From a virus, in the IMG/VR virus record IMGVR_UViG_3300007539_000013, positions 1 to 64,000 of that record: DNA of 64,000 nt. One strand, given 5' to 3'. The notes beneath the pieces were generated by a model, which saw nothing but the letters and a program-made list of their open reading frames with translations, was not told the origin of the DNA and did not search any database. The stretch's first letter is position 1, and every line of letters starts with the position of its first letter. Positions 1 to 64,000 of this stretch are shown here, piece after piece. The position numbers and the translations under genes were made by a program.

Positions 1-1
1 A

Positions 2-499
2 TCATCAGCAAGCATTAAGCACTCGAGAATCAGCGGGGAGACAAAGAATAAAAACAAGGAGTCAGTTGACTTCATTAAACAAGAAACACAAGTGATGCTA
101 CTAAGTATCGGGTGTGCCCAAGCATTATCTTGGGATCAATGCCCTAACCTAATTATTGCAAGCCTTGACTGGTCTTATGGTAAGTTCAATCAAGCACTGG
201 GTCGTGTATATCGACTAAACTCTAAGGTAGATGTAAATATCTACTGCATACTAATCAAGGACACCATTGAGGAGCTGGTCTATGACAAGTTAGTTCGTAA
301 GGAGGATGCAGCTATGACCGTTATGCACGGAAAGCGTGTGCCAAGGAAAACTAAGACCATGGAACCAAGTGAGCTTCTAGCTGAACACTTGTTCGACTGG
401 AAGGATCACGGAGGCTTGCTTGCTGAGTATGACCTTGAGGAGAAGTACTGGCCGATACTCAAGAATAAACTAATAGACTGCAGGGGGGTACGCCTATGA
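2..499 (+). CDS. SNF2/SF2 helicase C-terminal domain (5'-truncated by window edge)
   Basis: Frame is open from base 2; motif VI-like DWSYGKFNQALGRVYR followed by VNIYCILIKDTIEE. Confidence 0.8.
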   Translation, partial: SSASIKHSRISGETKNKNKESVDFIKQETQVMLLSIGCAQALSWDQCPNLIIASLDWSYGKFNQALGRVYRLNSKVDVNIYCILIKDTIEELVYDKLVRKEDAAMTVMHGKRVPRKTKTMEPSELLAEHLFDWKDHGGLLAEYDLEEKYWPILKNKLIDCRGVRL

Positions 500-741
500 A
501 GCGTATGTCTTTCGCAGAATGGGAAGACACGTTCGGCCCATACGAGGAGCATGACTCTGTTCCGCAAGATGCAAATCTAAACAAAACATGGAGCTTCGTT
601 CAGCTAGACTGGGAGGATGAATATGAAACAGATAAGTTCATACTACCCGGTGTGGAGACCAAGGTCGAAGTTCTTAAATTCTATATAACTAAACACGCGT
701 ACACCTTCATTGATCAGGAGGTGGCGGTAACCTACAACTAG
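496..741 (+). CDS. hypothetical protein
   Basis: ATGA overlap with helicase stop; GGGGG RBS-like sequence. Confidence 0.65.
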   Translation: MKRMSFAEWEDTFGPYEEHDSVPQDANLNKTWSFVQLDWEDEYETDKFILPGVETKVEVLKFYITKHAYTFIDQEVAVTYN

Positions 742-754
742 GAGGATAATAATC

Positions 755-1435
755 ATGACAACAAAAGTAATAGAAACAGAAGTGGCAGATGATGAATGGG
801 ATATGGAGGATTCATCACCCGAGATGGCTACAACCAAATCGGATGATTCTTTGCATGTTATAAAATTGCCAGAAGACACAGATAAAAATGGAGTGCATAC
901 CGACTTCTTGGCGCAAATCGTTGCGAAGCACTTGCACTCGAAAGACCTGGAAGCCAAGCAGAAGAAGGCTTGCCAAAAGTCAAGGCTCACAAAGCATGCC
1001 CTTGAGACCATAGATAACCTAAGCTTCTTGCCAAGTGCGGTCATCTACCAACTTGGTGCAAGGCAGGTGCGGGTCAGCGTAAAGGACGCATATCGTGCCA
1101 TTGATAAGGATAAGTTCCTTGCGATTAAGAAATATGCCCCTGAGTTTGCTAAGCAGGCATTCACTGCAGCCCCCGTGATTTCTGTGAAGAGTACTCAAAT
1201 CCCAGCGTCTGCACGCAAGGAGATTCAGGAGTGGATCGAAATGGGGAGAGCTATTCTGATGGCGCATAAAGTAGCAGAGCCAAACAATGTGATTAGCTTC
1301 ACGAACAAGTATCAGCCAAAGACAACAGTTAATAGTCTGAGACAGAAGCAGGATGTACTGGTTCAGGAGGGTCTTAACTCAGACCTACCACTCGGGACTG
1401 TTCTAACTGTAGCAAAATGTAACACGAAAGGATAA
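755..1435 (+). CDS. hypothetical protein
   Basis: AGGAGG RBS, 226-aa ORF, co-directional cluster. Confidence 0.75.
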   Translation: MTTKVIETEVADDEWDMEDSSPEMATTKSDDSLHVIKLPEDTDKNGVHTDFLAQIVAKHLHSKDLEAKQKKACQKSRLTKHALETIDNLSFLPSAVIYQLGARQVRVSVKDAYRAIDKDKFLAIKKYAPEFAKQAFTAAPVISVKSTQIPASARKEIQEWIEMGRAILMAHKVAEPNNVISFTNKYQPKTTVNSLRQKQDVLVQEGLNSDLPLGTVLTVAKCNTKG

Positions 1436-1441
1436 GTAACA
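1418..1441 (+). promoter_or_regulatory. TGTWACA-N10-TGTWACA element, copy 1
   Basis: TGTAACA CGAAAGGATA AGTAACA immediately before ATG 1442. Confidence 0.75.
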
Positions 1442-1786
1442 ATGTCATACGAATATGAATATGAACCTATTGAACTAAGGGGATACACTTACGCTTGTAG
1501 CGGTAAAGTTGAATTCACTTATGTACCCGGAGATAAAGGTGACTGGGGTTCGCAACCATTCGACTCACATGCTGAGGATATAAATATTATACTCAAAGAA
1601 GTATGGGACGAGGATGACGAGAGTGTCACCGATGAGGCAATCCTGAAAGAACTAAGGACAGCCCTAGAAAAACATTACAACAATAACCAAGACATACTTA
1701 CTGATGACTGGGAGGAGACCGCAATGGAGGTCGCAGCATCAAATAGGCATGACGAATACATAGAAAGGATGAACAGTGAGTACTGA
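1442..1786 (+). CDS. hypothetical acidic protein
   Basis: AAGGA RBS inside the 24-bp element; overlaps next gene. Confidence 0.7.
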   Translation: MSYEYEYEPIELRGYTYACSGKVEFTYVPGDKGDWGSQPFDSHAEDINIILKEVWDEDDESVTDEAILKELRTALEKHYNNNQDILTDDWEETAMEVAASNRHDEYIERMNSEY

Positions 1787-2111
1787 ACAAAGTGAACTAG
1801 AAAAAATAATCCGTGAGTATATTACCAACTGCACGGACGAGCAATTAGATGAGATTGCCCCTCATATAGTAAAGAAAGCAGACGGGCATGAGGATGCAGA
1901 GGAACTGGGCATTAAGTGGGATATAATGAATGATGAGGTAGACGCAGAAGATCTGCGTAGATACATCGCTGACTACTGGGTGAATGATGTGGGATGTGTG
2001 ACCACAAGTGTCCGTCTATTCAAGCATTGCTGGGATAGGCTATACGAAACACTAGAGTGCCAAGGGTTCCGTCGCACACCACATGGACTCACTCATGAGT
2101 CTGAACTGTAA
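1776..2111 (+). CDS. hypothetical protein
   Basis: AAGGA RBS, GTG start, tight packing. Confidence 0.65.
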   Translation: MSTEQSELEKIIREYITNCTDEQLDEIAPHIVKKADGHEDAEELGIKWDIMNDEVDAEDLRRYIADYWVNDVGCVTTSVRLFKHCWDRLYETLECQGFRRTPHGLTHESEL

Positions 2112-2130
2112 CACGAAAGGATAAGTAACA
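2107..2130 (+). promoter_or_regulatory. TGTWACA-N10-TGTWACA element, copy 2 (identical to copy 1)
   Basis: TGTAACACGAAAGGATAAGTAACA; last A is the A of ATG 2130. Confidence 0.75.
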
Positions 2131-2432
2131 TGACAACAAATAATATAGGAGTATTCGGTAAGGATAAACTAATCAGGAAGATTGCAGATCATTGCGCCAA
2201 TAATGATGGAGTCATCCACGACTCAAATCTTGATAACTTGATTAATAATCTGCGTAAGTCTGAGGCTTACAAAAATGCAAGCATTACCGATCTGTTCACT
2301 GCAGATCCCTACGAGGATGATTCGCACGACATAATTGAGCGTGCCCAAACTGATACGCAGGTACCGTCAGAGTACTGGAGGCTAACGGACTATGGTAACC
2401 AATGTATTACTCCAGGGAGGTGGTTTAAATGA
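2130..2432 (+). CDS. hypothetical protein
   Basis: ORF with RBS, ATGA coupling to next gene. Confidence 0.65.
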   Translation: MTTNNIGVFGKDKLIRKIADHCANNDGVIHDSNLDNLINNLRKSEAYKNASITDLFTADPYEDDSHDIIERAQTDTQVPSEYWRLTDYGNQCITPGRWFK

Positions 2433-2665
2433 AACGAATAATCCACATCAATCAGCACAGGATTCGTGCTAACACCAAGAATGGCACCTGTGATCCTGTA
2501 ATTACTTGTAAGACCTACAAGGACAATCAGTACGCCCATTCCGTATCCATACTAGATAAGGAAGGTAATGAGGCGTGCAAAGTAATCTACTCTCCAGACA
2601 AGCCACTAAGTTGTGGAGCCAGAGTCTGGATAGAAACCAACAACGAAATAACACTAAGGAGGTAA
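2429..2665 (+). CDS. conserved phage hypothetical protein (IHxNQH...PLSCGARVWIET type)
   Basis: Resembles a common phage small-protein pattern; GGGAGG RBS. Confidence 0.75.
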   Translation: MKRIIHINQHRIRANTKNGTCDPVITCKTYKDNQYAHSVSILDKEGNEACKVIYSPDKPLSCGARVWIETNNEITLRR

Positions 2666-2670
2666 ATAAT

Positions 2671-2856
2671 ATGAAAGTTAGATATATAGCAACCTGCATA
2701 GAGGCAGGCGAAATCTTTTCCACTACATTCGTGTCCGAGGAGACTGATGAGCGGAAGCTCAAGCGTGAGGGCATGGAACTCGCAGCTGGGTGGGGTGGAG
2801 AGTGCATCACTGTAGTGAAGGACGATAACCAAGAAAACTTGGAGGCAGATAAATGA
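2671..2856 (+). CDS. hypothetical protein
   Basis: AAGGAGG RBS before ATG 2671 (shorter than the track ORF 2575..2856). Confidence 0.65.
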   Translation: MKVRYIATCIEAGEIFSTTFVSEETDERKLKREGMELAAGWGGECITVVKDDNQENLEADK

Positions 2857-3221
2857 GTGACTTAAAAGTAACAAGCGTACGATACTTTGAGACCCGCAGG
2901 GGTACAGGGTATGAGGTAAAAACCAATGTCGATGGCATTGAGATATGGAATGACGGAACAGGAGGGCCGATCTACCTTGAGGGATCCGCTCGTGATCTCC
3001 TGCCATACAAGCACCTGACGGAGAAGGATCTGCACAAGCTTATTGATGAGTTTGAGAGTTGGACAAACACCACAGCATGGAAGGATGCCTACCGAATGTT
3101 GTCCAAAAAGGAAGGCAAGTCATCGGACGATACGGAGCGTGAGATATGTAATATCCAAGACATGAGCAAGGAGGATGCAGTTGTGTACCTGGTAAACGAA
3201 CTAGCAGGGAGGATACTATGA
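2853..3221 (+). CDS. hypothetical protein
   Basis: GGAGG RBS, ATGA coupling. Confidence 0.7.
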   Translation: MSDLKVTSVRYFETRRGTGYEVKTNVDGIEIWNDGTGGPIYLEGSARDLLPYKHLTEKDLHKLIDEFESWTNTTAWKDAYRMLSKKEGKSSDDTEREICNIQDMSKEDAVVYLVNELAGRIL

Positions 3222-3439
3222 AACCAAAGCCAGCAACCAAAGAGGAGATCGAGAACCTGTTCGTTAAGCAAATGTACAAGGATAGACCGAGGGAAACCCA
3301 CACAGATAATTACACAATGGATTGCCCTGCGTGCAATGCTCCCGCTGAAGGTGAAGGCGTGTTCTTCTCCGACTCAGGTGAGTTAATTAAGAATAACTTT
3401 GTGCAATGCACGAAGTGTGACTGGCACCAAGCATCATGA
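3218..3439 (+). CDS. small zinc-ribbon protein
   Basis: CPAC...CTKC pair; GGGAGG RBS. Confidence 0.65.
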   Translation: MKPKPATKEEIENLFVKQMYKDRPRETHTDNYTMDCPACNAPAEGEGVFFSDSGELIKNNFVQCTKCDWHQAS

Positions 3440-4284
3440 AGGAATACTTCGTTGGAACAGATGACTTCCAGCGAGCCCACAAAGTGAATGCCATGATCTC
3501 GGCAAACGCTTTGGTACGGATCAACAATGGAGTCTTGCAAGTACGCAAGGCTCCGATCCGTGTGGGTCGTTGGATGATGGACTCGGGAGCATTCTCCCAA
3601 GTCACAAAGTACGGGGACTTTATTATGTCGCCCGAAGAATATGTACGCATTGCCGTACGCTTTCAGGACTGCGGTGATCTTGCTTGCATCGTAACACAAG
3701 ACTATATGTGTGAGCCTGATGTCATAAGGATGCTAAGGAACAAAGGTAAGGAAGCATCAGTGAGGATACATCAACGCAAAAGCGTGGAAAGGTATAAGCA
3801 GATTGTAATAGAAGCCGAGCGACAAGGCCTTAAGGTTCCAGTCATGCCTGTACTTCAAGGATGGGAAGTCGAGGACTACATTGAGCATTGGCACAGGTTA
3901 TGTGCGGTCAACCGACAGTTAGGTAGGAAGGGTAAAACTGTTGAGGCTTTTGGTTGGAATCATAACCAACCACGATGGGTAGGAATTGGATCCACCTGTA
4001 AGCGTAACAAGAACCCAGAGGTGGTAAGTCAAATACTTGACACCTTGCCATGGGAGTTCATCAATAGCCACGATGTGCGAATACACCTGTTTGGGTACAA
4101 GACCACCGGTCTCAAGTCCGACAAGATCAAAGATCGTATCTACTCAGCAGACTCATTCGCATACGACTTCACCAACAGACTCAATGGTGTGGTGCGTAAG
4201 CGTACAGACAGAATTAAATCAGCAAAAGAATTCGGAAACAAAATCGTACATAACAATGTACAGACCACACTTGCTTTAGCATAA
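3436..4284 (+). CDS. TGT-fold / DpdA-like 7-deazaguanine transglycosylase (candidate DNA-modifying enzyme)
   Basis: MDSGAFS, QDYMCEP, PVLQGW, VGIGSTCKR, HLFGYK and SADS motifs typical of the TGT/DpdA-like family. Confidence 0.75.
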   Translation: MKEYFVGTDDFQRAHKVNAMISANALVRINNGVLQVRKAPIRVGRWMMDSGAFSQVTKYGDFIMSPEEYVRIAVRFQDCGDLACIVTQDYMCEPDVIRMLRNKGKEASVRIHQRKSVERYKQIVIEAERQGLKVPVMPVLQGWEVEDYIEHWHRLCAVNRQLGRKGKTVEAFGWNHNQPRWVGIGSTCKRNKNPEVVSQILDTLPWEFINSHDVRIHLFGYKTTGLKSDKIKDRIYSADSFAYDFTNRLNGVVRKRTDRIKSAKEFGNKIVHNNVQTTLALA

Positions 4285-4285
4285 A

Positions 4286-4309
4286 AGTTACACGATATTT
4301 ATTGTATCA
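4286..4309 (+). promoter_or_regulatory. TGTWACA-N10-TGTWACA element, copy 3
   Basis: AGTTACA CGATATTTAT TGTATCA directly upstream of the structured element. Confidence 0.6.
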
Positions 4310-4311
4310 TA

Positions 4312-4485
4312 TTCATTCACATAGGGTTCATTGAGACTCGCTTTCTTAACCTTTAGTAGAAGGGTGTATGGCTTTTCACTTTGGGCATGCACCTGAAGGT
4401 GTCTTCGGACACAGCGAGAAGGGATAATGCGAGTACGGGCAGCAAATCCGTATGATGACCAAAAACCTGCCCTATTGTGAAATGA
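4312..4485 (+). ncRNA. putative structured ncRNA / cis-element of unknown class
   Basis: Closing stem TTCACATAGGG 4316-4326 / CCCTAT-t-GTGAA 4470-4481; ACTCGC/GCGAGT; GTGTC-TTCG-GACAC hairpin; ACCTTT/AAGGGT and TACGGG/TCCGTA hairpins. Confidence 0.6.
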
Positions 4486-4497
4486 TTTGACACATAG

Positions 4498-4521
4498 TGT
4501 TACACTTTAGTAGGTGTAACA
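4498..4521. promoter_or_regulatory. TGTWACA-N10-TGTWACA element, copy 4 (perfect 8-bp inverted repeat, 8-bp spacer)
   Basis: TGTTACAC-TTTAGTAG-GTGTAACA, 1 nt before the recombinase start codon. Confidence 0.8.
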
Positions 4522-4522
4522 T

Positions 4523-5578
4523 GTGAAAATTTATAAAGAAAAGACAGGGATATACTATGTATCCTTCATGTCTGCCGGTGGAAAGCGGAAAAGAAAGTCG
4601 CTTGAAACTAAAAATTTAAGCACAGCTAAACAGTTGTGCAAGGATGCAAAAATACAAGAGCTTGAGATGGCAGCCCGTGCGGGTGCGTTGCAACGAGAGG
4701 CAATTTCCATGATCGTTGCAGATAGGAAGATCAAGCTATCCGAGTTAATTATTGAGTGGAAAAGATACAAGTCTGACTTAGCTCAATCAGGTAATACAAT
4801 TTATACACAAGAATCATTGATTCGTGCGTTTATAGACTTTGCGGGGGTCGCTCATCTTCATGGGGTAACCAAGGAGATGGTGGCGAATTACATCAACCAG
4901 AGCGGAGATACAAAGGCAGGGAGTCGCGAACAGCGACACTCTGCCTTGCGTTCTTTGTATCAGTTTGCAATCGCTAAGGGTTACACTATCACAAACCCCA
5001 CCAAGCTAGTTGCAGTCGATAAAGGTAAGCTAACTCACAAGCAAAAGGAGAAGGTACCAAGGAAGCCTTTTACCAAGGAGGAGTACAATCAGATTATTGC
5101 ACAAGGTGATCATTTCTTTATGGAGGCAACGGCATTAGCTTGGTGGACAGGTATGAGGCTTTCTGACATTGCAAGACTTGAGTGGGACTCTGTTGATTTT
5201 GAAAGTAAGACTTTAATTGTGCATACCAAAAAAACGGATGCTCGTATTTGCATACCACTTACTCATCCACTTGTTGGACGAGGTGCAGTTCTGCGGATGC
5301 TTGAGAAGTTATCTAAAGAAAAGACGAGCGAAACCTATGTGTTTCCTGAGCAAATGATGATCGATAAAGACCCAACAAAGCGAGCAAAACTATCCGTATA
5401 TTACGGAAGGATGCTCGGGCGAATCGGGATTAGTGGCAAATCTTTTCACTGCCTTCGTCACTCATTTGTTTCAAGATGTCGCGAAGCAGGAAAGACTTTG
5501 GAGCAGATTGCGGTTTGGGTTGGACATTCCTCTGAGAGCACGACGCAGCTATACGATCACCAAGGCTCCAGGATCTAA
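4523..5578 (+). CDS. tyrosine recombinase A (integrase/XerC-like)
   Basis: TGMRLSD (R), HTKKT (K), FHCLRH (HxxR), VGHS...QLY (H, Y) all present; N-terminal arm-binding-like beta region. Confidence 0.92.
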   Translation: MKIYKEKTGIYYVSFMSAGGKRKRKSLETKNLSTAKQLCKDAKIQELEMAARAGALQREAISMIVADRKIKLSELIIEWKRYKSDLAQSGNTIYTQESLIRAFIDFAGVAHLHGVTKEMVANYINQSGDTKAGSREQRHSALRSLYQFAIAKGYTITNPTKLVAVDKGKLTHKQKEKVPRKPFTKEEYNQIIAQGDHFFMEATALAWWTGMRLSDIARLEWDSVDFESKTLIVHTKKTDARICIPLTHPLVGRGAVLRMLEKLSKEKTSETYVFPEQMMIDKDPTKRAKLSVYYGRMLGRIGISGKSFHCLRHSFVSRCREAGKTLEQIAVWVGHSSESTTQLYDHQGSRI

Positions 5579-5690
5579 GGTGCTGAGGAAGATTGTCAGG
5601 ATCAATCCCACGCTTGATAAAAAACCTTCGATGGGCGAGATTTACTTCCCGCTTAAATTTATCTGAGTAAATGGAATAGTCATTCCTCAT
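5430..5690 (-). CDS. hypothetical protein (MRNDYSIY...), overlapping the recombinase 3' end antisense
   Basis: ATG 5690 overlaps the stop of the preceding minus-strand gene. Confidence 0.45.
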   Translation of the reverse strand: MRNDYSIYSDKFKREVNLAHRRFFIKRGIDPDNLPQHLRSWSLGDRIAASCSQRNVQPKPQSAPKSFLLRDILKQMSDEGSEKICH

Positions 5691-5874
5691 CACCCAAATC
5701 AATCTCAGACTCGAATTCAACTTCCTCCTCCTCGTAGTATTCGTCTATCGCCTCGCTTACGCACTCAAGTATTTCATTGGAATCAAGGTCGGATTCTTCT
5801 TCCCACCTATGAAATAGAGCCTTGACCTCATGGGTGCATTTTCTTTTTGCATCCTCCTCTTCGTCTACGCTCAT
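5680..5874 (-). CDS. hypothetical acidic protein
   Basis: ATGA-coupled to HNH gene. Confidence 0.7.
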   Translation of the reverse strand: MSVDEEEDAKRKCTHEVKALFHRWEEESDLDSNEILECVSEAIDEYYEEEEVEFESEIDLGDEE

Positions 5875-6116
5875 CTTGTCTTATGCCTATTCTTGCTCCT
5901 GTTTTTCCTTACCGAGGAGCAGGTCAAATTTGATCTGCTATTATTTCTTGGATTGCCATCCTTGTGATGCACATCCTTACCCTTAGGGCATTTGATCTTA
6001 CGCCTAGCCTTATTTCGGTTAGACCTATTTTTTATTTGCTCGGGCTTACTGTTGTATTTGCGTTGGTATACGCTCCTCTTTTTTGCACCCGGTTTTCTGT
6101 ATCCCTTCTCAGGCAT
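5871..6116 (-). CDS. small basic HNH-motif protein
   Basis: DVHHKDGNPRNNSRSNL. Confidence 0.75.
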   Translation of the reverse strand: MPEKGYRKPGAKKRSVYQRKYNSKPEQIKNRSNRNKARRKIKCPKGKDVHHKDGNPRNNSRSNLTCSSVRKNRSKNRHKTR

Positions 6117-6234
6117 GGCATAGCTGTCTTTTAATCATTTCATCCATTGCCTCTACCAGGTCAATTTCTGGACTGTTGCTATATATAACAATAAAAAGCC
6201 CGAGGTCATGGTTACAAATGATATGTTTGTGCAT
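6109..6234 (-). CDS. small protein (41 aa, MHKHIICNHDLGLFIV...), not in ORF track
   Basis: ATG 2 nt after element copy 5; stop overlaps next start. Confidence 0.5.
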   Translation of the reverse strand: MHKHIICNHDLGLFIVIYSNSPEIDLVEAMDEMIKRQLCHA

Positions 6235-6236
6235 AT

Positions 6237-6260
6237 TGTAACTTAATGTTTCGTGTAACA
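6237..6260 (-). promoter_or_regulatory. TGTWACA-N10-TGTWACA element, copy 5
   Basis: Minus strand reads TGTTACA CGAAACATTA AGTTACA. Confidence 0.7.
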
Positions 6261-6270
6261 CTTTGGCAAA

Positions 6271-7179
6271 CTATTTAGCTCGTATTGCCTCGATAATTGG
6301 ATCGCATATATCCACCCCATCCTTACTGGACTTACGGCAACTTATCTTAAGCCATACAGCACCAGTAGGTTTGGGAGGCCCTCCCCTTTCGATATGCCAA
6401 CCACCATACCCATCGACATATTCTTCTTTATAGGACGGAACTTTTAGGTGAAGTTGCTCATCATGGTATACCTTTCCCTTATTAGTTAATCTAATACGAG
6501 GGATAGGGAACTGCCACTCGTTGTGCGTATGCCCTGTTGCTACAATATGAGCGTCTGGAAGGTATACAGCTTGCCTGCTTGTTTGAATGGTTCCTTTAGT
6601 AACGGGAGCATCTCCTCCGTAACCATGGTGGTACCACAAATTAATCGCCATTGCTTGACCAGATAAAAGTAGTTGAAATTTCACCCATCCACTAAATCCA
6701 CCTAAATGAATTTTTGATCCATGCCTGTCATTGAGCATAGTAACTAATCGCTCTGTTAAGTTAGTCTCATGCCTTTTGGATATAGCAGTTTCGTGATTAC
6801 CTGGTGCCATGATCGCAAACAGGTCAGCGTACGGGCCGTAAAAGTCGGCTGCCGTTTTCACCAATGAGTCAAGGTAGTCTCCCTTTTGATGTTCAGGCTT
6901 TACATCACGCTTATCAGATCTTGGGTCATACTTACCTTGCATGGCACAAAACAGATCTCCCCCGTCTATGATTATGGCATTTCTTTCCCTAGCTTGGCGA
7001 AGGTGCCTAAGCTCCATGACATTATCAGACTTAGGGTTATCATGATGCCTATCAAAGCTAAGTAATACCCAAAAGGCATCCTTTTCCTTGGTAGACTTAA
7101 GTTGGTGCTTTATAAAATGAACATTTCTGCTCTTCTCAATTACTTCTGTGGTTCCTGGGGGCAGTTTTTTTACTGGCAT
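6271..7179 (-). CDS. calcineurin-like metallophosphoesterase
   Basis: DxH (FDRH), GGDL, GNHE, HHG and GHTH motifs. Confidence 0.85.
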   Translation of the reverse strand: MPVKKLPPGTTEVIEKSRNVHFIKHQLKSTKEKDAFWVLLSFDRHHDNPKSDNVMELRHLRQARERNAIIIDGGDLFCAMQGKYDPRSDKRDVKPEHQKGDYLDSLVKTAADFYGPYADLFAIMAPGNHETAISKRHETNLTERLVTMLNDRHGSKIHLGGFSGWVKFQLLLSGQAMAINLWYHHGYGGDAPVTKGTIQTSRQAVYLPDAHIVATGHTHNEWQFPIPRIRLTNKGKVYHDEQLHLKVPSYKEEYVDGYGGWHIERGGPPKPTGAVWLKISCRKSSKDGVDICDPIIEAIRAK

Positions 7180-7180
7180 T

Positions 7181-10100
7181 TTAGTATCGTATTGGCACTC
7201 CGAGTAATGCCATTCTTCGCAACTGAGACATACTAGGAAGGGCTGATGTATTCCTAGATGTGCCTATTTGGTTCAGGTAAAATTCATGCAAATCTATGTA
7301 ATTTTCTAACATAACTCGATCGTCCTCATCCTGTATCTCAAGAATTCTTTTCCAATCTTGGTCGGAAATCCTACCTTTAGTTATGCCATACCTTATGTTT
7401 CTTTGCCTGAACCTTTCGTGAATGTAATCCTCTGGAGTAGTGTTGATTTTGTTTTCTTCTATGTATACCTTAGCTGCTGAAATTGCTTCTTGGTATTGCC
7501 TGAAAAATTCTGCTTTATCATTCGCATAGGCTGCCCTCTCCATCTGGCGCAGGTTTACGGAAACAGGAGATGGCTTTCCGTATCCTTTGGCGGGAGGTGT
7601 TAATGGCAGACCCATCACCCATGCAGACTTTTTAATAAGATTCTTTGCAGTGAGGTAGTCAGCTACTCTACGCTCCTCTATATCCAAGTCCATAAGGTTG
7701 GATACTACATCCATCTGCTGAATTACTGAACCTAATCCAAGTCCGTAAAGCATTGGGCGAATAACATTCCCGTAGTCTGCCTCGCCCTGGTGGTACCATG
7801 TGCCTAAAGCATCCCGCACATTACGGAATGTATTAAACATGAACAACCTACTGTCTAATGAAAATTCTTTTGCCGCACCAAATGGATCCCCTGTTGCAAA
7901 CATACTATTTGCGACCTCAAACCCCATACCATACACATTACCAGCCCGTGCCAACCTAGAGGTAACTGCATAGATTGTGGACTCCTCATTGCTCATTGCG
8001 AATAATGGGCCGAATACCGGCATCATTGCCCACGGAGTAAGCGGAGGTAAGTTATTTGGCTTACCTACGATCTCCTCGTCATACCAATCTACTAGAAATG
8101 CTGCTGATAATCCCAATGGCATATACACCGCAGATACCAACCCTAGATACTTAAGGAATGCCATGTATGTACCTAGCTCATCTCCTGCCTCCCTACCTAT
8201 AAAGCGATTTGTCTGTGCCATCTTCCAGATTGGCCAACCGAGGAAAATGCCTGCGTAACGCATTAATCCATTATTATATAAAAGTGGAATCTTAGCATTA
8301 AATCCTTCACCAGACACATTGGACATACCAACCTGATTCATCATTAACACGGTATTATGCTCTAATACTGGTGCGTCTGGGTTGATTTGTTTCCGTTGTA
8401 GAAAGTCGTAAGCAAGTCGGGACATACTTGAGGTGCCATTCTCAAGTAGCATATTATTCATATTGTTCCACCCGTCACGCTCACCAATTACCATCTCAGC
8501 TGTCTTGGAGTTATTCATCCCTAACTGCTCTGCGGTGAATTCGATTGGCTCCATAATGTCCAATCCCTTCTCCTCGATGAACTTTGCGATCCTAAGTATT
8601 TCTGCCTCGTATGCCATGGCAGTACCTACGCCTACGGAGTGGTTGATTATACCATTCGCCCACGGGAACAATCCAGTAAACAAAGTAAAAGCATCAAAGG
8701 ACTGCCTGGTTCCATCAGGATTTAGTCTGCGACTATGAGCGATGGCATTTTTAACATTCCTTATGCCCTTTTTGAAGGAATTCATTTTTGTGCCACTTAC
8801 CATTTCTCCATTTGGCCCTACCTGTGTAAGTAGCTCCTGCAGGCTCAAGTTCATTTCTTCCGTACGGAAGTGTGTACTGTTTAGGGATCGGGCAATCCTG
8901 CTTGTCTTTGGTAAATTATAACCAAATGCCTCAATGATTCCACCGAAGGATTGGTTGAACATATTTGCAAGGGCGGCTCCAGTTGCCTTACCTGACATTC
9001 TATTCAATCCACGAAACGCCATTGGGAACTCACCCAATGCCAATGTCTGCCAAAATGAAGACTTGGGGTTATCAAGAACCATTAATGACTGAGTTCCTAG
9101 TAGCTCAAGCAAAACATTAGCGTCACCATAAGCACCGGATATATTACCCTTGCCGTAGTACTGACCAAGTTGGTCAAACACCTTACCGAACTCACGATAG
9201 GTTACTGCATCACTATACAATCTTTCAAATGCCAGCTTTCCGTCCTTCTCACCATAGTCCCGCTCAAGTATTTTATACGCATCACGCTTTACTGCGTTTG
9301 AGTAAAACATCTGAGGTGCCTCATGAACACCCCTTGTGGCTATAGTCATTACATTATTAAATGTGGAGGCACGACCACCCATCTTATCATAAAAGCCCTG
9401 CCCTACATCATTTATTTTCATCCCGTTCCTACCAAACACAGAGGTGGCAACCATCATAGCCAGTCGTATTTGGGTGCTTACTTCGTCATGAATATCGTAG
9501 TAGAAGAACTTCTTGGGTAGCTTGGACTCAATTTGCCTTGAGTCAAGTGATCGGGGTGTATTCTTAATTGCCTCACTTGCCTTCATGACATTGTGAGCCT
9601 CGTTTGCTACTTGATTGTCAGCTCGTACCAGCCTTTTGTACCTAGCATCTAGTTGCTTTGAGAAACTTGCATACCACTCAAACTTTGATTTCTCGACCTG
9701 CTCTGCATCAAGTCCGTCAGTATCTGAGAAGTTATCAAATATATTATCAAGGAAGGTTATCATATCTCCCCCTGACTCTTTCCATGCTAATGCAAATTGG
9801 GAGTTTCCGACAGGGGCATTATCTGGCCCACTAAAGGCAGACCTACGAACCCCACCAAGAAGGAAGGGTTCAACAAACTCTTTTACAACTTGAGGGTCAC
9901 CGTACAATAAGTTGTACATCTCGGTAACAGTTTCTAGGTCATTCTCAGCTGCGCTATTAGCAAGATTCTCCAATAGCTTTATTCGATTCCTGTCAGAATT
10001 AGAGTCTTCCTTGAGTTTATTTCTCATCATTAAAACAACCGATGAGATCGCATGATTGTTTAATGTTCTACTCCATGTTGAAAAACCGAGATCGATTGGT

Positions 10101-13100
10101 CTTCTGTAAAAGTCAACTTGTGATCCATCTAGTTCTGACTGAACCGTAACCTCGTCATCACGAATACGATTACCAAGAATCTCCTCGTTTACATAACGCA
10201 TATAGTTCTTGGCTTCTATTTCCTTCTGTACCCAAAACCGAACTGCATCACGGGCACGATTCATGTCTTTAACATTTTCGAGGTGCATGGGTCTTTCTTC
10301 CCGCATCCACTTCCACATTTGCGAAAAAGCTTCTTCTTCCTGTCCGTAGTACTCGGGATGATTATCAAACCAAAATGCCATATCTTGCCACACCTCTGTG
10401 TATAGGCTCGGGCCATCTAAGCCTAGCTCTTTAGATACCCTAACAAACGCACGGTTTGCTGATATGGAATATGCTTTAACTTTACTTTGTAAGTCACGGG
10501 TTTGCCCAATTACCTGAGTAATAAGTCCGGCAATCTTTTTACCAGCAGGGCCAAACCTACCCATTGCCTGACCAACTGACTCAAGGGATCCAAGATGCCA
10601 ATTTTTTCTTTGCGTAAAGTATTTATCCTTGAGCCCGCCCGTTGGATCCATAAGTGCAACCTGTGCGTTCCTTGCCATGTTTCTAAACCATGGCTGGTCT
10701 CCATACTTCTGAACATTTACAGGATCACGACTGAACATGAGCGTTTCAGATATAGCCTTATTAAAGTCTGGGTTATCAATAGCCCCATTCTTATCTAAGC
10801 TGATAACCATTGTCTTCTTCGTGTACCCCCCGGTAGGCTTGCCATCCGCGTCACGATTTAGTCGCATTACTAAGATCGGTTCACCATCCCCAACATTGGT
10901 AGGCTCAAGCTCACCCATAGCTGCACGAAGACGCTTATACCTAGGGTTAATTGAGTTATGCAACTCCTTGAGCATTACCTTTTCCTTCTGAAGGAGGGTC
11001 TGGAAGTCTACTAAGTCTAAGAGCTTTAACCTCTTTTTCTTTAATCCATTAAGTCTTTTCTCAAGGGATGACTCATATGAGAATCCATCTGATGTGAGGT
11101 CAGCTCTGGTAGCAGTAAATATTTTATTTATATCCCTAAGTAGCTTGGTTCGCTCAGCACCCTCCCCTAGTTTGTCGGTAGACATTCTATACAGGAATAA
11201 GCTTGAGTCCTTTTGCGTTTGAAGAACCTTAACTATAGCCATCCTTAGGTACTTACTCTCAGGTGTGTCTTTCGAGAACTTAGGGTCATTAAGATTCTCA
11301 ATAGCATCATTCATCTCCTGAGGATTAAAGTCATCAAATGTATCAATATCTGTTACCTTACTTAGAATCTTTCCGACATCCCTAGATGTTACGCCATCAA
11401 GATCCATTGCGGTCTTGCGGATTGGCTTCTTTACCAGTTTTGCAATATCTTCAATCTGCTCCCTAGTTAGCTTTTTCATGCTAATAGTAACAGTCTTTGC
11501 GATGTCCTCTGGACTAGCTAGTCCTCGCTTCTGAACATCCTTAAACATCTCGTTGAATTCTTCGATCTGCTGATCTGTGTCCTTAATCTGACTTTCTGCG
11601 TAGTCCAGCCTATCTAAGATGCCAGGGACTTTCTGCTTCCTACCCCTTAACATCATTGAGATGAGGTCAATAGCTTGATTGGTGGCGTGAGTTCTTGTTA
11701 CTTGATTCCTGCCTTGATCTCCAATCCTTATAGATTGCGGATCCTCGATTCCTTGGCTTATTCTTTTATAGTACTTCTCATTACCAACCTTGCCGGGTGC
11801 ATACTTATTTATAAAGTCTTCTGGACTTTCTGTGACCATGCCTTTAGCGGCTAAGTTATTGTATGCTCGTGATAACAATGTAACCACCTCATTAATAGCA
11901 GCTACATCTCCTTCTTGAAATACACGCTCAGAGGCATCTGGGGTGGGGACTGCTTTGAGTGATGCATGGTTAAACTTATAAATATGCTCAAACTGCGTAG
12001 AAAACATCTCAGCTAAATTAGACCCAGCCTTACTGAACACTTCCCTTAATACAGGAAATAATCTGTAATCTAATCTCCATGCGTTATCTGCCATCATGCC
12101 CTGGAAATCAAGAGCGGGATGACGCATAGCTTTCCCCTCGGCTATGCCATTTTTATATTCTTCCAACCTCTCGCTGTACTCACTTGAAGAACTAGCATCA
12201 AATATTTCTTCCGAGGCTTGCGAAGTCACCTCTCCTGCCTTGTGATTATATACAAGACTAGCGAGGTCGGGGTGCATATTTTTTCGGTCAGCACTAATTA
12301 CTCGACCAGATATAGAAGCTAATGCTGATATTTTCCTTAAGTTTTCAAATAATTCTTTAAGCGCACTCCTCTCATGGGGAAGCAAGGTATATCCGTAGGT
12401 CAGATTCCCTTGATCTAAAACTTTTTGTATATCCTTATATCTGGTTGCCAATAAAATCATATGGGCGCCCATATTGGGATTTATTTTACCAATATTATTG
12501 ATCTCCCTGAACTGTTTAAATGCTGCCGTATCTTCAAGGCCAGGCATAAGATACCTTAGGCTTTCCTCATTAAACCCACCTGGGTTTCCATCTATTTTAT
12601 CAACAGCATGCTGTATTTCATGCACAAGTGTTCTAGTAAGGTACGCAGAATAAGCATCCCTTTTTGCTGCGGAGTCTATGCCATACTCCTTAAGGGTATC
12701 CATGTCTATGTCCGTTGCAAAATGGCCATCAGGCTCCAATCTACTTCCGATAAGCATTGGAGAATCCTTAGTCCCCTTTCTTATTTTAATAACACCACCA
12801 CCATATGATCCCAAGGCTTCCATGTCCTTGAAAATGACGGGCATGCTTTCTAATTCTGGATACGATTGAAATAGTTCCGGCCAATCAATTAAGGTGCCTA
12901 AGGTAAAGTTATCGTCAGGTAACTTGTCACCGGACTTCAGGTCTATTAAATCTGTTCCATCATGCAAGATGCTACCCTGCATCCTCATGTTGGTTGGGTC
13001 TATTAGAACTCTCGTTGTTCCATCGAACCATTCGAATGAATATTCTGCCCCTAACGCTTGAATTGCCCCCTTGCCACCAAGCATGTGGAGCTGACCAGTA

Positions 13101-16100
13101 CCCCTGGCATTAAGATCATTTAACACCTCGCGCATTGGGGTAAGCTCTTGAGCCATATTTATAATGGCATCCAACTGTTCGTTTGCCCACTTGAGTGATT
13201 CGGTGCTTGTCTCAAGTCCAAAGATACGTGCAAGGATTGCCTTGATATAATCCCACGCATTGGAAATCCACGATCTACTAATTCCCAGTTTCTTGCGAGT
13301 CTGCTCTGAAAATCTTGTCTTAGATAATGCTCTACGAAACTTTGGATTAGACGCAACCTCCGACCAGAACTCATCTACTGATGACAATCCATGTACATAG
13401 TCTGCGTTACCTAGTTTTTCGCGTAACTCAGGAAGCACAACATTATTCAAGTTAGTGTATATTCTTCCAAGGGTATCCTCATCAACTGCCAGGTCTTTGA
13501 TCTGTGCCATTGAAGCAAAGGTTTCCAAGCTATGCCCGTTTGCTTTTGCGTAACCAATATCCATGGCCAGCTTTGTAGGGGCATGAATAATTTCGTGCAT
13601 TAGCACTCCAGCTAGTTGCTCGTCCGCACTTACATCCAAGTTATCATAATACAGATCGGAAACTAAAATTTTATTTTCAGAGGGAATGTATACAGCTGTG
13701 GAAATTTGATCTTCTTTAGTGGTGGCGTATTTTCTAAAGTCACTCCAGTTTACAAACTGGATAGTCATATTATTGATTAAATCAGAATTATTTCGCTGTA
13801 ATGCCTGAGCCCAAAACTTAGTTGCCTTATTAGCTTTAGGCATCTCAAGGATTCGCTTGAGTGCAAGCTTAGCGGTGAAATTCCTCGTGGTATAAATACC
13901 ATGCTTTATGTGAGGCCCCATGGTGTTGGTTAATGGAGAGCCAACCCTAATCCTTTCCCGCGATTCCATGAATCGCTCCATTGCGTTCTTTGCATCAGCT
14001 AACTGCTCCTCATTACCAGACAAAATAAGGGGATGCTCCCTAGGTAATGCAACCGCACCGATCTGCTTTCTTCTTCTTGAGCGATCCCTCTCAATATCCT
14101 CTTCATTTAAAGGAGTGGTTGGATGCTCCATTTCACGCCCAGTCGTAATGTCAACAAACCCTTTAGGCATGGTTCGCATGTTGGGTAGTGTTTGATTCGA
14201 CTCAGCTGTGTAAATGAGCGGGCCATTACTAAACATGCTCGCTAAATTATTTACAAATAACTTGGTGTTGTAATCCCCGTATATTGAGGACATGCGAGTC
14301 ATTGGAGTTGCCCTTACATTTGTATCAAACATATCAAGACCCTTATCCATCCTATATTGGTCAAGTGCCTTAATTTTAGTTTCAGCAATAATTAACTTAT
14401 CGTCTGTTCCTTTTCTTTTTTTACTTCTACTTTGCTTGCTTGGGCCTACCTTCCATATCTTCTGGTCTCCCAATGGAATTCCGTATGCCTTTGCTAGGCT
14501 TTCCATTATCTGTTTCCTTATCTGGGAGAAACCAGTCCCGACCATAACATTACTATAATCCTTAACGAAACCGATTAGTTCATCTGAGTTTGTAATTTCA
14601 GATATTAATCTACTTATCTGATCTTTAATATCCCGCCCTAGAATTGACTCGAAAGTATTCGCATCATCGACGATCTCAAACATGTCTTGCGCATCTATTT
14701 TTGAAATAGATTTAGGGGATTCTGTGTAATGCTTGAAATAATCCAAAAATAGCGATTTAAATTGAAGGTTGTCTGAGTCGCCTCGCTTAATTGCATCAAG
14801 TATGTCCTGCCTTGCCATTGCTTGATCTCGCTTCTCAGCCATATCCTCAGCTGTACTGGAATAAATTATTACCTCCTCAAATTTCTTGGCTATTGAATTT
14901 ATAAATTTTTCAGCAGGACGAGAATTAATTGCAGGTATACTATAGCTTTTTTCCTTCCTTAGTGGATTCTTTTTTGAGAACTCCACCCAATCATTATACT
15001 CGGGGGAGCCTATTTCAAATTTAGTCCATTCAATATATGTTCTTTGCTCAGTTGGTGAAGGAATAATCACGCCTTCCTGTACAAGCTCTTGATACGCAGC
15101 AACCGACTCTGATCTAATAATCTTCTTGAGTTGTTGCATCTCCTCACTCCTGGTTACATTACCTAGAAGATCGAGGGAGTATTTCTCCAGTCCTGACTCA
15201 ATCTTTCTAAGACCGAGATCCTCCCTGATTTGCTCTATGTTACTCATTAAGTTCTCAACTCCACCAACTACTGTCTTAACATAGTCTTGATCTTGGGTCT
15301 GGTAACCAATCAATCTCCGGTGTATCTCACTATACCTTGATATAGTGTCCCCTACTTTCGGTGAATTTCTTAAAGCAAGATAAAGCAATTCTTTATCTAC
15401 ATCCTGAAACTTTGCCTCTTTGCCAAGGCTTCTTATTTCTTCTTTTACCTCTTTATCCGATACATCAGTATTATCCAGTAAATCAGTGAAGAATGTAACC
15501 TCTGTTGAGCCCTCACCTTTATTTAAAATATCCGTTATTCTTTGCTGAAGCTCGGGTTCAAGTTGATTATATATAGACAGTACGTCCTTCAAGTCTGCCT
15601 CTATGAGACCATTCTGAACACTAAACTTGGTATTTAATAAATTAAGTAAAGACTCAATGGCTCCAGTACTCGTGTCCCTAATGATGATTTTTTCAACCTG
15701 AAGCTCCGAAAGAATCTGACTCAATTCATTTATTCGCTTTTTATAATTCTTTGGCTTTTCCCTTTGAAGTCTTTCTATTTGCTGTATAGCGGAAAACGAC
15801 TCCTTAAGTCTTTTCCCTCTGCCTCCCGAAACCTTAGGGACACTTAGTTTTGGAACGAATTTATCTTCAGTTCTATTATAGGCAGCTACTGCTTGAACCT
15901 CAGGATCGGAGGTAAACTCACCTATATTATTGTACATCAAATCAATCCGATCCGAGTGAGGGGTGAATAATTTGATTTGCCCAATCATGGTGTAGTCTTC
16001 CATGTCCGCGACCACACTATTTCTGTTTGCAGGAATTGAATTATCTTTGTTCCTTTTTACAGAATCAAAGACCCGATTCCCCTTATCATCAAGCTGGGTA

Positions 16101-19100
16101 ATTCTAATGTTTCCTTCTTCCAGTCCGTTCCTTGTTTTGTCAGCCCGTAAAATAACAAGCACCTTCCCCTCGTCCCCTTTGGTCATCGATGGGGAAATTT
16201 TATTGTCTACTGAAAGAATAGTAACCTCTTCTGACTCAAGTGACTTTTCAAGCAATGGAAGGTATGCGTTCTTTTCTTCCGGTATTGGTTTAGTAAACTC
16301 TACATCTCCGATGGTAAAAACCTTGCCATATTCCTCAGACCTAAACTCATAATACCCGCCTGTTGCCTGCCTTCTGTTTTTAAATATACGCTTTACCCCT
16401 TTTGGCCTCTTATTAAATAAAGCATCTTCAAATTCTTCTGGGGTAGAAGCATCTATCTTTTGATACTGACCACTCCTTTGCTCGTACTCATACTCAGCGT
16501 CAGGATCAAAATCAAATGTTTCTGTGGTACCAAGATTATTGGATTGAACCTGGGAAAATGTAGTAACTGCCTTTCCTGTGAAAAGGGGGCGTTTATGATC
16601 AAATGCCCATCTAATTGCATTGAACTGGTCACCATCAAAGTACTTATCATCAATAGCTCCACCTTGAGACTTCTTGGTTTGCTCGGGAACATCCTCCATT
16701 AATTTCTCGCGAGGGATATTACTGCCCACGAACCTAGATGACTGCTCATATTGATGGTTACCGACAATCGTTCCAATCAATGGGCGTATAGGATCATCCC
16801 CCGTGATCTCACTTATTGGTCGAAATACTTCCTCAATCTCATTAGCGGTGTAACCAAGATTGGACATCTCCTGACGGATCGCATTGTCCTCGGTTTCATA
16901 TATACCATCTTGGTTCTTTGTTACGATAATTGACCTTCTTGTGGGGCCGACATTCTCAAAGACAACTCCGTCATTATCTGTAGCTAAATTTCTTTGAGCA
17001 ATCTGGTTATCCTCTTCTGTTACCTGACCGCCCTTCATGTCGATCACTAATGGGTTTTGCAGAAGTACTGTCTTTTGCCCTTCTGTGGTAAATATACCAC
17101 CAAGACCCCCAATGTATCCTCCCTCGGGCGCCTCCTCACTGAATAGTATATTAGAGTCCTCGCCTGCTTGGAACCCACTGTAGATTTGCTTTACCCCGCC
17201 AATCTTACCTCTTTTTGTAAACTTGGTTACATTACCTATTCGCTTACCAGTTTGAAAGTCGTACGCACCTGTTGCATCAATCTCAATCGGGCGAGTGGTT
17301 ATATTTCCACCTTTTACATTTACCTGCTCGGCTTTCATTACTCCTGTGTCTGCATCGTAGGATGTAATGGTGTATGGCTCTGAGCTATTGTTTAGTTTTA
17401 CTTTTTGCCCGACAGGATCGGGAACTTTTACTTTTCTGCCGTCTTCGCTTACTTGACCAAATAATCTTTCTACCTTTTTCTTATTTCGTCTTACTTGCTC
17501 CTTCGCGTTATCTTCTTCAATCTTTGCATCCCTTGCGGTAGGCACACTGTAATTACCATTTGCATCGAGAACATTAAGCTCCTTAAGCTGAGTAAGTAGC
17601 TTTTGCCCCTGCTTGCTTTGACTATTGACCCCTGTGATTTCCGTAAAATCTTTTTTGGGGCTAGCTGACTTACTTGAAATCCCGTTGTTTTTGGAGGCTG
17701 ATGATTCGTACGCTTTAATCGCCTTCTCAAGAGTTTTCCTTTCTTGAGGCTCTACTTTTGTGGTTTTTTCATTGTATGTGAAATCTTCGGTTACTACCGC
17801 AGGTTCATCATCTTCAATGCTTACATCTTCCTCTTCTTCAACCTCTGGTAAGTCTTCTTCCTCGGGAACAAATGCGTCATTAAAAAGACCTTCAGTATCA
17901 AGATCTACCTCAACCCTACTTGTTACTTCTTTATCACCTACCTTAGATTTAGTTTCAATAATAGCAGTATTATCATCAATGGTGGATACAGTTCCGCTAA
18001 TCTTTCTACCTTCCCGAAATACGGCAACGGGATCACCTGGCTTGAACTTAACATCTTCCTCCTCCTTTGCTTCAATTTCCTCAAGGGCAGAATCAATCTC
18101 ATCTGCCATAGCAAAGTCCTGAGGTAAGGTTTGTTCTTGTTCTAATTCGGTTTCATTATCGGACTTCAAGTCATCTCCTGACTTGTCCTTACTGTCCCCG
18201 AATCGAATTGCACCTGCTGCACTAAACTGAACACCACCTAGTGCACCAAGTACACCAGCATCAAACATCTGCTCAAGCTCCTCGCCAGCAAAAGTGAGTT
18301 CACGACCTCTTGCATACTTATCAGCCGCAATGTTTATGAACTCTTGAGCGGCCTCAGTAGCACCCTCAACAAATACACCTTCGGGTAAGTTATACAACAA
18401 TCGCTTAAGGTACTGAGCGGAAGCCTCTTCTCCGATTCCGATAATTTTATTTAACTGCAGACCCGCCGAAAACAGGTCTAAAGAACCAGCTAATGTACCA
18501 AATCCTATGGATAAACTCTTGGCTTTATCTGGAGATACATAGTCCTTATTAGATGGGTCGAGCTGAGTATATGGATATAGCTCGGTGTATATTTCACCCG
18601 TACCTAATCCTATCGAGCTAGTACCTAAGCCTAACTGCATACCGGCCGTACTAAATGTACGCTTGATTGCTTGATCTGCTGTCTCGCTTGCACTCTTTCG
18701 TTTTACTACATTCTTAAGAGTTTCTCGTAGCCTACTCTTAACTACAGCCCGACCAGCTAAACCTCCTGCCCCTGCTCCCAATGCGAATGATCCGGCAGCC
18801 TCTACCGTAGATGGTAATGCCTCACCGAATCCACCCGCTAAAAATCTAGCAACCTCAGCCGGGTTATCCCACCTTACATCGGATGCCCTACTAATAGATG
18901 GGTTGTACTCTGATGCACGCTGTTGTGCCTCTGCCGCACTTTGCATGAGGCTTGCTTCGGCATCCTCAAACCCTAATGTGCCTGCAGCTAATCCAAGACC
19001 GCCCAATGCGGTACTTTTCATGCCTTCGTACCCCCGACCTATACCTTCAGGTATTTCCTTTAATCCACCAAGGAACCCTTCTCGACCAGGCTCTGGTGCA

Positions 19101-19309
19101 TTGACAATATCTAGGTATTGATTGGTAAACCCTTCACCGAACTTATCGGTTATTGAGTCTAACCCGCCCCCTTGATTTCTAGTTTGCTCTGCTAATTGTA
19201 GTAGCAGATCCTTATTGGATAAGGTACTTAGATCAACGCCGATAGCCTGCAAGCGAGCCCGTACTCGGGCAACTTGCGGGTTAAAAATGTCATCATCAAT
19301 AGTTGCCAC
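7181..19309 (-). CDS. giant internal virion / polyvalent protein (4042 aa)
   Basis: Last of the internal-virion block; zincin motifs HEIIH and HEIQH; LPD23-like LFQSYPEL...HEIQHAVD; degenerate ART-like segment. Confidence 0.8.
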   Translation of the reverse strand: MATIDDDIFNPQVARVRARLQAIGVDLSTLSNKDLLLQLAEQTRNQGGGLDSITDKFGEGFTNQYLDIVNAPEPGREGFLGGLKEIPEGIGRGYEGMKSTALGGLGLAAGTLGFEDAEASLMQSAAEAQQRASEYNPSISRASDVRWDNPAEVARFLAGGFGEALPSTVEAAGSFALGAGAGGLAGRAVVKSRLRETLKNVVKRKSASETADQAIKRTFSTAGMQLGLGTSSIGLGTGEIYTELYPYTQLDPSNKDYVSPDKAKSLSIGFGTLAGSLDLFSAGLQLNKIIGIGEEASAQYLKRLLYNLPEGVFVEGATEAAQEFINIAADKYARGRELTFAGEELEQMFDAGVLGALGGVQFSAAGAIRFGDSKDKSGDDLKSDNETELEQEQTLPQDFAMADEIDSALEEIEAKEEEDVKFKPGDPVAVFREGRKISGTVSTIDDNTAIIETKSKVGDKEVTSRVEVDLDTEGLFNDAFVPEEEDLPEVEEEEDVSIEDDEPAVVTEDFTYNEKTTKVEPQERKTLEKAIKAYESSASKNNGISSKSASPKKDFTEITGVNSQSKQGQKLLTQLKELNVLDANGNYSVPTARDAKIEEDNAKEQVRRNKKKVERLFGQVSEDGRKVKVPDPVGQKVKLNNSSEPYTITSYDADTGVMKAEQVNVKGGNITTRPIEIDATGAYDFQTGKRIGNVTKFTKRGKIGGVKQIYSGFQAGEDSNILFSEEAPEGGYIGGLGGIFTTEGQKTVLLQNPLVIDMKGGQVTEEDNQIAQRNLATDNDGVVFENVGPTRRSIIVTKNQDGIYETEDNAIRQEMSNLGYTANEIEEVFRPISEITGDDPIRPLIGTIVGNHQYEQSSRFVGSNIPREKLMEDVPEQTKKSQGGAIDDKYFDGDQFNAIRWAFDHKRPLFTGKAVTTFSQVQSNNLGTTETFDFDPDAEYEYEQRSGQYQKIDASTPEEFEDALFNKRPKGVKRIFKNRRQATGGYYEFRSEEYGKVFTIGDVEFTKPIPEEKNAYLPLLEKSLESEEVTILSVDNKISPSMTKGDEGKVLVILRADKTRNGLEEGNIRITQLDDKGNRVFDSVKRNKDNSIPANRNSVVADMEDYTMIGQIKLFTPHSDRIDLMYNNIGEFTSDPEVQAVAAYNRTEDKFVPKLSVPKVSGGRGKRLKESFSAIQQIERLQREKPKNYKKRINELSQILSELQVEKIIIRDTSTGAIESLLNLLNTKFSVQNGLIEADLKDVLSIYNQLEPELQQRITDILNKGEGSTEVTFFTDLLDNTDVSDKEVKEEIRSLGKEAKFQDVDKELLYLALRNSPKVGDTISRYSEIHRRLIGYQTQDQDYVKTVVGGVENLMSNIEQIREDLGLRKIESGLEKYSLDLLGNVTRSEEMQQLKKIIRSESVAAYQELVQEGVIIPSPTEQRTYIEWTKFEIGSPEYNDWVEFSKKNPLRKEKSYSIPAINSRPAEKFINSIAKKFEEVIIYSSTAEDMAEKRDQAMARQDILDAIKRGDSDNLQFKSLFLDYFKHYTESPKSISKIDAQDMFEIVDDANTFESILGRDIKDQISRLISEITNSDELIGFVKDYSNVMVGTGFSQIRKQIMESLAKAYGIPLGDQKIWKVGPSKQSRSKKRKGTDDKLIIAETKIKALDQYRMDKGLDMFDTNVRATPMTRMSSIYGDYNTKLFVNNLASMFSNGPLIYTAESNQTLPNMRTMPKGFVDITTGREMEHPTTPLNEEDIERDRSRRRKQIGAVALPREHPLILSGNEEQLADAKNAMERFMESRERIRVGSPLTNTMGPHIKHGIYTTRNFTAKLALKRILEMPKANKATKFWAQALQRNNSDLINNMTIQFVNWSDFRKYATTKEDQISTAVYIPSENKILVSDLYYDNLDVSADEQLAGVLMHEIIHAPTKLAMDIGYAKANGHSLETFASMAQIKDLAVDEDTLGRIYTNLNNVVLPELREKLGNADYVHGLSSVDEFWSEVASNPKFRRALSKTRFSEQTRKKLGISRSWISNAWDYIKAILARIFGLETSTESLKWANEQLDAIINMAQELTPMREVLNDLNARGTGQLHMLGGKGAIQALGAEYSFEWFDGTTRVLIDPTNMRMQGSILHDGTDLIDLKSGDKLPDDNFTLGTLIDWPELFQSYPELESMPVIFKDMEALGSYGGGVIKIRKGTKDSPMLIGSRLEPDGHFATDIDMDTLKEYGIDSAAKRDAYSAYLTRTLVHEIQHAVDKIDGNPGGFNEESLRYLMPGLEDTAAFKQFREINNIGKINPNMGAHMILLATRYKDIQKVLDQGNLTYGYTLLPHERSALKELFENLRKISALASISGRVISADRKNMHPDLASLVYNHKAGEVTSQASEEIFDASSSSEYSERLEEYKNGIAEGKAMRHPALDFQGMMADNAWRLDYRLFPVLREVFSKAGSNLAEMFSTQFEHIYKFNHASLKAVPTPDASERVFQEGDVAAINEVVTLLSRAYNNLAAKGMVTESPEDFINKYAPGKVGNEKYYKRISQGIEDPQSIRIGDQGRNQVTRTHATNQAIDLISMMLRGRKQKVPGILDRLDYAESQIKDTDQQIEEFNEMFKDVQKRGLASPEDIAKTVTISMKKLTREQIEDIAKLVKKPIRKTAMDLDGVTSRDVGKILSKVTDIDTFDDFNPQEMNDAIENLNDPKFSKDTPESKYLRMAIVKVLQTQKDSSLFLYRMSTDKLGEGAERTKLLRDINKIFTATRADLTSDGFSYESSLEKRLNGLKKKRLKLLDLVDFQTLLQKEKVMLKELHNSINPRYKRLRAAMGELEPTNVGDGEPILVMRLNRDADGKPTGGYTKKTMVISLDKNGAIDNPDFNKAISETLMFSRDPVNVQKYGDQPWFRNMARNAQVALMDPTGGLKDKYFTQRKNWHLGSLESVGQAMGRFGPAGKKIAGLITQVIGQTRDLQSKVKAYSISANRAFVRVSKELGLDGPSLYTEVWQDMAFWFDNHPEYYGQEEEAFSQMWKWMREERPMHLENVKDMNRARDAVRFWVQKEIEAKNYMRYVNEEILGNRIRDDEVTVQSELDGSQVDFYRRPIDLGFSTWSRTLNNHAISSVVLMMRNKLKEDSNSDRNRIKLLENLANSAAENDLETVTEMYNLLYGDPQVVKEFVEPFLLGGVRRSAFSGPDNAPVGNSQFALAWKESGGDMITFLDNIFDNFSDTDGLDAEQVEKSKFEWYASFSKQLDARYKRLVRADNQVANEAHNVMKASEAIKNTPRSLDSRQIESKLPKKFFYYDIHDEVSTQIRLAMMVATSVFGRNGMKINDVGQGFYDKMGGRASTFNNVMTIATRGVHEAPQMFYSNAVKRDAYKILERDYGEKDGKLAFERLYSDAVTYREFGKVFDQLGQYYGKGNISGAYGDANVLLELLGTQSLMVLDNPKSSFWQTLALGEFPMAFRGLNRMSGKATGAALANMFNQSFGGIIEAFGYNLPKTSRIARSLNSTHFRTEEMNLSLQELLTQVGPNGEMVSGTKMNSFKKGIRNVKNAIAHSRRLNPDGTRQSFDAFTLFTGLFPWANGIINHSVGVGTAMAYEAEILRIAKFIEEKGLDIMEPIEFTAEQLGMNNSKTAEMVIGERDGWNNMNNMLLENGTSSMSRLAYDFLQRKQINPDAPVLEHNTVLMMNQVGMSNVSGEGFNAKIPLLYNNGLMRYAGIFLGWPIWKMAQTNRFIGREAGDELGTYMAFLKYLGLVSAVYMPLGLSAAFLVDWYDEEIVGKPNNLPPLTPWAMMPVFGPLFAMSNEESTIYAVTSRLARAGNVYGMGFEVANSMFATGDPFGAAKEFSLDSRLFMFNTFRNVRDALGTWYHQGEADYGNVIRPMLYGLGLGSVIQQMDVVSNLMDLDIEERRVADYLTAKNLIKKSAWVMGLPLTPPAKGYGKPSPVSVNLRQMERAAYANDKAEFFRQYQEAISAAKVYIEENKINTTPEDYIHERFRQRNIRYGITKGRISDQDWKRILEIQDEDDRVMLENYIDLHEFYLNQIGTSRNTSALPSMSQLRRMALLGVPIRY

Positions 19310-19311
19310 AT

Positions 19312-19929
19312 CTACCTAGCATTAAGGGCGTTCGGTTTGTATCCTACACCGGGGCCTTGCAGTGCTTTGATAAGCACATCGGGCGTGCCTTCAAGCTGTG
19401 GATTTTGTTGTACGATTTGACTCATTCTATCTGGGGATTGTGGCATTTGTTCGGTTGGCATTCTTGGGGAATTTGACATCATTTCTGCGGTCTGAAAAGC
19501 TAGCTCTGGAGCAACGAATCCAACTGCGGTTCCTGCTGGCCCCATCGTTGTCCCCGCTGCCGCACCTAAAAGTCTTGGGGCTATGTATCTACCTAAAAAT
19601 GGAGCAAGCTTTGTCATGCCTTGCTTCATCGCTTGTTGCTCTAATTTAGGGGTAAGCGCGTTGGCGGTAGCTCCTCCGACTGCATAACCAAGTGTTCCAT
19701 CAACCGCACTTGTTGTTTCATCTATTCCAAATTGAGCCTTCTCAACATTATTTCGTTGCTCTTGGAATTCAGCTACACCACTACCTGCCCCTTCAATAAA
19801 CCCAGTCATTGCCTGCATAGCATTGTTGCGTTGCAGTACCTCTTCTACTTTAGCTCTTTGCTCTGGGGTAAGTTTGCTAAAGTCAACACTCATACCGCCA
19901 TGAGTATGTGGTTTGTCGGTTACGCTCAT
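19312..19929 (-). CDS. putative internal virion protein
   Basis: Gly/Ala-rich hydrophobic helices; operon position. Confidence 0.55.
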   Translation of the reverse strand: MSVTDKPHTHGGMSVDFSKLTPEQRAKVEEVLQRNNAMQAMTGFIEGAGSGVAEFQEQRNNVEKAQFGIDETTSAVDGTLGYAVGGATANALTPKLEQQAMKQGMTKLAPFLGRYIAPRLLGAAAGTTMGPAGTAVGFVAPELAFQTAEMMSNSPRMPTEQMPQSPDRMSQIVQQNPQLEGTPDVLIKALQGPGVGYKPNALNAR

Positions 19930-21218
19930 TGCATCTTTATCGCACCAGCATTCAGGAGCTCTTCATATAACTGCATAGCCTCTTCTATATCCGCAGGACT
20001 ATATAATCTTTGTCCCGTACCTGCCTCGACTGCATTATTTTCTAAGATATTCTTTAGTAAATCATACTGTTCTTGATTGTCTCGATTCCTCTGATTTGTA
20101 GTTAAGGCATTATAACTCGCTGCCATTATTGCAGGTGTGGCAAGTGCTGCAGTTGCTTTTAAACCTGTACCTTTTGGTAGTCTGGTTTTTTTGCCTTCAT
20201 CAGGATCGGAAGTCGGACGAGATGCGTTCTTTAGGTTCTTTGGCTGATTTGCACGAATTCTATCGACCTCCTCGCTTCCAATTTTCTTGAACCTATTTTT
20301 AATGTAAGATGTTGAGGGTAATTGTTTTTGCTGTGAAGCAACTATTGCGTCGCCATCAATATTTACCCTTGGGCCGGTCACCTTACCTTGGGTCTGTTGT
20401 GTATATAACGGGGATTCTATATTATAGAATCGCTGTAAGTTTAGTGCCTTATTGGCATTTGGGTCAGTCGCCTGAAGTGCGTTATTTAAGGGTTTTGCAC
20501 CAGCGGATTGACCTTCAAGTCCAATTTGAGCTGGGGTAACAGGCGTGTCAGGCATAGCCTGTAGCACCTTGCTATAATTAGAACTGGTTAGATTAGGTAG
20601 TCCACCTGGATTGGTTTGGAAGTAATTCTGAGGAAGAAACTTACTGTCTCCCCTTGGTATGAATGTTCCCGTTCCACCTTCAGGTATTCTGAATGACCTA
20701 CTTTTTCCTACATTAGGTGCATCGGGATCTATTTGCGCGTCGAAAGTTGGTTTAACTCCATCAAGCGTTCTGCCCGCAATCTGATCAGCAAGTAAAAGTC
20801 CAGTACCTGTTGCCGCAACTGCAGTAAGTGGGTTTTCTGCAACTAAATTGGCCGCTCCTCCAGGAATATCAAAAAGTATATTACTTTCCCTTTGGAATTC
20901 TGCAAGCGGAGGGGCAGAGCCAGTGACAAACTCTCCAGCATTTTTTGCATTTATACTGATTTGGTCGTCTTGGTATGAGTTGCCTTTTGCTACATAGATC
21001 TTTCCATTCACCATGTCGGCAGCCCTTGGGTCGCTACCTAAGCTTGCTTTAACTTCTCCCTGTAGCTCCTGAAGTCTTTGATTAAATTTAAGATTCGCAC
21101 CCTGCCTTACTTCATCAGACAGGCGATCATTCATCATGATCACATAGTAACTATCGAGTGCCTGATCGACTACCTCGACCTCTCCTCCATTTGATAACGC
21201 TATTACTGCTTTCTTCAT
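19926..21218 (-). CDS. putative internal virion protein
   Basis: 430 aa; operon position. Confidence 0.55.
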   Translation of the reverse strand: MKKAVIALSNGGEVEVVDQALDSYYVIMMNDRLSDEVRQGANLKFNQRLQELQGEVKASLGSDPRAADMVNGKIYVAKGNSYQDDQISINAKNAGEFVTGSAPPLAEFQRESNILFDIPGGAANLVAENPLTAVAATGTGLLLADQIAGRTLDGVKPTFDAQIDPDAPNVGKSRSFRIPEGGTGTFIPRGDSKFLPQNYFQTNPGGLPNLTSSNYSKVLQAMPDTPVTPAQIGLEGQSAGAKPLNNALQATDPNANKALNLQRFYNIESPLYTQQTQGKVTGPRVNIDGDAIVASQQKQLPSTSYIKNRFKKIGSEEVDRIRANQPKNLKNASRPTSDPDEGKKTRLPKGTGLKATAALATPAIMAASYNALTTNQRNRDNQEQYDLLKNILENNAVEAGTGQRLYSPADIEEAMQLYEELLNAGAIKMQ

Positions 21219-22588
21219 CGCATTCCCTTAAAGCCTGGTGGTAACTGCGGTGTAAACCCTTCTGAGCCACCTTGTGGTGCAGTTATTGCATTGCCGGGAG
21301 GTGTGGTCGAAGGGGCATACTTGCCTTTGTATTGAAACGCCATCCTCTCAAGTTCATTCATTTGCGTATTAGTTGCCTGTATGCCAGAGGTCACAAATTG
21401 ATTCATTGAATCCCGTAAACTTGCATTTTCAGGATTACTATAAAATGCCTCCTTTGCCTTATTTATGGCTACAGGATTTGGATTTCCATTTGGCTTGTAA
21501 AGGGTGGTTATATCTATGCCTTTTATCCTTGAGGCATTTGACATAATAAACGCAGCTGTAAGCTCATCTTCCCTTTCAGTCTGACCCCCGCTCTTCCATG
21601 CAATAACCTTGGCGAGCATGTCATCAACTACTGGTTGGATATTTGCTGCGCGATTTGCTTCGTCTTGACGCTCAAGTGATTTCAGCTCGAAACTTTTATC
21701 AACATTATACTTCGTTCCCTCAAGTTGTATTTTGGCAACCTCAAGCATACGCTTATTAGCATCATCTGCTTTGAGCATTTCCGCATCTAGCTCAGCGTAC
21801 TGAAGATCTATATTGTCATCAAATTGTCTTTTCTTTTCAGCTAATTGATCGTAACCAAGACCAATCTCGGCTTCCATGATGCCAACCTTTGCCTCATCAA
21901 TTTTATTAGCCATGTCCGCAATCCTGTTGCGGGTCTTATCCTCCATTCCGGCAATCTTAAATTGATTGTCAATCTGAGCAAATGCTACGCGCTCCTGAGA
22001 CTCAAGTTTCTTTTCCGTTTGCTCACCCTGAAAAGTTCGATTCTTTTCGTTTTCTACTGCGTTCCAGACTCTTTGTGCTTCAGCCTCACTAAGGTCTAAT
22101 CCTTTAGATTCTTTTATCCATTCTTGCTGTGAATTAAATTGCCTTGCGTTTTCAATCCTTGATTTTTCCTTTTCACTAAGTTGAGCAAAGCTGATTTTTT
22201 CAGTAGAGGCGATTGACTCTTTCTGCATATCTTCAGCTGACTTCATGCGTGCATATCCCAACTCTTTAGTGAGTGCGTTTTGCGCATCTGCCATTGCCAT
22301 GCGACCCTCGAGATCCATCTTCTGTCTTTGCATGGCTTGATCCGCATCATATGTGGACTGAGTCATTGCTTCGGTAAATCTTTCGCGCGCCCGTAAATCA
22401 GAGGCAGGATCAATATTGATCATATTTGCATTCTGCCCATTGATCTGTTGACCAATATTTAGTGCATTACCCCGTAGGTAATCAGCTACTTGACCACCAG
22501 ACATCCCGGGGCCTTGAGTAACTTGGAATTGACTAGGTTGGGCGACCTGCCTACCTGACGCAAACTGGGCTGTTAATGCTTGTGCCAT
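21215..22588 (-). CDS. putative internal virion / ejection protein
   Basis: Q/E/A-rich coiled coil with ExxRQF repeats. Confidence 0.6.
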   Translation of the reverse strand: MAQALTAQFASGRQVAQPSQFQVTQGPGMSGGQVADYLRGNALNIGQQINGQNANMINIDPASDLRARERFTEAMTQSTYDADQAMQRQKMDLEGRMAMADAQNALTKELGYARMKSAEDMQKESIASTEKISFAQLSEKEKSRIENARQFNSQQEWIKESKGLDLSEAEAQRVWNAVENEKNRTFQGEQTEKKLESQERVAFAQIDNQFKIAGMEDKTRNRIADMANKIDEAKVGIMEAEIGLGYDQLAEKKRQFDDNIDLQYAELDAEMLKADDANKRMLEVAKIQLEGTKYNVDKSFELKSLERQDEANRAANIQPVVDDMLAKVIAWKSGGQTEREDELTAAFIMSNASRIKGIDITTLYKPNGNPNPVAINKAKEAFYSNPENASLRDSMNQFVTSGIQATNTQMNELERMAFQYKGKYAPSTTPPGNAITAPQGGSEGFTPQLPPGFKGMR

Positions 22589-24204
22589 TATGCGTTACCT
22601 CCAAATAACCCGCCCAATGCACCCATAACCTTCTTACCTTTATCTATGTAACCAGGTATCTTTCCGATGGTATCAAAAATATTACCGTCGTCAGAAGGTG
22701 GTATGTAAGGTTGGGCGGTGTAATTTGTATTACCAGCGGGCAATGTACCAGTAGAAGTGTAAGGAGATACCTTGCTTGCAAGTGGGCCTTGTGGCGCAAG
22801 TGCAGCTTCACCAAATAGTGATGGAAGCATAGCTTTCTGTAGTCCCATTGACGGAATCATGCCAACATTGGATAATTGCTGACCCATAATTGAGTTATAT
22901 AAGCTCTTGTCTGCATCAATCATGCCTTGATCCAAACCAAGATTTTCTGCTTGTGCCTGACTTAATACATCTCCGAATCCAAGTCTTGTGTTTGCATTAC
23001 CAAGTAATGCTTCATTGCGGTATACATCTGCCATACCTGGATTGATGTCACCAAGCTTTTCATATCTACCGCCCTCAATATCACCAAGCTTATCGTATCT
23101 TGCACCCTCTATATTTCCAAGGGCACCATACCTTGCACTCTCATTATCTATAATATTTTGAGCTAGGGCTCCAGCTTGTTGCTGACCAAGGCTAGATGCT
23201 ATCATCGCATTTGCCATGTTTTGACCAGTTCCACCTTGCATTCCACCTAAGCCTCTTGCAGCAGCCCGAGCCATGTCTCCAGCAGCTGACCGTTGCGCGG
23301 CAGCTAATGCTCTTGCACCTGTCCCTCGGACATCAAATTGTTGATCAGCAAATCTACGTCTTGCATCAAACTCTTGGTCGGCAAATCCACGCCTTGCATC
23401 GAACTCCTGTCTGGCTAAGTCAGCTTGTGTATTAACTGAATTCGCAAGCGAATCTGCGTATGCTTCACCAGCATTTATGACCTTATCCTCTAAGTCCCTA
23501 ATATAGTCAGCAGAGTTTAGATTTATACCCTTGAGGTCTTGTGTGATTTGATCTGATTGATCGTTGAATCCTTGGAGCTTATTCTCCATTCGACCGTCAT
23601 AAATAGATTGCAACCTATCTACCGCAGAGTCCTGGGCACCCTGTAACTTATCATAGGTTGGCTGGAATCCTGCCATTAACTCATCGGGAGTACCTGTATA
23701 ATTCTCAAGATTTTCTGCAGTGCCCTCTAGTCCTTCTAATAAAAAGTCTCCTGATTTTCTTAAATAGTCAGGGAATGGATCCATGTATTCCCCTTCTTTA
23801 TCCATAAGGAAGTTCTCAACCGACTCCGGGCGAGTTATATCAAAAAATGCCCCTTTGCCCCGCGATATTAAGTCTGATGCAAGGGCCATTCTGTTGCCTT
23901 CTGCAGTTTGTTTATCTACTGCTGTTTGTTGATCCCTTAGTGCTTGAAGTTCTGCATCGCGAGCGGCTTTACCCGTTACTAATGCACCTAGAGCGCCTAC
24001 ACCTTCCTTGACTGGTTGCGTAACCTTATCTTCTACGAAGTCACCAACTTGTCCAAATATGTTATTTTTACCACCGGGTGTTACTTTTGCCAACCCCTTC
24101 CCCACGAATGTCTTATTTGAAATACCAAAGGTCTTGTTCTCGTCGATGCCCAACGCATCGTCCAAGATTTCTTTTTTAAAACTTCTGCCTATTTTATGTG
24201 CCAT
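22588..24204 (-). CDS. putative DNA ejection protein
   Basis: G/A/Q-rich; 11-aa repeats (QEFDARRGFAD; GDIEGARYDKL). Confidence 0.6.
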   Translation of the reverse strand: MAHKIGRSFKKEILDDALGIDENKTFGISNKTFVGKGLAKVTPGGKNNIFGQVGDFVEDKVTQPVKEGVGALGALVTGKAARDAELQALRDQQTAVDKQTAEGNRMALASDLISRGKGAFFDITRPESVENFLMDKEGEYMDPFPDYLRKSGDFLLEGLEGTAENLENYTGTPDELMAGFQPTYDKLQGAQDSAVDRLQSIYDGRMENKLQGFNDQSDQITQDLKGINLNSADYIRDLEDKVINAGEAYADSLANSVNTQADLARQEFDARRGFADQEFDARRRFADQQFDVRGTGARALAAAQRSAAGDMARAAARGLGGMQGGTGQNMANAMIASSLGQQQAGALAQNIIDNESARYGALGNIEGARYDKLGDIEGGRYEKLGDINPGMADVYRNEALLGNANTRLGFGDVLSQAQAENLGLDQGMIDADKSLYNSIMGQQLSNVGMIPSMGLQKAMLPSLFGEAALAPQGPLASKVSPYTSTGTLPAGNTNYTAQPYIPPSDDGNIFDTIGKIPGYIDKGKKVMGALGGLFGGNA

Positions 24205-24683
24205 TATACAACCTTTACGTAACTTATTTCAAAAGGCACAAAACCTTTTCTATTGTAGAACTTTGATACTTTTTCGTTCCAGTGGTAATGGGTCATGTGG
24301 ATCCTTTTAGCTCCTTGATCCTCAAACCATTTCATTAATTTGTTGAAAAGTTTTATACCAATGGAGGTACCACGCTCCTCTTTCTTTACATACCAAAAGT
24401 CCTCAGATCCCCACATAAGGTTAGCCCACGGATGCTTGGATACACTTCCTGCGGCAGCTCCAATTATTTCATCTCCTCGCTCTGCGATAAATACGGCAGT
24501 AGGAATTTCCTGTAATATCCTTGATTTAAAATCAGACACGAACCCATCTAATGATGTATCCCCATTAGACTCCAACTCTGGAATATGTGAGTGAGTTTCT
24601 GCTACAAATTCATTTAATACAAGCTCCCCAATCTTAGGAAGCTCAGATATTTTTGCAGGCCTAATTTTTGTTTTTAAATGCAC
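24204..24683 (-). CDS. GNAT acetyltransferase
   Basis: WYVKKEERGTSIGIKL motif A; FYNRKGF. Confidence 0.88.
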   Translation of the reverse strand: MHLKTKIRPAKISELPKIGELVLNEFVAETHSHIPELESNGDTSLDGFVSDFKSRILQEIPTAVFIAERGDEIIGAAAGSVSKHPWANLMWGSEDFWYVKKEERGTSIGIKLFNKLMKWFEDQGAKRIHMTHYHWNEKVSKFYNRKGFVPFEISYVKVV

Positions 24684-24684
24684 T

Positions 24685-25089
24685 TCACTGCGGCGGGGTA
24701 GGAAATGTTATATCCCTAAAGGTGGCATACCCATGCTCATCAACTTCTGGCCTTTCATTACCAATGGTTATGTCCCGTAGTGCTTGCCTGTAATCTTTCC
24801 ACTCCTGCGGGATTTCTTCACCCCTCTCAGTGGAGCGAGAAACAACCCAGTCAGAGTCAGTTAGTAATCTATTCCTCCTCTTTTTTAGGTCAATTAAGGC
24901 AAATCTGTACTTCACATCATTATTCCATGCGTCAAGTATCTGCTCTCGGGTGGGAGGATTTTGTGGCTCCTCCTTGTATTTAATCATGTCATACCAATCT
25001 TCGCCAGCACCTAGTAGCATCATTGGTATACCCGTTGCTTCCTTGCAAATAAGATGCAAGGCATCTAAGAATCTTTGATCTTTATTCAT
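24685..25089 (-). CDS. tail fibre assembly chaperone
   Basis: RNRLLTDSDW...WKDYRQALRDIT...FPTPP; start at MNKDQ is ATGA-coupled. Confidence 0.85.
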   Translation of the reverse strand: MNKDQRFLDALHLICKEATGIPMMLLGAGEDWYDMIKYKEEPQNPPTREQILDAWNNDVKYRFALIDLKKRRNRLLTDSDWVVSRSTERGEEIPQEWKDYRQALRDITIGNERPEVDEHGYATFRDITFPTPPQ

Positions 25090-26300
25090 AATAAATACCC
25101 CGTAAACCACAGGTTCCACCCACTGCACTCATATTGGTGAACCGCATTACCTGAAGAGTCCCTAGCGAACTGCACCTGGCATTGAACCGACCTTCTACTT
25201 CCATTATGATTTATAGGGACAATAACAGTAGCTAAATTTGTCACACCCCCGGAACCAAATAAGTTGGTTGATGCAAATTGATAACCTGAACTAAAACTAT
25301 AAGTACCTCCTGTACTTGCCCATGTACCAACCGTGAAATTAGTGTTTAGTGATTGGCCTGTTGTTGTTATAGTCGTTCCTGCTTGGTTTTCTCGTCTAAC
25401 TATAGTATTACGATTATTAAAACTAGTTCCTTGAGGAGGTGCGGGAACAAGGGACACACTTACATCTGCCGCAGGGTAGGATTGCGAATTTCCATTTGCA
25501 TCCAGCCCTGTGCTTGTCATCTGAAAAGTAAGTAATGCCCAATTTGCACTTGCTGGAACTTTATTTCCAAAAACATCAAAAAATACAGTAGGATCAAATT
25601 CCACTTGAGCATCTCCGTAGTGAAACCATCCCCCAGCTACTTGAGTAGAAACACTAGTACCACCCGCATTTCTGTATGAAGTCAAAGCCCCACCCGTTAT
25701 ACCATCAGGAGCAGAAGTAATAGATGTTGGGGTGGAGTTATCTAGTGAGAATGTAGTGCCTGATAATTTTAATCCAGTACCCGCACTATATGTGGTATTG
25801 GTATCAGTGTTTGTATCCACCCATGGAACATTTACAAACATCTTACCTGAGCTTAACTCCACAGGGTAATTTCTCCCGTTTTCAGAGTACCCAATTTTTA
25901 CCAGTCCAGCAGTGCTAGCTGTAGCGGTTGAATATGTTGTGTTTGTATCCACCCATGGAACATTTACAAACATCTTACCGCTACTTAATTCTACAGGGTA
26001 ATTCTTACCGCTCTCGGTGTATCCAATTTTTACCAACCCAGCAGTGTCAGCTGTGGCGGTTGAGTATGTTGTATCAGTAAATACTGCGTTTGCAGGAACA
26101 TTTGTAAGTACATCTTTATCTACAACGCCGTCAATGTCCCCAATGATTCCATTAACTGCCTGCCTTAATAATTCAAAGTTATCATCAACATCTTGGTGAC
26201 TTAGTGGTGATCCACTATTCGTCGTCCGATACTTCATCGCAGTGGAAGTAGCCGTGTGTGAGTGACCTGATGCTTGTGTTACTGTAGATGTTGCCGCCAT
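25086..26300 (-). CDS. tail fibre protein
   Basis: GSPLSHQDVDDNF N-terminal motif; VPANAVFTDTTY and AGLVKIG repeats; adjacent chaperone. Confidence 0.8.
   Translation of the reverse strand: MAATSTVTQASGHSHTATSTAMKYRTTNSGSPLSHQDVDDNFELLRQAVNGIIGDIDGVVDKDVLTNVPANAVFTDTTYSTATADTAGLVKIGYTESGKNYPVELSSGKMFVNVPWVDTNTTYSTATASTAGLVKIGYSENGRNYPVELSSGKMFVNVPWVDTNTDTNTTYSAGTGLKLSGTTFSLDNSTPTSITSAPDGITGGALTSYRNAGGTSVSTQVAGGWFHYGDAQVEFDPTVFFDVFGNKVPASANWALLTFQMTSTGLDANGNSQSYPAADVSVSLVPAPPQGTSFNNRNTIVRRENQAGTTITTTGQSLNTNFTVGTWASTGGTYSFSSGYQFASTNLFGSGGVTNLATVIVPINHNGSRRSVQCQVQFARDSSGNAVHQYECSGWNLWFTGYLL
25805..26075 (-). repeat. 2 x 44-aa (132-bp) tandem repeat in fibre
   Basis: TTYSTATAxTAGLVKIGYxExGxNYPVELSSGKMFVNVPWVDTN twice. 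Confidence 0.85.
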
Positions 26301-26310
26301 TGTGTACCTT

Positions 26311-26334
26311 TGTTACAATTTAATTCGTGTTACA
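26311..26334 (-). promoter_or_regulatory. TGTWACA-N10-TGTWACA element, copy 6
   Basis: Minus strand TGTAACA CGAATTAAAT TGTAACA, 10 nt before ATG 26300. Confidence 0.8.
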
Positions 26335-26341
26335 GATTTCG

Positions 26342-26563
26342 TCAAGATGCCAAACCTGCTTCAAAGTCAGATAAATCACCAACTTGTACATCTCCGTATG
26401 TTTTGTCGGTGATCGCCAAGTCCCCAATGGTTACATTTTCATTGAATGTATTTGATAGTCCAGTCCACGTGTTTGTCCCTGCAAGGAGTTCTGTCTTCCC
26501 GAGTTCTACTTTGTCGGCTACCGCCTCACCCATTTGATATAGTACTATGCTTGGATCGCTCAT
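26342..26563 (-). CDS. small virion/fibre-associated protein
   Basis: SIVLYQMG...GDLSDFEAGL motif shared with neighbouring genes. Confidence 0.65.
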   Translation of the reverse strand: MSDPSIVLYQMGEAVADKVELGKTELLAGTNTWTGLSNTFNENVTIGDLAITDKTYGDVQVGDLSDFEAGLAS

Positions 26564-26582
26564 AATAATTATTTAGTAAATT

Positions 26583-27440
26583 TCATGCTTGTGGGGCTGA
26601 AGATTTATAAGTGTGACCAGACGGCAGGTTGCCATCCAGCCCCCACTTGTGAGCAAGGTATCCCTCGATCTTTTGGGTTTCAGTTAAGTCGCTGAAGAAA
26701 ACCATCTCGGCAATAAAACCTTCTACTCCTTGTTGCTCTAAATAGTTTCCGCTAATATTAATGGATGAAAAAGCGACTGAGCCTATAGTTCCAAAAGCAT
26801 CCGTTGTTCCATCAATGCGAATGGATGAACTTCCCGCATTGAATCTTGCGACCATCATTTGGGTTACGGGCTCTGTTCCTAGTGCTGAAGTTGTTGTGAT
26901 ACTTCCACCTGAATTAAGAATTTGCCAACGGCTGTCTGTTAGTCTTCTAATAGCAATACGAGTAGATGAGTCTGTCCCACTTAACAAAAAGTCCTGTTCA
27001 CTTAATCCATCGTCATCTAGTCGGTAAATAGCAGCAAAACCAAGAGCATTGTTTGCTTGATCCCATGCGAAGGAATTGTTCTCAAGGACATTGTAATTTC
27101 CACCCGTAAACTCAAAAACATCTAGTCCATTCAGAGTTCTGGTTCCATAGCTTGGCCCTGTTGAGTTATTAGTAAGTGGTTCTAGTGTGTACCCGTTGCC
27201 ACTCTTATCGGTTACCGCTGTAACCTCTGATCCGCTAGTGGTTACTGTGGATGAATCACTCGCATCCCACCAGCCCTCTATTGCTGTACTATTTGCAGGA
27301 GTCCACTCAGGACCAGGTGCTGGATTAGCCCACTTATCCTCCTTGTGGTACAAACTCATGCTCCTTAAATCATACATCCCTCTATTTTGTCCCTTAGTGG
27401 GTTCTTGGTGTGCACCAATTCTGGAACCGTTCCACCTCAT
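26583..27440 (-). CDS. LamG/concanavalin-like lectin-domain virion protein
   Basis: WTP...WWDASDSSTVT...DKSGNG and EGYLAHKWGL...LP..H.YK. Confidence 0.75.
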   Translation of the reverse strand: MRWNGSRIGAHQEPTKGQNRGMYDLRSMSLYHKEDKWANPAPGPEWTPANSTAIEGWWDASDSSTVTTSGSEVTAVTDKSGNGYTLEPLTNNSTGPSYGTRTLNGLDVFEFTGGNYNVLENNSFAWDQANNALGFAAIYRLDDDGLSEQDFLLSGTDSSTRIAIRRLTDSRWQILNSGGSITTTSALGTEPVTQMMVARFNAGSSSIRIDGTTDAFGTIGSVAFSSINISGNYLEQQGVEGFIAEMVFFSDLTETQKIEGYLAHKWGLDGNLPSGHTYKSSAPQA

Positions 27441-27814
27441 TAGGCTATTTCTTCGTATGTAATAACAGACTCTAGGTCGCCATCTGCTGATGCGGTAATA
27501 CCTATACTTGAATCCTCTCGGAGATAAATCGGGGCATCCTTATTTAAAACCAGTAGTGTAGTACCCGCAGGGACGGGCATATCTTTAGCCAAGTGAACCG
27601 CAGTCCCTCCCAAGCTTCCTTGGTTGTATAACTTGATTGTTACATTTGCGGTATTTGTGCCATCTATATTGGATACATAAACCCCCGCAACACGCATAAG
27701 CTTTCCACTTGATGCTGCATTATTGATCAATGCCGTTTCTGTTGTGCCTACAGCAACACCCGTGTGGTATCCTGTTATGTTTTTTGTTGCGTCGTTTATG
27801 TTTGGTGTAGCCAT
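27440..27814 (-). CDS. conserved phage structural beta-sandwich protein
   Basis: MATPNI...VSNIDGTN...SVITYEEI pattern. Confidence 0.7.
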   Translation of the reverse strand: MATPNINDATKNITGYHTGVAVGTTETALINNAASSGKLMRVAGVYVSNIDGTNTANVTIKLYNQGSLGGTAVHLAKDMPVPAGTTLLVLNKDAPIYLREDSSIGITASADGDLESVITYEEIA

Positions 27815-27816
27815 GA

Positions 27817-28359
27817 CTAATTAAGAATTAAATTTACTGCTAAAGATTGCATAGTAGACCCAACACCACCCGATGATAAATTGGAGGAGTAAACCATAAT
27901 TATTGGGCGATATGTACCAATTAAATTGGTGTCCGAAACTTCTGTTCCGCCTGTATCATAAAAGTTTACCCTGAATCCATTGACGGTTTTATTTGTTACA
28001 TCCATGCCACCAAAGTCAGTTAGCTCGTAATCCGTCATTACGGCGTAATCTGTGTTGGGTTGAGCTGAGTCAAATGTGAAGTCTATATAACTACTTGTGC
28101 CAGACACATAGGTCATTGCACTAGCAGTCATGCCCGTGTACTGCTTAGATGGTGTGGTTTGAGTTAATGCTGCAAATGCAAATGGCGAAGCCCCTCCTAC
28201 GCTTGACTGATTTATATCAGCAAGTACAAGAATATCATTACCTGACCTCCCATATATTTTTCGGTCAGCGTAGTTGATGGCGATCTCACCATCCGCAAGG
28301 TTGCTAGTACTAGGGACAACGCCCCCAGTACTAGACCTTTTTGGAAGTATCTTAGCCAA
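27817..28359 (-). CDS. fibre-associated protein with Mtd-N-like N-terminus
   Basis: KRSSTGGVVPSTSNLADGEIAINYADRKIY. Confidence 0.7.
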   Translation of the reverse strand: MAKILPKRSSTGGVVPSTSNLADGEIAINYADRKIYGRSGNDILVLADINQSSVGGASPFAFAALTQTTPSKQYTGMTASAMTYVSGTSSYIDFTFDSAQPNTDYAVMTDYELTDFGGMDVTNKTVNGFRVNFYDTGGTEVSDTNLIGTYRPIIMVYSSNLSSGGVGSTMQSLAVNLILN

Positions 28360-28361
28360 TT

Positions 28362-28925
28362 TTAGGAATAAGTTCCACCGTCGACCACTTGATTAGCTTG
28401 ATCAAGAGTGGCGGTTGATGAAAATCCAATAACGAAACCAGCGTCAGTTGATCCGGTAACTGAAATATCAGCACCTGAATCTGCGGCACTAACTCCACTA
28501 TTGGTGTTATCAATGGTGTCCCAGGATGTGCCATTGTAGACAACTGCATCACCAACATTTACAAAAAATGAATCAGTGGCATCAGTACCACCATCGGGCA
28601 TTACAAAACCTGCTGTGGAGATTCTGTAATAATCCCCTGTACTTGGGCTTGCAGGTAGTTCTGTGGAACTAGAAGCAGCGTCAGTGGATGCTTGCCCGTT
28701 ACCTGCCTGAGCGCCTTTGTACTCAAATGCGGATGACAAGCCACCAATAGCCGTGGAAATCGCAGTGTTTACTTGCGTTTCGTCAATGAACTTGAATGTG
28801 CCATTTCCTGCGGTGTTACCCAAGAATAGGTTTCCGTCTGCGGTGTTACATGAGATTTGACCAGTTGCTTGCGGAGGAGTTCCATCACCCGTGCTGGTCT
28901 TGCGAGTTAGTTTAATAATAGCCAT
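28362..28925 (-). CDS. fibre connector protein
   Basis: GQISCNTADGNLF N-terminus; GDYY...VGDAVVYNGTSWDTIDNT; C-terminal DGGTYS. Confidence 0.7.
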   Translation of the reverse strand: MAIIKLTRKTSTGDGTPPQATGQISCNTADGNLFLGNTAGNGTFKFIDETQVNTAISTAIGGLSSAFEYKGAQAGNGQASTDAASSSTELPASPSTGDYYRISTAGFVMPDGGTDATDSFFVNVGDAVVYNGTSWDTIDNTNSGVSAADSGADISVTGSTDAGFVIGFSSTATLDQANQVVDGGTYS

Positions 28926-28952
28926 GATTTATGATTAGTTGATTGTTTTGAT

Positions 28953-29153
28953 TTAGGAGTATGTCCCTCCGTCTATTTCGGTTTCAAGAGCCTCTACCCG
29001 AACCTCTACATTTTCAAGGGACACAGTCGTTGCTCTTAAATTTATTAAATCCAGAAGCTCTTGATTGGTTTCTGTCGAGCTATCCAGAATGGTTGAAATT
29101 TCTGATTTTATAAAGCTTCCAACTTTAAATAGATCTGTATCTTCTGTTGCCAT
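28953..29153 (-). CDS. small coiled-coil fibre protein
   Basis: Start MATEDT overlaps upstream stop; RVEALE coil; C-terminal IDGGTYS. Confidence 0.65.
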   Translation of the reverse strand: MATEDTDLFKVGSFIKSEISTILDSSTETNQELLDLINLRATTVSLENVEVRVEALETEIDGGTYS

Positions 29154-32100
29154 TATGGAGCTTCCGTTGGAGTTCCAGTGGTCGCAAATTCCCACTGTGT
29201 CCCTCTGTTAGACAAGTTAAACCACGACCAGACCCCACTTGATATATTAGTCGAGTGGGTTGTGTAAGGATAATCCCTTGGATTATCAGGGTCTTCTGCC
29301 CTAATTAGCGTTTGATCCTGACTTATTCCCGTCGTGCGGAATACTGTTCCTGCAGGATGTTCAATTGCTGTTCCCGTTCTCGTATTAGTATAGGGCACTA
29401 AAAAATAAATGTGATGCGCTCCGACCTCATCAACAAAATTATTTAAATCAAAGTATGGGTCGGGTACATACGGAACTTCAGGTTGTACATCCGTACCATC
29501 CGTACCATCCGTACCATCCGTACCACCTCCATCCGGAATTGTATTACCATATCCATTTAGGAAATCTTGGTAACTTCCAGTTACACTATTAAGCCCAACA
29601 GAAAGATTTTCTGCTGTCTTAATAGCACGGCCGATTTTAAAAAGAATTGAATTCGTATCAGTTCCTGCGGGTGGTGCCGTATATGTGGTTAAAACTACTT
29701 TTGCAGGCTCAGTCCCGCCAGGTATGTCAACAACATCTCCATCCTGATAACCAGTACCATCATCTGTAATAGTTGGGTCTTTTACCCCTCCGTCATCATT
29801 CACATCGTAGCTAACTTTAAGGCCTGTTCCTGAGCCGCCTGTTGTTGGAACATCTGTACCCGGAGAAGTATAGCCAGAGCCCGTGTCTATGACTGTTGGT
29901 GTGGTAAATGTACAAAAATTCAGTAAACTCGTTGGCGGAGTGAAGTTGCCTGTGTAGACCGCTTTTTTACTGATGCGGATGTCTTGTATGGCTCCACTGG
30001 AATAATTAGGAGTCACCCGATAACCGATTGTGTGGTCCTGAATTTTGTTGAAATTCCATGTGTTGAGCGCGTCACTGGTTGCTACTTGCTGACCGTCGTA
30101 CCAGATGCTACAACCAGTTGATGTTCTGGTGAATGCCACATGATGGAACTGCCCATCAAATTTAAATACTCCTAAACCGGTCTCCACCCGATTAGCAGTG
30201 TTATTACCATGCATGCTGAAGCCGATCACTCCAAGTGTATTAGCACCGAAGAACCAATCATCTAGCTGAGCAACATTACCATGAGGCAGATTTTGCAGTA
30301 TGGTGAAATAATCTGATCCATCGCTTTTAATCCAAGCTTCTATGGTGAAGTCACTGGTACCAAACGCCAGTGTGTCGCTACTTGATACTGTCAAATAATC
30401 TCCGTTACCATCAAAATTGATTGTTCCACCACCAAACAGTGTGGCAGTGTTGTCCACAACTGTATCACCAACTACAGTGATCTCATGATTGTTACCGCTT
30501 TTATCAGTGATCGTATCTCCAGAAGAAGGTTGAATATGTAAAACTACTTCTTCGCAAGTTGGCTCACTTGGAGGTGTCACAGCAACACTTAATGTGGTGG
30601 GTGGGGTAAAGTCTCCGGGGTAAACAGCCGTTTTGCTGATGCGAACATCTTGAATGTATCCATCATACTGAAGGGTGCCATTGGGCCATGAATGTCTTCC
30701 TACACGGAGTGCGTGGTATGAATTTGCAGTAGAATGAGAGCCCCCAACAGATTCTCCCACTAATACACCATTAACAAATAATTTGTACGTATTGAAATTG
30801 CGGCATACTGCAATATGATACCATGTGTTGAAATTTACTGTTCCTCCAGTAATGTTGACAACTGGACTCCCTTGGGCCCCGCTTGTTATCCTAAAAGTGA
30901 AGCCATCAGTACCTGCCCATAAACCAATTCCCAACGAAGTCGTGCTTCCACCTGTCGCTATAATGCTCGACCTTAAATCACTCCCCCCCCAATTACTTGA
31001 GTCCCCCCAGTCTGATAGATTTGCCCAGCACTCTACTGTGTAATCAGTGGTGCCATCATGCAGGAATTTGAATGTACTTTCATCTCCTATCTGTAAATAA
31101 TCACCTGTGCCATCAAAAGCCATACTCGTAGAACCCAAGTAAGCTTCGGTAGTACTATGCTGTGTGTCCCCGAGAACTGATACTGAACGACTATTGTAAC
31201 TTAAGTCAGTAAATGTAGTATTACCGTCAGTGGTGTTACTTTGAATAAGCAGTTCTATATCTTCACGACTTGGTTGTACGGGCTCACAACTCAATGAGTA
31301 AACATAAACTGAACCTGAGTCGGTGCCAGCGTCATCACCAAATAATGAACCAACTGCTAGGTGGTCACCATCAAGACTCACACCGACACCGAAATAGTCA
31401 TTAGTCACAGTGTCTGTGGCGCGAAACTTGTGTGTTTGTGTCCAGGTGCCATTCAGTAGTTCGAATATGTACACCGAACCACTATTAGCATCAGTGTCAT
31501 CGTCAGCATGTGCACCAACTGCTAGTCGTGTACCAAGCAGACTCACATCAATACCGAAATAGTCACCGGCCGCAGTGTCATTGCCCTGAAACTTATGGAT
31601 TTGTACCCACGAGTTATTCTGCAACTCAAAGATGTACGCCGACCCACTTTCGGAACTAGTTTCATGGTCAGGATGCGCACCAACTGCTAGTCGGTCACCA
31701 TTCAGACTCACAGACCTACCAAAACGGTCACCAGCCACAGTGTCATTGCCCTGAAACTTGTGTGTCTGCGTCCACGTACCATTCAGCAGTTCGAATATGT
31801 AAACTGATCCACTATTAGTACCAGCGTCGTCGTCATCATGTGCACCAACCGCTAGTCGTGCACCTTCCAAGCTAACGCCGATACCAAAATAGTCATTAGC
31901 CGCAGTGTCTGTGGCACGAAACTTATGGGTTTGTACCCACAAATTATTCTGTAACTCAAAGATGTAAACTGACCCACTGTCGGTGCCAGCGTCGTCGTCA
32001 GCATGCGCACCAACTGCTAGTTGGTTGCCATCCAAACTAACACTGCGACCAAAACGATCATTAGCTACAGTGTCGTTACCCTGAAACTTATGGGTCTGTG

Positions 32101-33823
32101 TCCATGCACCATTTTGTAACTCGTAGATATATACACTGCCACTGTCGGTGCCAGCGTCATCATCATAATGCGCACCAACTGCTAGTCGTGTGCCATCAAT
32201 GCTGGCACTGATACCAAAACGATCACCATTAGAGCCATCTGATGCTACAATTTTTTGTAATAACTGTGGGCAGATTTCGGTGGGTTGCTGTACAGTAACT
32301 TCAGATATTGTGGCGGTTACCGTACTAGATGCAGATCCATCACCAATAACCGGGTAATATGTACCACTAGCTACTCCTGTTATTTGATAAGAAGTCCCAC
32401 CATTAACTGAGTAATCAAGCGTGCCATTATCTGCGTCAAATGTAAAAGTAACGGTATCTCCACTGCGTACTTGAGTAAGGGAGTTTTGGCTGGAAGAAGA
32501 TTGGACATACTCTGTAACATAACTTAAGCCGCCTTGTGCATATATCCCGTAGGAATTACTAGATGCGCCAATGAATGTATTAGTGGCGGCTGGGTTCTGC
32601 TCACTTGTAATACCTAAAAATATACCCGAACCAATCGTATCTACTGTAAAATCAAATGAATATGTTCCACTTGAAATAGTTTTTGTACTAACTGCTCTGC
32701 GGAAAGTCGACGTACCAGTCTGAGCGGTTAAGTTATTATTACTTAGCGTGACACCATTGTTGTATGACGTGGAGAATGCAATCTCGCCTGAGTTGTCAGT
32801 CGAAATACTAATATCCTCACCTTCAGATATTGTGGCAATTACTGTTTTATCAGCGGCTCCACTACCAATGACTGGGTAATATGTACCAGCAGGAACTGCT
32901 TCACCCTGCATTTCAAATGCAGCGCCGCCATTTAATGAGTAATGAATTTTTCCATTATCCGCATCAAAGGTAAAAGCAATAGTATCTCCTTCAACTACAT
33001 TTACGTTGAAGTTTGCAGGTATATCCCCTAATGATCCAGTCCCTGGATTATACTCCTGAACATAACCATAGTTTGGTCGGGCATATATTCCGTGTGAGTT
33101 ACTAGATGAACCAATAAATACATTGGAGCTATCTGGATTCTCCTCACTTGTGATGCCTAGAAATATACCAGCAGCAATTTTATCTATCGTGAACTCAAGG
33201 GAGAGTTTTCCACTTGAAGCAGATATTGAACTAACTGCTCTGCGGAAAGTCGTAGTACTTGTCTCAGCAGTTGTATTATTATTACTTAGTGTAACACCAG
33301 AGTTGTATGTTGTGGAGAATTGAGGGCCTACTGCAATAACATCTACAGTACGAGTAACCTCAGTAGCCACATTTCCAGCGGCATCTGTGTAATTGTAAGC
33401 AATAGTATATGTACCAACCGTAGAAGTATCTACTGATCCTGTTACTACTGCGTCACCCGAACCATCTACATTGTCTGTCCATGTAGCACCTTGCTCGGTG
33501 TAAGTATCTCCTTGCGTTAGAGTTATACTAGCATCACCTGTTAGAGTGATTACTGGTTTTTCTGTATCTGATACATAAAGCTCATAATATGTGCCTAGGT
33601 CTGCTGGGTCTAAATACCTAGTTTGACCATTATAGGTAACCTCGTAATTGTATGAAGTGTAAAAGTAATTAATTCGTACAAGCTCTGCGGTTTCTCCCTC
33701 AGGAAAAAATATTGGGTAACTGTAGCTCCAACCACCACCACCACTAGTCGCTACTGCACCATAAATCTTTGCGTAGTCGTATAGGGAAACAAATGTGTCA
33801 CCAGGATTAAAAGATGTACTCAT
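29153..33823 (-). CDS. large multidomain adhesin-like virion protein (Ig-like, 2 SPRY-like, FG-GAP propeller, 2 LamG)
   Basis: DTEKPVITLTG...TDAAGN Ig-like domain; two TYYPVIG repeats; six FG..V.L.G..LAVG repeats; FDGTGDYL/DFTIEAW LamG domains. Confidence 0.85.
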   Translation of the reverse strand: MSTSFNPGDTFVSLYDYAKIYGAVATSGGGGWSYSYPIFFPEGETAELVRINYFYTSYNYEVTYNGQTRYLDPADLGTYYELYVSDTEKPVITLTGDASITLTQGDTYTEQGATWTDNVDGSGDAVVTGSVDTSTVGTYTIAYNYTDAAGNVATEVTRTVDVIAVGPQFSTTYNSGVTLSNNNTTAETSTTTFRRAVSSISASSGKLSLEFTIDKIAAGIFLGITSEENPDSSNVFIGSSSNSHGIYARPNYGYVQEYNPGTGSLGDIPANFNVNVVEGDTIAFTFDADNGKIHYSLNGGAAFEMQGEAVPAGTYYPVIGSGAADKTVIATISEGEDISISTDNSGEIAFSTSYNNGVTLSNNNLTAQTGTSTFRRAVSTKTISSGTYSFDFTVDTIGSGIFLGITSEQNPAATNTFIGASSNSYGIYAQGGLSYVTEYVQSSSSQNSLTQVRSGDTVTFTFDADNGTLDYSVNGGTSYQITGVASGTYYPVIGDGSASSTVTATISEVTVQQPTEICPQLLQKIVASDGSNGDRFGISASIDGTRLAVGAHYDDDAGTDSGSVYIYELQNGAWTQTHKFQGNDTVANDRFGRSVSLDGNQLAVGAHADDDAGTDSGSVYIFELQNNLWVQTHKFRATDTAANDYFGIGVSLEGARLAVGAHDDDDAGTNSGSVYIFELLNGTWTQTHKFQGNDTVAGDRFGRSVSLNGDRLAVGAHPDHETSSESGSAYIFELQNNSWVQIHKFQGNDTAAGDYFGIDVSLLGTRLAVGAHADDDTDANSGSVYIFELLNGTWTQTHKFRATDTVTNDYFGVGVSLDGDHLAVGSLFGDDAGTDSGSVYVYSLSCEPVQPSREDIELLIQSNTTDGNTTFTDLSYNSRSVSVLGDTQHSTTEAYLGSTSMAFDGTGDYLQIGDESTFKFLHDGTTDYTVECWANLSDWGDSSNWGGSDLRSSIIATGGSTTSLGIGLWAGTDGFTFRITSGAQGSPVVNITGGTVNFNTWYHIAVCRNFNTYKLFVNGVLVGESVGGSHSTANSYHALRVGRHSWPNGTLQYDGYIQDVRISKTAVYPGDFTPPTTLSVAVTPPSEPTCEEVVLHIQPSSGDTITDKSGNNHEITVVGDTVVDNTATLFGGGTINFDGNGDYLTVSSSDTLAFGTSDFTIEAWIKSDGSDYFTILQNLPHGNVAQLDDWFFGANTLGVIGFSMHGNNTANRVETGLGVFKFDGQFHHVAFTRTSTGCSIWYDGQQVATSDALNTWNFNKIQDHTIGYRVTPNYSSGAIQDIRISKKAVYTGNFTPPTSLLNFCTFTTPTVIDTGSGYTSPGTDVPTTGGSGTGLKVSYDVNDDGGVKDPTITDDGTGYQDGDVVDIPGGTEPAKVVLTTYTAPPAGTDTNSILFKIGRAIKTAENLSVGLNSVTGSYQDFLNGYGNTIPDGGGTDGTDGTDGTDVQPEVPYVPDPYFDLNNFVDEVGAHHIYFLVPYTNTRTGTAIEHPAGTVFRTTGISQDQTLIRAEDPDNPRDYPYTTHSTNISSGVWSWFNLSNRGTQWEFATTGTPTEAP
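29488..29523. repeat. 4 x 9-bp tandem repeat CATCCGTAC (encodes GTD)
   Basis: Seen directly in sequence. Confidence 0.9.
31300..32250 (-). repeat. six ~165-bp FG-GAP repeats
   Basis: Closely similar DNA and protein repeats. Confidence 0.85.
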
Positions 33824-34392
33824 GATGCGAAATTCGCAGTTAGGTTTCTAGCTTCCGACATCGTAATCGTTGTGGTTGCTGTGTTTGATTCACCTGCAAG
33901 TAATCCAGTCCACCCGGAGAATGTATATGGGCTGGATGCAACAGCAGATATTTCAACCTGCTCGCCATCTGGATATGAATTGTAATTTCTGTCCGATCCT
34001 GTGATTGAGGCTGACCCACCTGTATTTGCTGTTACAGTAAGCTCAAATAGCTGATTAAATACGTCCCCATTTATCCCTGCTTGAAAGTATGCGAGGGCAT
34101 TATCCTCAAGCAAATCATGATGATACATAAGGTAATCTATTGCATCACCTGCTGTTTCTATAAAACTAGGGAATAGGTTAGATCCATCATTTGACCATTC
34201 GGTACCACCCAATCCCTCGAGATAAGAAAGTTCAGACCACTTACTTGTGCCGTCTCCTAGTTTTAATTTGTTAAGATTTGTATTATAAGCGGGCTCCCCG
34301 GCCATCAAAACAGGATCATACTGCTCCCACTCCTGTGTACTCCCCTTTCGAAATGTTATTCGAGCGGTTACAAATCTATTCGGCTGAGGCAT
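33820..34392 (-). CDS. Mtd-N/hyaluronidase-N domain plus InlB B-repeat-like domain protein
   Basis: FRKGSTQEW...PVLMAGE...KLGDGTSKWSEL; YTFSGWTG...LTANF. Confidence 0.8.
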   Translation of the reverse strand: MPQPNRFVTARITFRKGSTQEWEQYDPVLMAGEPAYNTNLNKLKLGDGTSKWSELSYLEGLGGTEWSNDGSNLFPSFIETAGDAIDYLMYHHDLLEDNALAYFQAGINGDVFNQLFELTVTANTGGSASITGSDRNYNSYPDGEQVEISAVASSPYTFSGWTGLLAGESNTATTTITMSEARNLTANFAS

Positions 34393-34415
34393 GTTACAAT
34401 ATTATTCGTGTTACA
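34392..34415 (-). promoter_or_regulatory. TGTWACA-N10-TGTWACA element, copy 7
   Basis: Minus strand TGTAACA CGAATAATAT TGTAACA; last A is the A of ATG 34392. Confidence 0.8.
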
Positions 34416-34755
34416 CTGAATATAAATTATCTCGCACAGACTGCAAGATTTGATTCGTTACTTCTAGTGTCTGATTTGTCTCCAATATTGTATTAGTGAC
34501 ACTAGAGTCCAGGTTTGAAATGGCTAAATTTGTTGAGTCACCCTGAGTTCTTAATCCATCAGCAAGGTCTTTCTGAAAGAATATTGTTAATTGATCCTGA
34601 ACTCGATCGAGATTTATTCTTAAGTCTTCATACCAATCATTAAATCTTTTATCGAATTTCTTCTCATCTTCACCTTTTTTGGGTAAGGCATCATTATCAG
34701 GAAACGAAGGCTCCGTGTTGCGCTGAAATGTATTAACTGGCAGTATATCCGTCAT
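34411..34755 (-). CDS. small tail protein
   Basis: ATGA-coupled to nozzle gene; coiled-coil C-terminus. Confidence 0.6.
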   Translation of the reverse strand: MTDILPVNTFQRNTEPSFPDNDALPKKGEDEKKFDKRFNDWYEDLRINLDRVQDQLTIFFQKDLADGLRTQGDSTNLAISNLDSSVTNTILETNQTLEVTNQILQSVRDNLYSV

Positions 34756-37442
34756 CCTTGATTAATTGTTTGTGTAGTTGATCTCGTATCAATCCCACTA
34801 ACCTCAAATGTTCTTCCAACTAACTTAACTGGGTTATCTATTACCAATGGAAGGTTATCGTCCCAATAATAAATATTCGACCTGTCACTACCTATCTTTG
34901 ACTTAACATATCCATACTCAGTATATCCAAAATGCTCATAGGTAGGCTCTACTATAACTTGATCCCTTAGATATGGAGCCTGAATAAGAAGGGGGATCAT
35001 GTTTTCATCTACTATATCATTTAAAATAACATAGTCTAATCCACCACCTAGGGTCTGTATTTCCTCTGTGCCCTGTGGTGCAGTATTTGTGCTTATCCTA
35101 ACTTTTACTGGAGTTGTTCCGTACTTAGAAGATAACTCTAACACATAAGATCTTATTTCTTTATCAGAAAAAGAATCACCAAAATCTATCAATCCGCTCT
35201 TGATCGCAGACCGATAACCATAACCAATTCTGTTATATATTCTGTACGGTTTGGTCTCACCCCTCTTTGGAGGGCCATAACCATACCTCACGATACAACC
35301 CCCATACCTTGCGTCTTCTCGGTAATCAGACCCAATATACAAACTTGTATTATCCCAAGCCTGATGAACTGCCATTAGAAACCATAACTCATCCGGGCCG
35401 ACTCTGTTGTATTTTGGTCTCCTGATGGTAAAGCAAGAGGTAAATGAGGCATCTATCTGTGATAATGTTTCATTTACATAATCATACGCAATAACTCCCC
35501 AATTTATTACAGGATTGTTAGTTTGCTCACCAAACTCATCGACATAGTTTCCTGCAGAATCCTCCTTATAGCCAATAGGGCAATTTATAAATATCTCCCT
35601 AGTTACTGGATTATCCACAGCATATACAAATTCCGATAACTCCGGAGGAACCATTTGCCAGAAAGGCGGGCCAAGCTCAAACTTATCAACAACCTTTGGC
35701 TCTACGGAAGATCTATTAATTACATAAACTCCGCTATTTCCCATAAACAAGTGCTGGTTCCCGCCAAGATTTATTATTGTGTGGCGAAAATCAGGAACCC
35801 TGCCCCCTTGGTATCGTGGATCGACAGCAAAAGGAGTGTAAGGCGAATTTGTAGTGGTTACAAAATAGAAGCCCGTATCCCTATAAACAACGAGCTTGTC
35901 TGCTAGTTCTTTTATTTTTGTCACCCTGGATCCATCTTGGACAAGCTCATAAAATGCCGCTGGCTTCTTTATTTGCTCTACATAAGGTCGGATAACCACT
36001 CGATACTTTCCGTCAATCAACGGCTGCCCTGTAGTGGGATCAAGTAATACTACATTAGATTGATTCTTATCAATTAAAGTTCCAGAAGAACTAATAAATA
36101 TACCTGAAGATAATGACCCTATGGATGTAATCATCTGGGTAATGATTTCAGCCTCAGTAAATCCTTTATTTACCGTATCCAACTCATCTCGCACTCCATA
36201 CTTGGCAACTAAAGAATTAATCGCAGAGCTTCTTTCTGTAGATGCAAAGTTCTCATTATCATACTTAATTGCACTAATTGACTCATAGGATGAGTCACTT
36301 GAGGGCGTGAAGTAAATAGACATGTGGTCTACATCCCCATAGTTGCCATTGAAAAATGTACGATATAATGAACCTGGCTCATCAATAGGAAAATTATAAT
36401 CCTGCACGAATGTGTAGGTTCCATTTGATATAAATAAGTCACCTGGTAAACCCCCGCCTTCGGGAATCATGGTGTTGGTTGTTGGGTCTATTACGCCTGT
36501 ATTAAATAGCTTTGGGTCGGCTTCAGAAGAATAGATTATTCGATATTGAAATCTTTGTGTCTGCACGGATGCGGCCGGCATATCGGTGTTATAGCCTAAA
36601 TCAGCCCAATCCTCGCCTTCATCGACATCGGGAATTATTTTTCCGTATGGGTTAGTGGCATACTTGAACCAATTATCATACCCTGAGGATATTAGTGTTA
36701 AATCTCCACATACTAATCTGTCCTGAAATTTACCTATTGTTCCAACGGAAACTACCCCATTTTCTCGTAATCCATACAGGGGAACTACATAACTCCATTC
36801 GCTTTTGTAGATTACAGGTAAATCGATTCCATTATTAATTATTAAATGGTTTTGAATCTCAATAAATTCCCATCTGTATGCACCACCCTCAAATGGGTCT
36901 TTGTATGTGCCATCCGACTCCTTTGAGTCCATGTGATAATTTATCACATTTCTTGTTGGGTGCATTATTGGTTGCCAAGTAAAGTCATCAGCATCGTTAC
37001 TAAAATAGTCTACATCCCTTAATGTCTCGGGTGCATCAAGCCCATCTTCTGTTGCGTATTCCTGCACTGGAGATGTGTTTAGAATATCACTTGAATCAAT
37101 AGCGTACCTTCTGTCTCCAGATAATAGCTTATAGATAGTACCTCCCGCAATCGCTATAAGGACAGGAGTTCCATCAGTTCCCGTAAATTGATACATGCCC
37201 CGTATAGGATAATCAGAATTCAAGGCATCATCATTTCCGGTGGGATTAAATAAGTCCCATCCTTCCCTTCTTAGCTCACCATCAGTTTCCCTTCTAAAAT
37301 TTAGCTTCTGCGTGTAATTAGCAGATGAAGTAAGGTAATTTGTGGCTTGAGATAAAGGAACATCATCAGACGCAGAACCAACTAACTGGCCACCCTGTGA
37401 TGGGTGAATAGTTATATTTTTATATCTTTTTTTTGCCATCAA
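34752..37442 (-). CDS. tail nozzle / tubular protein B (P22 gp10-like) candidate
   Basis: 896 aa beta-rich; SGLIDFGDSFSDKEIR; position after adaptor and fibre. Confidence 0.65.
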   Translation of the reverse strand: MMAKKRYKNITIHPSQGGQLVGSASDDVPLSQATNYLTSSANYTQKLNFRRETDGELRREGWDLFNPTGNDDALNSDYPIRGMYQFTGTDGTPVLIAIAGGTIYKLLSGDRRYAIDSSDILNTSPVQEYATEDGLDAPETLRDVDYFSNDADDFTWQPIMHPTRNVINYHMDSKESDGTYKDPFEGGAYRWEFIEIQNHLIINNGIDLPVIYKSEWSYVVPLYGLRENGVVSVGTIGKFQDRLVCGDLTLISSGYDNWFKYATNPYGKIIPDVDEGEDWADLGYNTDMPAASVQTQRFQYRIIYSSEADPKLFNTGVIDPTTNTMIPEGGGLPGDLFISNGTYTFVQDYNFPIDEPGSLYRTFFNGNYGDVDHMSIYFTPSSDSSYESISAIKYDNENFASTERSSAINSLVAKYGVRDELDTVNKGFTEAEIITQMITSIGSLSSGIFISSSGTLIDKNQSNVVLLDPTTGQPLIDGKYRVVIRPYVEQIKKPAAFYELVQDGSRVTKIKELADKLVVYRDTGFYFVTTTNSPYTPFAVDPRYQGGRVPDFRHTIINLGGNQHLFMGNSGVYVINRSSVEPKVVDKFELGPPFWQMVPPELSEFVYAVDNPVTREIFINCPIGYKEDSAGNYVDEFGEQTNNPVINWGVIAYDYVNETLSQIDASFTSCFTIRRPKYNRVGPDELWFLMAVHQAWDNTSLYIGSDYREDARYGGCIVRYGYGPPKRGETKPYRIYNRIGYGYRSAIKSGLIDFGDSFSDKEIRSYVLELSSKYGTTPVKVRISTNTAPQGTEEIQTLGGGLDYVILNDIVDENMIPLLIQAPYLRDQVIVEPTYEHFGYTEYGYVKSKIGSDRSNIYYWDDNLPLVIDNPVKLVGRTFEVSGIDTRSTTQTINQG

Positions 37443-39811
37443 TTAGAATAGAGGTCTTCAGTAAACGCTATTGTTTTTATCGTACCAGCCACATCTACCT
37501 TCCAATTATCTGAGGCTTCATCAAAGTAAATTTTTGTATTTGCTGTGTCTCCACGCTCAACCTCTATACCTGATTTTAATGTGGCTGCAGGAGTACCTGT
37601 CTGATTTTTATTAAGAACAACTATATTATCCTCAATTACAAGGTTGGTGGTATCAATAGTTGTGGTTGTTCCATTGATCGTAAGGTTACCGCTAGCAGTT
37701 ATATCACCATTTACAGTAAGGTCCTGAGTCGCATTAGTTGCTCCAATAGTTACACCAGCTCCCGTAAATGTACCCCCCGATGTAGATGTAATCCCGGCCG
37801 TTGAGGTGGAACCCGTGGTGGTAGTATCGCCATTTACGGTAAGGTTCTGAGTCGAATTAGCCGTACCTATAGTTACCCCTGCCCCCGTAAACGTGCCCCC
37901 ACTTGTAGATGTTACGCCAGCAGTTGATGTGGAACCCTTAACCGTAAGGTTTTGATTAGCTGAGTCTGTCCCTATAGTTACCCCTGCCCCAGTAAATGTG
38001 CCTCCTGAGGTAGAACTAATCCCAACCGTAGAGGTGGAACCAGTAGTAGTTACATTCCCATTAGTTGTAAGATTTTGGTTCGCACTAGCCGTACCTATGG
38101 TTACTCCTGATCCAGTAAAAGTACCTCCACTGGTAGAACTAATTCCAACGGTGGATGTAGTCCCGGTAGTAGTAACGTTTCCGTTGGTGGTAAGATTTTG
38201 ATTACTGGAAGCTGTTCCTATAGTTACTCCTGCACCAGTGAAAGTACCTCCACTTGTAGATGTCAGTCCAACCGTAGTGGTGGAGCCAGCTATATTGGTA
38301 GTTCCCGCAATAGATAGATTGTTTGTATTTATATTCGTAACAGAGGTAGCTCCATCTACTTCAAATAAATTAGTAGTGGTTGACCCACCTGTTACAAAAA
38401 GATTGGTGGTATTGACCGTGGTACTTGTATTAGTACTTGTTGAGTCTACAGTAAAATATGTATTTCCACTTGCGTCTTTTACTTCAAGTTTTGGAGTCTC
38501 AATCTCGGTAGTACTACCAGGTGTTCCGTCATTGAATACCTTACTGGCAACTACTTGCCTCCAGTCTGTTCCTCCGAATTTAAAATATACTCCTGTGTTA
38601 TCGAAAGCTATGTCACCGATTGCACCACCTGAATCAGTTGGATCGGTTGGCTTATACTCATACCTATGGGCGTCATAGTTTTCCTCAATCTTTGTCTGTG
38701 TTTCTGCTTTTGTGTAGAAATTTTGAGTTACCTGACTGATTATTCCATGCGGGTCGGTAGCAGCTATATGAGAATCTAGCAGACTATTTACATCTATATT
38801 AGGAACATTACCTAAACCTACTTGTGACTTGGTCACCGCATGAGGGTTGCTTGCGTCTGCAATATGCGTGCTTAAGGCTCCATCCAAATCCCCCGATGGA
38901 ATGGTTGGGGCATCAGGGTGGGTAAAGATTTCAGCTACTGTTAAGTTTTCTACATTACCTAGTCCAACCTGTGCTTTTGTTACACTATGTGGATTATCAG
39001 TTTTGCCTGAGTGATCTTGTATCTGTAGGTTGGTTTGTGCCTGCGTGTACTTATCTAAGTCTGTAATATCTGCCTCAAGATGAGTATGCTCTTTAGGTTC
39101 TACATTGGCTAATAAACCATCGACCGACGCTTTATTATAATACTGATTTAAGTCTAAATCAGATATGTCGGCTACCGTATGGCCATGCACTGAATCAGCT
39201 TTCGATGCCAGATCACTCGTGGTGGCATAATTAGAAGCATCTGTTTCCAGTGTGGACACTCTACCAACGAGAGCCCCGTAGTCATCTAGGTGCGAAGAAT
39301 CAACTCCATCTATTGCATCTATAGCACTACTTAAAACAGATATTTGATTATCTACATAAGTCTTATCTGTTTTTAAGTTTAAAGCATCCTGTAACCCATC
39401 TACATTAGTAATCGAATGGGAATGGTTTGTGAGGGCAAATCCTGATATAGAAGACTCTAGGCTAGATATTTCTGACTCCAGGGATGTTATCTGGGAAACA
39501 AATGCTTTATTACCTAGCTCTGCATTGAGTGTTGCAATCTGAGAATCAATATCAGTTTTAGTATAGTAGTCAGATAAGTATTCAGTCGATGCACCCTCAA
39601 GCTCAGTAACTCTTGCGTCTATTGAACTTATGGAATCATTTAGAATTTTGCCTGCATTTGCGGTGAGCGCATCTGTTGTGGATGTACTTAAAAAGTTATC
39701 CACCAAATCCTCTTCAAGCACCAGTACGCTGTCAATTAAGTCAGCGAACTGCGCCTCTGTTGGAGTCGACCCGGTTAAAAAATATGTCTTTAAGGTTGTC
39801 CTACTGCTCAT
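37439..39811 (-). CDS. long tail fibre
   Basis: RTTLKTYFLTGSTPTEAQFADLIDS; HxH and NPHxVTKxQVGLGNV repeats; GNLTINGTTTTIDTTNLVIEDN...GIEVERG. Confidence 0.85.
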   Translation of the reverse strand: MSSRTTLKTYFLTGSTPTEAQFADLIDSVLVLEEDLVDNFLSTSTTDALTANAGKILNDSISSIDARVTELEGASTEYLSDYYTKTDIDSQIATLNAELGNKAFVSQITSLESEISSLESSISGFALTNHSHSITNVDGLQDALNLKTDKTYVDNQISVLSSAIDAIDGVDSSHLDDYGALVGRVSTLETDASNYATTSDLASKADSVHGHTVADISDLDLNQYYNKASVDGLLANVEPKEHTHLEADITDLDKYTQAQTNLQIQDHSGKTDNPHSVTKAQVGLGNVENLTVAEIFTHPDAPTIPSGDLDGALSTHIADASNPHAVTKSQVGLGNVPNIDVNSLLDSHIAATDPHGIISQVTQNFYTKAETQTKIEENYDAHRYEYKPTDPTDSGGAIGDIAFDNTGVYFKFGGTDWRQVVASKVFNDGTPGSTTEIETPKLEVKDASGNTYFTVDSTSTNTSTTVNTTNLFVTGGSTTTNLFEVDGATSVTNINTNNLSIAGTTNIAGSTTTVGLTSTSGGTFTGAGVTIGTASSNQNLTTNGNVTTTGTTSTVGISSTSGGTFTGSGVTIGTASANQNLTTNGNVTTTGSTSTVGISSTSGGTFTGAGVTIGTDSANQNLTVKGSTSTAGVTSTSGGTFTGAGVTIGTANSTQNLTVNGDTTTTGSTSTAGITSTSGGTFTGAGVTIGATNATQDLTVNGDITASGNLTINGTTTTIDTTNLVIEDNIVVLNKNQTGTPAATLKSGIEVERGDTANTKIYFDEASDNWKVDVAGTIKTIAFTEDLYSN
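37700..38285 (-). repeat. five 35-41-aa STSGGTFTG(A/S)GVTIG repeats
   Basis: Seen in translation. Confidence 0.85.
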
Positions 39812-40575
39812 CCTACTACAAATCCTCCTCCTCCGACACCACTGCTGATTATTTGCTCAACAGAGGAGCTTTGGTATTCTTTTTCATTTAAATATATTTG
39901 AGCCCGTGCCTTTTGATACATTTGCATGTATGATGCGTACTGGGTCAAATCATTGTCCACCTCCCTAGCTAAATGTGACTTAACATAATCTGAGACTGCT
40001 TTAGCAACCATGTCGTCAAAAACAACAGGCACATTCTTTTCTGTTTCAGTTGCTCTAAAAACAGGAATGTAATGGTTTTCCCCTTCGAAATATATATACA
40101 TTGCCTCGTCATCACGAAGCTTTGGAGCTAACCAAAACCTATCGGGGCCGAAGGTTATTCTTCCTGGTATTGTTGTTGTTCTTTCTGCAACACCTCCATC
40201 TATTAGATTAAACCTTTGCTCCCAAGGGATTGTTCTAGGGTAAAAGTACCTTGAGACCGATTGTTCGTTTTCCTCGGTTGGTATCCTTCTTATTACAACC
40301 TGCTTTATTCTTGTTTTAGCGGTTATGAATTCGCCTTGATGAACATCAACATCTTCCGAGTTGACTGAAGACAAGTCCGATGGATCAGGCTCAACAAGCG
40401 TAGATGGAGAGTAGTACTTAAATTGATTAGCGCGAATACCAGGTACATATCGTTGCATGTCAATAGATCCCGCAACAATCATTCTATCTATATACTCCTG
40501 AACACCCTTGCCCTTTCTTTGGCTATCCACCAAAAGGTAAGTTCTTACAATTTCGTTAAATTCTGCCCAAGTCAT
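39808..40575 (-). CDS. head-tail adaptor / tail tubular protein A candidate
   Basis: MTWAEFNEIVRTYL N-terminal helix; size and position. Confidence 0.6.
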   Translation of the reverse strand: MTWAEFNEIVRTYLLVDSQRKGKGVQEYIDRMIVAGSIDMQRYVPGIRANQFKYYSPSTLVEPDPSDLSSVNSEDVDVHQGEFITAKTRIKQVVIRRIPTEENEQSVSRYFYPRTIPWEQRFNLIDGGVAERTTTIPGRITFGPDRFWLAPKLRDDEAMYIYFEGENHYIPVFRATETEKNVPVVFDDMVAKAVSDYVKSHLAREVDNDLTQYASYMQMYQKARAQIYLNEKEYQSSSVEQIISSGVGGGGFVVG

Positions 40576-41036
40576 TTCCTGCCTCCGGGAGTGAAATAAA
40601 ATCCTAAAATCATCGGGCTCAACAAAACCACAAAGTACAAACTTAAATGTCCTGTTGTAACCACAACGGGCGACTGTTTAGCAGGGAACGAGAATAATCC
40701 AAATAAAAACTCGGTTGCTCCTTCTCCTGTTGGGTTTGTGAGGGTGATGATTTCTGCACTGGGGAAGAGGGTGCAGAGGATGACAACGCAGGACAAGGTG
40801 CCGCATAATATGAGGCTGAGCAGCCTCCTAGTAGCACGAGTGAACATACCGCCTTCACCGCTGTTAAGTTGCTCTTGAAATTTAAGTGCGAATTCATTGC
40901 CCCTTGCCTCCCTTGCTAGTTCTAGTTCAAATTTCTGCTGACGGGAGTCATTGATCGCACCAAATACCCCTTTTAGTACAGACCCCAGAGCTGCGCTCCC
41001 GCCAGCAGTGAAAAACATTGTTACCAGTTCGAACAT
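40572..41036 (-). CDS. holin-like membrane protein
   Basis: Hydrophobic segments; TRR before a TM helix; ILGFYF C-terminus. Confidence 0.6.
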   Translation of the reverse strand: MFELVTMFFTAGGSAALGSVLKGVFGAINDSRQQKFELELAREARGNEFALKFQEQLNSGEGGMFTRATRRLLSLILCGTLSCVVILCTLFPSAEIITLTNPTGEGATEFLFGLFSFPAKQSPVVVTTGHLSLYFVVLLSPMILGFYFTPGGRK

Positions 41037-41039
41037 CCC

Positions 41040-41063
41040 TGTTACATTATAATTCGTGTGACA
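41040..41063 (-). promoter_or_regulatory. TGTWACA-N10-TGTWACA element, copy 8
   Basis: Minus strand TGTCACA CGAATTATAA TGTAACA, 3 nt before ATG 41036; contains TATAAT. Confidence 0.75.
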
Positions 41064-41264
41064 CTAACTGTCCAACTCATTCACCTTCGCGACAAGCTCA
41101 TTTATCTTACCTCGCAAAAGCTCGAAGTTATTATCAACTTGCTCAAATGTCAGGGGCTGGTCTTCTCCAGCTGCGTTTTCATTATCTTTGCGAAGAAAAA
41201 CACGCTTGTCTGCAATAGAGTCAGCGTAATCATCTCCATTCGATCCTAATGTCTCAATAGCCAT
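41064..41264 (-). CDS. small fibre-anchor-motif protein
   Basis: PLTFEQVDNNFELLR, matching the N-terminus of fibre 25086..26300. Confidence 0.65.
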   Translation of the reverse strand: MAIETLGSNGDDYADSIADKRVFLRKDNENAAGEDQPLTFEQVDNNFELLRGKINELVAKVNELDS

Positions 41265-42048
41265 ATTCTGTCCTTGTAGTTGAAAATAATTGTTCAGCGC
41301 CTAGTTGTGTTAGTTCCGATAGATGAATAGTCATCTCACTAAAGTCTCCCTTGTAGAATCTGCTTTCATGCTTACCCACATAAAAGTTTGTAAATGATGT
41401 AGTTAGTGTGGGCATGGATTTATAACCAACCTGGTCGGATGCCCTTACGGATATTTTATAAGTCAACTCTTCGGTATCATAACCCGACTTACACTGAGTT
41501 ACTCCGGTTCCTTGTTCACTTATTGCCCCTATATTGCTATCGAAAGTAAACCTTGATGTAAGGGAACTAGGCTCAATAGTTACTGGATGTGATCCCTCTA
41601 TGCCAATCAGCGGTCTTGGCACATCAGTGCCCTCACCCACTACTGTTATTGTGAAATCTTGATCTATGGAATTTAGTAAATTCGTATCAAGCTCCATGTA
41701 TTCGTTTAAATTGAATATTGCTTTGTAAACCACCTCCCCTGAGGAGTTCGCAGAAAGACCTAATTTTGGCGCTAAATTTTGGTTCGATTGTACAAGATCC
41801 TGTACAGGTACTCCGTCCTTCGCCTTCTGGTCGTATACCCTAATTACATAAACATCCTCAGAAAGATTGGGGGTATTGGATGGATAATCAAACTCCCCTC
41901 CACTTGCCTGCTTATAACGAAAGTATTCTCCGTTATATAACTTCCTGAGTTTTCTATTTAAAGAATACGCGCATAGAGCTGGGTACGCATCAGCAGGAAG
42001 CCGTGCGGTGGACACATCCCCTTGTACGCCACCATGATGTACGATCAT
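41254..42048 (-). CDS. LamG/AbfB-like lectin-fold virion protein
   Basis: AYSLNRKL...VYDQ...DLVQ...YKGDFSE. Confidence 0.6.
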   Translation of the reverse strand: MIVHHGGVQGDVSTARLPADAYPALCAYSLNRKLRKLYNGEYFRYKQASGGEFDYPSNTPNLSEDVYVIRVYDQKAKDGVPVQDLVQSNQNLAPKLGLSANSSGEVVYKAIFNLNEYMELDTNLLNSIDQDFTITVVGEGTDVPRPLIGIEGSHPVTIEPSSLTSRFTFDSNIGAISEQGTGVTQCKSGYDTEELTYKISVRASDQVGYKSMPTLTTSFTNFYVGKHESRFYKGDFSEMTIHLSELTQLGAEQLFSTTRTEYGY

Positions 42049-42821
42049 ACCAAGTCACCGATTCCATACCATGCTGAGCCATCCCAATATATAGTACATG
42101 AAGAATACTGTTCTCCTAGTACTGTTCCTCTGGCGTTTGTTAGGTTTGGGAATTCTACGGTCTTTCCTGCTAGTAGATTGTTTACTGTAAAGGCAACTCC
42201 TGTATGCGTGGAGTCTAATCCCGTGGGTAAGGTGATGTCTATTTTTGCTCCCGCGGGAGAGCATTGGTATATGTAACCCGTCTCGGCTACATCGAAAGTA
42301 AAGTTTGCGGTCTTTTGCGATACGGGGATCTTTGTGTTCGCGAATCCTTGTACTGTATCCGCAGTAACTGTACCTACAACTCTTAGGTCAGCCCCTACAT
42401 CCAAATCATTTGGGATGGACATATCCTGTCCACCCATAGATGTACTGCCAACGGTTAATCCACCCTCAATAGTAACATCTTCATAGAATGTCGCACTATC
42501 TGCATAAACATCGTAATTATGGACAGCAGATGGAATTCTTAGAGTATTATACTCAGATATACTTAAATCTACATAAGGTCTTACGCGATTACCGTTTAAT
42601 AAGCCCTCCCAGTACTCCGACGAAGGGTAAACTAATATATCAGTAACCCATGGACTAAATCCATCAGTTGGATCACCACCATCTATATTATTTAAATTAT
42701 GATCCGCACCTAGAACATGTAAGGGATAGGAGGATGGATCAGGGGCTTGATTGTCAGCCCCCTCTACAAAACTAATCCATTGCGGGTGGGTTACATTGGC
42801 TGGACTTATATCGGAAATCAT
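42045..42821 (-). CDS. virion structural protein
   Basis: ITLPTG...W.GIGDL C-terminal beta module. Confidence 0.6.
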   Translation of the reverse strand: MISDISPANVTHPQWISFVEGADNQAPDPSSYPLHVLGADHNLNNIDGGDPTDGFSPWVTDILVYPSSEYWEGLLNGNRVRPYVDLSISEYNTLRIPSAVHNYDVYADSATFYEDVTIEGGLTVGSTSMGGQDMSIPNDLDVGADLRVVGTVTADTVQGFANTKIPVSQKTANFTFDVAETGYIYQCSPAGAKIDITLPTGLDSTHTGVAFTVNNLLAGKTVEFPNLTNARGTVLGEQYSSCTIYWDGSAWYGIGDLV

Positions 42822-43684
42822 ACTGCATAAAACCCACTAAGTGAAATATTGTCGGCAGTATCAGAATAGTTCATTGCGTCACTACCAAGGTTTATTACCT
42901 CGTACTCTGATATATTGTCATAACAAGGAAATGTAACTGAAGATGTACTAAACAAAAGCTCATGCGAGTAATTTACCTTCTGCTGGTAAATAATTGGGTC
43001 TACAGTTATCGCAGTACTAGACTCAATAGATACAACCGAGTCCTGCATATTATTTGTCCCAAACTCCCCATTTAATGCAGAAGATATAGTCTCCCTACCG
43101 CTTGGCCCCTCAAGAAATGTATCTGAGTTTCCATCAGTTTTATGCAACCGAAAGATTACTCGGTACTCTGTATTTTTTTGCGTATTAGACTCATTCGCAC
43201 TTAAAGAGGCAGCGGGAGATCCCGTTTCAATTCTGCTCTCGTCATCCCATACATTTATTTTTATCGAATACTCAGAATTCCCTGGTGTTACAAATGTGAC
43301 CTCAACTTCAGAACCATCATTCATCTGCTCAGCTGTCAAAGCAGTGTACTTTAGTCCATTTATCTCAGCACCTCTTGATCCTTCTAGGTTTTGTCCAGAT
43401 TCAATAGTGCCTGACCCACTCCAGTTGGAAAAAGAAGTATCCTCAAACCTATCTATTACTATCTTTTTGTGCCTTCTGCGGATCCCTACAATTTTGCCAG
43501 TGTAATTATTTATACGAAAGGTGCGTGCTTTGGCGTAAGGAATAGTGGTGTAATTCTCAGCAGTAGTTACGGCAAATGTGCCAAAGTCCTGCGGGCGTGA
43601 AGTGACTACAAGTCGGTTATTATCAACTCCGGCATAACTGCCATCTGTATTTGCCCCTACATCGTTATAGTTTATTGTATTCAC
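42818..43684 (-). CDS. virion structural protein
   Basis: 288-aa beta-rich ORF in the operon. Confidence 0.6.
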   Translation of the reverse strand: MNTINYNDVGANTDGSYAGVDNNRLVVTSRPQDFGTFAVTTAENYTTIPYAKARTFRINNYTGKIVGIRRRHKKIVIDRFEDTSFSNWSGSGTIESGQNLEGSRGAEINGLKYTALTAEQMNDGSEVEVTFVTPGNSEYSIKINVWDDESRIETGSPAASLSANESNTQKNTEYRVIFRLHKTDGNSDTFLEGPSGRETISSALNGEFGTNNMQDSVVSIESSTAITVDPIIYQQKVNYSHELLFSTSSVTFPCYDNISEYEVINLGSDAMNYSDTADNISLSGFYAV

Positions 43685-43842
43685 TCTTCCTTATCCCCTT
43701 TCCCCTTTACCTTATGGTAAATACTAACACCCATATGAACAGCCGTCAACAATGCGCAGATTGTAGCAGCAACTAAGTGTATAGTGTCTAAAGTAAAACT
43801 AAAAATAGTTCCCAGAACTCCCACAAATGATGTCCTGTCCAT
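43681..43842 (-). CDS. small two-TM holin-like protein (53 aa), not in ORF track
   Basis: MDRTSFVGVLGTIFSFTLDTIHLVAATICALLTAVHMGVSIYHKVKGKGDKEE; overlaps both neighbours. Confidence 0.6.
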   Translation of the reverse strand: MDRTSFVGVLGTIFSFTLDTIHLVAATICALLTAVHMGVSIYHKVKGKGDKEE

Positions 43843-44207
43843 TAGTCTATGTCGGAAAGCGGATTATCAACTACCACTTCCCCTACGGTTACAAGATCGG
43901 ATGCACTAACGGAGGGCGATGTTTGAGCGACCTCCTCTTTTTTTGCATACACTGCATTCGGATCCTTTAGTGGGTCTTGATACACTGTACGAAGTTGAGT
44001 TGTACTGGTTACCACCGATACTTTTTTTTTAAAATCTTCGTAGGTCTCCTCACTGATTTCTTGAACCAGGTCTCCGTGTGCCTTCTTTAAAATTTTTGCA
44101 TCTTTAGCAGAACAAGCAAGTATGCCCTTTTTTAAAACACCGATCTCAACTTCTATAAAAGGCAATCCATACTTTTGGTTAGCAGTAGCTAATAAAAAAT
44201 ACTTCAT
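43842..44207 (-). CDS. hypothetical protein
   Basis: First gene after capsid terminator. Confidence 0.7.
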   Translation of the reverse strand: MKYFLLATANQKYGLPFIEVEIGVLKKGILACSAKDAKILKKAHGDLVQEISEETYEDFKKKVSVVTSTTQLRTVYQDPLKDPNAVYAKKEEVAQTSPSVSASDLVTVGEVVVDNPLSDID

Positions 44208-44209
44208 AT

Positions 44210-44260
44210 AAAAGAAAACCCTACCCCCCTAGCCCGCTAAGCAGTTTCGGGGGGTAGAGC
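44210..44260 (-). terminator. intrinsic terminator after capsid gene
   Basis: CTACCCCCC/GGGGGGTAG stem followed by TTTTCTTTT on the minus strand. Confidence 0.8.
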
Positions 44261-44273
44261 TTCAGATTAAGAG

Positions 44274-46196
44274 TTAAGTGGTGATGTACTTAGACCAGTT
44301 AGTCCTACCAAGATTTGCGTCGAAATTTTCAACGATCAAGTGGCGGGCAGGTACATCCATCATGGTTGTCCACTTGGTGGAACGGAGCGAGTACTCAGTT
44401 TCCTTGTGGGCCATACGACATTTGTATGATTCCATGACTTCGGGTTTTGGCCATTTGCGGGTAACGCTATTGGTTCCAGCGATACCAATTTTTACATCAG
44501 ACCAATCAATGAACCACATCGCACGATTAACTTTCGTGTATGTATCCATAGATGATCCTTCATAACCACCGCCGGCTCCATCGTTATCGAGTAGGACATT
44601 TGTTCCGGAACGCTTTCCATCAACGCCTACGATTTCGCCGCCTTTTGAAGCGTTGGAATCAGATCCATCGCCAAGGAAGAAGTTTGATTGGTGGTTAAGG
44701 ATGTCATCAAAGTATGGGTCATGAAATACCGCAAACTGACAACCAACCTCAGGAAGATCAAACATCGAGTAGTTAAATAACAAGATGCCATTATGGGTAA
44801 TCTGCTGATTGATTTGAGCGTGACGATCTAACCCCCATCCATAGCGTTGCTTGTAGTATTGATTAAATACCTCAAACAATTTGTTGTAGGTAAACCGGTC
44901 GGTCATACAATCAACAACGCTAACAGTAGAACCATCTTGCTCGCGGTTGCGTTTAAGATAGTAAATGTCGGCTTGAAGATCCTCAACGGTGTAAACTCCA
45001 CCACCCTTACTTACTACACGATTAGACTCAGCCAAGAGTGCTTTAATACCAAGAGCATTAGATTTATACTCAAGCGTGCATGTAGGGTCTTCTGGGTCGG
45101 TAACCGCAGGAAGCTGCATGTAGGTTTCTGGAGTTTGCTTGTTACTAATTGGTTGATTGAACCAAGTGGAACGTAACCATTGATCCTGACTTGCTTGTGC
45201 AGCAATTTTGTTTTGCTCGGCAAGTGGTTGATAAACCATGGACTTAAGATATGGATTCACATCTCCGTTCATGATTTTGGACAATGTTTCTTTGTAAGCC
45301 TGGTCAACAGCCCGGGACTCACGAGTGGTTTGCAACCAATTAACTACAAGCTTTACGCTCAAGTCGGTTGGTTGGTTGTTACACCAGTCCTCAAAGTCAT
45401 TAACATTATTTGCAATGGTCTGAACGGTTCCGTACTCAGGCTTATACTGTGCAGATAAAGCAGCTTGCTCAATCTCAGCAGCGGTTCCACTAGGATTGCC
45501 ATCCCACGCAGTTTGACTTGCATAGCTAGGTGCAATGTTTTTACCAATAGGACGAAGGACAACCTCTGCTTCAGCAAATGAAGAATTTGCAACATTAGCA
45601 GCAGAAATAATTTGGAACTGAACTTCGATTGGCTCCTTGGTGGCAGTATCCCACCAATTAACAATTACAAATCCACCAGTAAGGAAGTAACGCTCGATAT
45701 GATCGATTGGGGATGCCCAGTCAGATGCACCAAGGTTTACTTTTACCTTCCAGTCACCGAATCCACCTGCGGATGGAGCAGCCTCTCCGGTTGAAATAGC
45801 GAAGTATCCACTATTAATAACAGAGCGCTGACGGCGTTGAATGTAAGGGAGAATAATTGATTGCTCAGCAACATTAACTTTATTGATCAAAGGCTTAATG
45901 TTCGTGATCGAACTATTAAGTAGATCAACGAGTCCTCGTTGACGAACACCAAGCATGCTTGCTTCTGCTGAATTCGCGATTACGCGAGCGAGGTCAATTT
46001 CCTTATTGGAAAGTGCCTCAAATTCACCAGGGGTCAAGCCCTTGATGGATGCGTTAGTAAGAGTACAACCAGTGGAATCATCTACCTTGATGATCCGACC
46101 AAACCCTGCATCCTTAACAAGGTTTGAGCTACTAATTGCAGTCCCTGGCTCAGTTGTTACGCCGGGTACAGGAGTGTTTGGATCGTTTATAGCCAT
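44274..46196 (-). CDS. major capsid protein (640 aa)
   Basis: Follows portal and scaffold, followed by terminator; capsid-like C-terminus PARHLIVENF. Confidence 0.7.
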   Translation of the reverse strand: MAINDPNTPVPGVTTEPGTAISSSNLVKDAGFGRIIKVDDSTGCTLTNASIKGLTPGEFEALSNKEIDLARVIANSAEASMLGVRQRGLVDLLNSSITNIKPLINKVNVAEQSIILPYIQRRQRSVINSGYFAISTGEAAPSAGGFGDWKVKVNLGASDWASPIDHIERYFLTGGFVIVNWWDTATKEPIEVQFQIISAANVANSSFAEAEVVLRPIGKNIAPSYASQTAWDGNPSGTAAEIEQAALSAQYKPEYGTVQTIANNVNDFEDWCNNQPTDLSVKLVVNWLQTTRESRAVDQAYKETLSKIMNGDVNPYLKSMVYQPLAEQNKIAAQASQDQWLRSTWFNQPISNKQTPETYMQLPAVTDPEDPTCTLEYKSNALGIKALLAESNRVVSKGGGVYTVEDLQADIYYLKRNREQDGSTVSVVDCMTDRFTYNKLFEVFNQYYKQRYGWGLDRHAQINQQITHNGILLFNYSMFDLPEVGCQFAVFHDPYFDDILNHQSNFFLGDGSDSNASKGGEIVGVDGKRSGTNVLLDNDGAGGGYEGSSMDTYTKVNRAMWFIDWSDVKIGIAGTNSVTRKWPKPEVMESYKCRMAHKETEYSLRSTKWTTMMDVPARHLIVENFDANLGRTNWSKYITT

Positions 46197-46212
46197 GTTA
46201 TTATAATGTTAT

Positions 46213-46236
46213 TGTTACACACATCATCGTGTAACA
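46213..46236 (-). promoter_or_regulatory. TGTWACA-N10-TGTWACA element, copy 9
   Basis: Minus strand TGTTACA CGATGATGTG TGTAACA, 16 nt before capsid ATG, with TATAAT between. Confidence 0.8.
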
Positions 46237-46360
46237 CCCATAATAACAGGTAATTGGCTAAAAAAGCGGAACTTGGGTAAATTTAGCTAATTTTTCTTTA
46301 TTTTTAAATATTAGCTATTCGTGCATACAAATACCAAAATCAGATTTTGGCTTATTGTAC

Positions 46361-47737
46361 CTACATGCCTAATGCTTGTAATAGTGGATTGCTAGGTTGA
46401 TTTACCTTTTGCTCAGTAGGTGCAGGCCGAGGAGAGGATGCAATACTTGGGGCCCTTGGCTTTACTGTTGGTTGTTGGACAGGCTGAGGGGCTGGTTGCG
46501 CCTGATTCATGTATATTGGAAGTATTTGCCTCTGTTTTTCAAGTGCCGAACTTATTGCCTCCTTACTTCTACTAGCAATAATAGCTACAAGATCATCATC
46601 CGTCCAAGTGTAGTATTCTGATCTTTTATCCTCAGGCAGTTGATAATATCTTTCCCTGCGCATAAAAATCTTTCCATCCCTTTGGGTCTGACCGCTATTA
46701 ATGAAGTTTTCTTGCTCTTGGTTCACCCAATCCAAAAGAGCTTGGTGACTCTGGTTACTTGGATCGTACTGTACTGCACCGGATGTAATATCAATAAGGA
46801 GGGAGGATGAATTCAATGCCTGTGTTGCAACTGCATCTATTGCTGAAAACTCCATAGGTTTTGTTTTCTGCAACTCTTCTGCTCCATTTTCTTTTTCGAG
46901 TATATCCCTAAATTCTTGAGGAATAGCATCTTTTACTTTTTGGACGGCATCTGACTTCCTTTTCTCAACTACCGGGGCAAGATTAATTAACTCTTGCTGT
47001 CTGCGTACGCGCTCTATTTCTGGCTTTAATTTTTCCCTAGCCCGTGCCTCCGCTTTCTCGACTAAAATCTCCTGCTCTATTTTTCTGGCGTCTGCTGATG
47101 TAAATCTTGGCTTTTCCCTGGATATGAAAGCTTTATATTCCTCATCGTTAGAAAGATCGGCGTGTGGGTCGTCCTTTAGTCTTTGATTGATATAGTTTCT
47201 AGTTTTATTGATATACGACTTCCATTGAGTGTCTGCCCCTTTGTACTCAGGCATTTTCTCGGAAGCATATTTCGCTAACTCATACACTTCTTTTTCTTCA
47301 GGAAGTAATGAGTCTACAAATTCTTGATCTTCGTTTTTTTCAACAGGAGTTTCACTTAAAGCATTGCTTCGTAAATCTTCAGGAATATCGGGATCGATAA
47401 CTTGTTTAATTTTTTTCTTTTTAGGCTCTGTTTTTTCCGGCTCAGGCTCACTAGATTTAGGCTCCTCCTCCTCCTTGGGTTCTTCCTTGGTTTCTTCTTT
47501 GGGCTCTTCAGGTTTCTCCTCTAAAGCCTCAGAAAGTGACCTAGGTGGACGACGAACCTCCTCCTCTTGCTTTTGCTCCTCCTCTTCTGCATGCTCCTCT
47601 TGCATTGCAATATCAAAGAGGGACTCATATATGGAGTTCTTCGGTTTTTGCTCTTGCTGTTCTGGCTCTGGAGTTGGCTCTGGGGTGGATTCCTCGGCTA
47701 TTTCTGTTTGCTCTAGGGTTTCAGTTTCTTCGCTCAT
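46361..47737 (-). CDS. scaffolding protein candidate
   Basis: E/P/K-rich disordered N-terminus, helical body; lies between portal and capsid. Confidence 0.65.
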   Translation of the reverse strand: MSEETETLEQTEIAEESTPEPTPEPEQQEQKPKNSIYESLFDIAMQEEHAEEEEQKQEEEVRRPPRSLSEALEEKPEEPKEETKEEPKEEEEPKSSEPEPEKTEPKKKKIKQVIDPDIPEDLRSNALSETPVEKNEDQEFVDSLLPEEKEVYELAKYASEKMPEYKGADTQWKSYINKTRNYINQRLKDDPHADLSNDEEYKAFISREKPRFTSADARKIEQEILVEKAEARAREKLKPEIERVRRQQELINLAPVVEKRKSDAVQKVKDAIPQEFRDILEKENGAEELQKTKPMEFSAIDAVATQALNSSSLLIDITSGAVQYDPSNQSHQALLDWVNQEQENFINSGQTQRDGKIFMRRERYYQLPEDKRSEYYTWTDDDLVAIIASRSKEAISSALEKQRQILPIYMNQAQPAPQPVQQPTVKPRAPSIASSPRPAPTEQKVNQPSNPLLQALGM

Positions 47738-50013
47738 ACCTGTACTTGTTGATCGGGACTAACTTGTGGTTGTTGTTCGGGTTCCATGGGTGGCGCACCT
47801 GGGGTAGGTTCTGCCATAGGCTCAGCTTGAGGAGCCGCTGACTGTGCCACCTGCATTAGTTGTTGTATCGTTTGAACAACCTGAGGCCATTGGGTCTTAA
47901 GCTGTTCGATAAATTGATGATTCTCGATACCCATATCCTCGTCTTTCTCATCAGACTCATCGAGTTCTAATTTAAGATCGTGGGCACCACTCATCCTAAA
48001 TATTTCATTAGCCATAGTGAAGAGGCGCTCTTTACCTAAGGCTGCCGCTACCGGTTCTACTTGCAAGATGCCTTGTAGTAACTGACTTAATACTTGTGCG
48101 GATTGAGTATCCCTAGAGCGCTCAGCTCCATCGCGAGTGGTAAATAAATACTCATGTATTAGTGTGTCTGGTGTACCTATAATATTTCTACGTATCGCCT
48201 TTAATGGTTCGCTATCATCCTCAAGCTCAAAGCCAGCTTCCTGTATAGATTTTACGCTGTATCTATTTTTCGCAGGAATTACAAACTTCTCGGTAGAGCA
48301 GGACACTAAATGCTCGTAAATTACCTTTTTTGCCGCAGCGCGCATGTCATCAATTCCCTCAGATATAAAAGAGTATATGGCATTGGTTGAATTCGTAATC
48401 TCAGCTACCTCCGTAGCGCTAATCTCACGCGGAGCGGGCTGACCCAGCTCTTGTGGAGACAGGATCAGCAAGCGCTCTACGAGATTAAGCAACTGGAGGA
48501 TTGCTTGGATTGACTGGTTTATGCCAGCTGACAATTCTTTCTGTGCGTCAACAACAGTAATAAAGTTCTTATTATCTATACCAAGGTCGGCTGCTTTTTG
48601 ACCCGAGTAAAACAATGCTTTTGGCTTCGAATAGAAGGTATCTTCAGAAAGCCCGTCCTTAATGTAATCTTTTACATCATCATCCAGGGCATCTTGGTCG
48701 ATACAGAAGATTTTCATCATGCTTATCTTCATGTCGTGTAGCATTTTTGACATGATGTTATTAAGCTGATCCTGAAAGGGCATGATCTCATGAGCTACAG
48801 ATATATTTGCTATGCGATCATCATTCTCGTTAATACCTCCATATATAGCAGGTAATGAAGGTAAGAACTCTGCGTATATTACGGTGTCATCACTTGCTAC
48901 GGTTAGTTTCAACCATACATCGTGCGGATAATCACCAATCCCCTCATTCATTGGGTTTATCCTCATGTACATTTGGGAAACAAACATTCCCTTATCGTCG
49001 TCCTCGGATGAATAGATTCCCGTTTGGGCAGTTCTTTCGTTCCTAAATGGATATGGATCCTGAACCCTTGGAAAGCTTATTTCCCCGGAACTAAAATAAT
49101 AACTAAAGAAATCAGAGTTAGCATTATACAGACCGCTCAATGTATTGGTGTAGCTTACCTCATCAATATTCCATGTATCTGTATTATTACTAATATCTCC
49201 ATACCTAATAATATCCCAAAACCCTATCCACTCAGGGCCATCATTGGTGTTTAGATCGTGAAGAGGTCGAGAGTGGTCGCGCATTACCCTCGTTGGGTGA
49301 GGTGTTCTAAATTTAACGCCAGACTTAATGCTTTTAGATTTCATTACAGACTCGCCTGAAATATCGTCTGTTTCCTCAATCCATTGGACATCTTCTGTCC
49401 ATGCAGTATCTACAAATGCAACGGAATGCCCGTACATAAACATTTGCCTTATAATCTGCTCCCATAGATGCCTGTAGCCAAATTGGTCGGTCATTACCTC
49501 AACCCTTTGGGATAATACATCAGCTCTTACTTTATCGGACACCGATGTACTTCTTGGCTCATACTTAAAATAAGGAAATAAATTTGAGAACCTACTTACC
49601 TGAGCCGCAACTCTTCTGGTTACATAAGACCTTATGAGATTAACCTGAACCTCGTAGAGTCTTAACATGTTAATTGATTTTAGCTCACCTTCATCTCCGT
49701 ACTCACAGAACTTCTCCGCAACATCAAGGTCATTAAGCTTAGACTCACACTCCTCTATGTTAATTTTACCTTGGGCATATTGTAACAAAGGTATAGTGCT
49801 CTTATTTATAGGGAGTGAGTCCCACGCTATATCTACAGATTGAAATAACTTTGCATTCTTAGCATTATGAGTAATGCCTTCGTGTATGCGGCTTTGCACC
49901 AAGTCCTCAAATCTTTCGCGAATTTCCTTATCTTCTCCATCGGTCGCAGTAAAAATTTCACGCAGTCTAGCTTGCGTACATCCGTATTTCTCGAGAATGC
50001 CTAAATTTATCAT
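47734..50013 (-). CDS. portal protein
   Basis: 759 aa; EISATEV motif; Q/P-rich tail; position after terminase. Confidence 0.8.
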   Translation of the reverse strand: MINLGILEKYGCTQARLREIFTATDGEDKEIRERFEDLVQSRIHEGITHNAKNAKLFQSVDIAWDSLPINKSTIPLLQYAQGKINIEECESKLNDLDVAEKFCEYGDEGELKSINMLRLYEVQVNLIRSYVTRRVAAQVSRFSNLFPYFKYEPRSTSVSDKVRADVLSQRVEVMTDQFGYRHLWEQIIRQMFMYGHSVAFVDTAWTEDVQWIEETDDISGESVMKSKSIKSGVKFRTPHPTRVMRDHSRPLHDLNTNDGPEWIGFWDIIRYGDISNNTDTWNIDEVSYTNTLSGLYNANSDFFSYYFSSGEISFPRVQDPYPFRNERTAQTGIYSSEDDDKGMFVSQMYMRINPMNEGIGDYPHDVWLKLTVASDDTVIYAEFLPSLPAIYGGINENDDRIANISVAHEIMPFQDQLNNIMSKMLHDMKISMMKIFCIDQDALDDDVKDYIKDGLSEDTFYSKPKALFYSGQKAADLGIDNKNFITVVDAQKELSAGINQSIQAILQLLNLVERLLILSPQELGQPAPREISATEVAEITNSTNAIYSFISEGIDDMRAAAKKVIYEHLVSCSTEKFVIPAKNRYSVKSIQEAGFELEDDSEPLKAIRRNIIGTPDTLIHEYLFTTRDGAERSRDTQSAQVLSQLLQGILQVEPVAAALGKERLFTMANEIFRMSGAHDLKLELDESDEKDEDMGIENHQFIEQLKTQWPQVVQTIQQLMQVAQSAAPQAEPMAEPTPGAPPMEPEQQPQVSPDQQVQV

Positions 50014-50327
50014 GACATAAAATCAAATATGTTATCTATGGTATCTGGAGCGAACTTACGCATATATGTAGATTCAAGTAGTGTTAGTATTATGCAAATA
50101 GGCAAAGGCACTTTCTTTCCTTCATCAACTCTACACAACTTACCTCCAACTAACGCCTCCAGCTCTGCTCTTGTTACATAAAGATACCGACATAGTCGCT
50201 CTACCCGCCTCTTGTCCCATCTTTCCTGTATTTCTAAGCGTGCGTATCTTGTTTTAATAAGAAGCTCAGCAGTTGTACTACTCTTCGGCTTCTTCTTCGC
50301 TTTCGTCTTCGTCTTCGTCTTCGTCAT
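50010..50327 (-). CDS. hypothetical protein (basic N-terminus, HTH-like)
   Basis: ATGA-coupled to portal. Confidence 0.6.
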   Translation of the reverse strand: MTKTKTKTKAKKKPKSSTTAELLIKTRYARLEIQERWDKRRVERLCRYLYVTRAELEALVGGKLCRVDEGKKVPLPICIILTLLESTYMRKFAPDTIDNIFDFMS

Positions 50328-50505
50328 CAGTTTGTGCAGTCACTGATATTAAACTTACCAATGGTGCGGATAATCTGCTTTCTGAAAGTTGGGACACCCT
50401 GAACTCAGCAGTTATTTTAACGACATCCCCAGCTTCAACGCCTTCAAAATCCTCAAGTAACTCTTCGTTGTTTTTTAAATCTATACTTAAAATGCTTTCT
50501 GCCAT
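50278..50505 (-). CDS. small acidic protein
   Basis: ATG 3 nt after the four-box array. Confidence 0.65.
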   Translation of the reverse strand: MAESILSIDLKNNEELLEDFEGVEAGDVVKITAEFRVSQLSESRLSAPLVSLISVTAQTDDEDEDEDESEEEAEE

Positions 50506-50508
50506 AAC

Positions 50509-50566
50509 TGTAACCTAATTTATATTGTAACACCCTACAAGCTGTAACTTAGGATTTATTGTAACT
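50509..50566. promoter_or_regulatory. four TGTAAC(A/C/T) boxes phased at 17 bp (element locus 10)
   Basis: Boxes start at 50509, 50526, 50543 and 50560. Confidence 0.8.
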
Positions 50567-50570
50567 AAAA

Positions 50571-52112
50571 TCAAGTTCCGATTTCTACTATCTGGCTTGA
50601 TGTTGAATCCGTGGTTATCACATGCTTGCTGTGATAAAATATAATTGGGTATGTAAGTGCATCAAAGCCATGAATATAGACTGAACGCTTTGGCTTGAAT
50701 GCGATATTTGGATCATAATGCTTGCCTGGTTTTTCGGATACCAGATTTCTAAACATCTTTAAGATATTAGTGCATTGAGACGACACGAGAATTTCTTCCC
50801 CCTGGAGGCATGCAATCATTAACCTGACCCTTGCCTCGACTGATCCACTAAATTTTGGTGCCGCACGCATTCGTATTGGACTTAACTTAAAGGTATCGGC
50901 TTTTGATTTTGATATTTCCTCTATATCCCGGACATCATAAGAGCCCGTCTTTGCCCTAAATTGATTAAATGCGGAGTTATCTGATATATGGATAAATGTA
51001 AAATCATGGCTACATATTCGATTCCAATAAGCCATCTTCCTCATAACTAATGGAATCATTGTGGTGTATGGTAGTTTTTTGTTTATGACCACCATTTCAT
51101 CAAACACCACCCATAGATTCTTATCTGCACCAGGTAAGTTTTGCATGAAGATTATAGCATTATTGACAGAACCTGGATCCCATCCGCATATTATCGGATA
51201 TTTTGTGTTTGGTATTATCCCTGTCTTTGCATCTCCTCTTACATGTAATGTTTTATTAAAGTAAGGGCCGAAAATTGCATCTCCCGCAGGGCGATCAATC
51301 CACTCCCCTCTCACCATCCTAGCTTCCTCTACAGGGTCGCTTTTAACGGCTTCTAGGATTCGGTCATAATAGCCAAGTGGCAAATTATCTACATTTTCTT
51401 TAATTGGAACATGGTAGGTCGAGTAGTCGTTGTTCCAGTTGCCGTCAGCATCATAGGGTTCTTCAAAAAACCTTTTATAAACCCAATGAGATGGCCCATC
51501 GGGATTGCAAGCTGCTAAATATTGTTGTGGCCCATGAATTCCTTGGCGCCTACCTAACTGCTGAACTACAGCATTAAAATAATCAGATGTATCCAAATTG
51601 GTAAGCTCATCCACAAACACAAGGCTAGGCTCAAAACCTTTTATCCTGTCCTTAATAAAAGCACCATAAGGAACAGATATAAGTACTACCCGAGAATGAC
51701 CTCCGTATCTATTTTCTATATCTATGTATAAGTTCTTCTGCGTATCTTGTCGCTCATCCGTATGTACCAATCCTATTCCCTCTACCCACTCGGGTAGTAT
51801 TTCTACCTGTAGTTTATGCCAGACACCACCAAGGGTAGCTTGTGATCTAACGCCAACTATAATTAATGCGAGTGCATTAAAATTTTCATAGCAGTGACGA
51901 ACGAGCTTATGGCCACCGAGTGAAAAAGTCTTTCCGGAACCCCGTTCACCATAAGCAAGTATATACTTTGCAGGATCATCAAATATACGTTGCTGAGTAG
52001 GACTGAGCGAAGGAGACCAGTTAGAAACCTCTGCTTCTTCGCCATTTTCATCATCTATTGCTTGGGCTAATCGCTCAGCTAGTACCTTGTCCTTCAGCTT
52101 CTTCGTCGACAT
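50571..52112 (-). CDS. terL: terminase large subunit
   Basis: Walker A GERGSGKT, Walker B VFVDE, ACNP, nuclease GWDPG and HGFDAL. Confidence 0.93.
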   Translation of the reverse strand: MSTKKLKDKVLAERLAQAIDDENGEEAEVSNWSPSLSPTQQRIFDDPAKYILAYGERGSGKTFSLGGHKLVRHCYENFNALALIIVGVRSQATLGGVWHKLQVEILPEWVEGIGLVHTDERQDTQKNLYIDIENRYGGHSRVVLISVPYGAFIKDRIKGFEPSLVFVDELTNLDTSDYFNAVVQQLGRRQGIHGPQQYLAACNPDGPSHWVYKRFFEEPYDADGNWNNDYSTYHVPIKENVDNLPLGYYDRILEAVKSDPVEEARMVRGEWIDRPAGDAIFGPYFNKTLHVRGDAKTGIIPNTKYPIICGWDPGSVNNAIIFMQNLPGADKNLWVVFDEMVVINKKLPYTTMIPLVMRKMAYWNRICSHDFTFIHISDNSAFNQFRAKTGSYDVRDIEEISKSKADTFKLSPIRMRAAPKFSGSVEARVRLMIACLQGEEILVSSQCTNILKMFRNLVSEKPGKHYDPNIAFKPKRSVYIHGFDALTYPIIFYHSKHVITTDSTSSQIVEIGT

Positions 52113-52755
52113 CTTTCAACTCCCTTAATGGCCTAAAGCCAGGTTTTTTCTTTGTTTCCGTCTTAGACTTTTGATCATACAACTTAAGCTGGAATTCTAG
52201 TCCTTTCAGTAATCTGTCATGAAACTTCCCCTGCTGCTCGCACGCCTGTATAAGAAGCCTGGTCTTTAATGCTTTTTCCTCAGGATCCATAAGTGGATCC
52301 TCTAGTTCCTCCCTTAATTTTTCACCCACCTCAAATAAGGCAATGTTTTGCCTCATATTTAATTTTTGAGTAACATTAAGAGCATGGGACATAAACATCC
52401 CAATGGAATCATCAAAGTTTTTAAATACCTCTAGCTTTTCAGCATTTTCGGGATTAACCAGCATTGACTTGATGTCATTCTCAAAGACATCCCTGCCATT
52501 TTTCTCAAGGTTTTCTACCATTCGCTGGTTTTTTTCATCATTACTTTCTCGAGCAATAACATCAATCTCATCAGGAATATCCTCACTTCTTCCATTCTCG
52601 ACCCAAACGGCCCGCAGTTTCGGGTCTTTTAGCACCCTATCCCTAACATAGTTCTTTCTTACGTTTAAATGCTGAGCTGTTTTAGTGTAGTCACCATCAT
52701 ACTGCTTAAGAACAGCACCCAGTAACTCTGTATCAATCTTTACTGCTTTGGGCAT
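52075..52755 (-). CDS. terminase small subunit candidate
   Basis: N-terminal HTH (GDYTKTAQHLNVRK) directly upstream of terL. Confidence 0.55.
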   Translation of the reverse strand: MPKAVKIDTELLGAVLKQYDGDYTKTAQHLNVRKNYVRDRVLKDPKLRAVWVENGRSEDIPDEIDVIARESNDEKNQRMVENLEKNGRDVFENDIKSMLVNPENAEKLEVFKNFDDSIGMFMSHALNVTQKLNMRQNIALFEVGEKLREELEDPLMDPEEKALKTRLLIQACEQQGKFHDRLLKGLEFQLKLYDQKSKTETKKKPGFRPLRELKDVDEEAEGQGTS

Positions 52756-53128
52756 TTCCTAAGATTCTAATTAAAGGAAGAAACGAGGTTTTCCAGTGGG
52801 GTGACGATTTAAGGTAACTAAACTTAGCACCCTTCCTTGAGTATGCGCGCATGCGGTTGCGATCTTGCCAGTCGAAAGGGTCAAAGTTGCAACCAAAGCA
52901 AAACCTCATGATCTCGCCCACGGGAATAGTATCCCACGAGGAAGTTCTACTAATCTCAAGAACCCTAGCTAAGGGAAACTCACCTTTGATGGCTACCTCT
53001 TGATCTGATAACGCTCGGACATGCTTGCTTCCGATTTTTTCACGGGCAAGCAATCTAACTAATGGTGGTGGGTATTCGCTAAGAATTCCCCACGGGGTTC
53101 TTTTTTTTCCATTCTTTAACTGCATCAT
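52733..53128 (-). CDS. hypothetical protein (HTH-like LSDQEVA)
   Basis: Start uncertain (ATG 53128/53125). Confidence 0.55.
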   Translation of the reverse strand: MMQLKNGKKRTPWGILSEYPPPLVRLLAREKIGSKHVRALSDQEVAIKGEFPLARVLEISRTSSWDTIPVGEIMRFCFGCNFDPFDWQDRNRMRAYSRKGAKFSYLKSSPHWKTSFLPLIRILGNAQSSKD

Positions 53129-53303
53129 AAGCTCCTTGTAATTTATTCCAGCCATGATGCTTCGATCCCATAAGAACTCTACTGCCGCATCCTGGTCGGA
53201 TTCCGACAATAAACCATTCATCCAAGAACTCCTCAACCTTTGGTCTTATGGCTTCATAACACTCAAAGGTTTCGTTTTGTATTTGTTTTTCTTTATCCTC
53301 CAT
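53079..53303 (-). CDS. hypothetical protein, first gene of the late operon
   Basis: MEDKEKQ start. Confidence 0.55.
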   Translation of the reverse strand: MEDKEKQIQNETFECYEAIRPKVEEFLDEWFIVGIRPGCGSRVLMGSKHHGWNKLQGAYDAVKEWKKKNPVGNS

Positions 53304-53342
53304 CCCAAAAGCAAAAACCAAAAAACCAATAAGGTCAAGCTA

Positions 53343-53366
53343 GCTTACACGAAATTTTATGTAACA
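53343..53366 (+). promoter_or_regulatory. TGTWACA-N10-TGTWACA element, locus 11
   Basis: GCTTACA CGAAATTTTA TGTAACA upstream of the late operon. Confidence 0.65.
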
Positions 53367-53406
53367 TTTCTCGTGCCAAGTGTATGTATCCATTAAGGTA
53401 TAGGAT

Positions 53407-54411
53407 CTATTGGATACTAAAGTATTGATCGGCCATTTCCTTATCTACCCTGTTGTTTTTATAGTTCTTAAGAAAAGTCTCGGAAGACATATGGCCCATG
53501 GTATCTAATGCCCACTCAAATGATTTCCAGTAGCCATAACTACCAAATGAGTGCCTGGCACCATTAGCTGGGTAATTAAACCCTACCCTACGGGACGCCC
53601 ACCTTCGCGCCAAGTTAAGTGCGTTGTAGGACGGCATAACTAAACCTTTAGACTTTGGTACCCAAGACCACAAATTCTCGGGTGGCTTGATCCATCGCTC
53701 CCTCCCCGTCTTAGTATGCTCAGCCTTTAGTCCTATAGATTTGCCCCATCGGATGTCTGAATATTTCAAGGTTGCCATTTCCACCTCGGGTCTAATTCCC
53801 GTGAATAACATAATCGCTAGTCCAGGTTTATACTTTTCGTCTATTTCATCTAAAAGTGCCTTAGCTTCATCAACCTGTAAAATACCGGGCAACTTAAAAA
53901 AAACTTTTTTTGTGTTCATTTTTAGGTCTGGATTAGTTTGCATATACCAATCTGATGCATTTTGCCCGTAACCCTTTTTCGCACACCATGCCATGAAGAT
54001 ACGAACAGCCCGTCCATATTCTTTTTTAGTTTTCTCCGACCAGTCCCCTGAGTTCACATACTTCTTGTACGACTCCACGGTTACATCTGATACTAACCTA
54101 CCTCCACCAAACCATGTTAGGAATTTATTAACCCGCTCCTCTGTTGTGCGATAGCCTTTTTGTTTTGGTTTGGCTGGATTATAATTATTCTCAAAGTACT
54201 CCGTCAAATACTCGCTGCTTGCTACATTGAGTAATGTCTGATCTCCAACAGGTTCTTTTTTAGCGACCTCACCTAGCCAACTAACCACATCAAACGCTTT
54301 GGCTTCCATGGCTGAATTAAAATACTTTCTTCTTCGCTTCCCGTCCCTATGAACTGAAAGTATCCACTTTTGTTTTCCTCTAACCTCTCCTTTATAAATA
54401 TTGATGTTCAT
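53407..54411 (-). CDS. int: phage integrase B (tyrosine recombinase)
   Basis: TGIRP, HTKT, NGARHSF, MGH...KNY; adjacent to tRNA-derived attP. Confidence 0.92.
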   Translation of the reverse strand: MNINIYKGEVRGKQKWILSVHRDGKRRRKYFNSAMEAKAFDVVSWLGEVAKKEPVGDQTLLNVASSEYLTEYFENNYNPAKPKQKGYRTTEERVNKFLTWFGGGRLVSDVTVESYKKYVNSGDWSEKTKKEYGRAVRIFMAWCAKKGYGQNASDWYMQTNPDLKMNTKKVFFKLPGILQVDEAKALLDEIDEKYKPGLAIMLFTGIRPEVEMATLKYSDIRWGKSIGLKAEHTKTGRERWIKPPENLWSWVPKSKGLVMPSYNALNLARRWASRRVGFNYPANGARHSFGSYGYWKSFEWALDTMGHMSSETFLKNYKNNRVDKEMADQYFSIQ

Positions 54412-54412
54412 G

Positions 54413-54432
54413 TGTCGCCACTTTTGTCGCCA
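54413..54432 (+). repeat. arm-type site pair TGTCGCCA x2
   Basis: 54413-54420 and 54425-54432. Confidence 0.65.
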
Positions 54433-54479
54433 GTAAATGTGTAAATTCGTGGTTATTTATGAAACTTAGTGAAGTAAAC

Positions 54480-54510
54480 AAAAAAACACCCCCCATTACT
54501 GAGAGGTGCT
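54480..54510 (-). terminator. terminator downstream of the tRNA 3' fragment
   Basis: Minus strand CACCTCTCA-GTAA-TGGGGGGTG followed by a T-run. Confidence 0.7.
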
Positions 54511-54539
54511 TATATAGTGAGATTGTGGCTTATTTAAAG

Positions 54540-54590
54540 TGGCACACCCGGCAGGAGTCGAACCTGCAACCTCCTGATCCGTAGTCAGGG
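54540..54590 (-). mobile_element. attP core: 3' part of tRNA-Arg(ACG)
   Basis: Minus strand CCTGACT-ACG-GATCAGG AGGTT GCAGG TTCGACT CCTGC CGGGTGTG CCA; no D-arm or 5' acceptor strand. Confidence 0.88.
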
Positions 54591-54600
54591 CATGATCCTC

Positions 54601-54918
54601 TTATTTACTGGGACTTGGGCTGGTGTTGCCAATTTGTTGCCAGATTAACTGTATGGATTCCATTATTTCTTCGTCATGGAAATAAACCCATGTAGCCATG
54701 CCGACATTACAGATCAGGGAGATCACCAAAATTACGCCAAGGCATAAGACCAATGTCTTAATACTTTGAGCAATCCCTTCCACCTTTAATGCAAGGTCGT
54801 GAACATCATTTAACCGAGTGCCATCCACTCTTATTTCGCCAATCTCACCATCCAGATCAGTAGACCACTCTTGGGTGTCGTGAAGAATTGTTATGTTCTG
54901 GGTGGAGGGGTTGTCCAT
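54601..54918 (-). CDS. single-pass membrane protein in lysogeny module
   Basis: LVLCLGVILVISLICNVGMATWVYF. Confidence 0.6.
   Translation of the reverse strand: MDNPSTQNITILHDTQEWSTDLDGEIGEIRVDGTRLNDVHDLALKVEGIAQSIKTLVLCLGVILVISLICNVGMATWVYFHDEEIMESIQLIWQQIGNTSPSPSK
54624..54642 (+). repeat. arm-type site pair TGTTGCCA x2
   Basis: 54624-54631 and 54635-54642, on the other side of the att core. Confidence 0.6.
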
Positions 54919-54920
54919 TA

Positions 54921-55142
54921 TTATTTCCTTTCTATATCTGCCGCAAACTTATCAATCTGCAGAGCTTTTGTTGGTTTGTAGTCATCGCTATAAATCTGCT
55001 CCAAGTATTCCACGATTGCATCCATTATGAATGCAGACGCTGATTTTTTTGTAATCGCCAGGTGATTATTCATCTTCTCCGCTAGATCTAGCGGTATCCT
55101 GGTATTTATAGCATATAGGGTGTTATTTTTATTTTTTGTCAA
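54921..55142 (-). CDS. ribbon-helix-helix regulator (repressor candidate)
   Basis: AINTRIPLDLAEKMNNHLAITKKSASAFIMDAIVEYL; TTG start. Confidence 0.7.
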   Translation of the reverse strand: MTKNKNNTLYAINTRIPLDLAEKMNNHLAITKKSASAFIMDAIVEYLEQIYSDDYKPTKALQIDKFAADIERK

Positions 55143-55222
55143 AGTAATTACTTTTTATCTTTTTGTATCACTATGTGTCAACGAAATATAATAAAATAAT
55201 TACTTTAATAATAATTTACTTT
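55141..55222. promoter_or_regulatory. divergent control region with AAAGTAATTACTTT-type operators
   Basis: Perfect palindrome 55141-55154; 13/14 copy 55193-55206; degenerate copy 55210-55222. Confidence 0.6.
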
Positions 55223-55264
55223 TTTTCTTTTCTTATCCTTTATCATCATTCATAACCCTTCAAC

Positions 55265-55498
55265 ATGAATGGGAAAAGCAAAGAATCATACTTAATGAAA
55301 GGTTCTGAAGTAATCTCCTTCCTAGGCTTAAAAGCTACGGCGGGATACAGATACCTACAGCATTTAGAAAAACATCAGATCATTCGACCAATCAAACTTC
55401 CGGGTCTTAAAACACCTAGATGGAAGCGTGAGGAGATCATCGAACTAGCCGAGACTAGGGATGATGTCGAGTGCCCTGAATTCGTAGTAAACCAATAA
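55265..55498 (+). CDS. excisionase/AlpA-like HTH protein
   Basis: LMKGSEVISFLG...RPIKL...RWKREEI. Confidence 0.75.
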   Translation: MNGKSKESYLMKGSEVISFLGLKATAGYRYLQHLEKHQIIRPIKLPGLKTPRWKREEIIELAETRDDVECPEFVVNQ

Positions 55499-55515
55499 AC
55501 CAACTGGAGGATTAT

Positions 55516-56349
55516 ATGGAAATACAGGTAACCAAAATCTCGCCCAAGCAAGCGAATAAACTGCTGACAAACAACCCAGTGAATAGGACGCTATCCAACG
55601 CTACTGTTAATCAGTATGTTGAGGACATCAGAACCAATAAATGGATGATGAATGGGGACACCATTAGGGTGTACAATCACAAGGGTCATAAGGGGTTAGC
55701 TATTGAAGATCATCAGCTAATAGATGGTCAGCATAGACTTACGGCATGCGTTAAGGCAAATAAGCCAATAGACTGCATAATTGTAACCGTAGACACACCT
55801 GAAGTTTTTAAAACCATAGACACAGGATTAAAGCGATCACCTGCCCATGTCCTTAGTATATTGGGGAAAAAGAACTGTAATGCTTTGGCGGCCACATTAG
55901 CACTTATTAAGAAGATGGATGAAGGTGGGTTAAAAGATTGCTCACTAGGTGGCTCCTCTGCGGCAAGAATACTAAATCACGAAGTCGAGGATCTACTTGG
56001 TGTGTATCCAGGGATTGAGGATTCGGTATCTTACGCAAATTCAAGAAAGAAAGACTTTAAGACACGACCAGCCGCCATGGGTGTAATTCATTATAAGTTA
56101 TGCAAGATCGACCAAGGTTTAGCTGAAGAGTTTTTAGATAGTTTTCATAGTGGAGCAAGCCTTCCGCTTAAGTCACCTATTTACCAACTCAGGGAGGCAA
56201 TTAGGAAAAAACAACAAAGCGATATTATGATCTCATCATTTTGGTTCATTAAAGCACTTATTATCACTTGGAACAACTGGGTTTCGGGAAAAGAAATCTC
56301 AAGATTCGTCATGAAATCTGGCCCTATCCCTAAAATTAAATCAGTATGA
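55516..56349 (+). CDS. ParB-like DGQHR-domain protein
   Basis: NR...W..NGDTI...LIDGQHRL. Confidence 0.85.
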   Translation: MEIQVTKISPKQANKLLTNNPVNRTLSNATVNQYVEDIRTNKWMMNGDTIRVYNHKGHKGLAIEDHQLIDGQHRLTACVKANKPIDCIIVTVDTPEVFKTIDTGLKRSPAHVLSILGKKNCNALAATLALIKKMDEGGLKDCSLGGSSAARILNHEVEDLLGVYPGIEDSVSYANSRKKDFKTRPAAMGVIHYKLCKIDQGLAEEFLDSFHSGASLPLKSPIYQLREAIRKKQQSDIMISSFWFIKALIITWNNWVSGKEISRFVMKSGPIPKIKSV

Positions 56350-56975
56350 AGCTACAAACACAAAAAATCAAAGGTAAGGACTATGTCCTTGTAAATGAAC
56401 GAGTGAAGGCCTTTAGGTCACACGAAAACTTCAAGGACATGTCGATAGAAACTGAAATCGTCGACATATCTGAAAATCGTGTCGTTATGGTAGCCCGTGT
56501 TAAAGACTTGAATGGAAACATTCGTGCAAGCGGACATGCTGAAGAAATTCTTACAAAGAGTGGGGTCAATGCGACCTCATTTCTTGAGAACTGTGAGACT
56601 TCTGCTGTTGGTAGATGTCTTGGCTTTCTTGGTATTGGTGTCGATGATTCAATCGCTACTTTTGAGGAGGTTGACCAAGCTATTGAAAGACAGAATGAAA
56701 TAGAGGAAGAGCCTGAAGCAAAGATCGTTAAGGAGGGGAAGATCAAACAATCTCACGCACAAGCAGAAGAAAAGTTTGACTGGAAAAATGTAGTCTGCCC
56801 GTTCCCAAAGCATAAAGGCAAGAAACTTGGCGAAATTGCAGAAATTGATGAATCCTTCATGAGTTGGATGTCGGGATTGGATGATATTAAAAGTGCTGAA
56901 CTTAGGAATGGTGTAGCACAGTGGTTGAGGGAGAAAAATAATAATGGTAAGCAAGGATTTAACAGAATCGCCTAA
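56346..56975 (+). CDS. single-strand annealing protein-like recombinase
   Basis: KGKDYV.VNERV..FR; ENCETSAVGRCLGFLGIG; C-terminal FPKHKGKKL module. Confidence 0.7.
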   Translation: MKLQTQKIKGKDYVLVNERVKAFRSHENFKDMSIETEIVDISENRVVMVARVKDLNGNIRASGHAEEILTKSGVNATSFLENCETSAVGRCLGFLGIGVDDSIATFEEVDQAIERQNEIEEEPEAKIVKEGKIKQSHAQAEEKFDWKNVVCPFPKHKGKKLGEIAEIDESFMSWMSGLDDIKSAELRNGVAQWLREKNNNGKQGFNRIA

Positions 56976-57678
56976 GGATAGAGGAGATGCACCCAGCGCT
57001 TCCAAGATTTCAGCAATCGCAAAGTGCCGAGCATTTCACCAAGCAAACCAAATCTTTGAGTGGTATGGTGAAAGGGATGCGGCAAATGAAGGAACTATTA
57101 GACATGAGCATGAAGAAAACCAAACGCCTCTTGATGATATTATTGATCCTGATCAGCGATTTTGTGCAGATCGTTGCCGTAAAGCTCTCGCATGGTGCCG
57201 AGATGACCTCGGACTACTTGAGAACCAAACAACGATTGAGCGGGAAGTAAGACTTTGGTGGGATGGTAAATGGTCGGGACAACTCGACTATTTAGAAACT
57301 TGGTCAAAGTTGGGAAAGATGGATGAGGGTTTAAAAGAATTCGCGTTTGTTGCGGATTATAAAACTTTAAGAGGTGAGCATGACCCTGCTCCCGATAATT
57401 TGCAGTTGCTTGCTCAAGCTGTATTGGTTCACAAAAACTACCCTAAAGTTTCAGAAGTTTTTGTAGCACTAATTGAACCTTTCCAAGACCCGATTTACAC
57501 TACTGCCAGCTACACAGCTGATTACCTTCGGGGTAGAGGTGATTGGATTTGTGGGATAGTTGACGAAGCAACAAGTGAAAATCCGTCTAGGACTGCGGGG
57601 CCGTCGCAATGCAAATGGTGTTCGGCGGTTCCGTTTTGTCCTGAGGTAAGAAATAAAATTATGGAGATTGTAAAATGA
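56944..57678 (+). CDS. Cas4-like / DUF2800 PD-(D/E)XK exonuclease
   Basis: EGT..H, GQLD, ADYKT, NLQL, CKWC..CP. Confidence 0.8.
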   Translation: MVSKDLTESPKDRGDAPSASKISAIAKCRAFHQANQIFEWYGERDAANEGTIRHEHEENQTPLDDIIDPDQRFCADRCRKALAWCRDDLGLLENQTTIEREVRLWWDGKWSGQLDYLETWSKLGKMDEGLKEFAFVADYKTLRGEHDPAPDNLQLLAQAVLVHKNYPKVSEVFVALIEPFQDPIYTTASYTADYLRGRGDWICGIVDEATSENPSRTAGPSQCKWCSAVPFCPEVRNKIMEIVK

Positions 57679-58055
57679 AGTGGTTGGAAGATGAAAAATT
57701 AAAAGAGGCAATGGAATTAGTTCCGTTGTGTGAAGCATTCGTGAAGGCAGTGAAATCTGCGGTTAAAGCAAAGCTTGAGGAAGATCCTGAGTCCGTGCCT
57801 GGTTTCAAGCTACGAGATGGTGGCAAGGTAACGAGTTATGATGCTAAAGATGTAGCTGATATAATAATGGAGTCTAATATACTTGGATGGGACGCATTGC
57901 TTCAGCATATGAAGTTCTCCCTGACGCCATTTGTATCCACTTGGGCAGACCACACGGGGATGACTAAGGCTGAGGCAAAGAAGGACTTGAATTCGCGACT
58001 CTCAAAAGTTGCGAAGACAAAACCTAAGTCGTCCTCGATCGTGAAGGCTAAATGA
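57675..58055 (+). CDS. protein resembling the DUF2800 C-terminal region
   Basis: VK..L...ESVPGFKLRDG. Confidence 0.6.
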   Translation: MKWLEDEKLKEAMELVPLCEAFVKAVKSAVKAKLEEDPESVPGFKLRDGGKVTSYDAKDVADIIMESNILGWDALLQHMKFSLTPFVSTWADHTGMTKAEAKKDLNSRLSKVAKTKPKSSSIVKAK

Positions 58056-58380
58056 TTCCGGGAGAAAAAATCACATTATGTGTGAAGAAAAGAACCCCTT
58101 CCTTGAATACCCTACTGAGATACAACCAGTGGGATCGGTTAAAGGAAAAGCAGGAGATGAACAAGGCGGTCTCACTCGCCATCGAGTCCGCATTGTCAGT
58201 AGACGAGTCAGGCTCTGTGACGCAGACAACCTCGTTGGGGGCGTCAAGCACCTTGTCGATAGCCTCAGGATCGGTCAAATTATACCAGAAGACGATCCCG
58301 AAGCGATCACCCTTGAAGTCTCGCAAGAAAAGGTCTCATCGTACTCCAAGGAAGAAACGTGGGTGGAGGTAGCAAGATGA
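58052..58380 (+). CDS. RusA-like Holliday junction resolvase encoded across two overlapping frames
   Basis: PSLN...helix in frame 58052; RLCDADNL.GG.K..D.L...I.EDD in frame 58078. Confidence 0.65.
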
Positions 58381-58898
58381 GTGAGAAAAGCTATCCTAGC
58401 TCATACAGGCTCAATGAAACGGCATTTCTGAGATTGGAGACATTCTGTGAGTTGACAGGGATGAAAAAATCAGAAGTTGTAAAAGCGGCAATCGCACAGT
58501 TTATTGCACCAACTTTGGGAACTTCAAATGTAGTGCAAGCGCACTACAATCCTCATGCGCGTACGCGACTATATAATATAGATTTATCTAAAGATAAATC
58601 GCGTTGTAGTACAACGCAGGATAAAAAGGAAGAAGTTCAGACTTGGTTCAAGGCATTTTGGAGTGTTTGTGAAAACAGACAATTTGCTGAGCGTGTCGTC
58701 AAAACGATTTCTGATAAATGGGATATTCTCAAGGAGAAGGATCCCGAGGAGTGTGGCGAGAAATACAACGAGTATTGCAATACAGAAGCAATGGAGGGTC
58801 GAACCTACAAGCATCCAAATTCTTGGATCAATGATGGTGGGTACGATAACGAAGCAAAGAAAATAGAAGATGGAGGATTGGCATACGATTATGACTGA
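58377..58898 (+). CDS. replication initiator-like protein with N-terminal RHH
   Basis: SYRL...GMKKSEVVKAAI; F.AFW...KHPNSWIN; GGAGG RBS. Confidence 0.7.
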   Translation: MSEKSYPSSYRLNETAFLRLETFCELTGMKKSEVVKAAIAQFIAPTLGTSNVVQAHYNPHARTRLYNIDLSKDKSRCSTTQDKKEEVQTWFKAFWSVCENRQFAERVVKTISDKWDILKEKDPEECGEKYNEYCNTEAMEGRTYKHPNSWINDGGYDNEAKKIEDGGLAYDYD

Positions 58899-60264
58899 GA
58901 TTGAGACATATCAAGATTACGACGCAGAAAGAGGATTTCTTTCATGCGTAAAGGATGAGGATTCAGATACTGCATACGACAACTGGTCTTATGCAATGGA
59001 GCAAGGAATTACAGATGAGCATTTTATGAATACAGCTTGTGCTGAATTCTTCGTGGCTTTCAAGCTAGCTGAAAAAGAAGATGACTACGGAATGTTCGGT
59101 GCGATGAATCGCCTACCAAAAGACTGGAAAGAAAATAATACAAATTTTGTGAGCCATGTATTGTTTTGCTGTGAAACCCCAGTTCGTGGCAAAGAGTGGG
59201 TGGATCGATTGGTTAAGGCTCACAAGTGGAGAAGACTCCAAAGACTTTCTTTGAAGATTTCCGATATGGTAGGTGAAGCAGGAAAACTAGATGACCCAAC
59301 CAATAGTGCAGTAAAGATCGAGGAGGAGATAACCGATTTAATCGAACCGAATAGTAAAACTTTGGTTTCAGCAAAAGAGTTAGCCAAGGCAACCAATTTC
59401 GCAATCAAGCAAGAGCGTGAGCAAGGTGGCGCCTCCATCCAAACAAATATTAGTTATCTGAATAAAATTCTTGATGGTGGATTCAGGGCGGGACAAATGG
59501 TTGTAATCGCAGCCCGTCCATCAATCGGAAAAACAACATTCTCAATGAACATTGCACACCACGCAGGCTACAAAGGTAAGAAAATATTATTCTTTTCCCT
59601 TGAGATGTCCAATGACCAACTGGGAAAAAAATTAGCAGCGATTGACCAAGGCGTTAATTTGTCTAAATTTGCAGAAAGAAAAGAAACTGAAGAAGATCGA
59701 AGGCAGTTACAAACTGGACTTGAGAATATATCCGAGCTTCCAATTTGGGTAGATGATGACTCAGGGCAGACAATTTCTAAGATTCGTGCCCAAACAAAGA
59801 CAATGAATAGGAAGCATAACTTGGATGCCATATTCATTGATTACCTTGGACTACTTGAGGCAGAGGATAAAAGGGATGTGAGGGAACAGCAAGTTGCTCA
59901 AATCTCAAAAGCGTGCAAAAGGTTAGCTAAGGAGCTTAACTTAGTTGTATTTTTAATCTGCCAATTAAATCGAGACTCAGCAAAATCCGGTGGTGCCCCT
60001 GCCCTACACCACTTACGGGAGTCTGGTCAAATTGAACAGGATGCAGATATTGTTTTGATGTTACATCGTGAAATGAAAGCGGGTGGCGATTCACAAACAA
60101 CTGACATAATGATTCAGAAGAATCGCTTTGGCCCCATTGGTCACACGAAAGATCGTGTAACATTTGACAGATTCACTCAACGCTTCCGCGAGAAGGCACC
60201 CGAGCCTCGCTTGAATGATGATCCTGAGGTTCGATATTACGAAACAACAGGAGGTAGAATATGA
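58891..60264 (+). CDS. dnaB: replicative DNA helicase
   Basis: AARPSIGKT, FSLEM, IDYLGL, QLNR, LRESGQIEQDAD, KNRFG. Confidence 0.95.
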   Translation: MTEIETYQDYDAERGFLSCVKDEDSDTAYDNWSYAMEQGITDEHFMNTACAEFFVAFKLAEKEDDYGMFGAMNRLPKDWKENNTNFVSHVLFCCETPVRGKEWVDRLVKAHKWRRLQRLSLKISDMVGEAGKLDDPTNSAVKIEEEITDLIEPNSKTLVSAKELAKATNFAIKQEREQGGASIQTNISYLNKILDGGFRAGQMVVIAARPSIGKTTFSMNIAHHAGYKGKKILFFSLEMSNDQLGKKLAAIDQGVNLSKFAERKETEEDRRQLQTGLENISELPIWVDDDSGQTISKIRAQTKTMNRKHNLDAIFIDYLGLLEAEDKRDVREQQVAQISKACKRLAKELNLVVFLICQLNRDSAKSGGAPALHHLRESGQIEQDADIVLMLHREMKAGGDSQTTDIMIQKNRFGPIGHTKDRVTFDRFTQRFREKAPEPRLNDDPEVRYYETTGGRI

Positions 60265-60785
60265 GGTCTGCTGGCGAGTTCAGGAAAGAGCTACAGAAAT
60301 CTTATTTTTCAGTAGCAAAAGTTGCTGAGTATTTTAGAAGATTTCAAGGGATGCAGGTTCAGGTGCTTCCTAATCTTGAACTTCCAGATGGAGAAAAGAA
60401 TCGTCATCTTTACAGGGATGACGGAGACCTACTTGTAACATTCCCAGTAGAGGTAAAGAGGTCTGACATTCATACATGGACTGGGAGGCATGATTTCCCT
60501 TTCGCTAATGTACATGTAATGTCCGTTAAGCAATGGGATCAACTTAGAACAAAGCCAATCTATGTAGTTTTTGTAGATCAATACAACAGATCGGCTGCGG
60601 TCATTGAGGGATCAACCAAGGAGCAATGGAAGGTTATAGCCCAGAAAGACAAAGATGGGGTTCGTGATGCATATGTGTGCCCAAAGCATCTTTGTGAATT
60701 CATAAACCTTTCAGAAATATTTGAGGAGGATACGAAGCAACCTCCCGTATTAACCAAGGAGGCGCAAGCCTCCTTCGGTTTTTGA
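60261..60785 (+). CDS. PD-(D/E)XK-like protein
   Basis: DDGDL...VEVK. Confidence 0.55.
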   Translation: MRSAGEFRKELQKSYFSVAKVAEYFRRFQGMQVQVLPNLELPDGEKNRHLYRDDGDLLVTFPVEVKRSDIHTWTGRHDFPFANVHVMSVKQWDQLRTKPIYVVFVDQYNRSAAVIEGSTKEQWKVIAQKDKDGVRDAYVCPKHLCEFINLSEIFEEDTKQPPVLTKEAQASFGF

Positions 60786-60806
60786 ACCATAAACCAAAAA
60801 CTAAAA

Positions 60807-61139
60807 ATGCTAGGAGAAATATACACAAACATCATAGGAACGTCGGTTGCGGAAGCGGAACCAAAAGAAATCAATGGAAAGGATGGCACTAGAACGCTAG
60901 TGGTTCTCAGACTTGCGATTAACGAAAAAGTAGGAAGCGGAGAAAGAACTTCTTATATTACTGTTAATTCCTGGAGGGATAAGCTCAACGACAAGTTGAT
61001 GCAGCTAGAACTCAAAGGTAAAAATCTGAAAATCAGAGGCCCTCTTCACATTGAAGAATGGGAGAAGGATGGTCATAAGTTTCAGAAACCGGTTGTGACC
61101 ATGGACAACCTAACATTCTTAGACAAGAAAGATGCTTAG
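60807..61139 (+). CDS. ssb: single-stranded DNA-binding protein
   Basis: LRLAINE...TSYITVNSW...WEKDG...TFLD. Confidence 0.85.
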   Translation: MLGEIYTNIIGTSVAEAEPKEINGKDGTRTLVVLRLAINEKVGSGERTSYITVNSWRDKLNDKLMQLELKGKNLKIRGPLHIEEWEKDGHKFQKPVVTMDNLTFLDKKDA

Positions 61140-61329
61140 GCGTGTCTTTCGATTTGTCTATTTTCTTCCCAGGCGGGTGCGTCCTTTGTGGCGCACTCTT
61201 CTGGTGTGGGGTCGCATTTCTCGGATATTCGTTCGTGGTGGGTTGGAGAAGGTGAATCGTAAAAACGAGCTAAAGCCAAACAAGTCTCCGTTTCCACGCT
61301 ATCCATATCATCGTTGACTTTACACATAA

Positions 61330-61353
61330 AGTAACACATAACTTCGTGTAACA
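61330..61353 (-). promoter_or_regulatory. TGTWACA-N10-TGTWACA element, locus 12
   Basis: AGTAACA CATAACTTCG TGTAACA, 1 nt before ATG 61355; TTGACT at 61314. Confidence 0.7.
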
Positions 61354-61354
61354 G

Positions 61355-61444
61355 ATGTGGGCAATTCTATTCTTTCTTATATTGGTATTATTTTGTGGGT
61401 TTTTATATGTGGGATCTGAAAACGATAATTCGGATGAACAATGA
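61355..61444 (+). CDS. 29-aa membrane peptide, not in ORF track
   Basis: MWAILFFLILVLFCGFLYVGSENDNSDEQ; ATGA-coupled to 61441. Confidence 0.55.
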   Translation: MWAILFFLILVLFCGFLYVGSENDNSDEQ

Positions 61445-61722
61445 AGCGTTCAGGGCCTTTAAAAAGAAAAACCCCACTAAGGCGTGTATCGAAGCGTCGA
61501 TCGAAAGAAATGAAGGAATATGGGATCCTGAGAAAGGAATTTTTGGAAAGGTTACCTATCTGCGAAGTGTGTATGAAGGAGAAATCGACAGACATCCACC
61601 ACAAGGCGGGCCGGGGGAAACACTACCTTGATGTAGAGTCTTGGTTATCCACCTGTAGGGGTTGTCATGACAAAATACATCGTGAGCCTAAGTGGGCTAG
61701 GGAAAAGGGATTTTTGATATAA
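61441..61722 (+). CDS. HNH / NinG-like nuclease
   Basis: MKRSGPLKRKTPL; CEVC...DIHH...CRGCHDKIH. Confidence 0.8.
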   Translation: MKRSGPLKRKTPLRRVSKRRSKEMKEYGILRKEFLERLPICEVCMKEKSTDIHHKAGRGKHYLDVESWLSTCRGCHDKIHREPKWAREKGFLI

Positions 61723-61892
61723 TGGGTATTAATATAGAAGATCAAAACTCTGAGCATTACTACATAAACCCTCGTAATGTGGTTTATGTGAAGCAACGAG
61801 ATAAGTTTTGGAAAATCTTACTGGTTGGAGGGGAAGTTGTAATAACTAAAAACTCAGAAGGAGCTAAAGCTATAATCAAAGCAATTAAGTGA
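61722..61892 (+). CDS. 56-aa hypothetical protein, not in ORF track
   Basis: MGINIEDQNSEHYYINPRNVVYV...; coupled to both neighbours. Confidence 0.6.
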   Translation: MGINIEDQNSEHYYINPRNVVYVKQRDKFWKILLVGGEVVITKNSEGAKAIIKAIK

Positions 61893-62635
61893 ACTTACTT
61901 AGTTTAGTTAATCAAGAAAGCGCTACTTATGTGATGAAGAATCACATGTTGCTCTACCCTTCTGACTGGATGCTTGAACCTGAATTAGTCAAAGCAATCA
62001 AGGCAGATAAGCCTATGGTAAAAACCTGTATTATGGAAGGTGTGCCTAATGACCTAACACCCGATAAGTTAAGGGTTCTGGATCATGTAAATCATGTAGG
62101 CCACGACATATATACTATGCCACTATTTAGTAAGGAATTCGTAATGATGATTACGGATGAAATTAAAAATATTCAGGCAGAGGGTCTATTTGAGGTGAAC
62201 CCTGATGAGGCAGAGGAAGTACAAATAAAAGAGTTTGTATTAAAGTATAGATGTCCTGGTTGGTATCTATCTATGATGCAGTTATTCATGTCCCATATAA
62301 ATGTGGTACTTGGATCACTATACGGAAGAATAATGTATGACGGTGTTATACAGCTTGCCAACTATAACCCTAGGGGTGTTGTGCAGACATCATGGCATCA
62401 TGACGGTGACTCTGACTTTACTATAGTAGTTCCCTTAAATACAGGTGACTACAAAGGTGGTGGCACTGACTTTTTTAATAGGGTTACTGTACCTGCCCTA
62501 CCTAATGGTAATGCTTTAATATTTCCAGCACAAGGAATGTTGCATCGCGGTATGCCTGTCGAATCAGGAGATAGATACCTATTGGTATTTTGGATGCGAA
62601 GAAGACCACTAAATCCAGGAGTGAATCCAGAATGA
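61889..62635 (+). CDS. 2OG-Fe(II) dioxygenase (lysyl/prolyl-hydroxylase-like)
   Basis: HHD...PLN...YKGGGT.F...LHRG.PV.SG.RY.LV. Confidence 0.88.
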   Translation: MNLLSLVNQESATYVMKNHMLLYPSDWMLEPELVKAIKADKPMVKTCIMEGVPNDLTPDKLRVLDHVNHVGHDIYTMPLFSKEFVMMITDEIKNIQAEGLFEVNPDEAEEVQIKEFVLKYRCPGWYLSMMQLFMSHINVVLGSLYGRIMYDGVIQLANYNPRGVVQTSWHHDGDSDFTIVVPLNTGDYKGGGTDFFNRVTVPALPNGNALIFPAQGMLHRGMPVESGDRYLLVFWMRRRPLNPGVNPE

Positions 62636-62703
62636 TTGATATTTTTTTATGGGCGATTTTTGCGATCGCCGGAATTATAATACTAGACGAAATACTACAT
62701 TAA
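62632..62703 (+). CDS. 23-aa hydrophobic peptide, not in ORF track
   Basis: MIDIFLWAIFAIAGIIILDEILH; ATGA-coupled. Confidence 0.45.
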   Translation: MIDIFLWAIFAIAGIIILDEILH

Positions 62704-62704
62704 A

Positions 62705-62968
62705 ATGAGCGAAGAACAAAAAACAGAAACCAAACCAGAACCAGCATTATTTGAGGTACTTCTCCAAGTAATTGGAGATATTGCAAATAAGCAAAACCTT
62801 ACTCTTCCTGATGTGCTTGGGCACCTTGAGTTGTGCAAGAAGTCAGCGATTGACCAGGTAATTGCACACCAACAACAGAAGATGGCTGCAGCTTCCGAGT
62901 CATCCGAAGGTGACGACAAGCAGGAGCCAGAGGTCGTAACCCCCGAAGTAGTCGAGGATAAAGCCTAA
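62705..62968 (+). CDS. hypothetical protein with acidic tail
   Basis: LTLPDVLGHLELCK pattern. Confidence 0.65.
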   Translation: MSEEQKTETKPEPALFEVLLQVIGDIANKQNLTLPDVLGHLELCKKSAIDQVIAHQQQKMAAASESSEGDDKQEPEVVTPEVVEDKA

Positions 62969-63095
62969 ATTTAAAGTGTTCGCAAGAACACTCTCCGTAC
63001 CCATCAAACTCATCTAGGTCTACTAGGTGTACATTACTTGGATTGGTCAAGCTCGTTAGGAGATACCTACGGGCTTCCATCCATTTAATATTCAA
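62799..63095 (-). CDS. SWIM-type zinc finger protein
   Basis: VDL...GECSCEHF.FR...CRH. Confidence 0.6.
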   Translation of the reverse strand: MNIKWMEARRYLLTSLTNPSNVHLVDLDEFDGYGECSCEHFKFRLYPRLLRGLRPLAPACRHLRMTRKLQPSSVVGVQLPGQSLTSCTTQGAQAHQEE

Positions 63096-63096
63096 A

Positions 63097-63246
63097 CTAT
63101 TCCTCCTTGGATTTTTTCCACCCTTCTAAGAATGCCATTTGGACATAGTATTTCAACATTATTGGACTGAATTCGTTCTCGAAATCAGTTTGATCCTTGT
63201 AAATCTGGAATGCCTTGACGAATTTGCAATGTTCGCCATCGGACAT
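63097..63246 (-). CDS. hypothetical protein (MSDGEH...)
   Basis: AFLEGW motif; internal start of track ORF. Confidence 0.5.
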   Translation of the reverse strand: MSDGEHCKFVKAFQIYKDQTDFENEFSPIMLKYYVQMAFLEGWKKSKEE

Positions 63247-63260
63247 ATTGACCGTATGGT

Positions 63261-63401
63261 TTAACCCTTGCGGTTTTTGTATGCTACCTTGGCAAGCTCC
63301 AGGTCTGGGGATTTGTTCTTCCATACCTTTGGTTTCATTGCTTTTTCGACACGACCCTTAGTCTTGTCTTTTACTCTGCAAAAATCACAACAACTACTCA
63401 T
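63261..63401 (-). CDS. 46-aa basic protein, not in ORF track
   Basis: MSSCCDFCRVKDK...; ATGA-coupled to upstream gene. Confidence 0.45.
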   Translation of the reverse strand: MSSCCDFCRVKDKTKGRVEKAMKPKVWKNKSPDLELAKVAYKNRKG

Positions 63402-63658
63402 TTCTTACCTCTCATTGATTTTTTGCCACGGCACTTCCACTTCTTACGGGAAAGATCATTTGGACATGGTGGTTTTTTACACTTTTTAATACCGGCTGAG
63501 CGCGCGCAGTAGGCATCTGCCTTACTGGTGCCAGGCCTAATACGATCTTTGCCGTCCTTGGCTTTTCCTGCCTGTCCGTAGCTTACTTTTCGCTTTCTTC
63601 CTGTTTTTGGGTTTCGCACTACTTTTGCGAACCGCTTTCCCTTTGCTGGCTTTGCCAT
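63398..63658 (-). CDS. small basic phage protein (YCARS...RKKWKC type)
   Basis: Resembles a common marine-phage basic protein pattern; GGGAGG RBS. Confidence 0.75.
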   Translation of the reverse strand: MAKPAKGKRFAKVVRNPKTGRKRKVSYGQAGKAKDGKDRIRPGTSKADAYCARSAGIKKCKKPPCPNDLSRKKWKCRGKKSMRGKK

Positions 63659-63675
63659 GATACCCTCCCATAATG

Positions 63676-63981
63676 TTATTTTGTTAAATGGTTTTCCATT
63701 TTGTCGCGCAATCTGTCTAATTCTTTTTCAAGATACTTAAGTCGCTCAAATTGTTGATGGTCTGAAGTAATTGGCATATCTTGCATTTCCACTAGGTGAT
63801 CTAGGTCGCTCTTGGCTTGCTCTGCAAATTTCTCGATATGCATCATGCGAGCAGATAGATCACCGAGCATAGTTCCCTCGTGCTGCACTCGATCCAATCC
63901 ATTATCAAGCGTAGTGAGCTTGTTCCAAATAACCGAGTAGCCCCAGACCGCCGTACCAACAATAGCAATGACCTTCGCCAT
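63676..63981 (-). CDS. membrane-anchored coiled-coil protein (may start beyond window edge)
   Basis: Hydrophobic N-terminus plus heptad C-terminus. Confidence 0.6.
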   Translation of the reverse strand: MAKVIAIVGTAVWGYSVIWNKLTTLDNGLDRVQHEGTMLGDLSARMMHIEKFAEQAKSDLDHLVEMQDMPITSDHQQFERLKYLEKELDRLRDKMENHLTK

Positions 63982-64000
63982 AAAAGCGAGGTTTGCTTTG

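Follow-up and report, generated by a model that had tools for sequence, protein, structure and literature searches.

What is the 24-bp element that recurs through this uncultured phage DNA, mostly abutting start codons, and what would act on it? A sequence-only reading of the window (the whole 64,000-nucleotide stretch analysed) had described TGTWACA-N10-TGTWACA at 12 loci, all of them at gene junctions. The repeat is real: with up to two mismatches allowed, this pattern gave 17 matches (1.35 expected), a set that covers all 12 loci. The exact pattern, however, occurs only four times (4498, 26311, 34392 and 46213; 0 expected). Single TGTWACA heptamers number 30 against 10.3 expected. The actual element is an oriented 24-mer, tGTWACACGAA-w6-tGTAACA, in which two heptamers lie 17 bp apart as a dyad. 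Its complete form is the palindrome TGTWACACGAA-NN-TTCGTGTWACA, and its most conserved bases are the outer rather than the inner ones. As had been noted, the first heptamer is followed by CGA at 10 of those 12 loci. The oriented 24-mer was found at 13 loci in the window (Table 1) and at 16 to 17 in the whole 79.7-kb phage, compared with 0 to 1 in shuffles. The PWM scan proposed earlier returned 22 matches scoring at least 15 (0 to 1 in shuffled sequence), with copies kept in related phages, and the reversed control pattern had no match in any of six phage records. The 12-locus list had missed a conserved copy within the DnaB gene (60139-60162), so not every copy is at a junction, as well as three beyond the window (64756, 67048 and 72265). 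A literature search by motif sequence returned primers only.

Table 1. Copies of the 24-bp element in the window, with neighbouring features
Position	Strand	Site	PWM score	Context
1418..1441	+	Operator copy TGTAACACGAAAGGATAAGTAACA	30.2	ATG of 114-aa gene at 1442
2107..2130	+	24-mer identical to the 1418 copy	29.5	Last base (2130) overlaps ATG of 100-aa gene
4286..4309	+	Copy directly 3' of DpdA/TGT-like gene stop	24.2	About 190 nt without ORF downstream (4310-4497)
4487..4521	+	TTGACA (4487-4492), 5-nt gap, copy 4498-4521; near-symmetric, without CGA		GTG of tyrosine recombinase A at 4523
6237..6269	-	TTGCCA (6269-6264), 3-nt gap, copy 6260-6237	28.1	ATG at 6234 starts conserved 41-aa ORF, then HNH gene
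26311..26345	-	TTGACG-17-TAAATT promoter interleaved with perfect copy 26334-26311	34.6	10-nt leader with AAGG, then ATG at 26300 of 404-aa virion gene
34392..34415	-	Perfect copy	33.1	Last base (34392) overlaps ATG of 190-aa fibre-type gene
41040..41074	-	TGGACA-17-TATAAT interleaved with copy 41063-41040; top generic sigma70 match of the region scanned (24-43 kb)	30.3	ATG at 41036 of 154-aa membrane protein
46196..46236	-	Three heptamers, 17-bp spacing; main copy 46236-46213, weaker 46219-46196		Terminator-like hairpins upstream; 16-nt AU-rich leader, then ATG at 46196 of conserved 640-aa virion protein
50509..50566	-	Four heptamers, exact 17-bp spacing, directly after TerL (large terminase subunit) gene		TerL stop codon within the -35-like TTGA; ATG at 50505 of 75-aa acidic protein
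53343..53366	+	Copy between integrase B and packaging/virion operon head	24.8	Points antisense into integrase B
60139..60162	.	Palindromic copy GGTCACACGAAAGATCGTGTAACA inside DnaB helicase gene	26.0	
61330..61364	-	TTGCCC (61364-61359), 5-nt gap, copy 61353-61330	28.5	ATG at 61327 of putative 63-aa minus-strand ORF (61136-61327) among plus-strand genes

The position of the element relative to genes is strongly constrained. ORFs of 40 aa or more begin at motif position 22 to 45 at 13 of 16 loci, compared with 15.5% of random positions (p ~1e-8), and at position 24 to 31 at 9 of 16, compared with 5.6%. In the site statistics, which take in orthologues and hence non-independent sites, the start codon falls at motif position 24 to 28 in 46 of 52. 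Upstream of the motif, TTG stands out at three gaps only, namely 3 nt (9 sites), 5 nt (10) and 6 nt (5), together 24 of 45 sites against a background of 0 to 2 per offset, and it occupies -35 to -33 in start-codon-aligned sites. From TTG to the A of the ATG there are 35 nt at 17 of 31 sites and 35 to 37 nt at 26 of 31, and the TTG gap is anticorrelated with ATG position (r = -0.56). When 52 sites were aligned on the ATG, T-12 (30 sites), A-11 (35) and T-7 (35) emerged, all from the variable spacer; placing this -10 at -12 to -7 takes the ATG's first base as +1. On that alignment the -10 reads TAnnnT and a TTGACA-like -35 lies 16 to 18 bp before it, with about half of the sites lacking the TTG, and most copies match the sigma70 hexamers at 8 to 11 of 12 positions.

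From these hexamers and the 35-nt TTG-to-ATG distance, we infer that the copies are sigma70-type promoters with +1 at the start codon or no more than 3 nt from it, and that their mRNAs are mostly leaderless. Such promoters would explain both the abutting start codons and the orientation of CGA. Most sites with the start codon at 24 to 28 have no Shine-Dalgarno (SD) sequence, although SD usage does not separate the readings considered below. TerL relatives in an "uncultured archaeon" MAG suggested archaeal TATA/BRE promoters, but this reading was rejected, since -31 to -24 does not resemble a TATA box and the sigma70 geometry agrees with the sites. ECF and sigma54 promoters are at odds with the geometry.

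Individual loci depart from this pattern. The 1418 copy lacks a TTG -35; it and the 2107 copy carry an SD-like AAGGA within the spacer, and the -10 hexamers of the 1418, 2107 and 46213 copies are poor. For these reasons some copies may act on read-through transcripts rather than as promoters. The 4286 copy, which is missing from relatives G001 and G002, may drive a non-coding RNA, given the ORF-free stretch that follows it. Two copies had been described as reversed. The copy at 61330 is not, since a small minus-strand ORF lies downstream, whose product may instead be an antisense RNA, and the direction of the copy at 53343 is uninformative because the site is fully palindromic (ACACGAA-NN-TTCGTGT) in relatives.

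In G001, G002, G004, G005 and over 15 other IMG/VR contigs (more than 20 related contigs) the element occupies orthologous junctions, and the site after the TerL gene is found at the same junction in about 50 relatives. Spacers and flanks vary among relatives while the element is kept, the spacer differs at every copy, and there is no conservation past the start codon. The DnaB copy shows no synonymous change in three relatives, whereas the flanking codons vary. In one sister clade, E, a different dyad, ACCTAA-N4-TTAGGT, stands in its place at the same three promoters with unchanged -35/-10/ATG geometry.

On balance, we favour the reading that promoters starting at or near the start codon are overlaid by the 24-bp operator of a single phage-encoded regulator, most likely a repressor. 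At each copy a host sigma70-type promoter (TTGnnn at -35, TAnnnT at -12 to -7) would begin transcription at the start codon or about 3 nt from it, giving leaderless or nearly leaderless mRNAs in most cases, and the dyad would overlie every such promoter. The outer GTWACA heptamers would be retained on both sides, and an AT-rich -10 would replace the inner TTCG of the promoter-proximal arm at most promoters, which would make the site seem asymmetric, with its CGA side facing away from the gene. Fully palindromic copies exist at places that require no -10. One sequence-specific DNA-binding protein, as a dimer or a pair of dimers, would bind all copies. Since the operator spans the spacer, the -10 and +1, this protein most likely represses by occluding RNA polymerase. 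Some 16 scattered promoters (virion, lysis, recombinase A, the PRTRC operon and antisense/non-coding RNA) would thereby be kept silent during lysogeny or until their time of expression. The dyad overlaps core promoter elements at many promoters. It does so in two or three registers, in which the ATG falls on motif position 24/25 or 27/28, and this variation, like the clade E swap, fits the operator of a DNA-binding regulator that the phage encodes and that most likely represses. The lysogeny switch (55143-55264) holds no copy, and the sites are therefore not a classical CI/Cro operator set. The earlier suggestion that a single factor serves early-region and virion genes alike is plausible.

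A positive role for the dyad is possible, although we think it unlikely. A phage-encoded activator or polymerase-specificity factor, comparable to P1 Lpa or to a Q/AlpA-type loader sitting between -35 and -10, would read the heptamers and direct the host polymerase to the start codon, and the copies would form a delayed or late promoter class. Consistent with this, virion, fibre and lysis-type genes lie downstream of many copies, the immediate-early switch promoter lacks the motif, half of the sites have no -35 TTG, and some -10 hexamers are weak. The first heptamer is centred near -21, comparable to the palindrome in P1 late promoters. The Pseudomonas aeruginosa AlpA element occupies -25 to -20, between -35 and -10 (PMC9371919). 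However, the hexamer matches of most copies suffice for basal activity, and a protein bound across the -10 and +1 would clash with polymerase. Registers 2 to 3 bp apart relative to -35, -10 and +1 should not be tolerated by a face-specific activator. There is also no conserved -10-like, sigma-dependent pause element after +1, which Q/AlpA loading needs, and no sigma-like protein was found. A narrower version, to which we give somewhat less credence again, has a phage protein of unrecognised fold setting the host polymerase at the AUG of about 16 genes, positively, with its code swapped in the sister clade; if true, it would constitute a phage-specific "leaderless start" specificity system with a GTWACA pair and ACCTAA/TTAGGT as alternative recognition codes.

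It is doubtful that at least some copies (those at 1418, 2107 and 60139, and palindromic ones of the 53343 type) serve as stoperator-like roadblocks at which the same repressor halts elongation inside operons. Members of this subset lack -35/-10 matches or are intragenic, yet are conserved, and orientation follows transcription, as in the stoperators of cluster A mycobacteriophages (PMC9283540). Stoperators, however, are asymmetric sites of 13 to 14 bp bound by a monomer, whereas the element is a 24-bp dyad, and a roadblock leaves the tight coupling to start codons unexplained.

We regard it as very improbable that tyrosine recombinase A treats the copies as its core sites, with 9-bp inverted arms and a 6-bp spacer, whether to shuffle gene boundaries or to bind and regulate. 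The geometry TGTWACACG-AANNTT-CGTGTWACA does resemble such a core site, and each of the four genomes with a recombinase A gene has a copy upstream of it (orthologous copies in G001, G002 and G005). The central spacers differ between copies, however, so strand exchange between them should fail; G000, G001 and G002 are collinear in gene order, with no inversions at the sites, which speaks against the shuffling suggested by the sequence-only reading. Conservation is strongest at the outer and not the inner bases, and the -35/-10/ATG geometry is left unaccounted for. Action in the mRNA, as a hairpin or protein-bound translational operator, is hardly credible: the copies directly adjoin start codons and two (4498 and 46213) form stable hairpins, but heptamer-centre Watson-Crick pairs number 15 against 17.4 expected, so that no stem is kept by compensatory changes, six of eight copies are no more stably folded than shuffles, some copies are palindromic or point antisense, and transcription starting at the ATG would leave the motif out of the mRNA altogether. 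These observations bear out the earlier preference for a double-stranded DNA site.

The phage belongs to a family of temperate, uncultured phages of about 80 kb with at least 103 IMG/VR contigs. A 20-kb query found no match among cultured phages by megablast, and tblastn with TerL gave only 25 to 29% matches, the nearest cultured terminase being less than 30% identical. The attP tRNA-Arg half is identical to its counterpart in an Opitutales MAG, which makes Opitutales the candidate host order; the hosts are probably marine Opitutales (Verrucomicrobiota). The tRNA-Thr att of G001, used as a second host probe, found no genome. Neither the att-tRNA-sharing MAG nor 301 Opitutales genomes contained a motif match, contrary to a regulon of LexA or another host factor; a host regulator had been among the earlier candidates. 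Searches of three complete genomes found no sigma70_r2 and no T7-type RNA polymerase, the latter a weak result since the search was empty in control genomes too. We take the factor to be phage-encoded on the strength of these absences.

Within the phage, no repressor was found in Pfam/PHROGs searches (about 55 ORFs) or in six-frame HTH_3 and HTH_17 searches. The RHH protein at 54921-55142, an earlier candidate, was rejected as the binder: its identity among relatives is 35%, and the repeats of the switch region diverge as well, whereas the motif is invariant. The HTH protein at 55265-55498 was considered because a 90% homologue is named AlpA; it was rejected because AlpA subtype does not track motif type, clades F (heptamer) and E (ACCTAA) sharing one subtype and G000 having another. 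The 4042-aa ORF gave no support for a virion RNA polymerase of the N4-like or crAss-like type.

The favoured operator reading would supply a testable wiring diagram for a wholly uncultured phage family, comprising host-type promoters, leaderless mRNAs and one gating operator. The operator swap at conserved promoters between clades is a natural experiment for finding the regulator and defining immunity groups.

Among known systems, the C1 operators of P1 are 17-bp asymmetric sites, and P1 virion genes have Lpa-dependent late promoters, Lpa reading a -22 box. C1 represses through many dispersed operators overlapping lytic promoters of unrelated operons (PMC8198154). The arrangement here is similar, with many dispersed sites over promoters of unrelated operons in a temperate phage and binding predicted. 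It differs in that the element is a 24-bp dyad interleaved with the -10 of putative leaderless promoters, and virion genes carry the same site as other genes; no C1 homologue was found in the phage. The stoperators of cluster A mycobacteriophages (L5 gp71) occur in tens of copies at short gene junctions, oriented with transcription (PMC9283540). Our copies share this placement and orientation, and in both systems specificity differs between related clades. Unlike those short, elongation-blocking sites, the dyad overlaps -35, -10 and +1 and is tied to the start codon. Q/AlpA binding elements sit in the promoter spacer and serve positive regulators that need a downstream pause element (PMC9371919). 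With these and with P1 Lpa, the phage shares a conserved, putatively protein-bound element between the -35 and -10 of a sigma70 promoter. Those regulators, however, are positive and act at one or few promoters, Lpa promoters have no -35, and the element here also spans the -10 and +1. Leaderless promoters are known from lambda cI, transcribed from PRM, and from many genes of Actinobacteria and Deinococcus. As in these, the predicted -10 hexamer stops 6 to 7 nt short of the start codon's A, and most sites carry no Shine-Dalgarno sequence; what sets the present case apart is that about 16 putative promoters of this kind, with predicted 5' ends, would form one regulon in a single phage, whose host is probably a member of the Verrucomicrobiota. 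An operator of one phage regulator placed over start-codon promoters, the most likely reading here, would be a known phage control design in a new version.

The IMG/VR record of this phage is 79,741 bp in full, the window being its first 64 kb, and the motif TGTWACA-N10-TGTWACA occurs four times in exact form (0 expected) and 17 times with up to two mismatches (1.35 expected). The sequence-only reading had reported this pattern at 12 loci; all of these are among the matches with at most two mismatches, whereas the exact form accounts for only four occurrences. Once all copies were oriented by their CGA, an asymmetric consensus, tGTWACACGAA-w6-tGTAACA, was obtained, and motif position 11, which is absent from the search pattern, was A in 37 of 45 sites. 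The comparison with shuffled sequence that had been proposed was carried out with a weight matrix, which gave 22 strand-hits at a score of at least 15, compared with 0 to 1 in shuffled genomes. At 13 of 16 loci, an ORF begins between motif positions 22 and 45, compared with 15.5% of random positions. The sequence-only reading placed all copies at gene junctions, but a copy that it missed (60139) lies inside the DnaB gene.

Conservation in related phages, named at the outset as a test of the motif, was assessed by scanning IMG/VR with the oriented pattern. This returned 23 stretches, mostly relatives of this phage. With up to two mismatches allowed and palindromic sites counted on both strands, 4 to 18 strand matches each were found in two complete related genomes (G001 and G002, 80 kb) and three fragments, and the reversed control gave none. 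The relatives share approximately 70% DNA identity over conserved genes, and their gene order is collinear. At orthologous junctions, the 24-mer is retained and the spacers and flanks are altered. The copy within DnaB carries zero synonymous changes in three relatives, and the flanking codons are variable. A search with the large terminase subunit (TerL) recovered 103 or more related contigs; among cultured phages, identity did not exceed 29%.

Upstream of the motif, TTG was enriched only at 3, 5, or 6 nt (9, 10, and 5 sites, respectively; 0 to 2 at other offsets), and most sites have their start codon at motif position 24-28. The wider the gap between TTG and motif, the earlier the ATG tends to fall (r = -0.56), such that the two distances compensate; the first T of TTG lies 35 nt from the A of ATG in 17 of 31 sites. 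When 52 sites were realigned on the ATG, T was found at -12 in 30, A at -11 in 35, and T at -7 in 35, with TTG at -35 to -33. The bases at -12 and -11 are drawn from the otherwise variable spacer, and T-7 is often a conserved T of the second heptamer. Judged from sequence, this geometry is that of a canonical sigma70 promoter in which the start codon would be at +1. A generic promoter scan ranked the 41040 copy (TGGACA-17-TATAAT) top of its region and also detected the 26311 copy. Where the ATG is more distant, the leader carries an SD (26311 and 72265) or is short and AU rich (46213 and its orthologues). Separately, in approximately 50 relatives the TerL stop codon lies inside a conserved CTTGA(T/C) that forms the -35 of the next promoter (50566-50575 in the window), so coding and promoter constraints overlap there.

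Relative to -35/-10/+1, the motif occupies two or more registers, which put the ATG at motif position 24/25 or at 27/28. It is therefore read as an element in its own right that overlies the promoter, distinct from what polymerase recognizes. In its complete form the site is the palindrome TGTWACACGAA-NN-TTCGTGTWACA; such copies occur within DnaB, in some orthologues of 46213, and, in relatives, at the junction of integrase and virion operon. Promoter copies would have the -10 in place of the TTCG in the inner part of the arm nearer the gene, which would explain why CGA orientation follows the gene. Arrays of three (46196-46236) and four (50509-50566) heptamers at exact 17-bp spacing suggest one symmetric unit to each heptamer, possibly with cooperative neighbors.

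The strongest support for an operator comes from comparing the TerL-downstream junction across approximately 50 relatives, where both the -35, which overlaps the stop codon of TerL, and the ATG keep their positions and the intervening element differs from clade to clade. Clade E, a sister clade, has a different dyad there, ACCTAA-N4-TTAGGT. The same dyad is present at the promoters of orthologues of the 640-aa and 154-aa genes (behind 46213 and 41040), with the same predicted leaderless geometry (e.g., TTGACC-17-TATTAT-6-ATG). Five clade E contigs (L196, L197, L199, L204, and L205; TerL, 65-68%) have the dyad, as (A/C)TGACCTAA-N4-TTAGRT, instead of the heptamer pair at these three promoters, and the -35/-10/ATG geometry is unchanged.

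Next to integrase B, the attP includes the 3' half of tRNA-Arg(ACG), of which approximately 48 nt exactly match the gene of an Opitutales MAG (JAQWWZ010000059). Among 185,579 species genomes, this was the only exact match to the attP tRNA half, which suggests that the host belongs to Verrucomicrobiota. As the motif has no copy in this MAG or in 301 genomes of its order, the factor that reads it is probably phage encoded, which speaks against the host regulator among the originally proposed binders. The RHH protein beside the lysogeny switch, another of those candidates, was set aside, since it is only approximately 35% conserved among relatives. An AlpA-type HTH protein was also rejected, as it does not vary in step with operator type. 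Three complete genomes yielded no sigma factor, T7-type polymerase, or HTH_3 or HTH_17 domain, and profile searches of approximately 55 ORFs revealed no regulator. The switch contains no motif copy and carries a separate set of repeats that varies among relatives; in G001 and G002 other repeats stand in place of AATTACTTT. This suggests heteroimmune switches within a family sharing the heptamer operator. Three relatives (L129-L131; CALIKS010000046, 67, and 40; TerL 86, 74, and 65% identical) occur in one MAG labeled "uncultured archaeon"; they are probably viral contigs binned together and no evidence of an archaeal host.

Coordinates of motif loci and other features
Feature	Position	Strand	Remarks
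Motif loci in window, first part	1418, 2107, 4286, 4498, 6237, 26311, 34392
Motif loci in window, rest	41040, 46196/46213, 50509-50566, 53343, 60139, 61330
Motif loci past window end	64756, 67048, 72265		Three copies
Queuine tRNA-ribosyltransferase/DpdA-like gene	3436-4284	+	PHROG 1279, E = 3e-36
ORF-free segment, ~190 nt	4310-4497		Flanked by two motif copies; recombinase A is downstream
4042-aa ORF	7181-19309	-	No Pfam; weak "virion structural protein" PHROG only
tRNA-Arg(ACG)-like attP	54540-54615	-	Adjoins integrase B (53407-54411); 5' half phage specific
Divergent switch region	55143-55264		Between RHH gene and AlpA-type HTH gene; TTGTAT-18-TATAAT, three AATTACTTT repeats
DUF5872 protein	64166-64553 (G000, this phage)	-	Just past window; apparently divided between overlapping frames of 48 aa and 96 aa

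The ORF-free segment is missing in G001 and G002, in which the gap is approximately 35 nt, and has no Rfam match; it may be an ncRNA confined to G000 and transcribed from the 4286 copy. Orthologues of the 4042-aa ORF in relatives are 37-40% identical. Both DUF5872 frames are 78-94% conserved in relatives, and in G001 the gene is the first after the 64756 promoter. The DpdA-like gene suggests 7-deazaguanine modification of phage DNA.

Putative repression by occlusion of polymerase is favored because the site covers the spacer, -10, and +1, tolerates 2-3-bp register shifts, and in most copies is accompanied by 8-11 of 12 hexamer matches. The main rival is an activator or loader reading the dyad, comparable to P1 Lpa or to Q/AlpA, whose element is located between -35 and -10 (PMC9371919); virion and lysis genes are among the targets, and some sites have no -35, both of which fit such a factor. 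Copies with poor hexamers (1418 and 2107) or within a gene (60139) may be roadblocks. Shuffling of gene boundaries by recombinase A, raised in the sequence-only reading, is disfavored, given that spacers differ between copies and the genomes are collinear. The motif probably does not act as an RNA hairpin, in agreement with the initial preference for a DNA site: heptamer center bases pair in 15 of 45 sites (17.4 expected by chance), and of eight copies folded, six were no more stable than their shuffles. Repression by occlusion would liken the motif copies to P1 C1 operators (PMC8198154) and, more loosely, to stoperators (PMC9283540). The apparent regulon-wide operator swap at conserved promoters in clade E matches the output of co-evolving regulator/operator pairs of temperate phages.

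Follow-up and report, generated by a model that had tools for sequence, protein, structure and literature searches.

What is the folded element that lies between two copies of a sequence motif, directly upstream of a tyrosine recombinase gene, and does it work together with that recombinase? The window, meaning the whole 64,000-nt stretch of viral DNA that was analysed, carries the following features at this locus.

3436..4284, plus strand: DpdA/TGT-like gene, directly upstream of the RNA (PF23859 DpdA, E 3.4e-25; phrog_1279)
4287..4310, plus strand: site 1 (GTTACACGATATTT...), one of the genome's GTWAC-N12-GTWAC gene-start motifs, on the 5' side of the RNA
4303..4492, plus strand: structured RNA, full extent by covariance model R1 (183.5 bits, E 5e-38)
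4307..4327, plus strand: closing stem P1, 5' strand, pairing with 4469-4490 in minimum-energy folds
4328..4336, plus strand: junction J1/2, UUC...GA counting U4327, with the UUC start and the GA end in 14 of 15 members
4337..4418, plus strand: arm P2, a helix of CUCGCU (4337-4342) with AGCGAG (4413-4418) around a 70-nt variable insert
4419..4469, plus strand: near-invariant core arm, AAGGGAUAAUGCGAG-P3-UGAUGACCAAAAACCUG, from the invariant alignment columns
4433-4439 with 4447-4453, plus strand: hairpin P3 inside the core arm, loop 4440-4446
4454-4456, plus strand: kink-turn-like bulge, with possible G4457.A4432 and A4458.G4431 pairs, then a helix of C4460-G4429 and A4461-U4428
4469..4490, plus strand: closing stem P1, 3' strand, from minimum-energy folds and covariation
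4499..4522, plus strand: site 2, gene-start motif copy GTTACAC-N8-GTGTAAC with the AGGUG ribosome-binding site inside, abutting the GTG start of the recombinase gene
4523..5578, plus strand: tyrosine recombinase A, catalytically intact (PF00589, 6.5e-23; PF02899; phrog_1)

Folding of the plus strand of 4286-4522 yielded -71.4 kcal/mol against -55.2 ± 4.2 kcal/mol for 200 dinucleotide shuffles (z -3.83), none of which was as good, whereas the minus strand folds more weakly (z -2.30). Model R1 found a single copy of the RNA in the 79.7-kb genome, and the family comprises 15 distinct sequences of 105-190 nt from marine and estuarine viral contigs, with about 40 bases invariant. Across the alignment 92.4% of the cells are paired, compared with 37-42% when the partners are slid, and 17 of the 32 pairs show two-sided changes, both figures having been computed on a predecessor of the 14-sequence alignment; 0 of 500 shuffles paired as well, and covariation is present in every helix. 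That the RNA is transcribed from the gene strand is indicated by its invariant G-U pairs, by changes from GC to GU and by the stronger plus-strand fold. Searching the whole window against the 4227 families of Rfam 15 at gathering score returned only the tRNA at 54543-54614, and at E<=10 the region 4100-4700, the short form from L215 and the terminator-ended form from L238 gave chance or terminator matches only (L-numbers label RNA-bearing or compared loci; L232 and L233 are already known as L230 and L231). The element at 4303-4492 is a real, conserved structured RNA on the plus strand, outside the catalogued families, in agreement with the preliminary description of a plus-strand multistem RNA of no identifiable class. 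A small peptide encoded in the core was rejected, as its 17-codon ATG...TGA frame is broken by a stop in L001 when the alignment is read directly.

The RNA is a three-way junction, shaped as a Y, made of the closing stem P1, the variable arm P2 and the near-invariant 51-nt arm. P1 and P2 vary freely provided that pairing is kept, and the third arm, of about 51 nt, is nearly fixed. P1 is long and stable, reaching about 20 bp (about two helical turns in the window's clade), and shrinks to 6-11 bp in short members; its inner run occurs in 11 variants across the 15 members and pairs in 14 of them, the variant of L238 being read separately. The long closing stem noticed at the outset is conserved and covarying, at 4307-4327 with 4469-4490. 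The P2 helix keeps at least five contiguous pairs in 14 of the 15 members with 13 different helix sequences among the 14 canonical ones, its insert spans 13-72 nt, and the arm differs in almost every member. One of the several hairpins in the insert, the C(UUCG)G hairpin at 4399-4412, is conserved and covarying in relatives, as is the hairpin at 4433-4453; the two had already been described. The latter hairpin, P3, is 100% paired, with four pairs changing on both sides in addition to GC to GU changes, and takes forms such as ACGG/CCGU, GUAG/CUAC, GCGG/CUGC and AAAG/CUUU, among others.

Mutually exclusive pairings had been proposed as a conformational switch controlling the recombinase, and these fared less well. 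The CTCGCT/AGCGAG pairing is the conserved, covarying helix of P2, but its competitor, the inner stem 4336-4341/4429-4434, forms in this window only, GCGAGU being invariant in relatives while the 5' strand opposite (4336-4341) varies. The second alternative, GGGCAG with CTGCCC, owes its persistence to near-invariant bases and has no covariation of its own: the sole two-sided change, seen in T7-like members, is equally compatible with the partners in P1 and P3, and its outer pairs are lost in 2 and in 8 of the 14 sequences. With one pairing specific to the window and the other lacking independent covariation, the switch was not borne out. Within the core arm, the sequence pattern of a kink-turn (helix, 3-nt bulge, tandem sheared G.A pairs, second helix) fits 14 of the 15 members, with bulge positions 2 and 3 varying. 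In L230 and L231 the U-A at 4428/4461 is replaced by G-C, a fit that 7 of 500 shuffles equalled, and L231 has both G's of the proposed G.A pairs changed. We consider a kink-turn in the core arm possible, on the basis of near-invariant bases and one covarying pair.

The position of the RNA suggested at first that it serves the recombinase, either as a recombinase-associated non-coding RNA or as a mini-cassette that is excised or inverted between the flanking motif copies; a guide or bridge-like RNA or the attP of recombinase A would be variants of the same idea. The enzyme itself is as intact as first described, with R212, K237, H309, R312, H335 and Y344 invariant in 27 homologues. The two bracketing copies are also real, 4287-4310 and 4499-4522 being 71% alike over 24 nt, but they are members of a genome-wide family: GTWAC-N12-GTWAC has 19 copies in the genome, and the 18 matches in the window compare with 1.47 expected. 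This motif probably marks promoters or operators of this phage family. At site 1, AGTTACACGATATTTAT is conserved in L001, L124, L126 and L127. Positions 4498-4521 form an 8-8-8 palindrome, and site 2 precedes whatever ORF follows the RNA, L126 having a 66-aa ORF between site 2 and int. Outside the window's clade, the RNA-bearing loci L201, L206, L209 and L215 have no copy of the motif at the RNA. The flanks of the supposed mini-cassette are ordinary gene-start motif copies.

Upstream regions were compared, leaving out integrase homologues P0002-P0018. Wherever upstream sequence was available for a clade member with a recombinase identity of 54% or more, the RNA lay directly 5' of int, so the structure expected upstream of homologues was found at this level of identity. 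In five further lineages it lies up to 3.5 kb upstream of int. However, 18 of 20 further viral records with recombinase-A homologues lack the RNA, six of these 18 being complete phages, and the complete 194.5-kb phage of record G427 has the RNA and no PF00589 gene. (A cyanophage origin of that record is not claimed, as psbA, PF00124, is absent.) The RNA-to-int distance ranges over 0-3.5 kb, with the RNA in different slots of one gene module; in 75-80-kb phages with an E2-ThiF-SNF2-int module the same core occupies three different module slots, and in T7-like early regions the RNA lies upstream of the RNA polymerase gene. An RNA found in a phage free of PF00589, in varied slots, and absent beside many homologues does not support the mechanistic tie to the recombinase proposed at first.

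Direct signs of guiding were also sought in the sequence. The P2a loop of the window repeats nine nucleotides, CTTTAGTAG, of the spacer of site 2, a match with a shuffle frequency of about 0.005, and recombinase A has no attP assigned to it; both points speak for a link to recombination. Among the 12 members in which longest shared words were tested, this 9-mer is the only match above chance; it is missing in five relatives, whose longest shared words of 4-7 nt fall within the shuffle range. No stretch of the RNA of 12 nt or longer recurs elsewhere in the genome, and 11-mer matches are at chance level. The phage carries the whole closed structure, whereas an attP usually copies the 3' part of a host tRNA or other RNA gene. 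In addition, a second integrase beside tRNA-Arg already supplies the usual integration module. ARAGORN called no tRNA or tmRNA other than this tRNA-Arg, at 54540-54615, and a tRNA- or tmRNA-like att site at the RNA was rejected. A direct role in recombination is therefore very improbable in our judgement, and a tempting but wrong lead, that of an RNA-guided tyrosine recombinase, is removed. A looser functional link between the RNA and recombinase A may exist, because all nine lineages of known context (37-80-kb contigs or relatives) have a recombinase-A homologue within 3.5 kb downstream of the RNA.

On the other side, the DpdA/TGT-like gene is kept 5' of the RNA in L124, L126, L127 and L203, was not found in L201, L206, L207, L232 or L233 by tblastn, nor in L209, L211 or L215, and is context only, with no link to the RNA outside the window's clade. 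In blastn against 50,697 cultured-phage records, neither the recombinase region nor the RNA core nor locus L238 had a match, and a scan of 401 Verrucomicrobiota genomes for the core pattern was negative. Among five genomes with integrase homologues, model R1 was negative in the four bacterial ones and the core pattern occurred only in a phage contig. Three relaxed pattern scans of IMG/VR added chance matches, except for L238/L241; the bare 16-mer is unspecific as a query and gives chance matches. A text search of the literature for the core sequence returned unrelated papers only.

Based on these comparisons, we propose that the element is a portable, self-contained phage non-coding RNA that would act through its invariant arm on a putative partner, a reading to which we assign a probability of about 0.5. 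Occurrence of the RNA in unrelated phages without a recombinase argues for a self-contained element and against a recombinase partner, and its position before recombinase A is best read as probable gene order, not mechanism. The RNA would be transcribed within an early or accessory transcript and, in the window, either released from the recombinase mRNA or left at its 5' end. The invariant arm would combine the kink-turn-like bulge, an A-rich internal loop and the fixed 7-nt loop, and the fixed bases may form a working surface for a conserved candidate partner, which could be a protein, whether of the host or of the phage, or else a small ligand. The RNA might travel between phages as a cassette.

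Transcriptional context allows two other functions. In 13 of the 15 members a same-strand start codon follows about 15-45 nt after the RNA with no terminator between, an arrangement that sits less easily with a stand-alone RNA and fits a cis-acting leader equally well. Such a leader would be a riboswitch-like sensor, whose invariant junction and arm would recognise a metabolite or a protein and so regulate the next ORF, here recombinase A. Every copy of the RNA lies on the coding strand, usually at that distance from the start codon, and, as in riboswitch aptamers, its junctions are invariant and its stems covary freely. In L238/L241 a 16-bp hairpin with a U-run, a strong terminator, begins 2 nt after the RNA, as in transcription-terminating riboswitches. 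The window has its ribosome-binding site and start codon inside the stable hairpin 4499-4522, and a GGCA/UGCC alternative pairing is possible in 14 of 14 aligned sequences. But the genes 3' of the RNA are mutually unrelated (integrase, 66-aa ORF, ThiF-like, an uncharacterised 290-aa protein, SNF2 helicase, 57-aa ORF) and not functionally coherent, P1 does not overlap the ribosome-binding site, and the terminator is confined to one lineage. A conserved anti-terminator or anti-RBS pairing was looked for and not found, and the alternatives are not independently conserved. We regard control of the next gene as possible but rather unlikely.

The L238/L241 lineage, to which the complete 194.5-kb phage belongs, is the only one with its own promoter-like site and terminator at the RNA, which stands alone between them: the promoter-like site (3868-3897 in L238 coordinates) stops 1 nt short of the RNA, and the next ORF lies at a distance of about 170 nt. 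Elsewhere the RNA sits between cistrons in dense operons, and in the window neither a sigma-70-like site nor a terminator was seen next to it. Such a position would suit an RNA-processing element, namely a self-cleaving ribozyme or a nuclease entry site with P1 as an RNase III-type stem, which would cut polycistronic early transcripts. The roughly 40 invariant bases resemble the conservation of catalytic cores, and the two-turn P1 of the window's clade would suit this function as well. However, no Rfam ribozyme family matched, the short members have too little of P1 to fit easily, and the L238 RNA ends its transcription unit, where cutting would be of little use. Judged on these sequence features, a processing function seems improbable.

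Returning to the self-contained RNA, we suggest tentatively, and at somewhat under even odds, that it represents a novel class of phage RNA that binds a ligand or a protein (as riboswitch, ribozyme or host-factor decoy), whose invariant arm with its presumed kink-turn would recognise a conserved cellular target and which would have spread horizontally among at least three unrelated phage types as a mobile module. To our knowledge, few structured RNAs encoded by phages combine strong covariation with a near-invariant core, and each solved one is a sensor, catalyst or decoy. As the RNA is small (105-190 nt), modular and common to three kinds of phage, it is tractable for probing, ligand or protein fishing and structural work.

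Several known systems resemble the RNA in part. In the IS110 family, a bridge RNA adjacent to the recombinase gene specifies DNA sites through its loops, and the recombinase is a DEDD enzyme. Similarly, the window has an RNA beside a recombinase gene with a loop that repeats 9 nt of a site spacer; however, the enzyme here is a tyrosine integrase, the loop match is unconserved, the RNA has no complementarity to other genome sites, and its family also occurs without any recombinase. The put antiterminator RNAs of phage HK022 are cis-acting RNAs of early operons that can exert their effect whichever genes lie downstream. The likeness is that of a folded RNA inside early or accessory operons, but the RNAs are dissimilar in both sequence and structure, no terminators requiring read-through were seen downstream, and the L238 copy itself ends in a terminator. 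Riboswitch aptamers with a multi-helix junction and a kink-turn share the invariant junction bases, the variable stems, the possible kink-turn, the position before an ORF and, in one lineage, the terminator, whereas the window RNA differs in its incoherent downstream genes, its long stable P1 and the lack of a conserved expression platform in our search. Comparative genomics of bacteria, phages and marine metagenomes has also produced orphan structured RNA motifs, among them 224 candidates in one study (Weinberg et al. 2017, PMC5737381); GOLLD and ROOL are phage-linked motifs of this kind. Like these orphan motifs, the window RNA has covarying helices around conserved junctions, occurs in phage DNA and is rare, but it is much smaller than GOLLD or ROOL and has its own three-way junction and invariant 51-nt arm.

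Folding of the plus strand at 4286-4522 gave -71.4 kcal/mol against -55.2 ± 4.2 kcal/mol for dinucleotide shuffles (z of -3.83, 0 of 200 shuffles as good), which bears out the structured element of the preliminary description. Folding of the minus strand gave a z of -2.30. The stronger plus-strand fold, together with several invariant G-U pairs and the occurrence of GC to GU changes, indicates that the plus strand is the folding strand, as had been proposed, and the RNA strand is the coding strand in every member whose neighbouring ORF is known. A scan of Rfam 15 yielded no match at the gathering score or at E ≤ 10, in agreement with the view that the element matches no identifiable RNA class. 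Conservation of the core as a peptide was rejected, since a 17-codon ATG...TGA frame is broken by a stop in L001. The features of the region are as follows.

3436-4284 (+), DpdA-like gene (dpdA), first in the local order of the plus-strand block
4287-4310, site 1, motif copy
4303-4492 (+), structured RNA, within the 238-nt gap between dpdA and the recombinase
4499-4522, site 2, motif copy
4523-5578 (+), tyrosine recombinase A (int), last in the local order of the plus-strand block
5871-6116 (-), small HNH_3 endonuclease gene (E 1.8e-9), just 3' of recombinase A on the opposite strand
53407-54411 (-), second tyrosine integrase (phrog_1, E 2.9e-20)
54540-54615 (-), complete tRNA-Arg(ACG) gene adjoining the second integrase
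genome 76192-79741 into window 2-496, module of Prok-E2_D-like, ThiF-like (E1-like) and SNF2 helicase genes, the last spanning the record ends

The whole virus record is 79,741 bp, the window being its first 64 kb. The 19 nt ATCATCAGCAAGCATTAAG are present at both record ends (window 1-19 and genome 79723-79741), and therefore the assembly is circularly closed; the record is listed as linear despite this repeat. A plus-strand gene block starts at about 55.5 kb, passes over the record ends and stops at 5578, with the RNA region at its extreme end; genes of the structural set (terminase, portal, tail proteins and a 4042-aa protein) lie on the minus strand. Recombinase A is catalytically intact as previously claimed: all residues of the R-K-H-R-H-Y set are present and do not vary among 27 homologues. 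The integrase at 53407-54411 gives the phage two tyrosine recombinases, and its pairing with tRNA-Arg is the classical arrangement for integration.

The recombinase homologues gathered comprise 38 loci from IMG/VR, 80 from a set with one genome per species and 80 from JGI metagenomes, and the element was searched upstream of int by nhmmer and then by a covariance model (R1). The RNA lies directly upstream of int in every locus with a recombinase at least 54% identical and upstream sequence present (the L001 type, L124, L125, L126, L127 and the 97% twin L041). Three further groups emerged when IMG/VR was scanned with patterns and whole records were searched with R1. On 37-77-kb phage contigs (L201/L202, L206/L212, L207, L230, equal to L232, and L231, equal to L233), the RNA precedes, by 2.6-3.5 kb, a recombinase that shares about 37% identity with recombinase A; small contigs (L209, L215, L211) carry forms of about 125-140 nt, and L238, identical to L241, has a 105-nt form. 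The family totals 15 distinct sequences, and its core occurs in only 14 contigs of all IMG/VR by scans that may omit the window's own record; outside IMG/VR, the distribution is based on 160 loci, 401 Verrucomicrobiota genomes and 5 genomes reached via integrase-homologue loci. Metagenome-assembled genomes of Verrucomicrobiota contain distant integrase relatives. A near-identical phage is represented by a 15-kb fragment (L041/L218, CALIKS010000021.1) with a 97% identical recombinase and an RNA scoring 183.5 bits as the window's does. The metagenome-assembled genome to which this fragment was assigned bears the label 'uncultured archaeon', and the same bin holds the recombinase homologue L044. 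This binning is probably an artefact and not evidence of the host.

The overall shape of the RNA is a three-way junction, and covariation among the relatives supports it. The model-based alignment has 92.4% of cells paired, compared with 37-42% when partners are slid, and two-sided changes in 17 of 32 pairs; none of 500 shuffles reached any of the four measures. The inner run of the closing stem P1 has 11 sequence versions among the 15 members, and J1/2 reads UUC...GA in 14 of them. P2 starts directly after this GA and ends directly before an invariant AAGGG. In 14 of 15 members it is an uninterrupted run of 5-8 pairs, and it takes the form of 13 distinct helices, such as CUUUCCU/AGGAAAG, CAUGUG/CACAUG, CAAUCC/GGAUUG, CAACC/GGUUG and CUCGCU/AGCGAG, the last being a pairing already recognized in the preliminary description; L238 has a 4-bp hairpin instead. 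The P2 insert spans 13-72 nt, with two or three hairpins in the long forms, including the C(UUCG)G hairpin noted earlier. The third arm (4419-4469) is near-invariant and consists of AAGGGAUAAUGCGAG, hairpin P3 and UGAUGACCAAAAACCUG. P3 is paired in all sequences, with four pairs altered on both sides and GC to GU in two sequences. The formerly drawn inner stem 4336-4341/4429-4434 has a 5' strand freely variable in relatives opposite an invariant GCGAGU, and is therefore specific to the window. The alternative pairing GGGCAG/CUGCCC can form at its central four pairs in 14 of 14 aligned sequences via near-invariant bases, but its outer pairs fail in 2 and 8 of the 14, and its single two-sided change is already accounted for by the P1 and P3 partners. 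A conformational switch is a possible but unsupported reading.

Gene orders around the RNA
Window: Prok-E2-like, ThiF-like, SNF2 helicase, about 3 kb of small ORFs, dpdA, RNA, int
L207: E2, RNA, ThiF, small ORF, SNF2, int
L206, L201, L233: RNA, 290-aa protein, SNF2, int
L232: RNA, SNF2, int
L209, L215, L211: RNA in a T7-like early region, two small ORFs, T7-type RNA polymerase gene

Comparison of the first four orders reveals that the RNA changes slot within a conserved module. Phage contigs of 37-80 kb (L203, L207) keep the module together with the recombinase, and its SNF2 is also found in L201, L206, L232 and L233. Association with the recombinase, as first described, is true of the loci where the RNA adjoins int, but the RNA is also present in the 194.5-kb L241 record, rated 100% complete, which has no match to PF00589, and R1 found it absent from 18 of 20 further viral records encoding recombinase-A homologues, 6 of these rated complete. 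The gene psbA is absent from the 194.5-kb phage. In L238/L241, a promoter-like site with 9 of 12 matches ends 1 nt short of the RNA, and 2 nt past the RNA begins a hairpin of 16 bp with a U-run. The fold including this terminator has a z of -4.2, and the nearest following ORF lies at a distance of about 170 nt. We propose, with a probability of 0.5, a trans-acting or at least gene-independent RNA, because its slot in the module is not fixed, it is shared by three phage types, a promoter-like site and a terminator of its own accompany it in one lineage, and the recombinase does not need it. It would be a portable, independently folding phage RNA with the invariant arm as its functional surface, and any binding partner or mode of expression assigned to it is putative. 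A cis-acting leader or riboswitch-like sensor would fit the aptamer-like conservation and the position on the coding strand, mostly 15-45 nt upstream of a start codon; however, the downstream genes are unrelated to one another and a conserved expression platform is lacking. We rate this reading as less probable. Still less probable, in our estimate, is a processing element or ribozyme.

Both motif copies flanking the RNA do exist, and they belong to the pattern GTWAC-N12-GTWAC. With at most one mismatch allowed, the window has 18 occurrences of GTTAC-N12-GTAAC where 1.47 would be expected (0 of 100 shuffles reach 18), and a slightly looser pattern has 19 copies in the genome. Copies lie at window 1419, 2108, 4287, 4499, 6238, 26312, 34393, 41041, 46214, 50510-50565 (three overlapping), 60140 and 61331, and at genome 64757, 67049 and 72266. 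Most are followed at 0-17 nt by a start codon on the matching strand, and these carry an oriented core GTWACACGAAA; the previously listed 24-bp 'direct repeats' at 1418 and 2107 represent two such copies. As complementarity between the arms is not required (both GTAAC...GTAAC and GTTAC...GTTAC are seen), the motif probably acts as DNA, a phage-family promoter or operator, rather than as an RNA hairpin. It is also found in the relatives L203, L204, L124, L126 and L127, with extra copies elsewhere in their loci, and has no copy in the RNA-bearing L201, L206, L209 and L215. In L126, site 2 precedes a 66-aa ORF (L126:1814-2014) between the RNA and int, indicating that additional genes can be taken up behind the RNA. 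The bracketing sites are thus ordinary punctuation of the phage family, placed before the RNA as before a gene, and not the dedicated recombination sites of a cassette; any recombination-linked role is very improbable. The sequence CTTTAGTAG in a P2 loop is identical to the site 2 spacer, a match that few shuffles of the window reproduce (frequency about 0.005). In five same-layout relatives, loop and spacer share only 4-7 nt, within the shuffle range, and the RNA has no match of at least 12 nt to the rest of the genome, with 11-mer matches at chance (10 versus 7.6 expected).

The most diverged members, L230 and L231, are informative about the invariant arm. U4428/A4461 co-change to G/C, and A4427 and A4462 are replaced by U and G, respectively. 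Such substitutions support a helix of G4429-C4460 and U4428-A4461 (7 of 500 shuffles as good) and contradict the minimum-energy pairs C4430-G4457 and G4431-U4456. Given this helix, the arm is ordered as P3, a 3-nt bulge (G4454, A4455, U4456) with variable second and third positions, G4457 and A4458 opposite A4432 and G4431, and a second helix. L231 has A at both G's of the motif proposed here. P3, a bulge, G/A opposite A/G and a second helix in this order make up the sequence signature of a kink-turn, suggesting that the invariant arm may contain one.
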